From: Kofleriaceae bacterium
GTDB taxonomy: Bacteria > Myxococcota_A > Polyangia > Haliangiales > Haliangiaceae
NCBI GenBank assembly: GCA_046597055.1
Contig: JBKJLC010000060.1
Location: 1-47,977, forward strand
Direction: 5' to 3'
DNA length: 47,977 bases
How positions within the stretch are numbered: position 1 is the first letter of the stretch; each line of letters starts with the position of its first letter. The notes under the pieces are model-generated. The model was given only the letters and a program-made list of their open reading frames with translations. It did not search any database and was not told the origin of the DNA. Below are positions 1-47,977 of this stretch, one piece after another. Made by a program: the position numbers and the translations under genes.

Positions 1-114
1 ACCGATCTCATCATCGCCAACCTGCACCGGCTGGCGGCCAAGGCCAAGCTCGACCCCGACGCCATCGCGCTGCGCGAGCAGGCCGAGGCCAAGCTCCGCG
101 AGTTCTGCACCTGA
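1..114 (+). CDS. 3' end of an unknown protein (partial, runs off left edge)
   Basis: Frame 1 reads TDLIIANLHRLAAKAKLDPDAIALREQAEAKLREFCT* with strong GC3 codon bias; TGA at 112-114. Confidence 0.6.
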   Translation, partial: TDLIIANLHRLAAKAKLDPDAIALREQAEAKLREFCT

Positions 115-123
115 TCAAGCGAC

Positions 124-148
124 CGCGGCGCAGCGCGGCCGCGCCGCG
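124..148. terminator. GC-rich hairpin between convergent genes, possible terminator
   Basis: CGCGGCGC (124-131) / GCGCCGCG (141-148) perfect inverted repeat with a 9-nt loop; no U-tract. Confidence 0.3.
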
Positions 149-153
149 CGGAG

Positions 154-2142
154 CTACGCGAACTGCGCGTGGCCGACGATCAGGCGATCGATGTCGGCGT
201 AGTGGTCGGGCAGGATGTCGCCGCCGAAGCGGGCGGTCGACCGCGAGCGCCGGGCCAGCCAGTCGCGGCCGAGCAGGCGGTGGCTGGCGAAGTCGAAGTC
301 GCCGATGCGCTTGGACGCGACCGTGGTCTCGGCGCGCGGGCCCGAGCCGACCCCGCGCGCGACGTGGAAGCCGGCCGCGAGCAGCGACGACCGGACCGCG
401 GTCGAGCTGGTGAACGTCAAGAGCTCGGTCGGCCGGTCGAGGTACCCGAAGATGCGGCGGAAGGTCGCCAGCGACCACATCGAGTTGTTGGTCTTCGACG
501 AGAACGGGTCGTAGAAGATCACGTCGGGCGGGGCGTGGTCGGTGAACGTCGCCATGAAGTCGCCCTCGCACAGGGTCCAGGTCAGGTGCTCGCGGCGGAA
601 CACCCCGTCCTTGTGCAGCATGTGGGGCGCGGCGTGGCGCAGGTGCACGAACTCCTTCTGGCGGCTGATCGCCAGGCGGAACGCATCGAGGTCGGTCTCG
701 AAGCTGACCAGCTCGACCGGGGGATGCCCGGGCGCGCGATCGAGCGCGCGGATCAGCGCCATCGCGTTGTGGGCGGCGCCCAGCCCGACGTCCCAGACCA
801 CCAGCGGCCGCGGCTCGCCCTGGTTGCTCACCGCGCGCGCGATCGCCGCCGACTGGGCGACGTAGACCTGGTCGGCCTCGACGTCGGGGTGGTTGACCGA
901 GTGCATGATCTCCCCCGACGGGAGGTGCTGGATGCTCGAGAAGCCGTGGACCGACGTGTGGACCACGAAGCTGCCGCGGGTGAGCGGCGCCGGCGCGTGG
1001 CGCTTGGGGTGGCGGCCGGGCGGGTTGTCCTGGTCGGTCAGCGCCAGCGCGACCCGGCGCTCGGCGTAAAAGGCGGCGAAGGTGTCGGCGCGGATGTGGG
1101 CGCGGACCTCGGCCATGAGCTTCATGTAGAAGCGCAGGTTGTGGAACGACAGCAGCTGCCAGCCCAGCGGCTCCTTGCACTTGATCAGGTGGTGCAGGTA
1201 CGAGCGGCTGTACAGGCGGCACGCCTCGCAGTCGCAGGTGGTGTCGAGCGGCTGCTCGGCGAACTTGTGGACGCCGCGGGCCAGCTCGACCTTGCCGCGC
1301 GAGGTGAACACCACGCCCTGCTGCGACCACGCGGTCGGCAGGATGCAGTCGAACATGTCGACGCCGCGGTGGATCGCCTCGAGCAGATCGAGCGGCGTGC
1401 CCACGCCCATCAGGTAGCGCGGCCGGTTTTCGGGCAGGAGCCCGGTCGTGAGCTCGCAGATGTCCTCGCGCGCCGACTTGCCCTCGCCGACCGCGAGCCC
1501 GCCGATCGCGAAGCCGTCGAAGCCGTCGATCGCGGTCAGCGCGGCCGCGCTGGTGCGGCGCAGCTGCTCGAAGCACGCGCCCTGCACGATCGCGAACAGC
1601 TTCTGCGGCGAGTCGCCGCGGGCCGCCAGCGAGCGCTTGGCCCACCGGTGGGTCAGCTCCATCGCGTCGCGCGCCTGGGCGAACGAGCTGGTCGACGCGA
1701 TGCACTGGTCGAGCACCATCATCACGTCCGAGCCGATCGCGCGCTGCATCTGGATCGAGCGCTCCGGCGTCAGCAGCAGCAGCTTGCCGTCGACGTAGCT
1801 GCGGAACTCGGCGCCGTCTTCGCCCATCGAGCGCGCGTGCGGCAGCGAGAAGATCTGGAAGCCGCCCGAGTCGGTCAGGATCGGCCGGTCCCAGCCCATC
1901 CACTTGTGCAGCCCACCCATCCGCTCGAACACCTCGATGCCGGGTCGGACCAGCAGGTGATAGGTGTTGGCCAGCAGCACCGGGGCGTCGAGCTCGTGGA
2001 GCTGTGCCAGCGTCTGAGTGCGCACGGTGCCCCGGGTGCCGACCGGCATGAACATCGGGGTCTCTACCGCTCCGTGGAGCGTGGTCAGGGTCGCGGTCCG
2101 GGCGCGGGACCCGGTGGCGCGGGCGTGGACTTCGAATGTCAC
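154..2142 (-). CDS. tgt: tRNA-guanine(34) transglycosylase fused to a C-terminal MnmC-type SAM-dependent methyltransferase
   Basis: Tgt motifs: TPMFMPVGT, LANTYHL, TDSGGFQ, LDQC, IVQG, GGLAVGE, YLMGVG, DMFDC and the Zn site CDCEAC...HNL. The C-terminal ~280 aa has WDVGLGAAHN, SFETD, EGDF, DVIFYDPFS..N..MW and TFTSS..VRSSLLAAGF, collinear with the MnmC methyltransferase domain. Confidence 0.92.
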   Translation of the reverse strand: MTFEVHARATGSRARTATLTTLHGAVETPMFMPVGTRGTVRTQTLAQLHELDAPVLLANTYHLLVRPGIEVFERMGGLHKWMGWDRPILTDSGGFQIFSLPHARSMGEDGAEFRSYVDGKLLLLTPERSIQMQRAIGSDVMMVLDQCIASTSSFAQARDAMELTHRWAKRSLAARGDSPQKLFAIVQGACFEQLRRTSAAALTAIDGFDGFAIGGLAVGEGKSAREDICELTTGLLPENRPRYLMGVGTPLDLLEAIHRGVDMFDCILPTAWSQQGVVFTSRGKVELARGVHKFAEQPLDTTCDCEACRLYSRSYLHHLIKCKEPLGWQLLSFHNLRFYMKLMAEVRAHIRADTFAAFYAERRVALALTDQDNPPGRHPKRHAPAPLTRGSFVVHTSVHGFSSIQHLPSGEIMHSVNHPDVEADQVYVAQSAAIARAVSNQGEPRPLVVWDVGLGAAHNAMALIRALDRAPGHPPVELVSFETDLDAFRLAISRQKEFVHLRHAAPHMLHKDGVFRREHLTWTLCEGDFMATFTDHAPPDVIFYDPFSSKTNNSMWSLATFRRIFGYLDRPTELLTFTSSTAVRSSLLAAGFHVARGVGSGPRAETTVASKRIGDFDFASHRLLGRDWLARRSRSTARFGGDILPDHYADIDRLIVGHAQFA

Positions 2143-2156
2143 CGGCGTCTTTTAGC

Positions 2157-3005
2157 TCAAGCGAACGCCCGCCGATAGCGCGCGTTTATCCCCATGTACA
2201 GCGCGTAGGCGATGAGCCCGGCCGCCACGATCCCGAGGAGGACCGCGCCCCAGGTCTGCTGGAGGATCTCGCGGAGGGCGGCGTCGGTGCCGATCGCCTG
2301 GCGCGCGTTGGCGTCGAGCCCGGCCTTGATGAGGAGCCAGCCCGCGACCGGGAGCACGACCCCGCGGGCGGCGATGCCGAACCGGCTGATGCGGATGAGC
2401 CAGGTCTCCTCGGTGGCCGACATCTCGTGGGTCTTCAGCTTCTTGCGGAACTTGACGGTGTACGCCTTCACCAGCTGGGAGATGCCGAACGCGATCACCC
2501 CGGCGCCGATCGCCATGATCAGCCAGTCGCCGCCGTCGGACTGCAGCGCCCGCTGGAGCCAGCCGCGCTTGCCGTCGCCGCCGGCCGTGCCGGCGACGGT
2601 CTGGAAGCAGTTGATCGACAGGAACGCCGCCAGCAGGCCGCCGCCGACCGCGCCGATCCGCTTGCCGATCCGCTTCAGCGGCTTGTCGTCGTGGTGCGGG
2701 GAGAAGGCGGCCTCGGCGAAGCGCCACAGCGCGTGGCAGGCCAGGCCGACGCCGAGGACCAGGAGCAAGATCTGGCCGAACGGCTGCTTCTTCACCTCGC
2801 GGGCCGCCTCCTCGTTGCCGAGCAGCGCGCCGCCCTCGCCGAGCGCGAGCCTGAGGGCGAAGATGCCGATGACCGCGTAGACGACACCCTTGGCGACGAA
2901 GCCGAAAGTCGCCGCGTGGTCCATCCACTTGCTGTTGGCAGCGCGCTCCGCCCCGTGCTTCACGGTGTCGATGGTGGTCACGTTCTCAGCAGTTGCAGTC
3001 ACCAT
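2157..3005 (-). CDS. DUF1206 family membrane protein
   Basis: Repeated GFVAKGVVY / GIAARGVV hydrophobic units with QPFG / QTWG..LL motifs. ATG at 3005 chosen because a sigma54-like motif lies upstream. Confidence 0.8.
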   Translation of the reverse strand: MVTATAENVTTIDTVKHGAERAANSKWMDHAATFGFVAKGVVYAVIGIFALRLALGEGGALLGNEEAAREVKKQPFGQILLLVLGVGLACHALWRFAEAAFSPHHDDKPLKRIGKRIGAVGGGLLAAFLSINCFQTVAGTAGGDGKRGWLQRALQSDGGDWLIMAIGAGVIAFGISQLVKAYTVKFRKKLKTHEMSATEETWLIRISRFGIAARGVVLPVAGWLLIKAGLDANARQAIGTDAALREILQQTWGAVLLGIVAAGLIAYALYMGINARYRRAFA

Positions 3006-3025
3006 GCCGTCGCACATCGCGGAGT

Positions 3026-3041
3026 TGCAGCGTGGTGGCCA
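3026..3041 (-). promoter_or_regulatory. sigma54-type -24/-12 promoter candidate for the DUF1206 gene
   Basis: Minus strand TGGCCACCACGCTGCA (GG-N10-GC, ends TGCA), 20 nt before the ATG at 3005. Confidence 0.45.
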
Positions 3042-3275
3042 CTCGATCCGAGGCGGACATGTCACACAGAGCGCCTCTGCCACGACCTGGCCCAGGGCGC
3101 GGGAGTGGGGCGAACCTGCGAACGGCACCGGAGTTTCGCGCGTCTAGGTATCGGCGTTAGCAGGTAATACGAGAAAATATGGCCGAGGGCTGCCGCGCGG
3201 GCCGCAGCCGCCGGTTGGCCGATCGGGCGGCGCCGCGCGCGTGAACCCGACCGGCGCTTGGCGTAGGGTCGGCCG

Positions 3276-3782
3276 ATGTACTTCGAGACCTTCCGTCAGA
3301 TGAAGAAGATGCTCGGCCAGCTCGACAAGTGGCTCGACGCCGCCGCGACGTTCGCCGCCGAGAAGAAGATCGAGCCGGAGCGGTTCCTCGGCTTCCGGCT
3401 GGCGCCCGATCAGTTCGCGTTCGCCCGCCAGATCCAGGTCGCGTGCGACACCGCCAAGCTCGGCGCCGCGCGGCTCACCGGCAAGGAGGCGCCGGTGCAC
3501 GACGACAAGGAGACCACCCTCGCCGAGCTGCAGACCCGGGTCCGCGGCATGGTCGACTACCTCGACCAGCTGACGGCCAAGGACTTCGAGACCGCCGCCA
3601 CCCGCGTCATCACCCAGCCGCGCTGGAACGGCAAGGTGATGTCGGGCGAGGACTACTTCCTCGAGCACGTCACCCCGAACTTCTTCTTCCACCTCACGCA
3701 CGTCTACGCGATCCTCCGCCACAACGGCGTGCCGGTCGGCAAGCGCGACTACCTGGGCACGCTCACCCAGCGCGACGGCTGA
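3276..3782 (+). CDS. DUF1993 family protein (DinB-like fold)
   Basis: RLAPDQF..ARQIQ.ACD.AK and PNFFFHLTHVYAILRHNGVPVGKRDYLG signatures; TAGGGT -10-like box 6 nt before the ATG. Confidence 0.9.
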   Translation: MYFETFRQMKKMLGQLDKWLDAAATFAAEKKIEPERFLGFRLAPDQFAFARQIQVACDTAKLGAARLTGKEAPVHDDKETTLAELQTRVRGMVDYLDQLTAKDFETAATRVITQPRWNGKVMSGEDYFLEHVTPNFFFHLTHVYAILRHNGVPVGKRDYLGTLTQRDG

Positions 3783-3789
3783 TCGCGCG

Positions 3790-5583
3790 TCAGCGGGTCA
3801 GCTCGACCAGGCCGCGCCGGGTCGCGATCCAGGTGGTGCCGCCGGTGCGCAGCGAGGCGGTGACGTCCTTGCCGGGCAGGCCGGTGGCGGTGGTCCAGGT
3901 CGCGGTGAGCCCGTCGCCGCTGCGCAGGCCGTCCATGGTCGCGGCGTACAGGCGGTCGCCGTCCCAGCGCAGGCCGCCCGGGTTGATCCAGCCGTCGCCG
4001 AGCTGGGTCGGTGCGATCGCGGCGTCGGCGGCGCCGAGCGCGAACCGGGTCACGCCGCCGTTGTAGGTGCCCGCGAACACGGCGCGGTCGTGCCCGACCA
4101 GCGCGGTCACCCAGTCGTCGCGCAGGTGCCCGCCGGCGACCGAGAACCGCTGCCAGCCCGGGTCGAGCGCGGCGTCGTCCTTGCCGGCGTGCGCCACGCT
4201 CGGCCCCCGGTACAGGCCGGTGGTGGTGCCGAGCCACAGGCCGCCGTCGCCGTCCTCGGCGATCGCCCACACGTTCCCGATGTCGCGCGGGCCCACCCGC
4301 ACCGGGCCACCTGCGCCGATGACGACCGCGCCACCCGAGGTGCCAGCGACGATGCGCCCGTCGCGGAGCCGGGCCAGCGCGAGCACGTTGCGGCCGGGCA
4401 GGCCGTCGCGCCGGGTCAGCCGGCGCACGTCGTCGCCGTCGAGCGTCATCAGGCCGGCGGCGGTCGCGATCCAGATCCGCGCGGCCGCGCCGGGGCGAGG
4501 CTCGACCACGAGCGCGTTGACCCGCGCGTCGAGGTCGGGGTGCGCGACCACCCGCCAGCCGCCGCGCTCGCGCACGGCCAGGCCGCGATCGAAGGTGCCG
4601 ACCCACAGGCGCGCGCCGTCGCTGGCCAGCGCCGACACGTCGTTCGAGGGCGGGCCGGCCGCCGACGCGACCCGGGTCCAGCCGGCGCCCCGGTCAGGCC
4701 GGAGCCACACGCCGTCGAGCCCACCGGCGCAGGCCGCGCCGCCGGCGCCACCGGCGGCCGCCTGGGCCATCACCAGACCGTCCGGTCCACCGGACAGTCG
4801 GGTCAGGCGACCGCGATCGACCCGGGCCAGGCCGTCGCCCATGCTGGCGACCACGATGGTGTCGTCGAGCGCGGTCACCCGGCGCAGCTCGCCGCCGCCG
4901 TAGCCGACGCTCCGGTCGCCGGTGCGCACGTGCAGGCCGCCGGCCCCGGCGATCCACAGCCGGTCGCCCGCGCCGTGCAGCGACGCGATCCCGGCCGCGG
5001 CGTCGCCGGCGACGACCCGGGCGAGCTTGCCCGCGGTCAGGCGGTGGAGGCCGTCGCTGGTCGCCACCCACAGCGTGCCGCCGGCGACCGCGAGCGCGGC
5101 CACCCGGGCGTGGTTGCCGCCGCGGGTGAACTTGACCGGCGTGACCGTGCCGCGGGCATCGACGCGCAGGACGCCGCCGCCCCAGGTCGCCAGGTAGACG
5201 TGGGCGCCGAACCGCGCGACGTCGCGCACCGGCTTGCTCGCCAGCGCCTGCACGATCGTCAGCCGGTCGCCGACGAGCCGGGCCCGGGCCGCGCCGGCGT
5301 CGGTGCCGATCCACAGGGCGTCGCCGTCCATCGCCAGCGCGTCGATGCGGGTGCCGGGCAACCCGTCGCTCGCCGTCCACACCGCGCGGGTGGTGCCGGC
5401 GCCGTCGATCCGGATCAAGCCGCCGCCGGTCCCGATCAGCGCGCCGCCCCCGTCGAGCGGGAGGCAAGCGCGGGCCTCGCCGGTGTGGCCGTGCACGCGG
5501 GGGCTCGGCGCGGCGACCGCGCCCGGAGCGCTCATCGCCGCGCCCACCAGGACCACCGCCGCGGTGACGACCGACCGGCTCAC
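3790..5583 (-). CDS. Secreted multi-blade beta-propeller protein (Reg_prop / ligand-binding sensor-like, no kinase domain)
   Basis: Signal peptide, then repeated DGLP...I.AL..DG..LWIGT..G blades. GTG start overlaps the upstream TGA (GTGA, 5580-5583). Confidence 0.75.
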   Translation of the reverse strand: MSRSVVTAAVVLVGAAMSAPGAVAAPSPRVHGHTGEARACLPLDGGGALIGTGGGLIRIDGAGTTRAVWTASDGLPGTRIDALAMDGDALWIGTDAGAARARLVGDRLTIVQALASKPVRDVARFGAHVYLATWGGGVLRVDARGTVTPVKFTRGGNHARVAALAVAGGTLWVATSDGLHRLTAGKLARVVAGDAAAGIASLHGAGDRLWIAGAGGLHVRTGDRSVGYGGGELRRVTALDDTIVVASMGDGLARVDRGRLTRLSGGPDGLVMAQAAAGGAGGAACAGGLDGVWLRPDRGAGWTRVASAAGPPSNDVSALASDGARLWVGTFDRGLAVRERGGWRVVAHPDLDARVNALVVEPRPGAAARIWIATAAGLMTLDGDDVRRLTRRDGLPGRNVLALARLRDGRIVAGTSGGAVVIGAGGPVRVGPRDIGNVWAIAEDGDGGLWLGTTTGLYRGPSVAHAGKDDAALDPGWQRFSVAGGHLRDDWVTALVGHDRAVFAGTYNGGVTRFALGAADAAIAPTQLGDGWINPGGLRWDGDRLYAATMDGLRSGDGLTATWTTATGLPGKDVTASLRTGGTTWIATRRGLVELTR

Positions 5584-8312
5584 GGTGCGACCGTGAGCTC
5601 GCGGGTGGCCAGGTTGAGCGCGCGGTCGCGCGCCACTACCCGCAGGGTCACCGGCGCCGGCAGCACGCCGGTCACCCACACCGCCTCGAACTTGCCCCAC
5701 GAGGTCTGCGCGAGCACCAGCAGCTGGCCGTCGGGCAGCACCAGCTCGACCTGGTCGGCGTCGCGGCGCGCCTCGCCGCGCTGGCGGGCCCGGATCCGGT
5801 AGCCACCGGCGACGCGGGTCGCCGACAGCTCGACCGCGGGCGCCACGGTGTCGACCGTGTAGCCGAGGTGGAGCACCTCGACCCGACCGTCGGCGTGCGT
5901 GATCGCGACCCGGACCTGGTACCCGCCATCGGCGGTGTCCTTGTCGATCAGGAAGCGGACCATCCACGCCGCCAGGTCGCCGTCCCACACCGCCTGCTTG
6001 GTCTCGCCGAAGGGAAAGGTCACCACCACCGAGACCGCGTCGCGCGGCGCCGGGATCTTGATCTCGGGATCGCCGGGCTGGATCTCGTCGGGGCTGAGGC
6101 TGGCCTGGCGGGCGCCGAGGTTGTCGAGGTCGCCGCCGGTGACCTGCGGCGCCTGGGCCAGCTGCTCCTCGGCGTGCTTGCGCTCGATCTGGTGCTGCCG
6201 GTAGGCGTCGTCGTTCTCGAGCACGAGCAGCGAGGTGTAGCGGCTCATCACGCCCGCCTCCTGGCTGAGCTTCACGATCTCGTCGCGCGGCGCGCCGCGG
6301 GCCTCGAGCGCGGCGAGCTGGCGCGCGGCCCAGCGCTGGCCGACCCGCGGCACCGCCACCGCCGACGCGAGCGACACCCGCTGCCGGTACGGCTGGCCAC
6401 CCGCGACGCCGACCAGCGTGACCTCGGCCGGCGCCGGCTCGCCGGCCGGCGTGCGGATCACGGCGAGCAGGTCGTCGCCCGCGTACACGGTGGTCGCGTG
6501 ATCGGGGAACACCGCGGCGCCGCTCGGCGCCTCGACCCGCGCGCTGGCCAGCCGCGGCACCGCGCGGGCGTGGACCGCGGCGAGGGCGAACCGGCGCGCG
6601 TCGATCGAGCGGGTGACCATCATCGCCCGGCCGCCGGTGCGGCCGGCCAGGTCGCGCCAGGGCGCCGCGGCCGCGCCCTTGCCGAGCAGCGCCGCGTGGA
6701 TCGGCGCGCCGATCGCGTCGGCCTTCGCGGCCAGGGCCGGGCCGTCGCGGTCACCCCAGGTCGCGATGCCGTCGCCGATGTACAGCACGTCGGTCGGGTG
6801 CAGCGCGGCGGCCGCGGTCAGCGCCGCGCCCAGATCGCTGGCGCCGTCGGGCTCGATCGCCGCGACGAACCCGAGCGCCGCGGTCTGCGCTGCCGGCGCC
6901 GCCGCGACGAAGTCCGCGCTGCTGGGCGTGACCGCCACGTCGCTGGCGAGCACCACGAAGCGGTCGCCCGGCGCCAGCTCGCCCAGGGTCGTCCGCAACA
7001 GCTCCAGCGCCAGGGGCCGGCTCTCGAGCGTGCTGCGCGAGGTGTCGAACACCACCGCGACCCGCCGCTCGCCGGTCGGCGCGGCCGGCACCGACATCCC
7101 GGCCGCGGCCGGCGTGATCCGCACCGCGGTGTAGACGCCGTCGGTGCGCACCTCGCGCATGACGACCGGCACCTGGCTGGCCGCGACCGGCACGGTGAGA
7201 TCGAGGCCCTGGTGGACCGCCTGCTCGCGCGCCGCGACCTTGCCATCGACGGTCACGGTCAGCTCGCCGATCGTCGTGCCCAGGTCGGGCCGGCCGAGCG
7301 CGAAGTCGTACTCCCAGCGGTCGGCGCGGTGGACGAGCGGCGTGAGGTAGCGGATGACGACCCGCTTGTCGTGCCGGCCCTCGATCGGGAACACCCGCAG
7401 CTTGAACCAGTTGCCCTGCTCCCACTCGAGTAGCGCCGGGTCCTGCATCTCGTCGACGATCTGCTGGTAGGTCGCGCGCGCCTTTTCGCGCTCGACGATC
7501 TCGCCCTCGACCAGGCGGCCGTTGATCTCCATCGCCATGCCGATCAACATCCCGCCCTCGGGCACCGGGAAGCGGAACGTGCCCTCGCGGGTCTCGCCGG
7601 CCGGGTTGAAGAACACGTGCTCGACCTCGGTCACCGCCAGATCACCGGCGGTGTGGACGTCGACCGCGACCCGGCGCAGCACCAGCGGCTCGCTGTGCTG
7701 GTCGTCGATCCGCGCCTCGAGCTTGCCGACCCCGGCGCCCAGCTCGGCCTGCTCGAGGTCGAGGCTCCAGTCGGCCAGCTCGGGCCGCGCGCCGGTCGCG
7801 ATCAGCTCGGTTTGTCCGGTGGCCGCCGCGGCCAGCAGGAAGTCGCCGGTGACCGGCCGGGCGGCGCCGCCGAGGTCGACGAACACCGGCAGCGCGGCCT
7901 CGCCGCGGCGCAGCCGGGCCTCGCCGGCGAGCACCGCGACGTGCACGCCGCCGCGGTCGTCCTGCCCGAGCCGCACGTGGCTGCCGGCGCGCAGCCACAG
8001 CCGGCCGGCGGCATCGCCGGCGCCGAGCGCGACGATCGCGCCCTGGCGCGCGACCTTCAGCTCGCGAACGCGGGCGGAGGTGGCCCCGGCGGCAAGCGGT
8101 CGCCAGGCGCGGTCGTGCAGCACCGCCAGCTCCCCGCGCGCGGTCAGCACCGCCAGCTCGAGGCCGAGCGGGCCGCTGGCGCGGACGGCGACCGCCGGCC
8201 CGATGCCGGGCAGGTCGTGGTCGGCGTGACGCGGGACCGGCGCGGACCCGCACCCGATCAGGAGAGCACCCAGCGCGCCCCAGCGGCGCGGACTCGACCG
8301 GAGCGAGCTCAT
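5580..8312 (-). CDS. VIT + von Willebrand factor A domain lipoprotein
   Basis: Lipobox-like LLIGC; VIT motifs (EHVFFN, EGTFRFPVP, EREKARATY, DPALLEW, LRVFPI); MIDAS-like DTSRS; C-terminal SRYTSLLVLE. ATGA overlap with the upstream gene. Confidence 0.85.
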   Translation of the reverse strand: MSSLRSSPRRWGALGALLIGCGSAPVPRHADHDLPGIGPAVAVRASGPLGLELAVLTARGELAVLHDRAWRPLAAGATSARVRELKVARQGAIVALGAGDAAGRLWLRAGSHVRLGQDDRGGVHVAVLAGEARLRRGEAALPVFVDLGGAARPVTGDFLLAAAATGQTELIATGARPELADWSLDLEQAELGAGVGKLEARIDDQHSEPLVLRRVAVDVHTAGDLAVTEVEHVFFNPAGETREGTFRFPVPEGGMLIGMAMEINGRLVEGEIVEREKARATYQQIVDEMQDPALLEWEQGNWFKLRVFPIEGRHDKRVVIRYLTPLVHRADRWEYDFALGRPDLGTTIGELTVTVDGKVAAREQAVHQGLDLTVPVAASQVPVVMREVRTDGVYTAVRITPAAAGMSVPAAPTGERRVAVVFDTSRSTLESRPLALELLRTTLGELAPGDRFVVLASDVAVTPSSADFVAAAPAAQTAALGFVAAIEPDGASDLGAALTAAAALHPTDVLYIGDGIATWGDRDGPALAAKADAIGAPIHAALLGKGAAAAPWRDLAGRTGGRAMMVTRSIDARRFALAAVHARAVPRLASARVEAPSGAAVFPDHATTVYAGDDLLAVIRTPAGEPAPAEVTLVGVAGGQPYRQRVSLASAVAVPRVGQRWAARQLAALEARGAPRDEIVKLSQEAGVMSRYTSLLVLENDDAYRQHQIERKHAEEQLAQAPQVTGGDLDNLGARQASLSPDEIQPGDPEIKIPAPRDAVSVVVTFPFGETKQAVWDGDLAAWMVRFLIDKDTADGGYQVRVAITHADGRVEVLHLGYTVDTVAPAVELSATRVAGGYRIRARQRGEARRDADQVELVLPDGQLLVLAQTSWGKFEAVWVTGVLPAPVTLRVVARDRALNLATRELTVAP

Positions 8313-9427
8313 CGCGAACCTTCCTTGGCGACGTCGATGCGCGCCACCGTGACGGTCTGACCCTTGGTGAAGAGGCGATAGGGCAGGACGTGCTTCTGCT
8401 CGCCGGGCTTGCCCTCGTCGAGCACGATCACGACCTCACCGCGCGCCTCGGAGAAGTTGCTGCGGCCGACGCCGTAGTAATTGACCTGCACCAGATAGGC
8501 GCCCGGCCGGGCCGCCGGGGCGGTGAAGCTCTCGGGGCCGTAGCCGGTCGTGACGTCGTCATACAAGGCCTCGCCGAACTGACCCTGCTTGTGCTGGTAA
8601 TTGACCTTCTCGCCGGCCGGGTTGGTCACCCAGAGATCGACGTCGCTGCGATCGGTGTCCCAGGTCAGGTACACCTTGATGTCGTTCTCGCTGCCACCGG
8701 CCAGGGCCAGCCCGTCGATCGTCGCGACCAGGGCGTCGGCGGTCGCGCGGTCGCCGTCGGCGCGCGCGTCACGGGCCTGCTGGTGATAGATCTGCGCCAG
8801 GCGCTGACGCGCGGGATACCGCACGGCCTCGGCGGTGCTCTTGTCGGCGACCAGCGCCTCGAACCGCGCGCGGGCCTCGGCCACCTCGCCCAGCCGGTAC
8901 GCGACATCGGCCAGCTCGAACCCGAGCCTGCGATCGTCGGGGCTGAGCGCGGCGGCGTCGCCGAGCCGCTGGTAGGCGCCTTTCAGATCGCCGGCCTGCT
9001 TGAGCACGCTGGCGAGCGCGCGCTGGGCGCCGGCGTCCAGGGGCAGCAGCTCGACCACCGCGGAGTAGGCGCGCCGGGCCTGGTCGCGCTGGCCGAGCTC
9101 GCTGTAGAGGTCGCCGATCAAGCGGACCACGACCAGGTTGTACGCGTCGATCGCGCGCCACGCGCGGGCGGCCGCCAGCGCCTCGTCGAGCTTGCCGGCG
9201 CGGGTCAGGCCGCGCACCAGCGCGAACTGCACCTCGCGATCCTTGGGCGTGCGGGCGACCGAGGCGCGCAGGGCGATCAGGTCGGCGTCGCTCGCGCCGG
9301 CGCGTGGGCCGCCCGGCTCACGCTCGCCGGGGTGGAGGGTCAACCGTGGGGCTGCCGCCGGCCGGGCTCCCGCCGGGGCCGCCGCGACGACGACCCCCAC
9401 TGCACACACCGTTGCCATGGTCCGCAT
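8309..9427 (-). CDS. TPR-repeat + DUF2135 (YfaP-like) exported protein
   Basis: Signal peptide, TPR helices, then IKVYLTWDTDRSDVDLWVTNP...DVTTGYGPE...YLVQVNYYG. Alternative starts at 9439 or 9418. Confidence 0.82.
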   Translation of the reverse strand: MRTMATVCAVGVVVAAAPAGARPAAAPRLTLHPGEREPGGPRAGASDADLIALRASVARTPKDREVQFALVRGLTRAGKLDEALAAARAWRAIDAYNLVVVRLIGDLYSELGQRDQARRAYSAVVELLPLDAGAQRALASVLKQAGDLKGAYQRLGDAAALSPDDRRLGFELADVAYRLGEVAEARARFEALVADKSTAEAVRYPARQRLAQIYHQQARDARADGDRATADALVATIDGLALAGGSENDIKVYLTWDTDRSDVDLWVTNPAGEKVNYQHKQGQFGEALYDDVTTGYGPESFTAPAARPGAYLVQVNYYGVGRSNFSEARGEVVIVLDEGKPGEQKHVLPYRLFTKGQTVTVARIDVAKEGSR

Positions 9428-9439
9428 GGCCCGACGCAT

Positions 9440-9455
9440 TGCACCGGCCACGCCA
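9440..9455 (-). promoter_or_regulatory. sigma54-type -24/-12 promoter candidate
   Basis: Minus strand TGGCGTGGCCGGTGCA, 12 nt before the ATG at 9427. Confidence 0.5.
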
Positions 9456-9550
9456 CCACCCACGCCCTGTCGAATCGTAGGCTTGCGGCCCGCCGTGTCG
9501 CCGCCGACACGACCGCGTTCGCCGCCGGGACACGCGCCCGGGGGCGCCGA

Positions 9551-10246
9551 TCAGACCTGGGCGGTCTTGATGACTGCGGACGGACCGCGCCGGACGTCGG
9601 TGGCGTGGGGCAGCGTCTGGACCAGGCCGCCGCTCAGCGGGTCGGCGTTGCGGTAGTGCACGACGATCTCGGCCGCGTCGCGGAGCATGTCGATGCGGTT
9701 GACCTGCACCCGCACGACCTCGAGGCCGGTGCGCGCGGTGATGTCGGCGTACAGCGCGGCCTGGTGCCCGGGCTTGAGCAGGCTCAGGTTGTCGTACAGC
9801 ATCGGGGTCTGGGCCAGGTTGCGCGCGGCCGAGCGCAGCTCGAACAGGGTGACGCCGGTGATCACGCCGTTGACCGCGAGCAGCTCGAGCAGGCTGACGC
9901 TCTTGTTGGCGACGCCGTTGAGGATGCCGAGCCCGATCACGATGAACAGGTACGTGAGATCCCGCATCCGGATCTCTTCGGTCCGGTAGCGCAGCATGCC
10001 GAACACCGCGAACAGGCCGAGCGCGAAGCCCAGCTCCATGGGCACCTTGCGCAGCAACACGCACAGCGAGAACGTGATCACGTTGAAGATCACGTAGGTG
10101 AACGCGAACTCGCGGCCTCGATACAGCCGGTAGTAGACCCCGTAGATCACGGTGAACGTGAAGAAGAGGTCGATACCCATGCGGGTACACATCTTCGCGA
10201 GGTCGGGCCAGTCGGCGATTTGCGCGTTGCCAAGAAGGTATTCCAC
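9551..10246 (-). CDS. DUF4956 family membrane protein
   Basis: GFALGLFAVFGMLRYRTE..RDLTYLF..I.LG signature, several TM helices, C-terminal L.ADI.ARTGL. GTG start 2 nt after the VTC gene stop. Confidence 0.88.
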   Translation of the reverse strand: MEYLLGNAQIADWPDLAKMCTRMGIDLFFTFTVIYGVYYRLYRGREFAFTYVIFNVITFSLCVLLRKVPMELGFALGLFAVFGMLRYRTEEIRMRDLTYLFIVIGLGILNGVANKSVSLLELLAVNGVITGVTLFELRSAARNLAQTPMLYDNLSLLKPGHQAALYADITARTGLEVVRVQVNRIDMLRDAAEIVVHYRNADPLSGGLVQTLPHATDVRRGPSAVIKTAQV

Positions 10247-10248
10247 GG

Positions 10249-11034
10249 TCAGATCCTTTCGAGCGTCTTGAGGGCGGGGAGCAGGCGGTTCCGACCCAGC
10301 TCGGGCCGCATGAGGCTGATCGCGGTGAAGTACTTGCTCATCGACATGACGCGGGCCCGCGCGTCCCGCAGCGCGCGCATGATGGGCGTGCGGAGGCAGT
10401 ACGGCCACTGCTTGACCTCGATCACCGCGAGGTGACCGAGTGCCCTGCCGACCACGCTGCCGGCGGCGCCACCCGCGGACAGGCCGAGGTCGATGGTCAG
10501 GCGCTCGTCGGAGGTCAGGCTCAGCAGGCTGACGCGCTGGTACAGGATCGAGATCTGCGGGTGAAGATCGTCGGCGATCGCGCCGATGATCGGCCGCAGG
10601 AAGTCGCGCTCGGCGGCGCCGAGCTGCTCCTGCAGGTAGGGCATCGGGATGCGCTTCTTGTCGGTCAGCACCTCGTTCTTCTTGGTCTTGACCTCGAGGA
10701 ACGTGAGCTTGCGATCGGGGTAGTGACGGACGCGGACCTTGTGGCGATTGCGGCGGCCGCGCCGGTGATCGTGCCAGCACTGCAGGGTCGACGTGTCGAA
10801 GTAGAGGCTGTCGTAGGAGGCCAGGCAGCCACTGTCGACGCGGAGGACGGCGTAGTCGTTGGTGAGGCCGCCGAGGATCTCGTTGAGCTTCTCGGTGGCG
10901 ACGACGAACTTCGAGTCGACGCGGCTGAGCAGCGTGCGCTGGCCGAGGAGCTCCATCGAGGCCGGCGCGAAGGAGCTGAACAGCTCCTCGAGCGGGTCGG
11001 GCTGGACGGCGATGCGGGCGGTGGCGGTGGACAT
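10249..11034 (-). CDS. VTC-domain polyphosphate polymerase-like protein (CYTH/TTM tunnel fold)
   Basis: RVDSKF, SLYFDT, RHKVRVRHY, FLEVKTK, YQRVSL, ERLTID, IEVK and SKY motifs; soluble, no TM segment. Confidence 0.88.
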   Translation of the reverse strand: MSTATARIAVQPDPLEELFSSFAPASMELLGQRTLLSRVDSKFVVATEKLNEILGGLTNDYAVLRVDSGCLASYDSLYFDTSTLQCWHDHRRGRRNRHKVRVRHYPDRKLTFLEVKTKKNEVLTDKKRIPMPYLQEQLGAAERDFLRPIIGAIADDLHPQISILYQRVSLLSLTSDERLTIDLGLSAGGAAGSVVGRALGHLAVIEVKQWPYCLRTPIMRALRDARARVMSMSKYFTAISLMRPELGRNRLLPALKTLERI

Positions 11035-11038
11035 CGAA

Positions 11039-12781
11039 CTACCTCGGGGGCGGGATCATGGCGGCGAAGTTCGCGCGCCGGTCCGCGAAGAACCAGTACA
11101 TGTCCGCCTGCGAGGCACGGACCTGGTCGGTGGTGTAGGGCTTGCGCGTGTCGAGCTCGAGATAGGGCTCGATCTGGCTCATCACTCGGGTGCGCTCGCC
11201 CGCGAGGTCCATGGTCTCGGTCAGGGCCAGGATCGACCAGGTTTGGTTGGCGTAGGCCTGGAAGCAGGCCGGCGACTCCTTGCACTTGCGCGCGAGCAGC
11301 GAGGTGACCGCGGTGACGTCGAGCTGGCCGGAGTAGAAGGTCTCGTCCATACCCCACGGCACGAACGCCAGCCGACCGCTGACCGCGTCGGCGTACACGA
11401 AGTAGTCGTCGCCGGGGATGCTGTACGGGAACGCGTCGAACTGCGCGACCACCGAGCACATCGCCCAGTACCTGAGGAACGCGGTCATGTCGAGGTAGTT
11501 GCCGGCGGCGGCGATCGCGGCGTCGGCCGACGGGTCGGTCAGCGCGGCGGCCAGGCCGGTCAGCAGCGACCGGTCGTCGGCGCCGAACTCGAGCTCGTAG
11601 CGGGGCACGTCAGCGGCGACGAAGTCGACGTCGGTCGCCTCGAACAGCGAGCCGGCGGCCTGGGGGAACCAGCGCCGCACCATCGACTTCTTGACGGTCT
11701 CGACGTTGGTGTAGACGCCATAGAACTGGCCGTTCACCGTGAGCAGCGCGTGGTTGGCCCGCGACGCCGGCACCCCCGCCGAGCGCGCCACCAGGTAGGC
11801 GAGCCGCTCGTGCATCATCGAGAGGTCGTTGCTCATGTTGTTGAGCGTCAGGTCCTTCAGGCCGAAGAACTTGGCGTCCACCGCGTACTCGTCGACGTTG
11901 ATGCGGAGCGACGGCTTCCGCGCCCAGGGCAGAAACGAGTTGGCTCCCTTCAGGCGCACGCCGACCGGGCCGTAGCGCCGGCCGTCGAACACCAGGTGGC
12001 CGGGCACGTACACCAGCGGCTGGGCCTCGAGCGACGCCGCCGCCTCGGGCGAGACCTCCAGCGCGAGCTGGAGCAGCACGTTGTAGCCGAGGATCCGCTC
12101 GCTGAGATCGCCTGCGGCCGGCACCGCCTCGGGCGGCGTGGAGGCCACGTCGAGGCCCATGGGTTGGCCCGCGCCGGCGGCGTTGGCGGTGCCCGGCGAC
12201 GGGTGCCACTCGATGGTCCAGCGGTCCGAGCCATCGGGGGTGCGCGCCGCCGAGAAGTCGACCTCCTGCGCACCGTAGCCGAGGCGGTCGATCCACGAGC
12301 CGTCGGGGCGGGCCAGGCCGAGCGCACCGCTGGCGTTGCCCAGCTTGAAGCCGAGGTGGGTGGGGCCGCGCGCGGGCAGGGCGTCGGCCCACAGGACCAG
12401 GAAGCCACCGGCAGGCACGGTCAGGCCGGGCGGCAGCGTGAACTTGAGCGGCATGGTCAGGTCGTCGGTCATGCCGTAGCCGTGCAGCGAGATCGCCTGG
12501 GCGCTCGGGTTGTAGATCTCGATCCAGTCGCTGGCCGCGCCCGCGTCCTCGATCGTGAGCGCGTTGGAGGTCATGAACTCGTTGATGGTCAGGCGACCGT
12601 CGACGTCGGGCGCGACCGAGGGCACCACCGCGTCGGCCGGCGGGCCAGCGTCGGGCGAGCTGCCGTCCGGCGCGCGACCATCGGTGACGTCGTCGTCGCC
12701 GCCGACGGCCGGGCTCTGGTCGCAGCCGAGCGCGCCCAGCACGGCGGCGGCCAGCGTTAGAGAGAGCAGGCCGCGGGTCAC
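11039..12781 (-). CDS. CotH kinase family lipoprotein with lamin-tail (LTD)-like domain
   Basis: Lipobox LGALGC; LTD-like INEFM..N...DWIEIYN...SPG..N; CotH motifs GVRLKG.NS, KPSLRI, LTLNN, ERLAY, GVPASRANHA.L.VNG.FYGVY..VE, PWGMDETF. GTG overlaps the upstream stop. Confidence 0.85.
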   Translation of the reverse strand: MTRGLLSLTLAAAVLGALGCDQSPAVGGDDDVTDGRAPDGSSPDAGPPADAVVPSVAPDVDGRLTINEFMTSNALTIEDAGAASDWIEIYNPSAQAISLHGYGMTDDLTMPLKFTLPPGLTVPAGGFLVLWADALPARGPTHLGFKLGNASGALGLARPDGSWIDRLGYGAQEVDFSAARTPDGSDRWTIEWHPSPGTANAAGAGQPMGLDVASTPPEAVPAAGDLSERILGYNVLLQLALEVSPEAAASLEAQPLVYVPGHLVFDGRRYGPVGVRLKGANSFLPWARKPSLRINVDEYAVDAKFFGLKDLTLNNMSNDLSMMHERLAYLVARSAGVPASRANHALLTVNGQFYGVYTNVETVKKSMVRRWFPQAAGSLFEATDVDFVAADVPRYELEFGADDRSLLTGLAAALTDPSADAAIAAAGNYLDMTAFLRYWAMCSVVAQFDAFPYSIPGDDYFVYADAVSGRLAFVPWGMDETFYSGQLDVTAVTSLLARKCKESPACFQAYANQTWSILALTETMDLAGERTRVMSQIEPYLELDTRKPYTTDQVRASQADMYWFFADRRANFAAMIPPPR

Positions 12782-14880
12782 GGCGCGCCCCCGACCAGGC
12801 CCATGTCGGCGCGGGTGCCATCCGGGTCCAACATCGACGGGTTGCCGGCGTCGCGGCAAGCGCTGCCCGGCTGCAGGCTGAGGTCGGCGGGCATGCTGGT
12901 GAACAGCGGATCCACCGAGAGGTTGCCCGCAGTGCCGGTCGGGTCGGCCATCCCGGCGAAGGTGGCCGGCAGCGTGTTGTTGTACTCCCACACCGGCGGC
13001 GTCGTCATGTCGGGGGTCGCGGCCGGCGCCGTCACCATCACGGCGGGCACCGAGGCGTCGAGGACGTTGTTGAAGAGGATCGAATTCTCGACGGTCAGCC
13101 CGCTGGCGTTGGTCCACAGCGCCGAGCCACCCTGCGCGGCGCGGTTGTTGTGGATGACCGTGAAGTCGATGCGGCCGATCGGGTTGACCGGCGGCGCGGG
13201 ACACGGCGGCACCTGGCACGGCTCCATCCACGGGCTGCCGACCGCGTGGTGGATCGCGCCACCGGTGTTCGCGCGGTTGCCCGAGAACACCGAGTCGGTG
13301 AGCGTGAAGTTGGTGGCGCGGACCATGAGCCCGCCGCCGAGGCCGGCGACGTTGTCGCGCACGCGCAGGCGCCGCAGGGTGATGGGTTGGAAGTTGTCGT
13401 CGATGAACAGCCCGGCGCCGCGCCAGGCGCGGTTGCCGGAGATCAGGACGTCCTCCATGAGCTGACCGTTCCAGGGCGCGAGCCAGAGGAAGACGCCGCC
13501 GCCGGAGCCGCCGGCGGTGTTGCCGGTGATCTCACCCCCGCGCATCACGCTGGCGTCGTTGTCGAGGTCGTAGCCGCCGCCGGTGCCGCCCGCCGTGTTG
13601 TTGCGGACGATGTTGTTCACGACCGTGCAGGCGACGTGCGAGATGCGGACGCCGCCGCCGGCATCGCCGGCCCGGTTGTTCTCGATGATGTTGGCCTCGA
13701 CCAGGCCCGCGCTCTCGAACATGCGCAGCCCGCCGCCGTCGTCGTTCGAGGTGTTGGCGGCGATCGTGTTGGCGCGGAAGGTCGGGGCGCCCTGGTGGAC
13801 ATAGATGCCGCCGCCGTCGTTCTCCGACGAGTTGCCACGGACGGTGTTGCCCTCGAACAGGAACGAGTAACCGACGGTGTGGACGCCGCCGCCGGTCCAG
13901 CCGGCGACGTTGTCGACCACCTGATTGCCGGTCACGGTGCCCTCGCTCATGTGATAGAGCCCGCCGCCGCGCAGCCCGGCGCGGTTGAGTCGCAGCTCGT
14001 TGCCGTCGATGACGACGGTGCCTCCGGCGGTCGCGAGCCCGGCGCCGTTGACGCCGGTGTTGTTGATGAACTGGTTCGCCCGGACCGTCCCGGTGCTGGC
14101 GGTCAGCGCGGCGCCACCGCCGGTGGGGCCACCGTCGTTCTGCTCGAAACGAGTGCCGCTGATGTCGACCGCACACAGCGAGGTGTACAAGCCGCCGCCG
14201 CCACCGGTGGCCCGGTTGGCCACGACCGCGCTGTCGCGCAGCTGCAGCGTGCTCGAGACGCAGCGGACGCCACCACCTTCGGTCGCGGTCGCGCCGTTGG
14301 TGAAGGTGAGGCCGGTGACGGTGACGCCCGCGCCGCCGGTCTGCTCGATGGTCAGGGCGGTGCCGGCCGCGCCGGCGTCGATGATCGTCGTCGCTGCGCC
14401 GGCACCGACCAGGCTGAGCGCCTTGCCCATGATGGCGAGGCGCTCCGGGTAGGTGCCGGCGCAGATCTGGATGGTGTCGCCGGCGCTGGCCGCCTGGATC
14501 GCGGCGCCGACGGTCGTGAACGTCGCACCGGCCGCGCAGACCTGCAGGGTCTGGGGCACGGGTGGGGCGTCGGTCGGTGCGTCGGTCCCCGTGCCAGCGT
14601 CGATGGCCGGAGCGGCGTCGATGACCGGGCCGGCGTCGGTGCCGGGGACAGGGCCACCGTCCGTGTCGGGATCGGGACCGGGATCTCGGCTGTCGCCAGG
14701 AGCTCCGTCCGGGGTGCCGTCGCCGGGACCTCCATCCGGGCTGCCGCTGCTGGCATCGCTCCCGGTGTCGTCATCATCGGAGCCCGAGCCGCCCGGTCCG
14801 GCTGTCCCGGAGCATCCAGTGAAAGCGACCAGAGCCCCCGTCAGAAGGGTCGAAACGATCCCGATGCCAGTCAGCCGCAT
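12778..14880 (-). CDS. Right-handed parallel beta-helix (pectin-lyase-like fold) lipoprotein
   Basis: Lipobox FTGC, acidic Gly/Pro linker, TVGAAIQAA..GDTI.I..GTY.E cap, many N.A...GGG turns, C-terminal DP.F...L.L..GSAC.DAG.P...D.DG.RADMG. ATG at 14880. Confidence 0.85.
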   Translation of the reverse strand: MRLTGIGIVSTLLTGALVAFTGCSGTAGPGGSGSDDDDTGSDASSGSPDGGPGDGTPDGAPGDSRDPGPDPDTDGGPVPGTDAGPVIDAAPAIDAGTGTDAPTDAPPVPQTLQVCAAGATFTTVGAAIQAASAGDTIQICAGTYPERLAIMGKALSLVGAGAATTIIDAGAAGTALTIEQTGGAGVTVTGLTFTNGATATEGGGVRCVSSTLQLRDSAVVANRATGGGGGLYTSLCAVDISGTRFEQNDGGPTGGGAALTASTGTVRANQFINNTGVNGAGLATAGGTVVIDGNELRLNRAGLRGGGLYHMSEGTVTGNQVVDNVAGWTGGGVHTVGYSFLFEGNTVRGNSSENDGGGIYVHQGAPTFRANTIAANTSNDDGGGLRMFESAGLVEANIIENNRAGDAGGGVRISHVACTVVNNIVRNNTAGGTGGGYDLDNDASVMRGGEITGNTAGGSGGGVFLWLAPWNGQLMEDVLISGNRAWRGAGLFIDDNFQPITLRRLRVRDNVAGLGGGLMVRATNFTLTDSVFSGNRANTGGAIHHAVGSPWMEPCQVPPCPAPPVNPIGRIDFTVIHNNRAAQGGSALWTNASGLTVENSILFNNVLDASVPAVMVTAPAATPDMTTPPVWEYNNTLPATFAGMADPTGTAGNLSVDPLFTSMPADLSLQPGSACRDAGNPSMLDPDGTRADMGLVGGAP

Positions 14881-14894
14881 GGTTCCGTCTCCAA

Positions 14895-14910
14895 TGCCAG
14901 TTCCGCGCCA
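14895..14910 (-). promoter_or_regulatory. sigma54-type -24/-12 promoter candidate
   Basis: Minus strand TGGCGCGGAACTGGCA (GG-N10-GC), 14 nt before the ATG at 14880. Confidence 0.45.
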
Positions 14911-15151
14911 CCACCTACCGGTCAAGCGACGGCTCGGCTGCGCCCAGTTACGACCTTCCCGATTGTGTGCGAGGTAACCAACTGTTGGCCGAGGCCACGC
15001 TTCGCGCGCACGTCGTGGCGATACCGCACGTCGTGAGGCGGTGGCGCGTACATCCCGCTCGGTGGCCCCGCCGGTGCGCGCGATCACGCCACGACCCGCG
15101 CGTTCCTGCCGCGGGCGTGCGCGACCGCGCCTCACCTGACTGCGCGGCCCG

Positions 15152-15192
15152 AAACGAAAGAAGCCCGCCGAACGACCAGGCGTTCGACGGGC
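15152..15192 (-). terminator. Rho-independent terminator after the 15210-16610 CotH gene
   Basis: Minus strand GCCCGTCGAACG-CCTGGT-CGTTCGGCGGGC stem-loop followed by TTCTTTCGTTT, 17 nt after the stop codon. Confidence 0.75.
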
Positions 15193-15209
15193 ACCGGGGG
15201 GGTGTCTGG

Positions 15210-16610
15210 TCACATGCAGACGGTTGCAGCGTCGACGGTGTCGACGTAGCCGTCGCAGTTGTCATCACGAAGATTGCAAATCTCGGCGGCGCCGGGGTGC
15301 ACGGCCGGATCCCGGTCATTGCAGTCGTGGCACATGTCGGTGCCGTCCCCATCGCCGTCCGGGCCGCCGCTGCGCTCGCAGGCGAGCCAGCTGTCGATGT
15401 ACGCGGCGCGATCCGACGTGAACTCACGCATCCGATCGACGGCGATATAATGAGCTTCCATCGCGAATGGCTTGTGCGAATCCTCGGCGATCGCAGTGAC
15501 GATCTGCTCCTGCCATCGCGTGATGCGCTGCTGCATCGCACCAGCGTCGAACATGCCGCGCGCCGCTGCGAGGCTCGCGACGTAGCGGGCGCGCACGGCC
15601 GGGTCGTTCAGGGCGACCAGGTAGTGGTGCCAGTCACCGTCCCAGCGCGACGCGCACGCCGGGAACACGGGCGACTCCACCGGCAACAAGTAGTCCTCGT
15701 CGATCGCGGTGTCGACGTCATGGGGTAGCCAGATGAAGCCGCGGGTCGGATGGTCATACAGGTAGAAGTTCGCGCGTCCGTTGTAGTAGCCGTCGGCGTC
15801 GCCGATCATCGCCTCGGTGGTCCACTCTTGCAGCGCGGCGTCGAGGTCGGCGAGCTGCTCGAGCCCGGCCACGTCGCGGATCGCCCACAGGGCGTTGATA
15901 CGTGTGGTGGTGTGGGTCAGCTCGTTGGTCTTGATGGCGAAACCGCCCGCCCACAGGTCGCCGTTGTCGGCTGCTCCGAAGTTGCGCTGGAGGAACTCCT
16001 TGTCGAGCCGCTCGAGGTTCGTATACAGGCCGTAGTACTGCCCGTTGATGTAGAGCCGCGCGTTGTTCGCGCACTGGGCCGGAACCCCGGCCTGGCGCAT
16101 GAAGGAGAGCGCCACCCGCTGCTTCAGGAAGCTCTGGTCGCTGCGGGGCATGTCGAGCTCGATCTTGCGGATACCCATGAAGCGGCCCGCGGGATCGACC
16201 TCGTTGAACGCGATCACGAACTGCATCTTCGGGTTGGCGTCGAGGTCGAGCGCCTGCAGCCAAGAGGTCGAGCCCTTGAGCCGGAGCAGCACGTTCGGCA
16301 CCGGCTCACCGGTCGTCGCGCCCTGCTTGTAGCGGAACTGGACCGGGTGATACGGCCGCGGGTCGAGCCCCTGGGCTTCCCGGTCGACGCGGTTCACGAA
16401 CTCGTTCTGGAGCGCGGCCAACTCGGTCGGTGAGATGTCGAGGTGGTACTCGGGCAGGATCCCCTGCGAGAACAGCTCGGGACAGTTGCCGTCCAGCTCG
16501 ACGTCCGGGACATCATCGCCGTCGTCGCCTCCGCCATCGCCGCCCATCGGCCCAGCTCCTCCACATCCGATCAACAGCAGTATCGGCAGGACCAGGATAG
16601 TGCGGTTCAT
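15210..16610 (-). CDS. CotH kinase family lipoprotein with C-terminal Cys/Asp putative metal-binding motif
   Basis: Lipobox LIGC; LRLKGSTS, GVPAQCANNARLYING.YYGLY.NLE, DGYY...NFYLY, LPHDVD; C-terminal DCNDRDPAVHPGAAEICNLRDDNCDG (MopE-like repeat common in myxobacteria). Confidence 0.85.
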   Translation of the reverse strand: MNRTILVLPILLLIGCGGAGPMGGDGGGDDGDDVPDVELDGNCPELFSQGILPEYHLDISPTELAALQNEFVNRVDREAQGLDPRPYHPVQFRYKQGATTGEPVPNVLLRLKGSTSWLQALDLDANPKMQFVIAFNEVDPAGRFMGIRKIELDMPRSDQSFLKQRVALSFMRQAGVPAQCANNARLYINGQYYGLYTNLERLDKEFLQRNFGAADNGDLWAGGFAIKTNELTHTTTRINALWAIRDVAGLEQLADLDAALQEWTTEAMIGDADGYYNGRANFYLYDHPTRGFIWLPHDVDTAIDEDYLLPVESPVFPACASRWDGDWHHYLVALNDPAVRARYVASLAAARGMFDAGAMQQRITRWQEQIVTAIAEDSHKPFAMEAHYIAVDRMREFTSDRAAYIDSWLACERSGGPDGDGDGTDMCHDCNDRDPAVHPGAAEICNLRDDNCDGYVDTVDAATVCM

Positions 16611-16612
16611 GA

Positions 16613-17551
16613 CTAAGCGTTTTGCACGCGCTGTGCCGGCGCGACGGCGGTCATCTCGGCCGAGCGGCGGCTGGCGCGGAGGGCCCGGCGAGCCGACAGG
16701 TCGTCCATCTCGACGAGGGTGGCCGGGTTGAAGGACAGGACGTCGAACTCACGCGCGGCAAAGGCGGCGTGGTCGCGGAGGCGGCTGATGCGACCGAGGT
16801 CGTCCTCGCTCTGCTGACCGGGCGTGGCCAGCTCACGGCTGAGCATGCGGTCGAGGACGGCAAGGGCATCGCGGGGCTGACCGGCGGCGATCTCCAGCTG
16901 AGCGAGCTTCTCCTCGATCTCGAACGAGCGCTCGGGTGCCCACGCCAGGGCCTGCTCGTAGTGCGCGCGGGCTTCGGCGGCGAGCGACGGCGCCACCGCC
17001 GGGTCGGCAATCCGGTTCAGCACGAGGCATGCGGACGCCTCTGCCACGGCGAGCGCCAGCTCCGCGTTCTTGGTGGTGCCGAGCAGCTCGCGCAGCGCGA
17101 CCATGCGGGCCTCACCGCGGAGCTCGATCTCCTCGAGCGTCAACGCGGCATCGAGCACAACGTCCGACGGACCATGCTCGAGCGCCCACCGGAGCACCGC
17201 GACGGCCGAGGCATCGCCGCTGCTCGACAGGGCCACCAGGGCCTCGAGCCGCTCGGCGGAGTCGCCGGTAAGGAGCCGGTCCAGGACCGGCGGCATCTCG
17301 CCGAGTCGTCCAACGTCGGAGATCGACAGGCGTCCGGGGGCAGGCTCCTGCACCGGCTCCAGGGCGACCGTGCCGCCGCGGGCGCGGCGCACGATCATGG
17401 CCAGGAGCAGCCCGGCGATCGGCACCAGCACCACCAGCGCGCACGCCAGAGCCCGGCGGCTCCGCGACACGCCGGGACGACTCGCGACCACCAGCGAAGG
17501 GGCTGCGAAAAGTGCCAGCCCACAGAAGACTACCGGTTGTACGTCGAACAT
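16613..17551 (-). CDS. pelE: PelE-like membrane protein (2 TM + HEAT/TPR helices)
   Basis: Two N-terminal TM segments (..LVPIAGLLL..), then ERLEALVAL...AVAVLRWAL.....DVVLDAALTLEEIE, a TPR (ARAHYEQAL) and C-terminal AAFAAREF. Architecture matches PelE and the gene is near pelFG. ATG 17551 preferred over 17578 from promoter position. Confidence 0.62.
   Translation of the reverse strand: MFDVQPVVFCGLALFAAPSLVVASRPGVSRSRRALACALVVLVPIAGLLLAMIVRRARGGTVALEPVQEPAPGRLSISDVGRLGEMPPVLDRLLTGDSAERLEALVALSSSGDASAVAVLRWALEHGPSDVVLDAALTLEEIELRGEARMVALRELLGTTKNAELALAVAEASACLVLNRIADPAVAPSLAAEARAHYEQALAWAPERSFEIEEKLAQLEIAAGQPRDALAVLDRMLSRELATPGQQSEDDLGRISRLRDHAAFAAREFDVLSFNPATLVEMDDLSARRALRASRRSAEMTAVAPAQRVQNA
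16623..16638 (-). promoter_or_regulatory. sigma54-type promoter candidate inside the 3' end of the pelE-like gene
   Basis: Minus strand CGGCACAGCGCGTGCA, 12 nt before the CotH ATG at 16610. Confidence 0.5.
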
Positions 17552-17566
17552 CGTGAAGGGGGCATC

Positions 17567-17582
17567 TGCATGCAGCATGCCG
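17567..17582 (-). promoter_or_regulatory. sigma54-type -24/-12 promoter candidate
   Basis: Minus strand CGGCATGCTGCATGCA, 15 nt before the ATG at 17551. Confidence 0.5.
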
Positions 17583-17601
17583 CCCTGCGAAGCAGGCCGT
17601 A

Positions 17602-18993
17602 TCAGATGTTTACGAAGGCCCCGAAACGCGGCAACTCCATGAACGCCGCCGCCGCCGCGGCACGCGGACCGGCCGCGGATGGGTCGATCACGAGCGCACG
17701 CGTGAGTACATTATCCCCGGTCGCTCCGTCCCAGATGCCCTGATTGGCAAGGCGGATCGCGTAGCGAGGATCGTCGGCGAGTGAGGTCGCTTCGTCGGGT
17801 AGCCGGAGCGCCAGCACGTAACTTCCGCTCGCGAGCGGGGAGGGGATGCGCAGGCGCACGGTGAGCGTTGCGTGCGTCCCCGGCGCCCACCGCCGAGCGT
17901 CCGCGTGTGAGATCCGCACGGTGTGGCGAGTCTCACCATCGACGAGGACCAGCTCGACCGGGCGCGGGTTGTACGGCGCGGCGAATCCAACGTTGCGGAC
18001 GTCGAGCTCGAGCCTCAGCTCACCGCCAGGGGCGACCGCCTCACTGTGCGCGACGCGGCCGACGGTGAACCGGTAGCCGAGGCGGCGCTCGATCTCGTCG
18101 GCGCAGCCCTGCGCGACGAAGCCGGCCACGACCGCCGGATGGTAGTGCCGGTTGAGATAGGACCAGTGGAGGCGCTCCATCTCGGCGAGCGCGCTCGCAC
18201 GGTTGGTGCGTGGCGGGTTCACGGCGCAGGTCTCGCCGCCGACGGCGGTGTAGCGGCTGTCCTCGGCCAGGTAGGCCTGCCAGGCGCTGACCGGCACTGC
18301 GTAGGTGCCGAGATCGTCGTCGCTCGCGAGGAAGGCGTCGTTGTGGTGGCCGAGCCGGGCCCGGGCCGAGCCGGTGAAGGCCTCGGCATCGGAGACCGGG
18401 CCGCCCGGCACGTACGCGGCCTTGTACATCGGGGTCCGCACCTGCACGCCGCGCGAGGCGGGCAGGGCGGCCAGGAGTGCGTCGAGGATCGCGGCCCGAT
18501 CGGTCGGGTTCGCGAGGCGGTTGGTCGAGCCGTGCCACTCGCCCCAGGCGCCGATGAAGCCGGCTTGCATGATCGCGATGACGTCGGCGTTGGCGTACAG
18601 CAACGGGGCGAGCTGATCGAGGTGGCCGAGGATCGTTGCTCGCGGCGCGTCGGCGGCGAACGCGGCGTTGTAGCTGAAGCGCAGGATCACCTTGATGCCG
18701 GCGGTGCGGACCTGCTGGAAGCCGCGGTGCAGCGTCGCGAGGAGGCGCGCGTCCAGGGGCCGACGCCGGTGGCGGGCGAGCTTCACGACCGCGATCGCCA
18801 GGGTGTCGCCGCCCATGCGGATGACGCTGGCGTCGCCACCACGACGCAGGTCGTACCCGACATAGAACCCTCGCTCGGGATTCGGGAAGATCGCGTCGGT
18901 CGCGGCGAGGTCGAAGGTGCGCATCGGCCGGGCGCGAAGTGGAGCCCGGGTTGTCTTGGCCGTCGACTCGGGCCAGAGAGGATTGTCCGACAT
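17602..18993 (-). CDS. DUF4874/DUF4832 protein, putative TIM-barrel glycoside hydrolase
   Basis: NPERGF, KVILRFSY, QAGFIGAWGEWH, GHHNDAFLAS, GGET, HWSYLN and LGYRF, followed by a beta-sandwich (N.GFAAPYNPR). Start could be at 18924. Confidence 0.85.
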   Translation of the reverse strand: MSDNPLWPESTAKTTRAPLRARPMRTFDLAATDAIFPNPERGFYVGYDLRRGGDASVIRMGGDTLAIAVVKLARHRRRPLDARLLATLHRGFQQVRTAGIKVILRFSYNAAFAADAPRATILGHLDQLAPLLYANADVIAIMQAGFIGAWGEWHGSTNRLANPTDRAAILDALLAALPASRGVQVRTPMYKAAYVPGGPVSDAEAFTGSARARLGHHNDAFLASDDDLGTYAVPVSAWQAYLAEDSRYTAVGGETCAVNPPRTNRASALAEMERLHWSYLNRHYHPAVVAGFVAQGCADEIERRLGYRFTVGRVAHSEAVAPGGELRLELDVRNVGFAAPYNPRPVELVLVDGETRHTVRISHADARRWAPGTHATLTVRLRIPSPLASGSYVLALRLPDEATSLADDPRYAIRLANQGIWDGATGDNVLTRALVIDPSAAGPRAAAAAAFMELPRFGAFVNI

Positions 18994-19112
18994 GGCACCC
19001 GGCCGTCACCTGGGGCCGCTTCACGCGTGCACCACCGTGCGTTGTGTGTGCGAGAACGCCCAACCGAGCGGCTATGAGACGGTGCAGCACGGGCAAGTGG
19101 GCGCCTGGGCAA

Positions 19113-19128
19113 CGGTCCAGGATCTGCA
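19113..19128 (+). promoter_or_regulatory. sigma54-type promoter candidate for the rightward pel-like operon
   Basis: CGGTCCAGGATCTGCA (GG-N10-GC, ends TGCA), 12 nt before the ATG at 19141. Confidence 0.45.
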
Positions 19129-19140
19129 CTCCGTCGCCGC

Positions 19141-21108
19141 ATGCGGTCATCGCGGAGTAGAGCGCAGCTAATTCGGCCTCATGGGCTCGCTGCTGGTGGT
19201 GCGGCGGTGCTGTGCGCGGCCCTGATCTCAGCATCTCCCGCAGGGGCGGCTCCCGTACCGTCGAGCACGGAGGGCGCGACGAGCGCGACCACCGCGGCCA
19301 GCGCGACCGGCGCCGTGACCGGCACCAGCACGGTCGAGGTCACGGTCGAGGTCTCGGAGCCGAAGTACGACGGCTTCCAGGCCCTGCTCGACGCCGAGGC
19401 GCGCGACGCGCTCGGCAAGGGCGACTTCGGTCGCGCGCTGTGGCTGTTCTCGCGGCTGCTTCACATCGATCCTTATGACGTGCGCGCGCTGCGCGAGAGC
19501 GGCCGCATCGCGCACGCGCTCGGCGAGTGCAACCTCGCCGCCGGCACGCTCCGCCGCGTCGACGAGCTCGACGGCACCGTGCCCGACCCCGAGATCCACT
19601 ACCTGCGCGCCGAGTGCTTGCTCGCGCTCGGCAAGAAGGACGAGGGCTGGAAGGAGTTCGCGCGGGTCGAGCAGGAGCTGGGCGACGGCCCTCACGATCG
19701 CCGCGCCACGCTGTGGCTCGCGCGCATCGCGGTCCTCCGCTCCGACCTCGACAAGGCGGTCCGGCTCTACGAGTCGCTGCTCGAGAAGGATCACCCCGAT
19801 TCGGCGACCTACGCCGAGGTCCTCATGTACGAGGTCGACGCCTATATCCAGGGCGCGGAGTGGGCGACCGCCGAGAAGCTGCTTCGCGACTTCCTCCGCG
19901 ACCAGCCGACCAACCCGCGCGGCCGGGCCCTGCTGGCCTGGGTGCTCGAGAGCCGTGGCAAGGTCGACGAGGAGCTCGCGCTCCGCGCCGAGCTCGCCAA
20001 CGAGAAGGGCGATCGGCCCCAGCAGATCCTGGCGCACGCCCGCGCGCTCGAGCGCGCCAACGACTACTCGGGCGCGCTCGGTCGCTACCGAGAGGCCCAG
20101 GACCTCGGCGTCAAGGAAGCCGCCGATGGCATCCGCCGCATCGAGCGCCGCTATCGCCCCGAGCTCGGCGGCGGGTTCAGCATGCAGAACGACCCGTCGG
20201 GCACGCTCACGGGCTGGCTCGCCGGCGCCGCGGTCCCGATCGGCTCGCGCCTGCGGCTGGCGGTGTCGAGCGCGAGCCAGACCTCGGCCGGTGGCCTCGG
20301 CATGAACGAGCGTTCGTCGACCGCGCTGTCCGGCTGGGGTGTCGTCACCGCTCGGCGTGGCGCGGTTGTCGGGCTCGGTAGCACGGTCCGGCTCGACAGC
20401 GAGCGCGCGGCTCGCGTCGGCGGCAGCGCGATCGTCCAGACCAGCCCGCTCAGCGACGTCCAGCTCCAGGTCCGCGGCGACGCCAACGTCCCGTGGCGGG
20501 AGTCGGCCAGCACGTTCCGCGACGACGGCGTCCAGGACACCGTCGGCGCCCAGCTCTACCTGAAGTCGTCGATCAGCGAGCGCCGCATCCTCGCCAGCGT
20601 CGGCGCCCAGGCCCGGCGGCTCGCGCTCGAGCCGCGGGTGGGGCTGCCGACCGACAAGGCGGTCCAGCTGTTCGGTTCGGCCGGCATCGACGTCACCCTG
20701 ACCAAGCCGTCGGCGCGCGCCGTGCGCGGCGAGAGCTTCGAGAACGAGATGCTCGCGACGCGCGGGCTGGCTTCAGCGGCCGTCGTGTCGTATCGCCACT
20801 ACGAGCTCTCGTCAGACGATCCGTTCGGCGCCCGTCTGGTCCTGGTCGAGCGCAGCAGCATCGACGAGGTCTCGGGCGTCGTCCGGCGGGTGTTCGACCG
20901 CAAGGGCATCGTCGGTGGCGAGCTGCGCGCCGGCGTCGGCTACGACTGGGTCCGATACGTACAGCAGTGGCGCGCCGGCGCGTCGCTGCTGGTTGCCGGG
21001 ACCAACTGGAGCCGGCTCACACTCGACTACGACGTCGCGAGCGAGAGCGGCACGGGCCTCTCCGGTCGTCGTCACCTCGGATCGGTGGTGTTCCATGTCG
21101 ACCTCTGA
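19141..21108 (+). CDS. Exported TPR + C-terminal beta-strand-rich (probable beta-barrel) protein, PelB-like
   Basis: Signal peptide (..SPAGA), several TPR-like repeats, then ~330 aa of amphipathic strands ending HLGSVVFHVDL; first gene of the operon containing pelF and pelG. Confidence 0.6.
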   Translation: MRSSRSRAQLIRPHGLAAGGAAVLCAALISASPAGAAPVPSSTEGATSATTAASATGAVTGTSTVEVTVEVSEPKYDGFQALLDAEARDALGKGDFGRALWLFSRLLHIDPYDVRALRESGRIAHALGECNLAAGTLRRVDELDGTVPDPEIHYLRAECLLALGKKDEGWKEFARVEQELGDGPHDRRATLWLARIAVLRSDLDKAVRLYESLLEKDHPDSATYAEVLMYEVDAYIQGAEWATAEKLLRDFLRDQPTNPRGRALLAWVLESRGKVDEELALRAELANEKGDRPQQILAHARALERANDYSGALGRYREAQDLGVKEAADGIRRIERRYRPELGGGFSMQNDPSGTLTGWLAGAAVPIGSRLRLAVSSASQTSAGGLGMNERSSTALSGWGVVTARRGAVVGLGSTVRLDSERAARVGGSAIVQTSPLSDVQLQVRGDANVPWRESASTFRDDGVQDTVGAQLYLKSSISERRILASVGAQARRLALEPRVGLPTDKAVQLFGSAGIDVTLTKPSARAVRGESFENEMLATRGLASAAVVSYRHYELSSDDPFGARLVLVERSSIDEVSGVVRRVFDRKGIVGGELRAGVGYDWVRYVQQWRAGASLLVAGTNWSRLTLDYDVASESGTGLSGRRHLGSVVFHVDL

Positions 21109-22054
21109 AAAAATCGTCCTGGCCGAGACCGTCGGCGCGTCCGCCCTGGTGGTCGGGTTCATCACCCTGGTGTCGCCGGGCGACGTCTGGCTGCAGTCGT
21201 GGGGCATGCACCCCATGTGGTTCGTCGTCATCTTCATGTCGTCCCGCTACGCGATCCGCGGCCTGTTCTCGACGCTCGCGCTGACCAGCCTCGGCCTGAT
21301 CGCGGCCAGCTACGCGACCGGCGGGTCGATCGCAGGCTTCATCGCCCGCAGCCAGAGCACGCTCGACCTGCTGGCGCTGGCGACGGCGGTGCTGGTGGCC
21401 TGGGTCGCCATGGCGCACGACGGCAAGAGCAGCCGGGTGTCGGAGCGCCTCACCGAGGCGAGCGACGCCCAGCGCCAGGCCGAGCAGAGCGTCCACGCGC
21501 TCCACGCCAGCCTCGGCTACCTGCGCACCCGCCACGATCGCCTCGACGTCTCGCTCAGCCTGTGGCGCAACCTGGCCGGCCGGCTCGAGCGTGGCGATGC
21601 GAGCGAGGCCGCCAAGGCGCTGCTCGAGCTGTGCGAGATGCGCGCGGGCGCGCGGGTGGGCCTGGTCCAGCTCCGCGACGGCAAGCGCCTGACCACGCTG
21701 GCCTGTCGCGGTCACTGGCCGGCGACCAGCCGCCCGAACGAGGACGACAGCGACCCGACCGTGCGGGCCGCGATCGAATCGCGCCAGGTGACCCCGGCCG
21801 GGCCGGGCGCGACCGAGGCGGACAGCGACATCGCGATCCCCGTCATCGACGACGAGAGCGGCGCGGTCGTCGGCATCATCGCCCTGCGCGGCGTGTCGCC
21901 CGACTCCATGCGCGCCGCCGACCTGCGCGACCTCGGCATCCTCGGTCAGTGGGTCGCGCCGGCTCTGGCGCGGGAGCTCCGCCGCCAGTTCCGCAAGGCG
22001 ATCGGCGAGCTCGCGCCGCCGCCACGCCGTACCAGCCAGGTGAGCACGCTGTGA
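21095..22054 (+). CDS. pelD: PelD-like membrane protein (TM helices + coiled coil + GAF), lacking the GGDEF domain
   Basis: N-terminal TMs with P.W......SRYA..GL, a coiled coil, and a GAF-like domain (VRAAIE, IAIPV......VGIIAL, DL..L..L). Ends after the GAF; GTGA-coupled to pelF. Confidence 0.65.
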   Translation: MSTSEKIVLAETVGASALVVGFITLVSPGDVWLQSWGMHPMWFVVIFMSSRYAIRGLFSTLALTSLGLIAASYATGGSIAGFIARSQSTLDLLALATAVLVAWVAMAHDGKSSRVSERLTEASDAQRQAEQSVHALHASLGYLRTRHDRLDVSLSLWRNLAGRLERGDASEAAKALLELCEMRAGARVGLVQLRDGKRLTTLACRGHWPATSRPNEDDSDPTVRAAIESRQVTPAGPGATEADSDIAIPVIDDESGAVVGIIALRGVSPDSMRAADLRDLGILGQWVAPALARELRRQFRKAIGELAPPPRRTSQVSTL

Positions 22055-23604
22055 CCACGCGGACCCCCACCGCCTCCGGCACGAGCGGCACCAGCCTCGC
22101 GAGCAGCCCGGACCTGGCCGACGTCACGCTGATCCTCGAAGGGACGTATCCGTACGTCGCCGGTGGGGTCTCGACCTGGGTCGACCAGATCCTCCGCGCT
22201 TATCCCGATCGCCGGTTTGCTTTGCTGCACATCGGCGCCCACCCGGAGGCGTACGAGAAGCCGCGCTACGAGATGCCCCCCAACGTGACCTCGCTGCACG
22301 AGGTCCACTGCCGCGGCATCGAGCAGACCGGCAAGGCGGTGCCCCGGGTCGAGCTGTCGCCGGCGCGCAAGGTCCCGTCGCGGGTGCTGTCGGCGATCCG
22401 GCGGCTGCACCTGTCGGACGAGGTCGACGACACCCTGCTGGCCGACCTGTCGTCGGGCGACCTGTCGATGAACGAGTTCCTGCACGGCGCCGACACCTTC
22501 AACCTCATCCGCACCGAGCTGTACGACAAGCTCAGCGCGGGCGCGCCGTTCATGGACTTCTTCTGGCACTTCCGGGCGATGCACGTCCCGCTGTTGCGCC
22601 TGATGGCGGCCGAGTGCCCGCCGGCCAAGGTCTATCACGCGGTCTCCACCGGCTATGCCGGCCTGGTCGGCGCGGCCGCCAGCCTCAAGACGGGCCGGCC
22701 GCTGGTGGTGACCGAGCACGGCCTCTACGCGCGCGAGCGCGAGATGGAGCTGTCGCGGGCGACCTGGATCAAGGATCTCGATCACCGCAAGATCGTGGGC
22801 GGCGCGCCCAAGCCGTCGCCGCTGCGCCGGTTCTGGTCGCACTACTTCCGCATGATGTCGCGCATCGCGTATCGGCAGGCGACCCGCCTGGTCACGCTGA
22901 GCGAGGCCAACCGCGCCAAGCAGCTCGCTGACGGCGCCGACGCCGCCAAGATCTCGGTGGTGCCCAACGGGGTCAAGCGGACCTCGGCGATCGGCACGCC
23001 GCCCACCCAGCCGGTGCCGCGCCAGACGCCGGCCGGTCAGCTGCGGGTCGGCTTCGTCGGTCGGGTGGTGCCGATCAAGGACGTCATCACCCTGATCCGG
23101 GCGGTCGCGCAGGCGTGCGAGCAGAACGACCTCGAGGTCTGGATCATCGGCCCGCAGGACGAGGATCCGGCGTACTCCAAGCGCTGCCGCCAGCTGGTCA
23201 CCACGCTGAACCTCGAGGAGCGCATCAAGTTCCTCGGGCCCCAGCCGGTCGCCGAGATCTATCCGCAGCTCGACGTCGTGCTGCTGACCAGCCTCAGCGA
23301 GGGTCAGCCCCTGGTGATGCTCGAGGCCTACGCGGCCGGGCTGCCGGTGATCGCGACCGACGTCGGCGCCTGCCGCGAGATGATCGAGGGCGGCGACGAC
23401 CTCGACCGCCAGATCGGTCCCAGCGGCATCGTGACCCGCGTCGCCAACCCGGCCGAGACCGCGGCCGCCCTGTGTGTCCTGGCCGGTGATCCGGAGCTGC
23501 GCCTCCGCATGGGGCGGAACGCATTTGCCCGGGTGAACGCGCGCTACCAGCTCCAGCACGTGGTCACCCGCTACGAGACGCTCTACGCGAGCATGGAGTC
23601 CTGA
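22051..23604 (+). CDS. pelF: GT4 glycosyltransferase PelF
   Basis: LEGTYPYVAGGVSTW, STGYAG, TEHGLY.RER, GRVVPIKDV, SLSEGQPLVMLEA and TDVGACRE, characteristic of PelF (DUF3492 + GT4). Confidence 0.93.
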   Translation: MTTRTPTASGTSGTSLASSPDLADVTLILEGTYPYVAGGVSTWVDQILRAYPDRRFALLHIGAHPEAYEKPRYEMPPNVTSLHEVHCRGIEQTGKAVPRVELSPARKVPSRVLSAIRRLHLSDEVDDTLLADLSSGDLSMNEFLHGADTFNLIRTELYDKLSAGAPFMDFFWHFRAMHVPLLRLMAAECPPAKVYHAVSTGYAGLVGAAASLKTGRPLVVTEHGLYAREREMELSRATWIKDLDHRKIVGGAPKPSPLRRFWSHYFRMMSRIAYRQATRLVTLSEANRAKQLADGADAAKISVVPNGVKRTSAIGTPPTQPVPRQTPAGQLRVGFVGRVVPIKDVITLIRAVAQACEQNDLEVWIIGPQDEDPAYSKRCRQLVTTLNLEERIKFLGPQPVAEIYPQLDVVLLTSLSEGQPLVMLEAYAAGLPVIATDVGACREMIEGGDDLDRQIGPSGIVTRVANPAETAAALCVLAGDPELRLRMGRNAFARVNARYQLQHVVTRYETLYASMES

Positions 23605-23607
23605 GTC

Positions 23608-25011
23608 ATGGCGGGCATCGGCTGGCGACTGGAACGGATGATCGATCGCGACTCGCTCGCGTCGACGCTGGGCGCATTCCTCACCGGGGTCGCGGTCACC
23701 TCGGGGCCCTGGCTGCTCACGACGCTGGTGCTGGTGCTCATGCGCATCAGCGCGATGAACGCCGGCGTCGAGGGCGTGAACGACGTCGAGCGGATCATCA
23801 CCGTCGTGTACGCGATGGTGATCGTGCTGAGCGCGCCGCTCGACATCGTGCTCAGTCGCTACGCCTCTGACCGCGTCTACGAGGAGCGCCGCGATCGGAT
23901 CGCGGCGCCACTCCAGTGGATGGTCGCCGCCTCCCTCGTCATCTTCGCGACGCTCGGCGCGGTGGCGATGTACGTGATCGACGCGCCGCTGTCGCTCGCC
24001 GTGCCCGGCACCATCCTGGCCGCGGTGGTCGCCGCCCAGTGGCTGCTGCTGTCGGCCGCCGGCGGCCTGTCGTCGCCGGGCATCATCCTGAAGGCGTTCG
24101 CGTTCGGCGCGCCGGTCAGCGTGATCGCGGTCGTCATCCTGTGCCGCCCCGACCTGATGGGCGCTGATGGCTACCTCTACGGCTACGGCGCCGGCCAGCT
24201 GGTGACGCTCACGCTCTTGCTGTGGGGCACGCTTCGCGCGCTGCCCGCCGAGGAGGACGAGACCGCCACCATCCTGCCGGCCTTCCGCGAGTACTGGCTG
24301 TTGTCGGCCGCGGCGCTCGCGTTTCACGCCGGCCTCTGGGTCGACAAGCTGGTCATCTATCTCCTCGCTGGCGGCGCGGTCGCGTCGATGTACGCCTCGA
24401 CCGCGGCGGTCGCCTGGCTGTCGGTGGTGCCGGCGTGTGCCTACCTGTTCGTCACGATCGAGACGGTGTTCCACCGCCGGTTCCGCGCGTACTACGCGGC
24501 GCTCCACACCGGCGCCTCGCTCGGCGAGCTGGAGAACCTGTCGCGCGACCTGCGCATCGAGGTCGCTCGCACCCTGGGCGGGACCGCGATGATCCAGGCC
24601 TGCGTGACGCTGGTGTGTCTGCCGGCCGCGCCGGTCATCGTGCGCTCGCTCGGCCTCGCCAGTGACGGCGCCACCCTCACCTGGCTGCTGCTCGGCGCTG
24701 GCCTGCAGGTGGTGGCCGTGTCGACGACGCTGCTCCTCTACTACTTCGACTTCCGGCGCGAGGCGTTTCTCGCCGCGGTCAGCCAGCTGATCGCCAACGG
24801 CCTGCTGACCGCGCTGGTCGGAGCCCCGTCGGTGCTGATGGGCGCCGGCTACACCGTGGCCTGCGCGCTGACCTGCGCGATCTCGATTGTCCTCCTGTTC
24901 CGGCGCATGCACGGCCTGCTCGAGCGCACGTTCCAGGGCCAGCCGTACGCGTCCGAGGACTACGGGGTGGTCGACGCCGCGCGCGCCCAGGCGCTGCGCT
25001 CGCACGCCTGA
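23608..25011 (+). CDS. pelG: Pel exopolysaccharide transporter PelG
   Basis: MAGIGWRL N-terminus, SGPWL, SRY.SDR.Y, GLWVDK, IET.F...FR.YY and LYYFD; about 12 TM segments; immediately after pelF. Confidence 0.92.
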   Translation: MAGIGWRLERMIDRDSLASTLGAFLTGVAVTSGPWLLTTLVLVLMRISAMNAGVEGVNDVERIITVVYAMVIVLSAPLDIVLSRYASDRVYEERRDRIAAPLQWMVAASLVIFATLGAVAMYVIDAPLSLAVPGTILAAVVAAQWLLLSAAGGLSSPGIILKAFAFGAPVSVIAVVILCRPDLMGADGYLYGYGAGQLVTLTLLLWGTLRALPAEEDETATILPAFREYWLLSAAALAFHAGLWVDKLVIYLLAGGAVASMYASTAAVAWLSVVPACAYLFVTIETVFHRRFRAYYAALHTGASLGELENLSRDLRIEVARTLGGTAMIQACVTLVCLPAAPVIVRSLGLASDGATLTWLLLGAGLQVVAVSTTLLLYYFDFRREAFLAAVSQLIANGLLTALVGAPSVLMGAGYTVACALTCAISIVLLFRRMHGLLERTFQGQPYASEDYGVVDAARAQALRSHA

Positions 25012-25049
25012 CCCGCGGCGGCGCGGCGGGCGCCGCCCGAGCTCTCCGA

Positions 25050-25091
25050 AACGAGCAGAGCCCCGGCAGTGACGCCGGGGCTCTGGTCGTT
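25050..25091. terminator. Likely bidirectional terminator between convergent pelG and the SOD-like gene
   Basis: CAGAGCCCCGGC (25056-25067) / GCCGGGGCTCTG (25074-25085) perfect 12-bp stem with 6-nt loop, extended by AACGA/TCGTT. Confidence 0.75.
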
Positions 25092-25125
25092 CGTGGCGCC
25101 CCGATGGCGAGCGCCGGTTGGCTGG

Positions 25126-25755
25126 CTACTCGGCCGCCTTCAGCTGGATGACGCCGCAGGCGAGGACCGCGCCGCCGCTGCCGGCCTTGTCGTCCTTCTT
25201 GGCGTGGATCGCGATCACGCGGTTCACGACCGAGTCGGGGCGATCAGCCTCGAGGGTCACCGAGTCGGTCGTCATCGCGAACGTCGCCGCACCAGTGTCG
25301 TCGGCGGTCAGGTTGCCGAAGTCGCCGGCGTGACGGATGCTCGACGCGGGCGGGCCGTGCTTGGCCTTGGTCGGGTTGAGGTGGCCACCGGGCTTCTTGC
25401 AGTCGGCGCCCTCGTGAATGTAGAAGGCGTTGACGGCCTTCTTCTTGAGGCCGGTGAATTGACCGTTGATGACGACCTTGCCCTCGGGGTCCTTCTCGAA
25501 GGTGATGGTCCCCATCGAGGTGTCACCCTTGACCGCCTTCAGCTCGGCGGTGGCGACCACCGGCGGGGGCGCGGGCGGCTCCGGCGGGGGCGCCGGCTCG
25601 GGCTCCGGAGTCGGCTCGGGCGTGGTCGGCTCGGGCATCGCCGTGGTCGGGTCGGGCTCGGCGGTCTCGGTCGGGGCCGGCTGACTGGGCCCAGACGACT
25701 TGCCTCCGCAAGCGGTCGCGAGCAGGCACACAAACAACATTCCAATCTGCCTCAT
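25126..25755 (-). CDS. Cu/Zn superoxide dismutase family lipoprotein (degenerate Cu site)
   Basis: Lipobox ATAC, Pro/Glu/Thr linker, FYIHEG.DC..GGHLNP....HG......HAGDFGN, IAIHA..DD and ACGVI; GGAG RBS upstream. Confidence 0.88.
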   Translation of the reverse strand: MRQIGMLFVCLLATACGGKSSGPSQPAPTETAEPDPTTAMPEPTTPEPTPEPEPAPPPEPPAPPPVVATAELKAVKGDTSMGTITFEKDPEGKVVINGQFTGLKKKAVNAFYIHEGADCKKPGGHLNPTKAKHGPPASSIRHAGDFGNLTADDTGAATFAMTTDSVTLEADRPDSVVNRVIAIHAKKDDKAGSGGAVLACGVIQLKAAE

Positions 25756-26033
25756 GAACGATTCTCCATTGGTCGGTCTTGATGTCGGCGGCCTGAACCG
25801 TGCGCAAATGCCTCGGTGAGGCGACAGCGCACGTCCGGGTCGTCACAAGCCACCGTGACTCCGTGAGTCCAGCAGCTAATTTGGTCGTGACCCCGGGCAA
25901 TGCAGGCTACGCGCCAGTCCCTCCCAGCTTTCCTGATAGCGATTCAGATTCAGGAACCAGGGTTACGCCGGGAGCGGGAGCTGGCGGTGGCGGAACCACG
26001 GTTTCGAAGCCGGGAATCGGCGACCATGAGCCG

Positions 26034-26651
26034 GTGCCCCTGCCGTCCATCGCCGAGCTCACCCTCGCCGCGCGTCACGCCCTGACCGAGCCACGACACA
26101 CGCTGGCCGATGCGCCTGCCGCGGTGCCCGATCGCGCCGGGCTGTACGCGTTGCACGGCCGTCCCGAGACCTGGCGCCAGCTCGGCCTTGGCGAGCCGCC
26201 CGACGACCGGCCGCTCTACGTCGGCATGGCCGAGGACAGCATGGTGACGCGCGACTTCACCACCCACTTCCAGGGTGGACGCACCGGACAGTCGACGGTC
26301 CGCCGCAGCTTCGCGGCGCTGCTGCGCGGCGAGCTCGGCTTGCTCGGCATCCCGCGCAACCTGGACAAGCCCGAGCGGCCGGCCAACTTCGCGCTCAGCC
26401 CGGAGCACGACGCCACGCTCACCGCCTGGATGAACGAGCACCTCACGCTCGGCGCCTGGATCACGCCCGACGACTGCGACGAGCTGGGTCCGGTCGAGCT
26501 CCACGTGCTCGCCCACTGGTGTCCGCCGCTCAACCTGCGCGAGAACATGTCGCAGTGGCAGGACCTGGTCTCGGATGCGCGCATGGTCATGGCCGCGGAT
26601 GCCCGCGCGTGGGCGTCCGCGCGCGGGTTCACGATGAAGCGTCACTCGTGA
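26034..26651 (+). CDS. GIY-YIG nuclease family protein
   Basis: GLYAL...PLYVGMAE, STVRRSFAALL, L.AWM, E..VL....PPLNL. Start is uncertain (GTG 26034 chosen; ORF open from 25800). Confidence 0.7.
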   Translation: MPLPSIAELTLAARHALTEPRHTLADAPAAVPDRAGLYALHGRPETWRQLGLGEPPDDRPLYVGMAEDSMVTRDFTTHFQGGRTGQSTVRRSFAALLRGELGLLGIPRNLDKPERPANFALSPEHDATLTAWMNEHLTLGAWITPDDCDELGPVELHVLAHWCPPLNLRENMSQWQDLVSDARMVMAADARAWASARGFTMKRHS

Positions 26652-26793
26652 CCGACGGCTCCAGCGACGCACGCTGACCGCGGTCTCGGTCGCGCTACGG
26701 GCCGTGGGCGTCGGTGCGGTGCCGCCGTGCGGCGGCCTCGGGAGCAGGGGCCGGCCGACGCGGTCTGCCCGCGTGGTACCGTCGCATGGCTTC

Positions 26794-27639
26794 ATGTCGG
26801 GCTCGACCATCGCCAGGATCGTGGTCGCCCTGTTGGTCGTGGCGATCACCGGGTGGATCGACAAAGTCACGGGGCCCCGCTGGGGGTTCTCGCTCTTCTA
26901 CCTGATCCCGATCGTGGCGGTGGCCTGGTCGCTGGGCACCCGACCGGCGCTGGTGGTCGCGACCGGCGCTGCGATCGCCTGGCTGCTCGCCGATGTGGCC
27001 TGGCACGACGATCTGGCGCCGTCGCTGTGGAACGGCGTCACCCGCATCATCATCTACATGGCGCTCGGCACGATGACCGCCGGGCTCCGGCGGGACCGCG
27101 AACGGCTGCGCCAGCTGCTCGCGCAGGAGACCCGGACCGCGCGCACCGACCTGCTGACCGGGCTGCTCAACGCGCGCGCCTTCTACGAGCGCTCGGCCGA
27201 GGAGGTGGCCCGCAGCCGGCGCCACGGCGCGCCGCTCGCGATGGTGTACCTGGATCTCGACAACTTCAAGCGGGTCAACGACGGCTTCGGCCACGCCTGC
27301 GGCGACCGGCTGCTCCAGGAGGTCGCGACCGCCCTGCGCGCGAGCCTGCGCGCGAGCGACGTGGCGGCGCGGCTCGGCGGCGACGAGTTCGCGGTCCTGC
27401 TCATCGAGGTCGAGCGCCCGGGCGCGGAGATCATCGCCGCGCGCCTGGTCGTTGCGATCACGGCGCTCGCGACCCAGTACCCGGGCACCGAGCTCGGGGC
27501 CAGCATCGGGGTCGCCTGGTTTGCGTCGCCACCGGCCGACGTCGAGGCGATGGTCCAGGCCGGCGACAAGGCGATGTACCGCGCCAAGACCGGCGGCAAG
27601 GGCCGCGCGGTCGTCGAGGACCACTCGAGCGCGAGTTGA
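26794..27639 (+). CDS. Membrane-bound diguanylate cyclase (GGDEF)
   Basis: About four TM helices, TDLLTGLLN, DLDNFKRVND.FGH..GD, I-site RASD, ARLGGDEF and AMYRAK. Confidence 0.92.
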   Translation: MSGSTIARIVVALLVVAITGWIDKVTGPRWGFSLFYLIPIVAVAWSLGTRPALVVATGAAIAWLLADVAWHDDLAPSLWNGVTRIIIYMALGTMTAGLRRDRERLRQLLAQETRTARTDLLTGLLNARAFYERSAEEVARSRRHGAPLAMVYLDLDNFKRVNDGFGHACGDRLLQEVATALRASLRASDVAARLGGDEFAVLLIEVERPGAEIIAARLVVAITALATQYPGTELGASIGVAWFASPPADVEAMVQAGDKAMYRAKTGGKGRAVVEDHSSAS

Positions 27640-27673
27640 CGGTGGGGCCGGCTACCGGTGATGGGTGGCGCCG

Positions 27674-28396
27674 CTACTGGCAGGCCGGCAGCTGGGCGGC
27701 GCCGGCGACCTCGGTGGAATCGCCGGGCGGCACGCCGGTATCCTCGAGGGTCAGGCCGTGCACGTCGGTGACGCGCAGCGTGAGCGGCCCGGCGCCCAGG
27801 CCATCGGTGGCGACGAAGTAGTTGTAGCTCTCGCGCGGGATCGCGCGCCAGCCGCCGTCGCCGGTGCGGGCCTCGAGCCGCGCGACCGCGTGGCGGTGGT
27901 TGCGAACCTGGATCGCGGTCCAGAACGGATTGGAGCCGTCCTTGAACCGGTAGCGGACCGGCCCGCTGACGTCGCAGGCGACGAAGCGCCAGCTGATCGG
28001 CACCCGACCGGCCGACAGCGGCGCGATCCGCTCGAACGCTTGCGGCGACAGGTCGAGGTCGCCGCTGGCGCACTCGGGGCAGCGATCGACGATGCGGACG
28101 GTCACCGACCCGTCGGGGCCATCGACCGCCGCGCACGCGCCGCACACCGCCGAGCCGGCATAGTCGGGCGTGTTCATCGCGGCGACCAGCAGGTCGCCCG
28201 GCGACGGATCGAAGCTGCAGTTGCCGCTGCCATCGGCGGCGTAGTAGGTGCCCTCGCCGGCATGCGTCGCGGGCGCGTCGCCGCAGGGCACCATCACGAC
28301 ATCATCGCCGCCGCCATCGCCGCCCTCGCCGCCGTCGCCGCCGCACGCCGGGCCGAGCACCACGCCGAGGGTCACGCCGACGATTGCGAGCCGCAT
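27674..28396 (-). CDS. Expansin (EXLX1-like, DPBB + CBM63) lipoprotein
   Basis: Lipobox GPAC; GEGTYY..DG.GNCS, CGAC, V.IVDRCPEC..GDLDLS..AF, ISWRFV.C, GSN.FW.AIQVRNH and R..YNYF. Confidence 0.9.
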   Translation of the reverse strand: MRLAIVGVTLGVVLGPACGGDGGEGGDGGGDDVVMVPCGDAPATHAGEGTYYAADGSGNCSFDPSPGDLLVAAMNTPDYAGSAVCGACAAVDGPDGSVTVRIVDRCPECASGDLDLSPQAFERIAPLSAGRVPISWRFVACDVSGPVRYRFKDGSNPFWTAIQVRNHRHAVARLEARTGDGGWRAIPRESYNYFVATDGLGAGPLTLRVTDVHGLTLEDTGVPPGDSTEVAGAAQLPACQ

Positions 28397-28606
28397 CGCA
28401 CCAGGATGCCCGAATCGGGCGACCGCGCCTACGGCGGGCTGGCGAACGGGACGCAGCAGATGCGAGACGCCGCGACCACCGGTCGCAGTACACAAACCCC
28501 ATCGCGCCGGCGCCCACGTCGCGCGCGATCGCGTACCGGCCGATCGCAAGAAGCCGGTCGAGCCGAGGCTGGATCATCGGCCATCGCTGCGCGATCATTC
28601 GCGGCC

Positions 28607-30784
28607 GTGACCCCAACCCGTACGCCCGCTCGTCGGTTTCGCCTGCTCGCCGCCGCGCTCGCCGCGACCCTCTCTGCCTGCCCGGCGGCGCGTCCGCCAC
28701 CCGCGCACGTGCCGGCCACGGATCCGCCGGTGGCCGCGCCCGATGGCGCGCCTGCGGTCACGCCGCGGGCCCCGGCCGCGCTGGGCACTGCGGCCGCACC
28801 GGTCGCGCCGACCGCGGTGGCCGCGGCGAAGGCCGCGCTGCTCGCGGCCCATGGTGAGGCGGCGCGGGCGCGGATCGAGCGCGGCGTCGACCAGGTCGCC
28901 GCGCTGTGGCGCGCCGACGACGGCGATCTGGTCGCCTTTTGCAGCGCGCAGTTCGCGGCCAGCCCGGCCGCCGTCGATGGCCTGTTCACCCGGCTCCAGG
29001 ATCAGCTCGAGGCGGTCGATGGCCATGTCCTGGAGATGCAGCGCAGCCTGCGCTGGCACACCGACGTCGACACCGGGCCGCAGCTGCCGGTCGATCCGCT
29101 GCTCGCGGCCTACGACCCCGGCGCCCGCGTCGTCGAGGATCTGTTCGTCAGCAAGGTCGCGTTCGCCGCGCTGCTGAACTTCCCGCTGGTGTCGCTCGCG
29201 GATCAGCAGCGCGACGGCAAGGGCTACCGCCGCCGGCAGTGGGCCGAGGTCGCGCTGACCCGTCGCTTCGACCGGCGGATCCCCGGCGCGCTCACCGCCG
29301 CGGCGAGCGCGGTCGAGGCCGCCGCCGACGGCTACATCGCCGGCTACAACCTGTGGATGCACCACGTGCTCGACGAGCGTGGCCAGCGCGGCTTTCCGGC
29401 CGGCAAGCGGCTCATCAGCCACTGGAACCTGCGTGACGAGCTCAAGGCCAACTACGCCGACGAGGGCGGGCTCGCCAAGCAGCGCACGATCCTGAAGGTG
29501 ATGGAGCGCATCGTCACCCAGCAGATTCCGAGGGCGGTGATCGACAACCCGCGCCTGGACTGGAACCCGTTCACGAACGCCGTCACGGTCGCGCCGGCGG
29601 CCAGCGTGGAGGCCGACGCCCCGGTGGCCCGGGCCACCAGCGCCGATCCGGCGCCCGAGCCGGCGGCGCGGTTCGTCCACGTGCTCGCGCGCTTCGTGAC
29701 CGAGCGCGCGGCCGACCGGTTCGCGCCGACCGCGCCGAGCTACCTCGACCGCGCGTTCGCCGAGGCCCGGATGCCGGAGGCGCGGGTGCGCGCGCTGATC
29801 GTCGCGATCCTCGAGTCGCCGCTGGCCGCCGCCGCCGCGGCCGAGATCGCGACCCGGCTGAAGCGTCCGCTGGGCCCGCAGGATCTCTGGTACGAGTTCG
29901 GTGGGGGCGAGGTCGCCGAGGCTGCGCTCGACGCGGTCACCCGCAAGCGCTACCCGACCGCGCAGCAGTTCGCCGCCGACCTGCCGCGGATCTTGCGCAC
30001 GCTCGGGTTCACCGCCGCGCAGGCGAAGACGCTCTCGGCGAACATCGACGTCGATCCCTCCCGCGGCGCCGGCCACGCCATGGAGGCGCGGCGCCGGGGC
30101 GACAAGCCGCACCTGCGCACCCGCATCCAGCCCGGTGGCATGGACTACAAGGGCTACAACATCGCGGTCCACGAGCTCGGCCACAACGTCGAGCAGTACC
30201 TGTCGCTGTACGAGGTCGATCACACCCTGCTCGCGGGCGTGCCCAACACCGCCTTCACCGAGGCCCTCGCGTTCCTGTTCCAGGCCCGCGACCTGACCCT
30301 GCTGGGCCGCCCGGCCGCGGGCGGCGATGCCGCGCGCCTGCGCGTGCTCGACACCTACTGGAACACGCGCGAGATCGCCGGCTCGGCGCTGGTCGAGATC
30401 GACGTCTGGCACTGGCTCTACGACCACCCCGACGCCACCGCGGCCCAGCTGCGCGACGCCACCGTCCGCATCGCGCGCGCGACCTGGGACCGGTACTACG
30501 CGCCGCACCTGAGCGGCGCCGGCGACACCGCGCTGCTCGGCATCTACAGCCACACGATCTCGTCGCCGCTGTACCTGTTCAACTACGTCCTCGGCCACGT
30601 GATCGCGTTCCAGATCGAGGCGCACCTGGCGGGCAAGAGCCCGCGCACCTTCGCCGCCGAGTTCACCCGCATGGCGCGCCACGGCGCGGTGCTACCCGAC
30701 GCCTGGATGGAGCACGCCACCGGCGCGCCGGTCAGCCCGGCCGGCTTGCTCGACGCGACCGCCCGGGCGCTGCCGAAGCAGTAG
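28607..30784 (+). CDS. Lipoprotein with gluzincin-type Zn-metallopeptidase motif (M3/M32-like)
   Basis: Lipobox LSAC; HELGH followed about 23 aa later by FTEALA; H....PLY..NY.LGH near the C-terminus. GTG start at 28607. Confidence 0.65.
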   Translation: MTPTRTPARRFRLLAAALAATLSACPAARPPPAHVPATDPPVAAPDGAPAVTPRAPAALGTAAAPVAPTAVAAAKAALLAAHGEAARARIERGVDQVAALWRADDGDLVAFCSAQFAASPAAVDGLFTRLQDQLEAVDGHVLEMQRSLRWHTDVDTGPQLPVDPLLAAYDPGARVVEDLFVSKVAFAALLNFPLVSLADQQRDGKGYRRRQWAEVALTRRFDRRIPGALTAAASAVEAAADGYIAGYNLWMHHVLDERGQRGFPAGKRLISHWNLRDELKANYADEGGLAKQRTILKVMERIVTQQIPRAVIDNPRLDWNPFTNAVTVAPAASVEADAPVARATSADPAPEPAARFVHVLARFVTERAADRFAPTAPSYLDRAFAEARMPEARVRALIVAILESPLAAAAAAEIATRLKRPLGPQDLWYEFGGGEVAEAALDAVTRKRYPTAQQFAADLPRILRTLGFTAAQAKTLSANIDVDPSRGAGHAMEARRRGDKPHLRTRIQPGGMDYKGYNIAVHELGHNVEQYLSLYEVDHTLLAGVPNTAFTEALAFLFQARDLTLLGRPAAGGDAARLRVLDTYWNTREIAGSALVEIDVWHWLYDHPDATAAQLRDATVRIARATWDRYYAPHLSGAGDTALLGIYSHTISSPLYLFNYVLGHVIAFQIEAHLAGKSPRTFAAEFTRMARHGAVLPDAWMEHATGAPVSPAGLLDATARALPKQ

Positions 30785-30930
30785 CCGACCCGGTCCGACG
30801 CGCACGGTTTGCGGTCGGGCGCACCGCTTGCCGGGCTTCGCGCGGAGCGGACCCGTCCGTGACGAGACCGTGGCGCACCGCCGTCGCTGGCGTGACCCGG
30901 CCCGGTGACCGCCTCGTCTACGGTAGCCGC

Positions 30931-32436
30931 ATGCGCAATCCAGATCCGCAGACGAGCGCGTGGGACCGGCGGCCCGAGATCATCCAGGGCGGGATGGGCG
31001 TGGGGGTGTCGAGCTGGCAGCTGGCCCGCGCAGTGGCCCAGCGCGGCCACCTCGGCGTGGTGTCCGGCACCGGCACCGAAGCCATGCTGGTGCGTCGGCT
31101 CCAGGACGGTGATCCGGGCGGGCACGTGCGCCGCTCGCTGGCGCGGTTCCCGCTGCCCGAGGCCGCCGCCGAGGTCGTGCGTCGCTTCTTCCTCGCCGAC
31201 GGACGTCCGCCCGGGACGCCGTACCGCATGCTGCCGCTGGCCCGCCAGGTCGCGAGCCCGGCGCGGCAGCGCCTGACGATGCTCAGCACGTTCGTCGAGG
31301 TCGACCTCGCCAAGGACGGCCACGACGGCCTGGTCGGCATGAACCTGCTCACCAAGATCCAGCTCCCGACCCTGGCCTCGCTGTACGGCGCGATGCTCGC
31401 CGGGGTCGACGTCATCTTGATGGGCGCCGGCATCCCGCGCGACATCCCCGGCGTGCTCGATGCGCTCGCCGAGCACCAGCCGTGTGCGATCCGGTTCGAG
31501 GTCAGTGGCCTGCCCGACGGACGCGTCGAGCACCTGACCTTCGATCCCGGGGTGCATTGGGCTGGCGTCGCGCCCGCGCCGCTGCGGCGGCCGGCCTTCC
31601 TCGCGATCGTGGCGAGCAACTCGCTGGCGACGATGCTGGCGCGCAAGGCCAACGGGCGGGTCGACGGCTTCGTGATCGAGGCGCCGACCGCGGGCGGGCA
31701 CAACGCACCCCCGCGCGGCGAGCCGCGCACGAATCCGCGCGGCGAGCCGCTGTACGGCCCGCGCGACACGGTCGATCTGGGCAAGCTCCGCGAGCTGGGC
31801 CTGCCGTTCTGGCTGGCCGGCGGGGTCGGCAGCCCCGAGGGCCTGGCCCAGGCTCGGGCCGCGGGGGCCGCCGGCATCCAGGTCGGGACCCTGTTCGCGT
31901 TCTGCGACGAGTCGGGGATCACGGTGGACCTCCGGCGGTCCGTGCTCGGCCACGCCCGTGCCGGAGATCTCGACGTGCGCACCGATTCGCGCGCGTCGCC
32001 CACCGGCTACCCGTTCAAGATCGTCACCTGGCCCGGCGACCCCAACGCGAGCCCGCTGCGCGCGCGGGTCTGCGACGTCGGCTATCTGCGGGAGGCCTAC
32101 GCCACGCCCGCGGGCGGGATCGGCTACCGCTGCTCGGGCGAGCCGGTCGATCAGTACCTCGCCAAGGGCGGCCAGCTCGAGGACACGGTCGGGCGGCGCT
32201 GCCTGTGCAACACCCTCACCGCGACCATCGGCCTCGGCCAGGTGCGCGACGGCGGCGTCGTCGAGCCACCCCTGATCACGAGCGGCGACGACCTGCTGTC
32301 GATCGACCGGTTCCTCGGCGACCGGGCCAGCTACACCGCCGCTGACGTCATCGCGTACCTGCAACCTGCGGCCGCGATGACCGCGGCCTCGCTGCCGCCC
32401 CCGGACCCGGCGGCCTGCTCCGCGCCAGCGGGCTGA
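30931..32436 (+). CDS. Nitronate monooxygenase family flavoprotein
   Basis: IIQGGMGVGVS, MGAGIP, AGGHN, WLAGG, AAGIQVGT.F....ES and SPTGYPFK; TACGGT box 6 nt before the ATG. Confidence 0.88.
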   Translation: MRNPDPQTSAWDRRPEIIQGGMGVGVSSWQLARAVAQRGHLGVVSGTGTEAMLVRRLQDGDPGGHVRRSLARFPLPEAAAEVVRRFFLADGRPPGTPYRMLPLARQVASPARQRLTMLSTFVEVDLAKDGHDGLVGMNLLTKIQLPTLASLYGAMLAGVDVILMGAGIPRDIPGVLDALAEHQPCAIRFEVSGLPDGRVEHLTFDPGVHWAGVAPAPLRRPAFLAIVASNSLATMLARKANGRVDGFVIEAPTAGGHNAPPRGEPRTNPRGEPLYGPRDTVDLGKLRELGLPFWLAGGVGSPEGLAQARAAGAAGIQVGTLFAFCDESGITVDLRRSVLGHARAGDLDVRTDSRASPTGYPFKIVTWPGDPNASPLRARVCDVGYLREAYATPAGGIGYRCSGEPVDQYLAKGGQLEDTVGRRCLCNTLTATIGLGQVRDGGVVEPPLITSGDDLLSIDRFLGDRASYTAADVIAYLQPAAAMTAASLPPPDPAACSAPAG

Positions 32437-32463
32437 CCGTTCGTCGGCCGCGCGCCCGCTCGC

Positions 32464-33699
32464 TCAGTCGCGGCGCATCGCCTCGACCGGGTCGAGGCGC
32501 GACGCGCGGTACGCCGGGTAGATGCCGAAGATCAGGCCGACGCCGCCGGACGAGAGCATCGAGAGGATGATGGCCCAGGCCGGCACCGCGGTCGGGATGC
32601 CGATCAGGATCTCGATCAGCTCGGCCAGGCCGGCGCCGACCGCGACCCCCAGCGCACCGCCGATGCTGGTCAGGATCAGCGCCTCGATCAGGAACTGCGA
32701 CAGGATGCGGCGGCGGCGGGCCCCCACCGCGCGGCGCAGGCCGATCTCGCTGGTCCGCTCGGTCACCGAGACCAGCATGATGTTCATGACGCCGATGCCG
32801 CCGATCAGCAGGGCGATCGCGCAGATGCCGACCGACGCCGCCGCGATGATCGTGGCCAGGCGGTCGAACGTGCGCTGGATCGACTGGTTCGAGAAGATCT
32901 CGAAGTCGTTGTCGGCCTCGGGCGGCAGGCCGCGGGTCCGACGCACGATCGAGACCACCTCGTCCTGGGTCCGGCCCATGCGGGCCGGATCGCGGGCCTG
33001 GACGGTGACGTTGAGCGAGCGCCGGCTGCCGTAGATCGGCATGAACGCACCGATCGTCACCACCGCGATGTTGTCGAGCGAGCCGCCGAGTTGCTGGCCG
33101 CGACGGGCGAGGGTGCCGATCACGCGGAACCGTCGGCCGTGGATGCGGATCGCCTGCCCGATCGGGGTCTGCTGCGGGTAGAGGACGTCGGCCAGGTCGG
33201 CGCCGAGCACGGCGACATCCGACCCGGTCAGCGCCTCGCCTTCGGTGAACAACCGGCCCGACGCCAGCGCGAAGCCGTTGTTGTCGAAGAACGCCTCGGT
33301 CGCGCCGACCGTCATGACCGTGGACCGGACCACGCGATCGCCGGCGCGGACGTCGCGCTCGCTCTCCCAGATCTCGCCGCCCACCCGCAGGCAGCTGGCG
33401 CACCGCTCCTGGAGCAACCCGACGTCGGCCAGCGTGAAGTCCTTGCGACGCGCGATCTTGGCGTCGTCGCGGGGACCGAACCCGCCCATCGGCTCCTTCT
33501 GGACCTGGAACACGCCGGTGCCGAGCTGGGCGAGGTCCTGGTTGATCTTGCGGCGCAGGCCCTCGATCGCCGCGGCCATCGTGATGACCGAGACCACGCC
33601 GATCACGATGCCGAGCAGGGTCAGCGCCGAGCGCAGCTTGTGCGCGGCCAGGGTGCGCAGCGCGGCCCGCAGGGTGTCGAGCAGCGCGAGCGGCCTCAC
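32464..33699 (-). CDS. MacB/FtsX-family ABC transporter permease
   Basis: [64 protein letters not shown] overlaps the upstream stop. Confidence 0.92.
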   Translation of the reverse strand: MRPLALLDTLRAALRTLAAHKLRSALTLLGIVIGVVSVITMAAAIEGLRRKINQDLAQLGTGVFQVQKEPMGGFGPRDDAKIARRKDFTLADVGLLQERCASCLRVGGEIWESERDVRAGDRVVRSTVMTVGATEAFFDNNGFALASGRLFTEGEALTGSDVAVLGADLADVLYPQQTPIGQAIRIHGRRFRVIGTLARRGQQLGGSLDNIAVVTIGAFMPIYGSRRSLNVTVQARDPARMGRTQDEVVSIVRRTRGLPPEADNDFEIFSNQSIQRTFDRLATIIAAASVGICAIALLIGGIGVMNIMLVSVTERTSEIGLRRAVGARRRRILSQFLIEALILTSIGGALGVAVGAGLAELIEILIGIPTAVPAWAIILSMLSSGGVGLIFGIYPAYRASRLDPVEAMRRD

Positions 33700-34949
33700 T
33701 CGTACCTCAGCGCGTCGATCGGATCGAGGTGGGCGGCGCGGTAGGCCGGCCAGGTGCCGAACGCCAGGCCGATCAAGGCCGAGAACCCCAGCGCGCCGAC
33801 CACCGCGGTGCCCGACAGCCTGGCGCCCACCGGCGAGATCAGGTCGACGAGCTGCGCGCCCAGCACGCCGATCGCCGAGCCGATGGCGCCGCCGAGCATG
33901 GTGATCAGCGCGGCCTCGGTCAGGAACTGGATCAGGATGGTCCGGCGCCGGGCCCCGAGCGCCCGGCGCACGCCGATCTCGCGGGTCCGCTCGGTGACCG
34001 CCACCAGCATGATGTTCATGACGCCGATGCCGCCGACCAGGAGGGTGATCAGGCCGATCGCGATCGCGACCATGAACAGCGCCGCGGTCTGCTGATCGAA
34101 CAGCTTGGCCAGCTCCGACTGGCGGTTGATCGAGAAGCTGTCGTCGTCGGCCGCGGCCAGGCCGCGCTGCCGGCGCAGGATCTCGATGATCTGATCCTCG
34201 GCCGCGTACAGGTGCTCGTGAGCGGCGGTCACCGCGATCGCCATGTCGCGCCGCATGCCGTACATCCGGCCGAACGTGTCGATCGGGATCATCACGACGT
34301 TGTCGAGGGAGCGACCAAACGACTTGCCCTCGGCGACCAGCACGCCGACCACGGTGAACTGCTGGGACCCGAGCGAGATGCGGGCCCCGAGCGGGCTGGT
34401 GCCCCTGAACAGGCCCTCGCCGACGTCGCGGCCGATCACCGCCACGTGGCTGGTGCCGGCGCCCTCGAGCGGCGACAGGAACCGGCCGCTGGCGATCTTG
34501 CGGGTCGAGGTCTCGATCAGCTCGCTGGTGGTGCCCTGGACCTCGACCAGGCCGATCCGCTCGCCCCGGTACGAGGCCTCGGCGGCCCCGAACGACACCG
34601 GCGCCACCGCGGTGAGCAGCTCGCCCTGCCGACGCAGCGCCGCGACGTCGTCGCGCGTGATCGGCGGTCGGTTGCGGAACCGCCACCAGTCGCCCTGGAT
34701 CACCCACGGCCGGCTGGTCACGTACATGGTGTCGGAGCCGAGGGTCGCGAGCTGCCCGGTGAACGCGGTGGTCAGGCCCGACACCATCCCGTAGATCATC
34801 ATGAGCGTCGCCACGCCGATGGCGATGCCGACGGTCGAGAGGAACGCGCGCATGCGATTGGCGGCGATGCCGCGCACGGCGGACGCGAGCGACGCGACCA
34901 CCTCGACCACCATCCGGCGCAGCCCGCGGGTGGCGGCGCCGCGGGTCAT
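33696..34949 (-). CDS. MacB/FtsX-family ABC transporter permease (second copy)
   Basis: [61 protein letters not shown]. Confidence 0.92.
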
Positions 34950-35671
34950 GCGTGGGCCCCGGCGACGGCCATCTCGGCCATGACCCGGGCGCCGGGGCCA
35001 TCGGCGACGATGACGCCGTCGGACATGCGCAGCGCGCGCGGGCACTGCGCGGCGATCGCCGGCTCGTGGGTCACCAGGATGAGCGTGTTGCCGGCGCGGT
35101 GGAGCTCGCCGAACAGCGCGAGGATCTCGCGGCCGGTCGCCGAGTCGAGGTTGCCGGTGGGCTCGTCGGCGAGCAGGATCGACGGCTCGGTGACCAGCGC
35201 GCGCGCGATCGCCACCCGCTGGCGCTGGCCGCCCGACAGCTCGTTGGGCCGGTGCGACATGCGCGCGGCCAGCCCGACCCGGGTCAGGGCCTCCTTGGCC
35301 CGCCGGCGCCGCTCGCGGCCGCCGATGCCGCGGTAGATCAGCGGCAGCTCGACGTTCTCGAGCGCGCTGGTGCGCGCCAGCAGCTGGAAGGTCTGGAACA
35401 CGAACCCGATCTCGCGGTTGCGTAGATCGGACAAGGCGTCGTCGGTCAGGTCGCGGACGTCGGTGCCGCGCAGCCGGTAGGTACCCGCGGTCGGCGTGTC
35501 GAGGCAGCCCAGGATGTTGAGCAGCGTGCTCTTGCCCGAGCCCGACGAGCCGACGATGCCGACGTACTCGCCGGTGGCGATCGAGAAGCTGACCTCGTGC
35601 AGGGCGCGGATGGTCTCGCTCCCCATCTGGTAGGAGCGCGACACCCCGGCGAGCTGGAGGACCGTGGTCAC
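34946..35671 (-). CDS. ABC transporter ATP-binding protein (LolD/MacB type)
   Basis: Walker [39 protein letters not shown]. Confidence 0.95.
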
Positions 35672-36909
35672 GGCGTGGGCTCGGCGGCGGCCGCCACCGT
35701 CATGCCGTCGGCGAGCTCGCGCGCCAGGGTCCGGTAGGGACCCTCGACCACCACGTCGCCCGGCTCGATCCCGCGGACGATCTCGACGTGGCTCTCCGAC
35801 GACAGCCCGACCTCGACCACGCGCTTCACGACCTTGCCGCCGACCACGACGAACACGACCTTGTCGAGCTTGTTCTTGCTGGTGGCCGCGGTGCCGGTGC
35901 CGGTGCTGGGGCCGCTGCCGCTGCCGGTGGCGGCTACCCCGGCCGGCCGCACCGTCACCGCCTGGATCGGCACCACCACGGCGTCCGGCCGGGTCTCGGT
36001 CGAGATCGTCACCTGCGCGCTCATGCCCGACAGCGCCCGCGGCGGCGTCTGGGTGAGCGCGACCCAGACCGGGAAGCTGGTGACCTCGTTCTCGGTCCCG
36101 GCGTTGCGCACGATCGCGTCGCGCCCGGCGTCGATCACCTTGCCGGAAAAGACCTGGTCGCCGAACGCGTCGATCTCGACCGCGGCGGTCTGGCCCGGCT
36201 TGATGAACACCACGTCGTGCTCGCCGATCTCGAGCCGCACGTAGGTCTCGCCGAGCGAGCCGAGCACCAGGATCACGTCCTCGGCGAAGTCGCTGCCGCG
36301 GACCCGCTCACCGACCCGGTGGTTGACCGCGAGCACGGTGCCGGCCACGGGCGCCGTCAGCGTGGCCCATCCGAGCGCGTTCTTCGCCTCGTCGAGGACC
36401 GCGCGCGCGACGCTGGCCCGGCTCTCGGCCGAGGTCCGCTCGGCGTCGGCCAGCGCGCGCGCCGACCGGGCCTGGGCCAGCTCGGCCTCGCTGATCACCT
36501 GCTGCTTGACCAGGTCGACCGCGCGCTGCTCCTCGCTGGCGAGGTGCGCGGCGTTGGTGCGGGCGCGGGTCACGTCGGCCTGGGCCGAGCGAACCTGCGC
36601 CTGTTGCTGCTCGACCTGAGTCAGGTAGCGCGAGGTGTCGATCTGGCCGATCGCCTCGCCCTTGGTGACGATGGAGCCGACCACGACCTTGAGGTCGAGC
36701 AGCACGCCGGTGATGTTCGACGAGACGTTGACCTTGCGCTCGGGCTCGAGCTTGCCGGCGCCGCTCACCGTGCGGGTGATCGCGGTGCGGGCGGCCACCG
36801 CGGTGTCCACCGACACCGGGGGCGCGGTGCGCGGCTTCAGGCTCGAGACCGTCACCATCGCGACCAGGGCGACGATGACGGCAGCAATGATCCAGCGAGT
36901 GATCGTCAT
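35668..36909 (-). CDS. MacA/HlyD-family periplasmic adaptor
   Basis: N-terminal TM, V.SNITG.L..L.V..G..V.KG, helical hairpin, APVAGTV, GMSAQV.I, VPIQAV and V.VGLS. Confidence 0.9.
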
Positions 36910-37703
36910 CGGGAACCTGTCGTGGTGATCAGCAGATAGAGCGTGAAGGCGATGGTGACGGTGACGACGCCGCGGGCCCGGCCGATGCCGGCGGCGGTGG
37001 CGAGCCCGAGCCCGCAGAGCACGACCGACCACACGGTGAACAGATCGGCGCCGCCGGCCAGGCGGGCCAGGAGCGGGTGGTCGAGGGTCAGCGCTAGATG
37101 ACTGGCGACCAGCCCGTCGAGCTCGGCCGGCCGCACCGCGCCCTGCCGCCAGGCGGCGGCGGCGGTGATCATCGATCGGACCGCCCACGGCAGCGCGCCG
37201 ACCGATGCAGCGGTCACCGTGCGCGCGAGTGTGGGCTTGCCGCCGACATACCGGCCGAGCAGGTACAGCGCGAGCGCGATCATCAGGATCCGGGCCGGGA
37301 CGCCCAGCGCCGCCGCGAAGCCGAGCTTGACCCGGAGGACCGCGGTTCGCTTGGTGACCTCCTCCTCGATCTCGCGGTCGGTCTTCACCTCGGCCACCTC
37401 GGGAGCCGCGGCGCCCGCTGGGGCAGGCGCGGCGCCGCCGGCGGGAGGCGGCGCGCCCGCGCTCTCGGCCCGGATCTCCGGCGCCACGTCGAGCCGCGCA
37501 CCGACCACCGCAGCGGCAAGGATCGCGGCGCCGATCACGATCGCCATCGCCAGCCGGAACCGGACGGCGGCGACCAGCGGCGGCACGCCGCGGTCGGGGA
37601 TCAGGAGCGCGGCGAGCTGCCCGACCAGCGCGGAGGCCACGCGCCGCAGGCGGGTGACGGCACCCGGACGTGCCGGCTGCAGGGACGCTTCGGGATCGAC
37701 CAA
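36906..37703 (-). CDS. Yip1-family membrane protein (accessory to the ABC exporter)
   Basis: Multi-TM protein with DLFTVWS..L..LGL; first gene of the adaptor-ATPase-permease operon (YknW-like position). Start uncertain (TTG 37703 or GTG 37640). Confidence 0.6.
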   Translation of the reverse strand: MVDPEASLQPARPGAVTRLRRVASALVGQLAALLIPDRGVPPLVAAVRFRLAMAIVIGAAILAAAVVGARLDVAPEIRAESAGAPPPAGGAAPAPAGAAAPEVAEVKTDREIEEEVTKRTAVLRVKLGFAAALGVPARILMIALALYLLGRYVGGKPTLARTVTAASVGALPWAVRSMITAAAAWRQGAVRPAELDGLVASHLALTLDHPLLARLAGGADLFTVWSVVLCGLGLATAAGIGRARGVVTVTIAFTLYLLITTTGSR

Positions 37704-37886
37704 GGCGCGCGGAGAATAACGATAATGCGCCGCGAGGCGATGGGCGACGGCCGGGAACGCAGCGCGGGCGTGCGCCGTGCCGTCCTTCGCCAGCGCGCTG
37801 CTCGATCCCCGCGCGGCGGGGGAATAAGGCGCGGCCGGTACGAGTTCCACGCTGCGCGGCAGTCCGAGGCGCTAGGATTCGCCGCG

Positions 37887-38519
37887 ATGCGGGTCGCAGC
37901 CTGGGTGTTCGCGGTGTGCGTGCTGGGGTGCCTCGTGGGCGTGATGATCCCCGCCGTGATGCTCGACGTCGGCGCCGCGCCGGTGGTCCAGCCCACGTCG
38001 ATCTCCTACTTCCGGCTGGCGACCAGCAAGGACGCCGCGCGCCGCTTCATCGACGACTACCGCGGCAGTCGCACCCGCAAGGTCGGCGTGAAGGTCCTGC
38101 GCAAGGTCGCGCCCCACCTGCGCGGCCAGGTCCGCGCCGACGTCGCCGACGTCCAGTCGACCCTCGACACCCTCGATCAGATCCGCGACGAGGACATCGA
38201 GACGGTCGGCACGATCTCGACCGCGACCATGTGGACCCTGCTCGGACTCCACCTGGTGGTGGCGGCGTTGATCTTCGGCGTGACCGTGCACACCTCCCGC
38301 GTCCGGCTCGCCGGCGCCGTGGTCGCCGCACTCCTCGCCGGCGCGCTCGCGCTGGCCATCCACGTCGCCTTGCGTCGCATCGTCGCCGCCGCCAACGACG
38401 AGGTCGGCCGCGCCCTGTTCTCCTTGCGCGCGGGCGCCTACCTCATCCCGGTCGCTTCGGTCGTCGCCGCGTGCGCGATCCTCGCGCTGATCGTCGCCCA
38501 CACCCGCGCCCGCCGGTAA
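37887..38519 (+). CDS. Hypothetical membrane protein (about 4 TM)
   Basis: GC3-biased ORF with hydrophobic segments; TAGGAT box 8 nt before the ATG. Confidence 0.65.
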   Translation: MRVAAWVFAVCVLGCLVGVMIPAVMLDVGAAPVVQPTSISYFRLATSKDAARRFIDDYRGSRTRKVGVKVLRKVAPHLRGQVRADVADVQSTLDTLDQIRDEDIETVGTISTATMWTLLGLHLVVAALIFGVTVHTSRVRLAGAVVAALLAGALALAIHVALRRIVAAANDEVGRALFSLRAGAYLIPVASVVAACAILALIVAHTRARR

Positions 38520-38578
38520 ACCGCGGCAGACGCGCGACCGGCTGCCGCGCCAGCCGGGTTTGGCGGCAAGCTCGGGCG

Positions 38579-39472
38579 ATGTCCCGCCTGCTCACCCTCG
38601 CCACGCTCGTGCTCGCCGCCTGTCACGCCGCCCCGGCGTCAGCGCCGGCCTCACCGGTCCCATCCTCATCGCCCGCCGCGACCGTCCCGGCCGCTTCGCG
38701 CTGGCCAGGACCTTGCCCCGCGATCGACGGCGTCGACCCGCTGGTCGCGCCCGGCTCGACGCTGCTGCTGGGCGAGCTGCACGGCACCGAGGAGAGCCCG
38801 CGCTTCGTCGGCGACGTCGCCTGTCACGCCAGCGCGGCCGCGCCGGTGACGATCGCGGTCGAGATCGCGCGCGACGAGCAGCCGCGCATCGACGCGTTCC
38901 TGGCCGCGCCCGGCGATGACGCGGCGGCGACCGCGGCGCTGCTGGCCGGTCGGTTCTGGCGCCGCGAGCTGCAGGACGGCCGCAGCAGCCAGGCGATGGC
39001 GTCGCTCCTGGCGCGGGCCCGGGCCGCGCGCGGTGCCGGCGTTGACGTGGCCGTGCTGGCCTTCGACGTCATCGATCCCACCCCGCGTCGCGACCAGGAG
39101 ATGGCAGCCGCGATCGCCGCCGCCCGCCGCGCGGCGCCGGCTCGCACGTTCGTCGTGCTCGCCGGCAACTATCACACCCGAACCTCGATGGGCGCGCCGT
39201 GGGATCCGGCCGCGAAGTGGATGGCCTGGTACCTCGTCGAGCGCGGCATCACGCTGACCACTCTCGACGTCGCGCGCGCCGGCGGCAGCGCCTGGGTGTG
39301 CATGGGCGCCGACCCGGCGCACCAGACATGCGGTGCGCAGAACTTCACGGGCACACCGGGCGACGTCGCCTGGCGCGCGGCGCGGGTGGCCGGCGTCGAG
39401 GGTCACGACGGTCACTACCTGGTCGGCCTCACCCACGCGTCGCCGCCGGCGGTCACCGTCGCGGCACCGTGA
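38579..39472 (+). CDS. Lipoprotein of the EreA/ChaN-like superfamily
   Basis: Lipobox LAAC; LLLGELHGT.E.P, AVE, DGRSS, RDQEMA and LAGNYH motifs. Confidence 0.6.
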   Translation: MSRLLTLATLVLAACHAAPASAPASPVPSSSPAATVPAASRWPGPCPAIDGVDPLVAPGSTLLLGELHGTEESPRFVGDVACHASAAAPVTIAVEIARDEQPRIDAFLAAPGDDAAATAALLAGRFWRRELQDGRSSQAMASLLARARAARGAGVDVAVLAFDVIDPTPRRDQEMAAAIAAARRAAPARTFVVLAGNYHTRTSMGAPWDPAAKWMAWYLVERGITLTTLDVARAGGSAWVCMGADPAHQTCGAQNFTGTPGDVAWRAARVAGVEGHDGHYLVGLTHASPPAVTVAAP

Positions 39473-39520
39473 CCGGTTCGCCCAGGGCCCGCGAATGGAT
39501 ACGTCATTCGCGGGCCCTCA

Positions 39521-41770
39521 CTACCTCTCCGCCGAGGCGCCAACCCACCGCCGGTAGTGCCCGCACTCCTTCAGAATCTCGCGGTGGTACTTGGTGTCGG
39601 CGAAGCCCTTCACGACCGCGAACCACGCCTTGGGGACGGGCAGGGCGTCGGCGCTCTCGTAGGGCGCATACTTCGCGGTGACCAGGGTCTGCAGCTCGGC
39701 CTTGGCCGCGTAGAACGCGGCCCGTGCCTTGAGCTCGCGGTTGCGCGACAGCTCGAACGCGCGGCGGTACCAGCGCTCGGCCGGCCGGGTGTCGAACGTC
39801 TTCTGGTGGGTGTCGCCGAGCACCGTGCGCGCGTTGCCGTACCAGGTCAGGTTGTAGTACGCGGTGCCGATCGCGAGCGCCGCCTGGGCGGCGGGCTCGC
39901 CCTTGCCGCTGGCCCGGTTCGCGAGCGCGGCCAGGCGCGCGGCCAGGCTGGCGTGCGTCCACCTGGCGTTCGCGTGCTTCGCGTGATCGCAGTCGTGGCA
40001 GTCGACGATGTGCGTGACGAACGGGTCGGTCCCCAGCGGTGCCGAGGCGGCGGTCGTGGTCGTGAACGCCTGGCTGGCGGCGGTGAAGTTGCCGTCGAGC
40101 AGGTAGCGCAGCGCGAGCTCCTGCTCGAGCGCGGCGCGGGTGTGGGTGCCCGCCAGCACGAACCGGTCGAACTCCGACGAGGTCTGGCCGGTGCGCGCGA
40201 TCAGCGCCTTGATGAACGAAACCTCGGCCCACTTCGACGGCACCTTCGGATCGCGCGGCCGGCCGGTGCTGTCGTCGATCGGGCTCACGATCCCGGGGCG
40301 CAGGAGCTCGCCGTCGACGATCCGCCCGGCCTGGACGTACGCGTGCGCGAGCCGACCCCGGACCTCGGTGGTCACGGCTGACTGGCGTCCGAAGCTGGGA
40401 TCGAGGCCGTTCATCGCGCGCGCCAGCTCGTCCTCGCGCTGCGGGTTGATCTTCCAGTCGAGCGCCAGCGCCAGCGCCAGGCTGGCCTTGGCCTGGCTGG
40501 CCACCGCCACGTCGCCGGGCCGCGCGCGGACCGCGGCCTGCAGCTGGGCCCGGGCGGTGACGAGGTCGCCGCGCCGCGCCGCCAGGTGTCCGAGCACCAG
40601 CTGCATCAGCCAGGGCCGGTCCCCGCCCCGGGTGGCAGCCGCCTTGCTGGCGATCTGCTCGAGCGCGGCGTACGTCTTCTGCTGGGCTGCGATCGCCGCG
40701 GGCTCGGGCGGCCCGCCCCAGGCCTCGGTGCCCCGGCTCTCGGCGCGGCCCAGCTCGCGGACGACGAGCAGCCCGAGCAGGTCCGACCCCGGGTCGAGCT
40801 GCTGGATCTCCTGCGCGGCGACCAGCCCGTCCGAGGTCATGCCGACCAGCCGCCACAGCTGCGTCTGTTCGCGCACGCTGGTGGCCAGCCGCAGCGTCTG
40901 GCGCCAGTCGACGTCCTCCATCGGGCGGAAGTCCTGGGCGGCGGCCCCGGCCAGCGCCGGCGAGCCGACGTGCACCCGCGCGAGCTCGAGGTTGGCGCGG
41001 GCCAGGTCGCCGGTGCGCCGGAGCGCGCCGGCGAGGTAGTAGCGCGCGCGCCAGGCCAGGTCGCTCGACGGCGCCGCGAGCGCGCCGCCTTGCTGCTGAT
41101 GGAACCCGATCGCGCCCGCCCAGTCGCGCCGATAGAACAGCAGCCGCAGGACCTGGAACGCGTGGCGCTGCTTGAGGAACGGATCGCGGGCCGCCTTGAG
41201 CCCGGCCCGGGCCTCGGTCAGGAGCCGCGCCGCCGCGGTCACCGCGGCCGGCTCCACCGCGGCTTCGACGTCGAGGCTCGCGCGCGGCTCCACCCGCCGC
41301 GCCAGCGCCACCAACCTGATCGCGGCGGCCAGCTTCTTGCGCGCGGCGGGTCGGTTCCACAGCGTGCTGCGCTCGAAGCCCTTGGGCGCCACGCGGGTCT
41401 TGCCGGCCAGGCGCGCCGCGATCGCGGTGAGGTCGGCGGTCGACGCCTGGTAGAGCACCTGCTCCCAGTCGGCCGCGGTGACCGCATCCTTCAGGTAGCC
41501 CTGCCAGTCGGCGAGCATCGCCGTGCGCGCGCAGTCCTCGCACAAGCCACCGAAACCGGCGACGAACGGATCGAAGTGGAGCCGGTCCCACGCCGGATCG
41601 CGGACGACCCCGGGGTCGAATGTCGTCAGGTCCTCGATGGTCGGCCCCGACCAGCCGCAGGCGTCGGCGCGCTGGTCGCGCAGGCCGATCACGACGGTGG
41701 CCGCCAGCGCGAGGGCCAGCGCCCCGCTAGCGAGCCGCGCGAAACACACGTTCGAGGTTCTCGAGGCCAT
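39521..41770 (-). CDS. Large exported helical-repeat (TPR-like) hypothetical protein
   Basis: Signal peptide ending ..ADA-CGW; Ala/Leu/Arg-rich helices; DPF....DCHDCDH, YYNLTWYGN.R and DTKYHREILKEC; overlaps the upstream gene by 44 nt. Confidence 0.7.
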   Translation of the reverse strand: MASRTSNVCFARLASGALALALAATVVIGLRDQRADACGWSGPTIEDLTTFDPGVVRDPAWDRLHFDPFVAGFGGLCEDCARTAMLADWQGYLKDAVTAADWEQVLYQASTADLTAIAARLAGKTRVAPKGFERSTLWNRPAARKKLAAAIRLVALARRVEPRASLDVEAAVEPAAVTAAARLLTEARAGLKAARDPFLKQRHAFQVLRLLFYRRDWAGAIGFHQQQGGALAAPSSDLAWRARYYLAGALRRTGDLARANLELARVHVGSPALAGAAAQDFRPMEDVDWRQTLRLATSVREQTQLWRLVGMTSDGLVAAQEIQQLDPGSDLLGLLVVRELGRAESRGTEAWGGPPEPAAIAAQQKTYAALEQIASKAAATRGGDRPWLMQLVLGHLAARRGDLVTARAQLQAAVRARPGDVAVASQAKASLALALALDWKINPQREDELARAMNGLDPSFGRQSAVTTEVRGRLAHAYVQAGRIVDGELLRPGIVSPIDDSTGRPRDPKVPSKWAEVSFIKALIARTGQTSSEFDRFVLAGTHTRAALEQELALRYLLDGNFTAASQAFTTTTAASAPLGTDPFVTHIVDCHDCDHAKHANARWTHASLAARLAALANRASGKGEPAAQAALAIGTAYYNLTWYGNARTVLGDTHQKTFDTRPAERWYRRAFELSRNRELKARAAFYAAKAELQTLVTAKYAPYESADALPVPKAWFAVVKGFADTKYHREILKECGHYRRWVGASAER

Positions 41771-42779
41771 GGCGGTTGAGATTCCTTTCCGACAGATCGA
41801 ACAGCGAGATCGTGCGCGGTTGCCGCGCCCTCGCGAGCCGCGGCGCGAGCATACCTGCCGCCGTCAGCGCCTCGGTGGGACCGGTGACCTCGACCGCGAG
41901 CAGGTCGCCCTCGCGCAGCAGGGTCCCGTGCAGAAACCCGTTGCGCGTGACCCGGTAGCGGTCGGCGCTCACCGGGCGGACGAAGTCGAGCGTGGCGAGC
42001 TCGTCGGGATCGGTGCTCTGCAACAGGCCCTCGACGCGGTCGTCGCGGACGTGGACCGTCCAGGACCAGATCGGCAGGGCGGCGTCGAGCGGCAGCGGGT
42101 AGTCGGCCAGGCGGCCGAGGTAGCGCCGCGCGGCGTCGGGGGCGAAGATCGCGCGCGCGCCGGGGGCCGCGCTGATCTCGCCCATGTTGTAGAACATCAA
42201 CATGCCGCGCGCGACCGGCGGGACCCCGGTGCGCTCGCGATACTTCACCTGGTGCAGGCGGATCGTCGCCGACAGCGCCACCGCGGCCGGGTCGGTGATG
42301 GCGCGGAGCTCGGTCAAGAAGGCGAAGAAGCCGGCGCGGGTGCCGTCGGTCCAGTCGCAGTCGACCTGCAGCTCGCGCACGGCGAACCCGAGCGCGGTGG
42401 CGCGCTGCTGCACCCGGGTCCAGGTCATCCGCGCGAGCGCCGCGGTCTGGTCGGCGGGCAGGCGCTGGAACACGTCGTTGCGCAGGTAGACGACCGGGAT
42501 GATCTCGATCCCGGCCGGCATCCGCGCGCCGTCGGCCGCGGCGATCACGCCGATCGGGGCCGGTCCCGCCTCGGCCTCGCGCCACTCGACGTCGAACACG
42601 CGCAGGTACAGCTTCGCGACCTGAAGGTCGGCGAGCGCGCGCGTCTCGGCCGGCGACAGCCGGAAGGTGGTGCGCCAGTAATAGAACGCGCGCGTGACCG
42701 GCGGGCCCGGCTCCCGCGCGGGCTGCCCGCACGTGGCCAAGGCGACCATCGCGATCACCAGGAGGAGCCGTCGCGCCAT
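41727..42779 (-). CDS. Lipoprotein with GH18-like TIM barrel (DUF3142-like)
   Basis: Lipobox LATC; AFYYWRT, LYLRVFDV, ELQVDCDW, LSATIRLHQ, MFYNMG and YPLPLDAALP. Confidence 0.6.
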   Translation of the reverse strand: MARRLLLVIAMVALATCGQPAREPGPPVTRAFYYWRTTFRLSPAETRALADLQVAKLYLRVFDVEWREAEAGPAPIGVIAAADGARMPAGIEIIPVVYLRNDVFQRLPADQTAALARMTWTRVQQRATALGFAVRELQVDCDWTDGTRAGFFAFLTELRAITDPAAVALSATIRLHQVKYRERTGVPPVARGMLMFYNMGEISAAPGARAIFAPDAARRYLGRLADYPLPLDAALPIWSWTVHVRDDRVEGLLQSTDPDELATLDFVRPVSADRYRVTRNGFLHGTLLREGDLLAVEVTGPTEALTAAGMLAPRLARARQPRTISLFDLSERNLNRHGLENLERVFRAAR

Positions 42780-42953
42780 TGCCCGCACGATAACGGGCGA
42801 CCCGCGGCTTGTATTGCGGAGGCGCGCCGGTCCCACGTCGGATTGCGCGTGAAGCGCAGCCGGTGCGCGGCGGAAGGCGGTGCTTGACACCGTCGCGGAC
42901 CGCGCGGTACGGGCTGCCTCCCTTCCGTTCATCCGCCTCTGGAGCTCTGCCTC

Positions 42954-43928
42954 ATGTCCACGCTTCTTCACCGGGCCCTTCCCGCGCTGTCCCTCGCCCT
43001 GACCGTCGGCCTCGTCGGCTGCCTGTCGCCCGACGATCAGGAGAATCCCGAGCTCGACACCACCGAGCTCGAGGTCGTCTCGGTCTCGACTCCTGACTAC
43101 TTCCGCCTGGAGCGCATCAAGAGCGGTGGCGCCTCGGCCACCAACCGCTACGTGATCGCCCCGGTCAACGGCGGCACCATGCGCTGCCCGACCGGCGCCC
43201 GCGCCCCGCGCTGCACGGTCGACGATCTCGTGCTGCCGGTCGACTGTGACTGGGAGTGCCAGGACGGCGTCCTGTCCCTGCGCGGCGTCACCGTCCTCCG
43301 CGGCGAGCTCCGCACCACCCGCGTCACCCCGGGCCGGCGTGGGCGCACGGCGCTGGTCGCCGCGGCCGCGTTCGACACCCTCGATGGGTCGCTCGGCTCG
43401 AAGCCGGTCTACCGGATCACCCAGCGCGTCGCGCCGTGCCTGGTCGCGCCGTGCCCGGTCTTCACCACGGCGACCCGGGTCAACTCGCCGAACCCCGCCG
43501 TCCAGCTCGCGACCGTCGACTTCAGCGGCGCCCACGACCCCAACTACGTGCTCGACGCCGCGCGCGGCCTCGCCCAGATGGCGCGCGCCGAGGGCCTGCT
43601 CGCGACCGGCACGATCTCGCGCGGCACGTTCCGCGTCGACCGCGTGTTCCGCCAGTGGTCGCCGATCGCCGACTGCGACGTCCTCGCCGCGGCCCGCGCG
43701 CACGCGTTCCCCGAGGCCCCGGCCGCCGACGAGGTCCAGCTGGTCTTCGCCACCACCGCCGAGGCCGAGACCTACCAGGACGCGGACGGGCGCCGCGTGA
43801 GCTGGCTCGTGCGCACCGAGAACTCGACCGCGACGGTGGCCTTCACCGCCGGCTTCAACGACCTGTGGTCGCAGACCTTCACGGTCGGCACCTCGGTCTG
43901 CGACGTGACGATCACCGGCGAGCACTGA
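42954..43928 (+). CDS. Cys-containing lipoprotein (possibly DUF6748-like)
   Basis: Lipobox LVGC; CLVAPCP motif; strong codon bias. Confidence 0.6.
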
Positions 43929-43970
43929 CCACCGGCGAGCCCTGACCGCCGGCGAGCCCTGACCGCCGGC
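43925..43970 (+). repeat. 17-bp tandem direct repeat (about 2.7 copies)
   Basis: CTGACCACCGGCGAGCC / CTGACCGCCGGCGAGCC / CTGACCGCCGGC, beginning at the stop codon of the upstream gene. Confidence 0.85.
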
Positions 43971-43997
43971 AGGCCCGGGGCCGCCGAGGCCCGCGGC

Positions 43998-45572
43998 CTA
44001 CTTGACGAAGCGCTGGACGATGGCGCGGACGGTCTTCGCGTCGAACGGCTTCTCGAGCCGCACGTTGGTGACGCGATCGAGAAAGGCGTTGGCGGTGCCG
44101 GTGAACGCGCCGCCGGAGATGAACACCACCCGCTCGGCCACCGCCGGGTAGCGCCGGGCCAGCTCGTCGTGGAACTCCATGCCGGACATCTCCGGCATCA
44201 TGAGGTCCGACAGGATCACGTCGAAGTGGCGCCCCGCATCGAGGAGCTGGAGCGCGTCGCTGGCCCGGGTCGTGGTCGTCACGTCGTGGTCCTTCAGCAG
44301 GCGACGCATCGCGATCCCGATCGAGGGCTCGTCGTCGACCACCAGGACCGCGCCGCGGGCGGGTGGGGCGGGCGCGAGCGCGGCCGGTGCGGCCACCTCG
44401 GCGGCCGTGGCCGGCGCCGGGGGCAGCACGGTGCGGAACCGGGTGCCCAGGCCGGGCTCGCTGGTCACCGACAGGAGCCCGCCCATGCTGGTGACGATGT
44501 TGTGGCAGATCGACAAGCCGAGGCCGGTGCCGAGCCCGACCGGCTTGGTCGTGAAGAACGGATCGAACACCCGCGGCAGGGCCGCGGCCGGGATCCCGTC
44601 GCCGGTGTCGCGCACCTCGATCACCGCTCGACCCTCGGCGTCGGTCGAGGTCACGATGCGGATCTCGTGATCGCTGCTGGCGCCCTCCGGGATCGCCTGC
44701 GCCGCATTGATGAGCAGATTGATGAACACCTGCCCGAGCCGCGCGTCGTCGGCGATGATGGGCGGCGTCGGCCCCAGCTCCTTCACCAGCCGCGCCCGCT
44801 GCTGGATCTCGTTGGCGGTCAGGGTGACCGCCAGCTCGATGACCTGGTGGACGTCGACCACCACCGGGCGATCCTCGGCGGCCCGCGCGAAGGTCTTGAG
44901 CCCGCGGACGATCTTCCGGATCTTCTCGGCGCCGGTGCGCACCTCGAGCGCCATCTGCGTCATCTCGGCCAGCTGCGCCGCGGGCACGGCCTCGCCCAGG
45001 GTTCGCAGCTCCTCGAGCAGCAGCGCGATGTTGGTCGCGACCGCGGCCAGCGGGTTGTTGATCTCGTGCGCGCTGCCGGCGGCCAGCGTGCCTACCGCCG
45101 CCATGCGATCGGCGAACAGCAGCTGTTGCTGCAGCTGCTCTTGCTGCTCGATCGACGCCCGCAGGCGCTCCTCGGCCTGGAACTGCTCGGTGACGTCGCG
45201 GGCCGCGGCGTAGACGACGCCGTGGTCGCGGCTGGCGACCGATCGCCACTCGAACCAGCGGTACGTCCCATCCTTGCAGACGTAGCGGTTCCGGAGCATC
45301 CCCAGCGCGACGCCCTCGTGCAGGCGCGCGCGGGCCGCGAGCGTGGGCTCGCGATCGTCGGGATGGACCAGCTCGATCGAGGGCCGCGCCATCAGCTCCT
45401 CGGCGGACCAGCCGAGGGTGCGCGACCACGATGGATTCACCCGCACGAAGTGCCCGTCGAAGCCGACGACGCAGAGGTTATCGAGCGACATCTCGAAGAA
45501 GTCGGCGGCGGCTGGCCGCGCAGCGCGCGATGCGGCCGCGTCGCGTTCCGTGGCGTTGCCGGACTTCAGCAC
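43998..45572 (-). CDS. PAS-domain hybrid sensor histidine kinase / response regulator
   Basis: PAS (VNPSW...LGW, VHPDD, DGTYRW, ARDVTE), H-box [24 protein letters not shown], and receiver VVDDE / SDLMMP / EKPF. Start uncertain. Confidence 0.93.
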
Positions 45573-45691
45573 GAGCGCCCGAGGGTATCACCGGCGCCCG
45601 CGATCGACCCCGATGGATACGGCTGCGCGAAACGTCCAACTCATTTCGTAATTGGATCAGGCGGTTAAGCTAAAAGTAGAAAGTGCAACTG

Positions 45692-45719
45692 TTCAATGTC
45701 TGCTCACGCGATCTAGGCT
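45692..45719 (+). promoter_or_regulatory. sigma70-type promoter candidate in an AT-rich divergent intergenic region
   Basis: TTCAAT-N16-TAGGCT, 7 nt before the ATG at 45727; TCCAA-N12-TTGGA inverted repeat upstream at 45635-45656. Confidence 0.4.
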
Positions 45720-45726
45720 GCGCGCC

Positions 45727-46284
45727 ATGAGGATTTTTCAAGCCATCGCGCTTCCGTGCCTGCTCGCCGCGGCCTGTGGCTCCTCCGTCGATGATCCCGG
45801 TCCGGGTGACGTCGACGTCGACTCGGGCGTGAACGTGGACGGCGGCGGCGGCGGCGGCGGCGGCGGACCAGATGCCACCAACCCCAGCAGCAACGCGCGC
45901 CTGGTCGGTACGCTGACCCGCAGCGCCGCCCCGCAGGGCGACGCGGTCGGCAACGTCTACGTCGCCCTGTTCGATCGCGATCCGGTGGCGAACATGATGA
46001 CCGCCCAGCTGGTGGCGAACGCGCTCGTGCAGAATGCCAATCTGGCGGCGCCCGGTGCCAGCGCTGCATACGTCCTCGAGGGCGTCCCGCCGCGGGCCGA
46101 GAAGTACTACCTGATCGCGTTCCTCGACGACAACGGCAACGTCGACATGTCCAATCCGGGCGCCGCGGGTCCCGATCGCGGCGACCTGGTCAGCCTGGAG
46201 GGCCTGAGCGCCCCGACGGTGACGGTGCCGACCGCTGCCGAGATGAGCCACAACATCGTCCTCAACCAGGTCATGCCGTTCTGA
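45727..46284 (+). CDS. Hypothetical lipoprotein
   Basis: Lipobox AAAC, poly-Gly linker, beta-rich domain with YYLIAFLDDNGN...GPDRGD. Confidence 0.75.
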   Translation: MRIFQAIALPCLLAAACGSSVDDPGPGDVDVDSGVNVDGGGGGGGGGPDATNPSSNARLVGTLTRSAAPQGDAVGNVYVALFDRDPVANMMTAQLVANALVQNANLAAPGASAAYVLEGVPPRAEKYYLIAFLDDNGNVDMSNPGAAGPDRGDLVSLEGLSAPTVTVPTAAEMSHNIVLNQVMPF

Positions 46285-46295
46285 AGGAGCCCGCC

Positions 46296-46892
46296 ATGAG
46301 AACTCTCGTCGTAACCGGTGCGCTGATTCTCGCCGCCGCTGGCTGTGCGTCGGAAGACGATGCCGGCCACGCGCTCACGATCCAAGCCAGCATGGCGCCG
46401 GGGGCCGACGGCGCCCTGGCCTTCCTCAGCCCGTCGGCGACCATCGCGACCCACGCCCCCGCCACCGTCGTCGGCAAGCCGTACTACGTCGGCGTGTTTC
46501 CGGCCGGCTTCTCGTCCGGCAACGATCCGGCGCTGTACCAGGCCTGGGGCACCGTGCCGGCGGATCTAGACATCACCGCGACCACGCCGGCGATGTTCGC
46601 GCCTGGACCCTACGACATGGTGTTGGTGATCTACGCGAACACCCCGATCTCGGCCGCGCAGCTCGCCTTCGAGGCGGCGCCGTCGGCTGCCGCCGGCGGG
46701 GACCTGTCGTCGTTCACGCTGTCAAGCGTCGACGTCCTGGGCGAGGATCCGATCCAGGCGCTGGGCACCCAGCGCATGAACGTCGTCGATGCCGATGTTC
46801 ACCGGGAGATCGCCAACCGCACGCCAAGCGACCCGATGGACCGCGCGCAGACCGTCGCCGCGTTCGATCACACGATCCTCATCATTCCGTGA
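46296..46892 (+). CDS. Hypothetical lipoprotein
   Basis: AAGGAG RBS, lipobox AAGC; 11 nt after the previous stop. Confidence 0.75.
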   Translation: MRTLVVTGALILAAAGCASEDDAGHALTIQASMAPGADGALAFLSPSATIATHAPATVVGKPYYVGVFPAGFSSGNDPALYQAWGTVPADLDITATTPAMFAPGPYDMVLVIYANTPISAAQLAFEAAPSAAAGGDLSSFTLSSVDVLGEDPIQALGTQRMNVVDADVHREIANRTPSDPMDRAQTVAAFDHTILIIP

Positions 46893-46900
46893 CGGTCGAG

Positions 46901-47977
46901 ATGACCTCGACGCACGCGCTACTCGTGCTCTTCGCGCTCTCGGGTGTGACCGCCTGCGTCGACGCGCCGTCGCTCGACCTGCCGGTCAACCCCGACACCG
47001 GGCTGCGGATCGACCAGCTCCCGCCGGTTCCGGACCTGCCGGTGTGGCCCGACAACGCGGCAACCGAGACCAAGAAGGAGCTCGGTCGCGCACTGTTCAA
47101 TGACATGCGGCTGTCGGGATCCGGATCGGCCGTGTGCGGGAACTGCCACCTGGCGGTGACCGCCTTCCATTCGGGCGGCCCGCTCGACGCACCCGATCGC
47201 TCGTTCCCCGCGATCACCCCGACCCTGCATCGCCACACCCCGTCGCTGCTCAACGTGGTCTACGCGCCGATGGCGCGCTGGGACGGCGGCCACTTCACCG
47301 ACATCGCCGACCTGATGGTGCTCCCGTTCGCCGAGGCGAACATGAACCTGGCCGGCCTCCCGGTCAGCGCCGGCGAGGAGATCGACGTGCCCGGCGCCCA
47401 GGTGCGGATGAAGCAGGCGCTCACCGGCGACTTCCCGGGCTACATCCCGCGCTTCCAGGAGGCGTTCGGCGAGGACATCGCCGCGGCCACCCCGGAGCGG
47501 CTGTGGCGGCTGGCCGGTCAGGCGCTCGCGGTGTACATCCGCGTCGCGGTCTCGCGCGACGCGGCGTTCGATCGGTGGAACGCGGGGGACGACGACGCGA
47601 TCAGCGACGGGGCCAAGCGCGGCGCCGGCCTGTTCATCGGCAAGGCCCAGTGCGTGCTGTGCCACAACGGGCCGCTGCTGTCCGACTTCCTGTTCCACAA
47701 CGTCTCGACGTCGCTGCCCGACGCCGCCGGCCAGCGCCCCGACGACGGCCGGTTCCTGGTGACCGGCCGCGAGGAAGACCGCGGCAAGTTCCTGACGCCC
47801 ATGCTCCGCTCGGCGGCCCGGACGTCGCCGTACCTGCACGACGGCTCCGAGGTCGGCATGCGCGAGGTGATCGCGCACTTCAGCGGCGGATCCGGGCGGG
47901 TCGATCCGCTCAACGAGCTCGAGTTCGTGCCGGCGCTGACCGAGGCCGAGATCGACGACCTCGTGCAGTTCATCAAG
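46901..47977 (+). CDS. Diheme cytochrome c peroxidase / MauG family lipoprotein (partial, runs off right edge; absent from the ORF track)
   Basis: Manual translation: MTSTHALLVLFALSGVTAC...ELGRALFND.RLS.....CGNCH (47135-47149)...TPSLLN...WDG...RGAGLFIGKAQCVLCH (CVLCH at 47651-47665)...GKFLTPMLR...SPYLHDGS...DDLVQFIK. Confidence 0.92.
   Translation, partial: MTSTHALLVLFALSGVTACVDAPSLDLPVNPDTGLRIDQLPPVPDLPVWPDNAATETKKELGRALFNDMRLSGSGSAVCGNCHLAVTAFHSGGPLDAPDRSFPAITPTLHRHTPSLLNVVYAPMARWDGGHFTDIADLMVLPFAEANMNLAGLPVSAGEEIDVPGAQVRMKQALTGDFPGYIPRFQEAFGEDIAAATPERLWRLAGQALAVYIRVAVSRDAAFDRWNAGDDDAISDGAKRGAGLFIGKAQCVLCHNGPLLSDFLFHNVSTSLPDAAGQRPDDGRFLVTGREEDRGKFLTPMLRSAARTSPYLHDGSEVGMREVIAHFSGGSGRVDPLNELEFVPALTEAEIDDLVQFIK

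Follow-up and report, generated by a model that had tools for sequence, protein, structure and literature searches.

What is the job of a protein in which a Tgt is joined, in one reading frame, to a methyltransferase resembling that of MnmC? In the current study, we addressed this question for a gene in a 47,977-nucleotide stretch of DNA (the window) from a Kofleriaceae bacterium (contig JBKJLC010000060.1, assembly GCA_046597055.1). The gene occupies positions 154 to 2142 and forms a single unbroken minus-strand ORF of 662 aa, which runs from 2142 to 154 with a GTG start. The original prediction of a Tgt at aa 1 to 370, followed by an MnmC-like methyltransferase, was confirmed by the ORF, by Pfam, and by fold. 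As to function, we tentatively propose, with a confidence that falls a little short of even, that the fusion inserts preQ1 at a probably noncanonical RNA site and that the inserted base is then N-methylated.

All features described here lie on the minus strand, which the original prediction did not specify. The Tgt domain (positions 1033 to 2142), a TIM barrel with a zinc subdomain, carries the Pfam TGT match (PF01702; aa 13 to 363; E value, 3.5e-138), and the methyltransferase domain (positions 157 to 990; aa 385 to 662) carries a Methyltransf_30 match (aa 522 to 611; E value, 1e-15); there is no further Pfam domain. The linker between them (ca. aa 371 to 384; positions 991 to 1032) varies in alignments and is the lowest-confidence block of the AlphaFold model, and the full-length model (pTM, 0.60 and 0.70) does not fix the mutual placement of the two active sites. 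On the bacterial Tgt profile, TIGR00430, the 662-aa fusion scores well above the cutoff (439 versus 307 bits), whereas its match to the MnmC2 profile, NF033855 (aa 410 to 611), falls below it (75.6 versus 136 bits), a cutoff that may miss true stand-alone MnmC2 proteins. Five other fusions behave alike (435 to 469 bits and 54 to 72 bits, respectively), and public annotation calls the family simply Tgt. At least 1,523 proteins of 364 to 1,159 aa, from several phyla, match the C-terminal half (out of 8,000 candidates scored with it), and both Pfam domains are present in 120 of the 120 matches listed, which rules out an assembly artifact or a chance fusion.

The fusion is not the housekeeping Tgt of its genome but a divergent second copy, a point beyond the reach of the original prediction. 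When the host was checked for the genes named in the original prediction, we found a second, standalone tgt in the order queA-tgt-yajC-secD, together with queG, mnmE, and mnmG; queF also is encoded. Profile searches of this genome detected no MnmC1, MnmL, or MnmM above the cutoff, and its sole credible MnmC2-like protein is the fusion. Since the host still encodes a route to queuosine, the fusion is no replacement for that route. The same holds more widely, with a standalone Tgt in 49 of 50 fusion genomes, QueA in 48, and QueF in 41.

We compared 73 fusion Tgts with 31 canonical Tgts, using Z. mobilis numbering throughout. The active site is kept. D102, S103, D156, Q203, G230, L231, A232, V233, E235, D280, and the zinc ligands are present in all 73 fusions, and C158 is present in 72. 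In bacterial Tgt, C158, L231, A232, V233, and E235 are preQ1 determinants, while D102 and D280 are catalytic and S103, D156, Q203, and G230 form the guanine pocket (PMC5699537). In the host protein, these features correspond to Asp91 (the catalytic Asp102; positions 1870 to 1872), Asp265 (the nucleophile Asp280; 1348 to 1350), a preQ1-type pocket loop at aa 214 to 220 (G229 to E235; 1483 to 1503), and the zinc ligands Cys303, Cys305, Cys308, and His334 (1141 to 1236). The Val233-to-Gly and Cys158-to-Val changes that mark eukaryote-type queuine insertion are absent. From these residues, we infer that the Tgt half is catalytically active and has a preQ1-type pocket.

The anticodon-reading surface, by contrast, is changed. 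Among the 66 columns invariant in the canonical Tgts, the fusions lose four: H127 (retained in 2 of 73), V282 (3 of 73, mostly replaced by a bulkier residue), R286 (0 of 73), and R289 (2 of 73), each of which is found in 31 of 31 canonical Tgts. In the host, three of these fall in aa 267 to 275 (positions 1318 to 1344), the remodeled start of insertion 8, where Ile267, Ala271, and Gln274 replace V282, R286, and R289; all 19 Leptospiraceae fusions have Glu at position 286. Losses affect 4 of 10 invariant columns inside the two anticodon-reading insertions and 0 of 56 outside, although we estimated the insertion boundaries ourselves once the data were in view, and the sequences are not phylogenetically independent. 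R289 and V282 presumably contact U35; a literature search located no paper giving this contact. The two insertions read the GUN anticodon loop in the Z. mobilis enzyme (PMC10164549), and R286 lines the pocket for ribose 34 and phosphate 35 (PMC5395182). At other positions, all 73 fusions carry Arg in place of N304, 49 of the 73 carry it in place of N290, and 72 keep a basic residue (Lys or Arg) at K52. It may be that the new arginines and K52 offset the lost ones, leaving UGU reading in place.

Because the residues that read the anticodon have changed, we suspect a shifted or broadened RNA site, and the target may be an RNA other than the four GUN tRNAs that the original prediction assumed. 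Given the replacement of R289 by Gln, the mostly bulkier residue at V282, and the retention of K52, our guess would be G34-C35 anticodons, for example, those of tRNA-Cys(GCA), tRNA-Ser(GCU), or tRNA-Gly(GCC). Tgt-fold paralogs working outside the GUN anticodon do exist in archaeal TgtA (G15) and DpdA (PMC5699537). However, their preQ0-type pocket has Val/Val where the fusion keeps L231 and A232, and the fusion shares only 16 to 24% identity with them and scores 127.7 bits on TIGR00432 (cutoff, 350). Its catalytic aspartates, guanine/preQ1 pocket, and zinc site are those of bacterial Tgt (Z. mobilis 3unt and T. maritima 2ash), and its fold superimposes on 3unt with a Z score of 50.6 (root mean square deviation [RMSD], 1.6 Å over 363 residues). 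It differs from bacterial Tgt in being an extra copy, in the residues just described, and in the attached methyltransferase.

The nearest solved structure to the methyltransferase half, C-terminal extension included, is Aquifex aeolicus MnmC2 (3vyw), both in sequence (E value, 7e-10) and in fold (Z score, 24.9; RMSD, 3.0 Å over 239 residues; the Z score for 2qy6 is 20.6). In 32 of 32 fusions sampled, we found the glycine-rich SAM-binding loop (aa 451 to 459; positions 766 to 792), with D451, G453, G455, and N459, as well as Glu482 (697 to 699) and Asp545 (508 to 510). The latter two are equivalent to E. coli MnmC Glu101, which serves the SAM ribose, and Asp178, which is proposed to act as the base activating the substrate amine (PMC3648344). 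An equivalent of Phe180 also is found, and a basic residue matches the RNA-binding Lys236. Unlike MnmC2, the fusion has no counterpart of Pro182, and the loop behind the catalytic Asp resembles neither MnmC2 nor the standalone paralogs. The fusion methyltransferases cluster with an uncharacterized subfamily, apart from those MnmC2 proteins that pass the cutoff, and standalone members of this subfamily exist without a neighboring Tgt. On the strength of the residues present, N-methylation of preQ1 is the chemistry that we favor as fitting both active sites.

Is the fusion simply the local MnmC? Of 114 Leptospiraceae genomes, 109 show a strong match to MnmC/MnmC2, among them every one of the 22 that also carry an extra fusion-type match. 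Full fusions were found at 18 of the 20 loci examined there (the other two are cut by contig ends), and purifying selection acts on both halves (median dN/dS, 0.03 and 0.12, taken over 17 of 171 pairs). This co-occurrence argues that the fusion is not needed there for methylation of nm5(s2)U34. The two halves also travel together. When loci were sought by the altered Tgt motif alone, motif and methyltransferase shared one frame at 71 of 73 assessable loci, the methyltransferase was truncated or absent at 4 of 73 motif-anchored loci, and a split form, with the altered Tgt adjoining a standalone methyltransferase, was seen at 0 of 20 loci examined. An extra Tgt with a changed surface, together with a methyltransferase selected beside canonical MnmC, favors a coupled job; on the same grounds, the simpler alternative first offered, that two independent wobble enzymes are merely fused, is unlikely.

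The mechanism we favor is that of a patchily distributed, self-contained RNA-modifying module. The Tgt half would remove guanine from an RNA loop and insert preQ1 supplied by the host queuosine pathway, at a site that is probably distinct from, or broader than, the U33-G34-U35 of the housekeeping Tgt; the likeliest target would be position 34 of another G34 tRNA. The fused SAM-dependent domain would then methylate the 7-aminomethyl nitrogen, and the resulting N-methyl-preQ1 would close the route ahead of QueA, with queuosine being made in parallel by the housekeeping Tgt, QueA, and QueG. The insertion and methylation of preQ1 originally predicted are partly supported: the intact residues of both sites and the favored coupling speak for the idea, but the fusion does not replace the route to queuosine. 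The precedent invoked for it, methyl-preQ1 in phage DNA, is real, but the base is made by an unrelated enzyme, DpdM. In that system, as in our proposal, a transglycosylase (DpdA2) inserts preQ1 and a second enzyme N-methylates it, except that the substrate is DNA, the genes are separate phage genes, and DpdM is a metal-binding DUF3109 protein (bioRxiv 10.1101/2023.04.13.536721); the fusion lacks that fold and has a Rossmann-type MnmC2 fold instead. The most specific form of the proposal, in which a Tgt paralog off the U33-G34-U35 rule and its fused methyltransferase write N-methyl-preQ1 at the wobble position of non-GUN tRNAs, we consider somewhat unlikely.

Several observations count against methylation of preQ1 and point to separate substrates, with the methyltransferase being an MnmC2 that completes mnm5(s2)U34 and the altered Tgt having its own target or serving mainly as a tRNA holder. 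The closest fold, Aquifex MnmC2, is a proven nm5U methylase, and the SAM and amine-activating residues are retained. Of 50 fusion genomes, 48 encode MnmE, MnmM was found in none, and in 32 no other credible MnmC2-like protein was seen beside the fusion, as in the host, with its mnmE and mnmG. The coupled reading is further weakened by the same-subfamily methyltransferases that stand without a Tgt and by the lack of a conserved neighborhood tying the fusion to queuosine genes. Among 105 ORFs neighboring 28 standalone paralogs, there was no queuosine gene, although there were some translation genes. Fusions of this kind also are listed among MnmC2 fusions in a preprint (bioRxiv 10.1101/2023.12.21.572861). 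However, separate substrates do not account for the selection that maintains the fusion beside canonical MnmC in Leptospiraceae, nor for the near absence of the altered Tgt without its methyltransferase. Moreover, the NF033855 score is below the cutoff, and in a Bdellovibrionota sample of 201 genomes, 33 of 51 fusion-sized matches (judged by frame length) are accompanied by another related methyltransferase. We regard this explanation as unlikely.

The distribution of the family bears on a further alternative. In our tree, the 73 fusion Tgts lie on one side of a branch (SH-aLRT, 100) with phyla intermixed, and within one genus the fusion occurs in 8 of 15. Of 135 genomes in the host's order, 63 lack a PF05430 match and none gave an MnmM match, although the Pfam model for MnmM responded in just 2 of 14 control genomes. 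Relatives that lack the fusion therefore show no known substitute, which speaks against a need for it as MnmC2, and there was no sign of a swap with MnmM among them. When the ORFs flanking 101 fusion loci were clustered, the only groups to emerge were antisense shadows and generic families, with no recurring queuosine, defense, or DNA-handling genes. There was likewise no sign of carriage by phages or plasmids, the methyltransferase half having no match in viral contigs, phages, or plasmids. The patchiness and mixing are unlike a housekeeping gene, and with change concentrated in the anticodon-reading insertions, they would suit the same chemistry on a target other than a tRNA anticodon, such as a different RNA loop, DNA, or deazaguanine linked to a protein. 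There is precedent for Tgt-fold proteins taking on new roles (DpdA; Cap10 appeared as a fold match), and bacterial Tgt can use nontRNA loops in vitro. Nonetheless, the Tgt half is 42 to 45% identical to canonical Tgt, without an extra domain or enlarged insertion, and its partner comes from a tRNA-methylase family; together with the missing mobile-element matches and defense or DNA-handling neighbors, this makes such a target improbable.

It is less probable still that the order is reversed, with free preQ1 being methylated first and the methylated base then inserted by the Tgt half. Bacterial Tgt does accept N-alkylated preQ1 analogues (PMC9561289), and the distinctive loop after the catalytic Asp also counts in favor of this order. 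Yet the base pocket is of the same preQ1 type in all fusions, the Lys236 equivalent is still basic, and tRNA is the substrate of MnmC2 enzymes. Least probable of all is a plain fusion, in which a canonical Tgt merely duplicates the housekeeping enzyme on GUN tRNAs and is joined to an ordinary MnmC2. The TIGR00430 score and public annotation would suggest such a fusion, but it is contradicted by the undisplaced standalone Tgt, the lost RNA-reading residues, the distinct and strongly selected lineage, and the double redundancy in Leptospiraceae.

What is already known is the two-domain architecture, mentioned in the preprint noted above (bioRxiv 10.1101/2023.12.21.572861), whose TGT/MnmC2 fusions almost certainly belong to the same family; the mention is a single clause that does not discuss function, paralogy, or residues. 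The extra-copy status, the altered anticodon-reading residues, the co-occurrence with MnmC under selection, and the one-frame coupling are new. In the mainly open-access literature searched, we found neither a functional account of the fusion nor a report of methyl-preQ1 in tRNA, the base being known from phage DNA. The bacterial and eukaryotic Tgts tested on tRNA all read a U-G-U loop and serve four tRNAs (PMC8136771). A direct test is feasible, given one cultured, named fusion host, Chthoniobacter flavus Ellin428, and a published RNA-trapping method (PMC8136771), and an enzyme with another loop specificity would widen Tgt-based RNA labeling. The annotation of the whole family as Tgt conceals its distinctness; from an intact active site beneath a remodeled anticodon-reading surface, one would expect either a deazaguanine site or an end product not described before. 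If N-methyl-preQ1 is indeed made at non-GUN tRNAs, the list of tRNA nucleosides would gain an entry, and the fusions would amount to a second deazaguanine system for the wobble position, spread over at least seven phyla.

From its sequence and predicted structure, the fusion studied here appears to be one protein with two intact active sites, a preQ1-type pocket, and altered anticodon-reading insertions. Its 662-amino-acid frame is unbroken (minus strand, 2142 to 154), and the original prediction that this single ORF joins a Tgt to an MnmC-like methyltransferase was borne out by the frame, profile matches, and structural matches. Residues 13 to 363 match Pfam TGT, and the protein scores 439 bits on TIGR00430 (cut-off, 307); residues 410 to 611 match the MnmC2 model NF033855 at 75.6 bits, under its cut-off of 136, and the C-terminal half is alignable to Aquifex MnmC2 at the sequence level. 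An AlphaFold model (122 input sequences; mean pLDDT, 95; pTM, 0.70) superimposes on Z. mobilis Tgt in one half (Z 50.6, rmsd 1.6 Å, 363 residues) and on Aquifex MnmC2 in the other (Z 24.9, rmsd 3.0 Å, 239 residues), the latter match taking in the C-terminal extension. The fusion start follows 14 bases after the end of a DUF1206 membrane protein gene (2157-3128, minus strand); this gene did not recur among the flanking ORFs of other fusion loci, and those of 101 loci revealed no conserved gene neighborhood. Viral contigs, phages, and plasmids yielded no fusion copy.

The architecture is already known; a single clause in a preprint lists TGT among MnmC2 fusion partners (10.1101/2023.12.21.572861). 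In the literature searched, we found neither a functional study of a Tgt/MnmC2-like fusion nor a print report of its paralogy, residue changes, or co-occurrence with MnmC. Among 8,000 candidates scored, at least 1,523 proteins (364 to 1,159 amino acids) match the C-terminal half; of the matches listed, 120 of 120 have both domains, and the named proteins are mainly from Kofleriaceae and other Myxococcota. At least 577 matching stretches were confirmed in GTDB genomes, and in the best 80, a set in which fusions are favored because its ranking reflects similarity to the window's domain, Tgt sequence shares the methyltransferase frame in 79 (the remaining one begins at a contig end; two are frameshifted inside the Tgt half). 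Hosts include Myxococcota, Bdellovibrionota, Verrucomicrobiota, Spirochaetota, Binatota, Riflebacteria, Melainabacteria, Kiritimatiellota, and Thermodesulfobacteriota. A pattern search of metagenomes for nothing but the altered Tgt motif, which avoids methyltransferase-anchored bias, gave at least 120 matches; of 80 examined, 5 were at a contig edge and 2 were not Tgt. In 71 of the 73 assessable loci the frame runs from the altered Tgt into a methyltransferase (in two, its first half only), and 2 stop before it, so the altered Tgt almost never occurs alone. Four loci (L239, L294, L220, and L261) have an altered Tgt whose methyltransferase half is incomplete or missing, possibly through decay of the module.

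In the Tgt half, numbered after Z. mobilis Tgt, all 73 fusions keep D102, S103, D156, Q203, G230, L231, A232, V233, E235, D280, and the four zinc ligands, and 72 keep C158. Given the catalytic, guanine-binding, and preQ1-selecting roles described for these residues (PMC5699537, PMC3660597, PMC4425180), the pocket is neither queuine type nor preQ0 type. Sixty-six columns are invariant across 31 canonical Tgts, and the fusions have lost four: H127 is retained in 2 of 73, V282 in 3, R286 in none, and R289 in 2. All four lost columns belong to the insertions after strands 3 and 8, the part of Z. mobilis Tgt that recognizes the GUN anticodon loop (PMC10164549); the share lost is 4 of 10 columns within these insertions and 0 of 56 elsewhere. 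This enrichment has a Fisher value of 3e-4, which is descriptive only, since the insertion boundaries (108-135 and 282-312) are our own estimate, chosen after the data were seen, and the sequences share ancestry. R286 is a lining residue of the ribose-34/phosphate-35 pocket (PMC5395182). Most fusions have Gln or Ala at 286 (Glu in 19 of 19 Leptospiraceae fusions) and mainly Gln at 289. In the Tgt-RNA structure 1Q2R, R289, V282, and K52 are reportedly in contact with U35. It speaks against a specificity switch that N304 is replaced by Arg in 73 of 73 fusions and N290 in 49 of 73, while K52 stays Lys or Arg in 72 of 73; basic contacts may thus have shifted instead of disappearing.

The fusion Tgt is an extra Tgt and not the housekeeping copy. 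The companion genes named in the original prediction, a second tgt, queA, and queG, were all found in the window's genome (94% complete, 7.6% contamination), together with queF. The second tgt is 47% identical to the fusion Tgt and lies in the order queA-tgt-yajC-secD (yajC and secD named by eye from translations). Among 50 fusion genomes, picked by hand from 79 for diversity and longer contigs, a standalone Tgt accompanies the fusion in 49, QueA is present in 48, and QueF is present in 41; the one genome lacking a standalone Tgt, a 2.4-Mb MAG, has no QueA or QueF either. In a quick maximum-likelihood tree (midpoint root), a branch with SH-aLRT 100 separates all 73 fusion Tgt domains from 31 canonical Tgts of the same genomes, and phyla are intermixed on the fusion side. 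The window's genome also has a second, divergent QueA-like gene (L002, 1474-2610, contig G000:C76; E 6e-46), immediately preceded by a short-chain-dehydrogenase-like ORF; weak second QueA matches of similar kind occur in five Myxococcota genomes. In an Opitutales genome, about 3 kb separate queF from the fusion (G014:C24:53222-58105); queF did not recur among the fusion's neighbors.

In 32 of 32 fusions sampled, the second domain keeps the glycine loop together with counterparts of Glu101 and Asp178 of E. coli MnmC, the latter a proposed base for the substrate amine (PMC3648344). The domain is therefore most likely a SAM-dependent enzyme that methylates a primary amine, a role that would fit nm5U and preQ1 equally. 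It has the fold and residues of MnmC2, yet scores under the MnmC2 cut-off. In a quick tree with long branches, fusion methyltransferase domains cluster (SH-aLRT 96) with four standalone derivatives, nested in a wider subfamily of standalone proteins and apart from MnmC2 proteins above the NCBI cut-off. Standalone paralogs of 270 to 350 amino acids (loci L152, L154-L161, L169, L170, and L196-L214), from Oligoflexia and Chthoniobacterales, number up to two per genome besides the fusion. None of 20 loci examined places one beside a Tgt; 3 of 28 adjoin a leucyl-tRNA synthetase gene, 4 of 28 lie near a PRPP synthetase or peptidyl-tRNA hydrolase gene, and they may be further tRNA amine methylases. 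At L195 (G453:C1:1224000-1242000), a full fusion lies about 5 kb from a standalone copy of its methyltransferase, its sister sequence in the tree.

An independent MnmC2 activity, with the Tgt acting separately, is the strongest alternative, although we consider it unlikely. In its favor, the window's genome has mnmE and mnmG and lacks above-cut-off matches to MnmC1, MnmL, and MnmM as well as any further PF05430 protein, as a search for the mnmEG and mnmC genes raised by the original prediction established. Of the 50 fusion genomes, MnmE is present in 48 and MnmM in none, and in 32 there is no credible PF05430 protein apart from the fusion (a second match occurs in 20, two of them weak and discounted). 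However, 5 of the 50 encode a separate protein over the MnmC2 cut-off. Of 114 Leptospiraceae genomes, 109 show a strong MnmC/MnmC2 match, among them all 22 with an extra fusion-type match, and the four strong matches scored (one from Leptospiraceae, three from related spirochaetes) all passed NF033855. Of those 22, 20 were fetched (one was already in the set and one was left out): 18 proved to be complete fusions, and in 2 a contig end interrupts the sequence. The catalytic residues are kept in 19 of 19 Leptospiraceae fusions, and across the 17 of 171 pairs whose synonymous sites are not saturated, median dN/dS is 0.03 in the Tgt half and 0.12 in the methyltransferase. In a Bdellovibrionota sample (201 genomes), a fusion-sized hit, judged by score and frame length, occurs in 51, ten of them verified as fusions; 33 of the 51 have another related methyltransferase, and four genomes have three kinds. 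In the host's order (tallies including unpublished genomes G197 and G198), PF05430 matches are patchy (72 of 135 genomes; 39 of 79 of high quality; 8 of 15 others in the host's genus) and MnmM matches number 0 of 135, so fusion-free relatives show no known substitute and the fusion is accessory. Two mnmG matches above cut-off in the window's genome (G000:C253 and G000:C194, one cut by a contig end) may reflect the contamination. One contig of that genome carries 25 tRNA genes on one strand in about 6.5 kb (ca. 67810-74361; ARAGORN), resembling tRNA arrays carried by mobile elements.

The reading that we tentatively prefer, at a little under even confidence, is preQ1 insertion at a probably noncanonical RNA site followed by N-methylation by the fused domain. 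The Tgt half would insert preQ1 at a guanine in the loop of an RNA, probably at tRNA position 34, with targets that lie outside the GUN group or go further than it; the methyl group would then be added to the aminomethyl nitrogen by the second domain. The narrower claim that N-methyl-preQ1 is written onto non-GUN tRNAs is doubtful. The same two-step chemistry is described for phage DNA (10.1101/2023.04.13.536721), but its methylase, DpdM, is unrelated to the fusion's domain and the substrate is DNA. A non-tRNA target is improbable. Methylation of the free preQ1 base before insertion seems more improbable still, although Tgt accepts alkylated preQ1 (PMC9561289). Least probable is a plain fusion of two ordinary enzymes; the protein would seem to resemble bacterial Tgt in its working and passes its HMM, but it departs from it at the anticodon-reading residues and the housekeeping copy is a different gene, and so it should not be filed as a canonical Tgt. 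Under preQ1 insertion and N-methylation, the product should be closed to QueA, which attaches its ring at that same aminomethyl amine of preQ1. The same cells encode the housekeeping queuosine route, and the fusion is retained beside canonical MnmC.

Follow-up and report, generated by a model that had tools for sequence, protein, structure and literature searches.

A Pel-type exopolysaccharide locus contiguous with CotH, VTC and DUF4956 genes in a diderm, Kofleriaceae-like bacterium

The eleven genes at 9551..25011 of the window, that is, of the whole 47,977-nucleotide stretch of contig JBKJLC010000060.1 that was analysed, constitute a Pel-type locus by their family assignments, and a family-by-family check found all of them to be real and correctly named. 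The host is a diderm, Kofleriaceae-like bacterium and carries a Pel-locus variant that is new there, with a short PelB-fold porin and a PelD devoid of GGDEF. The pairing of pel with cotH, VTC and DUF4956 genes has already been published for Gram-positive bacteria, and what is new is its recurrence in a two-membrane bacterium. Reports of the set next to pel go back to 2020. The preferred reading, which is held tentatively and at less than even confidence, is that a reusable module for polyphosphate synthesis and export, together with CotH enzymes, could tune a largely acetylated Pel, apparently under common sigma54 control. The features of the locus are as follows:

9551..10252, minus strand, DUF4956 inner-membrane protein
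10249..11034, minus strand, VTC-domain (Vtc4-like) candidate polyphosphate polymerase
11039..12781, minus strand, LTD-CotH lipoprotein
12778..14880, minus strand, right-handed beta-helix lipoprotein
14895..14911, minus strand, sigma54-type motif
15163..15192, minus strand, terminator-like hairpin
15210..16610, minus strand, CotH2 lipoprotein
16613..17578, minus strand, PelE
17567..17583, minus strand, sigma54-type motif
17602..18993, minus strand, DUF4874+DUF4832 glycoside hydrolase
19112..19128, plus strand, sigma54-type motif
19141..21108, plus strand, short PelB-like export porin
21095..22054, plus strand, PelD
22051..23604, plus strand, PelF, a GT4 glycosyltransferase
23608..25011, plus strand, PelG inner-membrane exporter of a divergent clade

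The Pel genes and their predicted product

A preliminary description of this DNA had proposed a Pel-type locus, and this identification holds. PelF (NF038011, 469 bits, cut-off 100) and PelG (PF16933, 261 bits, cut-off 29) score above curated cut-offs, PelD and PelE were recognised by HH, and the PelB fold was recognised by Foldseek; overall, Pfam and NCBI profiles, HH and Foldseek support the assigned names, the 700-aa beta-helix lipoprotein being without a Pfam match. The PelB-like porin, with 655 aa versus ~1000–1300 aa for canonical PelB of the same class, combines a TPR region (~78–337) with a C-terminal beta-barrel (model pLDDT 82), and its best Foldseek match was PelB (9h80_M, E 2.2e-12), followed by BcsC, with the PgaA-type 4y25 lower. 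The profile of this short PelB had no match in 400 further genomes sampled phylum-wide, with three candidates scored per genome. PelD (319 aa) comprises a transmembrane region, a coiled coil and a GAF domain (weak Pfam GAF match) and lacks both the C-terminal degenerate, c-di-GMP-binding GGDEF and the N-terminal SDR; its profile matches canonical Polyangia PelD with an HH probability of 97.3, in an alignment that stops before the canonical GGDEF. PelE (HH probability 97.9 to canonical Polyangia PelE) has its probable start at 17551, and its gene is displaced, most related loci having the homologue flanked by pelD and pelF; it lies within the CotH arm and, as had been claimed, joins both arms. 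PelG homologues form two score classes in the genome survey, and the tree sets the window-type PelG, which is only 23–29% identical to canonical Polyangia copies, as a divergent clade.

A ten-sequence Polyangia PelC profile, which a very divergent PelC might escape, had no match in the genome, and PelC was found in none of the 30 short-PelB loci. The absence of PelA noted earlier extends to the genome (94% complete), where no gene for PelA, PelA_DA, a PelA_H-like protein, Agd3 or DUF2194 was found; about seven loci elsewhere in it contain CE4 deacetylase genes (nine matches), whose products could act on the polymer. By homology, PelDEFG would be a minimal synthase that polymerises an alpha-1,4-GalNAc-type chain and moves it over the inner membrane, and the short PelB porin would export it. 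With PelC and a dedicated deacetylase missing and PelD devoid of a c-di-GMP site, this chain would probably be largely acetylated and neutral. The Pel architecture of the clade dispenses with PelA, PelC and the c-di-GMP switch and offers a test of the minimal needs of Pel export. The MshEN-like genes that follow pelG in relatives were considered as a substitute c-di-GMP receptor and rejected, since they lack the RLG motif and have no close orthologue in the source genome.

The accessory module and its promoters

The VTC-domain protein (Pfam 77 bits) is a soluble protein of 261 aa without signal peptide, SPX domain or fused transmembrane channel. A single-sequence PDB search gave no match; the profile search did match Vtc4 (3g3q, E 8e-13). 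All nine Vtc4 catalytic residues are kept, with K42, R101, R103, K116, Y165, R167, E206, S233 and K234 corresponding to Vtc4 K200, R264, R266, K281, Y359, R361, E426, S457 and K458, respectively; seven are invariant over 86 homologues, R103 occurs in 84 of them, and Y165 was checked in the window's copy only. Judged by these residues, the protein looks catalytically intact. DUF4956 (Pfam 141 bits), whose gene overlaps the VTC stop by 4 nt, has five predicted helices and a C-terminal alpha/beta (ACT-like) domain (model pLDDT 70), the conserved basic loops YRLYRGR and RYRTEEIRMRD, and conserved R47, R88, R90 and R97. A model of VTC with three DUF4956 copies weakly suggests a complex: its ipSAE was 0.36 (best control 0.01), in a range, up to 0.60, where models are wrong more often than right unless the pairing is likely beforehand, the mark for ipSAE being attained by 116 of the 157 solved complexes and by 2 of the 215 mismatches; contact agreement between runs was at least 88% and partner pLDDT at least 74. 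DUF4956 has no fold resemblance to the VTC channel, as Foldseek returned nothing for it at E <= 0.001 and the best Z was 7.5 (its model has a pTM of 0.45). The 89-row DUF4956 alignment used for the complex model, the single model and the fold searches, and also for the genome search, the search of the related locus L008 and the VTC-neighbour and 30-locus counts, included two unrelated DUF3108-like rows, whose self-matches were left out of the 30-locus count and disregarded in the VTC-neighbour count.

DUF4956 adjoins VTC in 18 of 20 window-type loci, CotH is near VTC in only six of 20, and at other VTC loci the VTC–DUF4956 pair is accompanied by HlyD and/or outer-membrane efflux genes (5/20), which points to export. 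In L008 (genome G170), VTC and two CotH genes are at pel and the sole DUF4956 match is on a different contig. The source genome also has PPK1 and PPK2, for cytoplasmic polyphosphate.

Both CotH copies differ from the B. cereus kinase, the residue roles being taken from alignment to 5jd9 and from a review. CotH2 carries a MopE-type Cys/Asp motif in its C-terminal part. It retains D273, N281 and D298, the likely equivalents of PKA D166, N171 and D184, and His297 occupies the position of the adenine-stacking Trp. In LTD-CotH (lipobox Cys20), this set is not complete: the catalytic-base Asp (D449) and W476 are kept, but Asn is replaced by D459 and the metal-binding Asp by G477, and the protein reads as a pseudokinase or an altered enzyme; its PWGMD variant is common to the orthologues in L008 and L088. 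As for the adenine sandwich Tyr142/Trp245, the Trp is present in LTD-CotH and is His in CotH2, the register of Tyr142 being uncertain by one residue. The 700-aa beta-helix lipoprotein was assigned through Atlas matches and weak NosD/PemA matches, and its ten best Atlas matches having a family belong to the family or clan of the top match; against the PDB, it matched only a pectin methylesterase, at E 0.04. It has orthologues in L008 and L088 (51–54%) and is probably polysaccharide-binding. The glycoside hydrolase belongs to the family of S. intermedius SIR_1591 and has no signal peptide or lipobox in any upstream frame, a lipobox being present in five of seven aligned homologues; an upstream motif common to all five relatives compared is also missing here. 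With four further paralogues elsewhere, the genome contains five DUF4832 genes, eight CotH matches and two VTC–DUF4956 pairs. Decay of the DUF4832–pelE–cotH2 block, considered for its low GC3 and missing lipobox, was rejected, as identities to orthologues equal those among orthologues.

Sigma54-type motifs of the form GG-N10-GC were scored out of 28 and end 12–15 nt upstream of the starts of pelB (21/28), pelE (24/28, from the start predicted at 17551) and the beta-helix gene (24/28), against a background of 15 of 474 gene starts scoring at least 23 and 31 scoring at least 21; both arms carry similar motifs, as previously remarked. The motif that heads the beta-helix/LTD-CotH/VTC/DUF4956 unit is near-identical in L008 and absent in L088, the one before pelE–cotH2 scores 27/28 in L008 and 25/28 in L090 with the same spacing and does not occur at that spacing in four other relatives, and the one before the pelB-D-F-G arm (GGTCC...TGCA) is common to L008, L086 and L090. 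A sigma70 scan found no promoter. The left arm had been regarded as one unit; its gene content stands, but not its unity, as a 329-bp gap with a terminator-like hairpin after cotH2 (12-pair stem and T-rich tail) splits cotH2 from the beta-helix gene. Such hairpins are no commoner than in shuffles (4 found vs 3.1), and position alone favours this one.

Recurrence of the module and its possible functions

The adjacency of pelFG with CotH and VTC genes recurs beyond the source genome, as five of the six loci in the subclade of the window's locus have module genes, arranged in three or more different orders. The six pel-linked VTCs belong to three lineages, which 0% of bootstrap trees unite (AU test p 1e-50), and the window's VTC is 32–36% identical to sister-locus VTCs over ~100–120 aa (partial), the other genes of the sister loci being 45–73% identical. 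VTC genes were thus drawn into pel loci from three separate lineages, so that the link is selected, not accidental; that this took place in a distant group of diderms speaks for a genuine functional connection with Pel. That abundant CotH and VTC genes merely came to lie beside pel by descent and chance is very improbable: the several copies in the genome and the kinship of subclade members would fit, whereas the three VTC lineages, the same parts kept through rearranged orders, the published presence of the same accessory set beside pel in Firmicutes and bifidobacteria and the changes in Pel caused by knockouts would not. A thymidylate-kinase-like neighbour in sister loci was rejected as a PPK2, since it matches dTMP kinases, and has no BLAST match in the source genome; a plasmid search for PelG returned only proteobacterial matches.

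VTC is present in 178 of 401 genomes and PelG in 54 (nine and two, respectively, of nine within the genus), and CotH, VTC and DUF4956 occur together in all five tested genomes without PelF over the cut-off. A published statement confines the trio to pel loci; the present finding runs against it and argues for a general envelope module. Polyphosphate itself could be the end product: placed in the periplasm or matrix by VTC–DUF4956, it would store phosphate, chelate cations or accompany Pel as an anionic partner, with CotH binding, trimming or recycling it (e.g., in nucleotide regeneration) and not phosphorylating the Pel machinery. VTC mostly lies beside phosphate-handling genes without pel, with a Na/Pi cotransporter in eight of 20 sampled loci and phosphate-porin-like, phytase-like, PPDK_N and efflux genes among its neighbours, and neither CotH copy conforms to the B. 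cereus enzyme, all of which suits this explanation. Nevertheless, it does not on its own account for the common arm in which several relatives keep the CotH pair, the beta-helix gene and pelE, nor for the lowered Pel on cotH deletion, and it is rather unlikely.

An anti-correlation between module and deacetylase had been proposed and was not observed. Among 30 short-PelB loci, eight contain the phosphate module, five an in-locus Agd3, one both, against 1.3 expected by chance, and 18 neither, and at the genome level Agd3 is present in 29 of 39 genomes. In the window's subclade, five loci have the module, one Agd3 and none both; among the seven subclade genomes lacking an Agd3-type locus, Agd3 is present in three (G170, G404 and G405) and absent in four (G000, G401, G402 and G403). 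Moreover, pelA_DA and the module occur together in published Gram-positive loci. Replacement of deacetylation by phosphorylation is not supported. In its strong form, CotH would move phosphate from exported polyphosphate onto Pel, and an anionic phospho-GalNAc matrix would replace the cationic deacetylated one. The subclade pattern, the lack of a dedicated deacetylase and the company of CotH genes with the beta-helix protein and a gene of a Pel hydrolase family speak for it, as does a resemblance of CotH to Fam20C. The Fam20 family includes a glycan kinase. However, besides the counts and the Gram-positive loci above and the trio in pel-less genomes, an anti-(GalNAc)3 antibody still recognises S. 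intermedius Pel, which Sph3 and PelA_H also still cleave, and this form appears unlikely. More unlikely still is that VTC and DUF4956 are a split bacterial version of the yeast-type polyphosphate synthase-translocase, with CotH and a pseudokinase partner phosphorylating un-deacetylated Pel and anionic phospho-GalNAc leaving via a PelC-independent short PelB; if true, VTC–DUF4956 powers ATP-free phosphorylation outside the cytoplasm.

The accessory genes have been deleted in Streptococcus intermedius, where loss of the DUF4956-type gene raised Pel and loss of CotH lowered it; changes in aggregation and in Pel level, opposite in the two, were reported only for these mutants, none being singled out for the polymerase deletion (PMC12345266). 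The module mutants still make Pel, which is mostly GalNAc. A simple linear pathway from polyphosphate to CotH predicts matching phenotypes, with which these knockouts disagree. Opposite effects suit regulators, and regulation without export would have VTC as a cytoplasmic phosphate or energy sensor, DUF4956 as an MgtC-like regulator of PelDEFG and CotH as ATP-using or non-catalytic, replacing the c-di-GMP switch lost by PelD. PelD lacks GGDEF here as in streptococci, for which reason Whitfield et al. proposed regulation by CotH; DUF4956 has been described as MgtC plus ACT, and one homologue shows a weak MgtC match. Yet the short PelD occurs in all examined loci of the clade, 22 of 30 of which are without the module, the CotH lipoboxes place these proteins outside the cytoplasm, where ATP is scarce, and the HlyD/efflux partners of VTC–DUF4956 suggest transport, so that regulation of this kind seems unlikely, if less so than the strong form of Pel phosphorylation.

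In the preferred reading, cytoplasmic VTC would dock on a DUF4956 oligomer, make polyphosphate from ATP and thread it into the periplasm. There, the CotH lipoprotein that is intact, perhaps with the degenerate LTD-CotH as its partner, might use polyphosphate as phosphoryl donor, the weakest step; its targets would be polymer-handling proteins or lipoproteins of the envelope. The module would be an accessory that tunes Pel amount or retention, neither a substitute for PelA nor needed for polymer synthesis. The interpretation first given to this DNA is partly supported, and the wider question that it touches is how bacteria could phosphorylate outside the cytoplasm. The source genome is supporting evidence more than a key system, because the decisive chemistry is feasible with purified proteins and existing S. 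intermedius mutants. A literature search found no paper on polyphosphate use by CotH or on the activity of a bacterial VTC protein.

Comparison with known systems

Compared with the Pseudomonas aeruginosa-type pelABCDEFG, which in its canonical form is also found in other Polyangia (L046–L064), the locus shares PelD, PelE, PelF, PelG and a PelB-fold porin, but has no PelA, PelC or c-di-GMP domain, and its PelB is about half as long. With the Agd3 (CE18)–pel-like loci (PMC7229062) the likeness lies in sister loci of the clade with Agd3-like and GH114 genes, whereas no Agd3 was found in the source genome. The tunnel-fold catalytic domain and the nine named residues are shared with the yeast VTC complex (Vtc4/Vtc3/Vtc1); here, there is neither SPX nor a fused membrane part, and the proposed partner, DUF4956, has no detectable relation to the Vtc channel. 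The Bacillus spore-coat kinase CotH (5JD9/5JDA) is matched by profile over the whole domain (E 4e-35), CotH2 keeping the D/N/D equivalents; unlike it, the proteins here are non-Bacillus envelope lipoproteins, with His for Trp245 in CotH2 and Gly for the metal-binding Asp in LTD-CotH.

A system of this layout had been thought uncharacterised, but the layout is published for streptococci and clostridia, where pel genes are flanked by cotH, polyphosphate polymerase, DUF4956 and DUF4832 genes (PMC7112168), and is partly characterised in S. intermedius (SIR_1591-1594, PMC12345266). In contrast to these Gram-positive pelDEA(DA)FG loci, the locus described here has a diderm host, a PelB-fold porin, no PelA_DA, two CotH lipoproteins and a beta-helix lipoprotein, divergent arms with a moved pelE and sigma54-type motifs, and a DUF4832 protein without export signal. 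PelD is without GGDEF here and in streptococci; unlike PelD of the Gram-positive loci, the copy here also lacks an N-terminal SDR. At the family level, the four accessory families, cotH, polyphosphate polymerase, DUF4956 and DUF4832, are contiguous with pelDEFG here as they are in the Gram-positive loci.

Gene content and promoter-type motifs of the two arms

The window (GC about 72%) encodes, as judged by homology, a Pel-type synthase together with its porin, and its nearest PelG relatives belong to MAGs of Kofleriaceae and other Myxococcota. Pfam and NCBIfam searches upheld the families and positions assigned in the preliminary description (DUF4956, VTC, LTD plus CotH, CotH, DUF4874 plus DUF4832, PelF and PelG), and its pelE-like gene proved to be PelE (HH 97.9%), whose homologues follow the order pelD-pelE-pelF in most related loci. 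The 319-aa gene product is a PelD without GGDEF (HH probability 97.3%), while the predicted fold of the 655-aa TPR protein combines TPRs and a beta-barrel, with PelB as top structural match. In L008:10223-10720 and L090:619-1179, two relatives, PelE is shortened to its N-terminal 166-180 residues and cotH2 lies close behind; small MshEN-like proteins lacking the RLG motif occur 3' of pelG in L002, L003, L005 and L008, often with a Ser/Thr kinase gene alongside.

Features of the window mentioned in the text
154-2142 (-): fusion of a queuine tRNA-ribosyltransferase and a Methyltransf_30 domain
5580-9463 (-): one VIT/vWA and one TPR-DUF2135 gene; the pair has a sigma54-type motif of its own (9456, 25/28), and L007 and L024/L041 carry distant homologues 3' of pelG
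16613-17578 (-): pelE
25126-25755 (-): Cu/Zn-SOD-like lipoprotein that co-travels with the locus (also in L008 and L088)
26704-28549: 1.7 kb past pelG, a membrane diguanylate cyclase whose GGDEF motif is intact, although PelD has no c-di-GMP domain; an expansin-like DPBB lipoprotein adjoins it

In the window, L008 and L088, the SOD-like lipoprotein carries Tyr in place of the first Cu-binding His of the motif, and may be an inactive dismutase.

Within each gene block, neighbours overlap or are separated by 2-23 nt, and the left arm is split by a 329-nt gap holding a terminator-like hairpin. Sigma54-type motifs lie ahead of pelB, of pelE and of the beta-helix gene at similar spacing, in both arms as first described; they are seen again in some relatives and exceed the background (15/474 gene starts at score 23). 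Genes resembling sigma54 activators directly precede short pelB in L089, L091, L092, L093 and L095, the matches being verified by Pfam or NCBIfam for L091, L093 and L095.

The profile of 86 VTC sequences matches yeast Vtc4, and the nine Vtc4 residues named in passages of a cryo-EM preprint (10.1101/2023.01.27.525886) have as counterparts in the window VTC, counted along the profile alignment, K42, R101, R103, K116, Y165, R167, E206, S233 and K234; by homology, the Vtc4-type active site appears intact. The DUF4956 model has five helices and an alpha/beta domain, its basic loops being conserved, and fold searches for DUF4956 gave no significant match. A prediction of VTC with three DUF4956 copies, an assumed stoichiometry, scored 0.36 against 0.01 for the best control (contact agreement at least 88%, partner pLDDT at least 74); 116 of 157 solved pairs and 2 of 215 mismatched ones attain the mark used, and a prediction at 0.36 is more often wrong than right unless likely a priori. 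The model hints at a VTC-DUF4956 complex. The window's genome has a second VTC-DUF4956 pair (G000:C183:6188-7617), 53% and 65% identical; a TPR-like gene and then an M36 peptidase come after it, on a stretch without pel or CotH.

The CotH proteins are, by homology, exported lipoproteins. CotH2 keeps the three catalytic positions, with His for the adenine-stacking Trp, and in LTD-CotH and its orthologues Gly replaces the metal-binding Asp; CotH2 and LTD-CotH may form a kinase/pseudokinase pair. The 700-aa lipoprotein has a right-handed beta-helix fold. The DUF4832 copy has neither the lipobox nor the upstream motif seen in its relatives, yet is not otherwise diverged.

Short-PelB loci and the deacetylase question

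PelG was found in 54 of 401 Polyangia genomes, in two score groups; we retrieved 20 loci or fragments near the top of the score ranking and 24 loci that scored lower, picked for long contigs. High-scoring loci are canonical pelA-B-(C)-D(GGDEF)-E-F-G, whereas the low-scoring group, the window included, has short PelB, short PelD, PelE, PelF and PelG; in a PelF+PelG tree of 59 loci this group stands on a branch of its own. A metagenome scan found 111 loci, 80 of which were added. Merging near-identical copies left 76 distinct short-PelB loci; the 30 with at least 12 kb were counted and the other 46 dropped. As these loci are related by descent and their flanks are finite, the tallies are descriptive only: PelC in 0/30, a stand-alone PelA-hydrolase-like gene in 20/30, CotH, VTC or DUF4956 in 8/30, and Agd3 in 5/30.

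Canonical and divergent pelG coexist in G121, G221, G274, G286, G290, G314 and G360, and genomes of genus g55 hold several Agd3-like genes. Most short-PelB loci of family f12 have a divergent arm headed by a conserved 120-aa protein (L022:6756-7118 and about 50 other loci; weak DUF2795 match, menaquinone-pathway genes often next) and a stand-alone PelA-hydrolase-like gene. Among 20 retrieved stretches, CotH (three loci) or DUF4832 (one) adjoins canonical pel genes in L059, L063, L065 and L048, CotH exceeding a rough expectation of about 0.4 (from 8 CotH per 8.4 Mb).

Searches for PelA, PelA_H-like, PelC, Agd3 and DUF2194 found no match in the window's genome, which is 94% complete; one GH114 and nine CE4 matches lie away from the locus. 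According to the preliminary description, phosphorylation of a Pel-like polymer or its associated surface proteins by CotH with exported polyP may take the place of PelA deacetylation, which would give an anionic matrix. The anti-correlation of module and deacetylase that this implies did not materialize: of the 30 loci, one has module and Agd3 and 18 have neither, and in the window's subclade (6 loci) the module occurs in 5/6 and Agd3 in one. The main argument for a phosphorylated polymer falls away, because a deacetylase can accompany the module and loci with no deacetylase do without the module; we regard such a polymer as unlikely.

The module beside pel and elsewhere

The adjacency of pel and module is not confined to the window's genome and is repeated in related loci. 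Sister loci retain cotH2, the beta-helix gene, LTD-cotH, pelE and DUF4832 at 51-65% identity, with a different VTC sited between DUF4832 and pelE; L003, L004 and L005 carry a distant DUF4956 3' of pelG. The six pel-linked VTCs, a group set by gene context, chosen once a first tree had been seen and leaving out L029 (14 kb from a pelG), need three origins in a 44-row IQ-TREE tree, and the AU test rejects their forming one clade (p-AU 1e-50). Chance adjacency of module and pel is very unlikely.

VTC occurs in at least 178/401 genomes, a count that misses at least the VTC at the pel locus of G170 and includes two unpublished genomes (G309, G338), on which nothing but genome tallies depends. In 20/20 loci picked from this survey list, pel genes were absent within about 9.5 kb of VTC; a Na/Pi cotransporter and a dTMP-kinase fusion lay nearby in 8/20, and in 5/20 DUF4956 was accompanied by genes for HlyD, for outer-membrane efflux or for both. 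Among 20 of the 37 matches to the window's own VTC (one locus without gene calls), DUF4956 was present in 18, CotH in 6, a PPDK_N gene in 7 and pel in none, and five genomes hold CotH, VTC and DUF4956 together with no PelF above the cut-off. The module is not pel-specific.

Three further arrangements were seen. VTC, a Na/Pi cotransporter and a dTMP-kinase fusion (about 575 aa, including a repeat-like 380-aa C-terminus without known family) form a conserved cluster in L066-L069, L072, L073, L077, L078 and L016, sometimes with phosphate-porin-like and DUF3108-like genes. The operon VTC - DUF4956 - DUF3108-like - PPDK_N (PEP-synthase-like ATP-binding domain) occurs in L070, L075, L076 and L167-L175, in many Kofleriaceae-type genomes. 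In L080-L084 and L029, VTC-DUF4956 shares operons with HlyD-type adaptors, TolC-like efflux proteins or both, and some of these operons add phytase-like domains, LTD or CotH. They resemble a tripartite polyP exporter whose inner-membrane part is DUF4956, and may be a stronger lead than the link to pel.

Candidate mechanism and published systems

Tentatively, and with less than even confidence, we favor the view that polyP export and CotH together form an accessory module, which would act on envelope proteins and so tune a Pel that is mostly acetylated. PolyP would be made by VTC and pass through DUF4956, and CotH would use the exported polyP, with envelope proteins as its candidate targets.

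The preliminary description knew of no characterized system with this layout, but passages of PMC7112168 and PMC12345266 already describe the accessory genes and their association with Pel. In the former, cotH, polyphosphate polymerase, DUF4956 and DUF4832 adjoin pelDEA(DA)FG in streptococci and clostridia; bifidobacteria have a variant. Regulation by protein phosphorylation is suggested there. Passages of the latter report deletion of each of the four accessory genes of S. intermedius, whose polymer is mostly GalNAc; every mutant still forms Pel and aggregates. Loss of SIR_1592 (DUF4956-type) raises Pel and loss of SIR_1594 (CotH) lowers it, both cutting aggregation in sputum medium by >50%; no effect of deleting SIR_1593 (polymerase) or SIR_1591, an active hydrolase, is singled out in that text. 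The opposite effects favor, over a simple linear pathway, both polyP itself as the end product, which we consider somewhat unlikely, and regulation without export, which is unlikely.

The same passages of PMC12345266 describe the trio of CotH, polymerase and DUF4956 as absent outside pel loci; neither the trio without pel nor a threefold recruitment of VTC was found in the portions searched of the literature on pel, Agd3, DUF4956, VTC and CotH. The titles and abstracts listed for DUF4956 yielded no study of its biochemistry, and literature listings no recognizable biochemical study of bacterial VTC or of CotH with polyphosphate. Passages of PMC7229062 list Stigmatella among Agd3 carriers and place Agd3 genes near pel-like genes; passages searched for 'Myxo' in PMC7112194, PMC7890745, PMC7229062 and PMC13254593 held no mention of Myxococcota. 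The searched portions of that literature likewise did not show a diderm Pel architecture with short PelB that lacks PelA, PelC and GGDEF.
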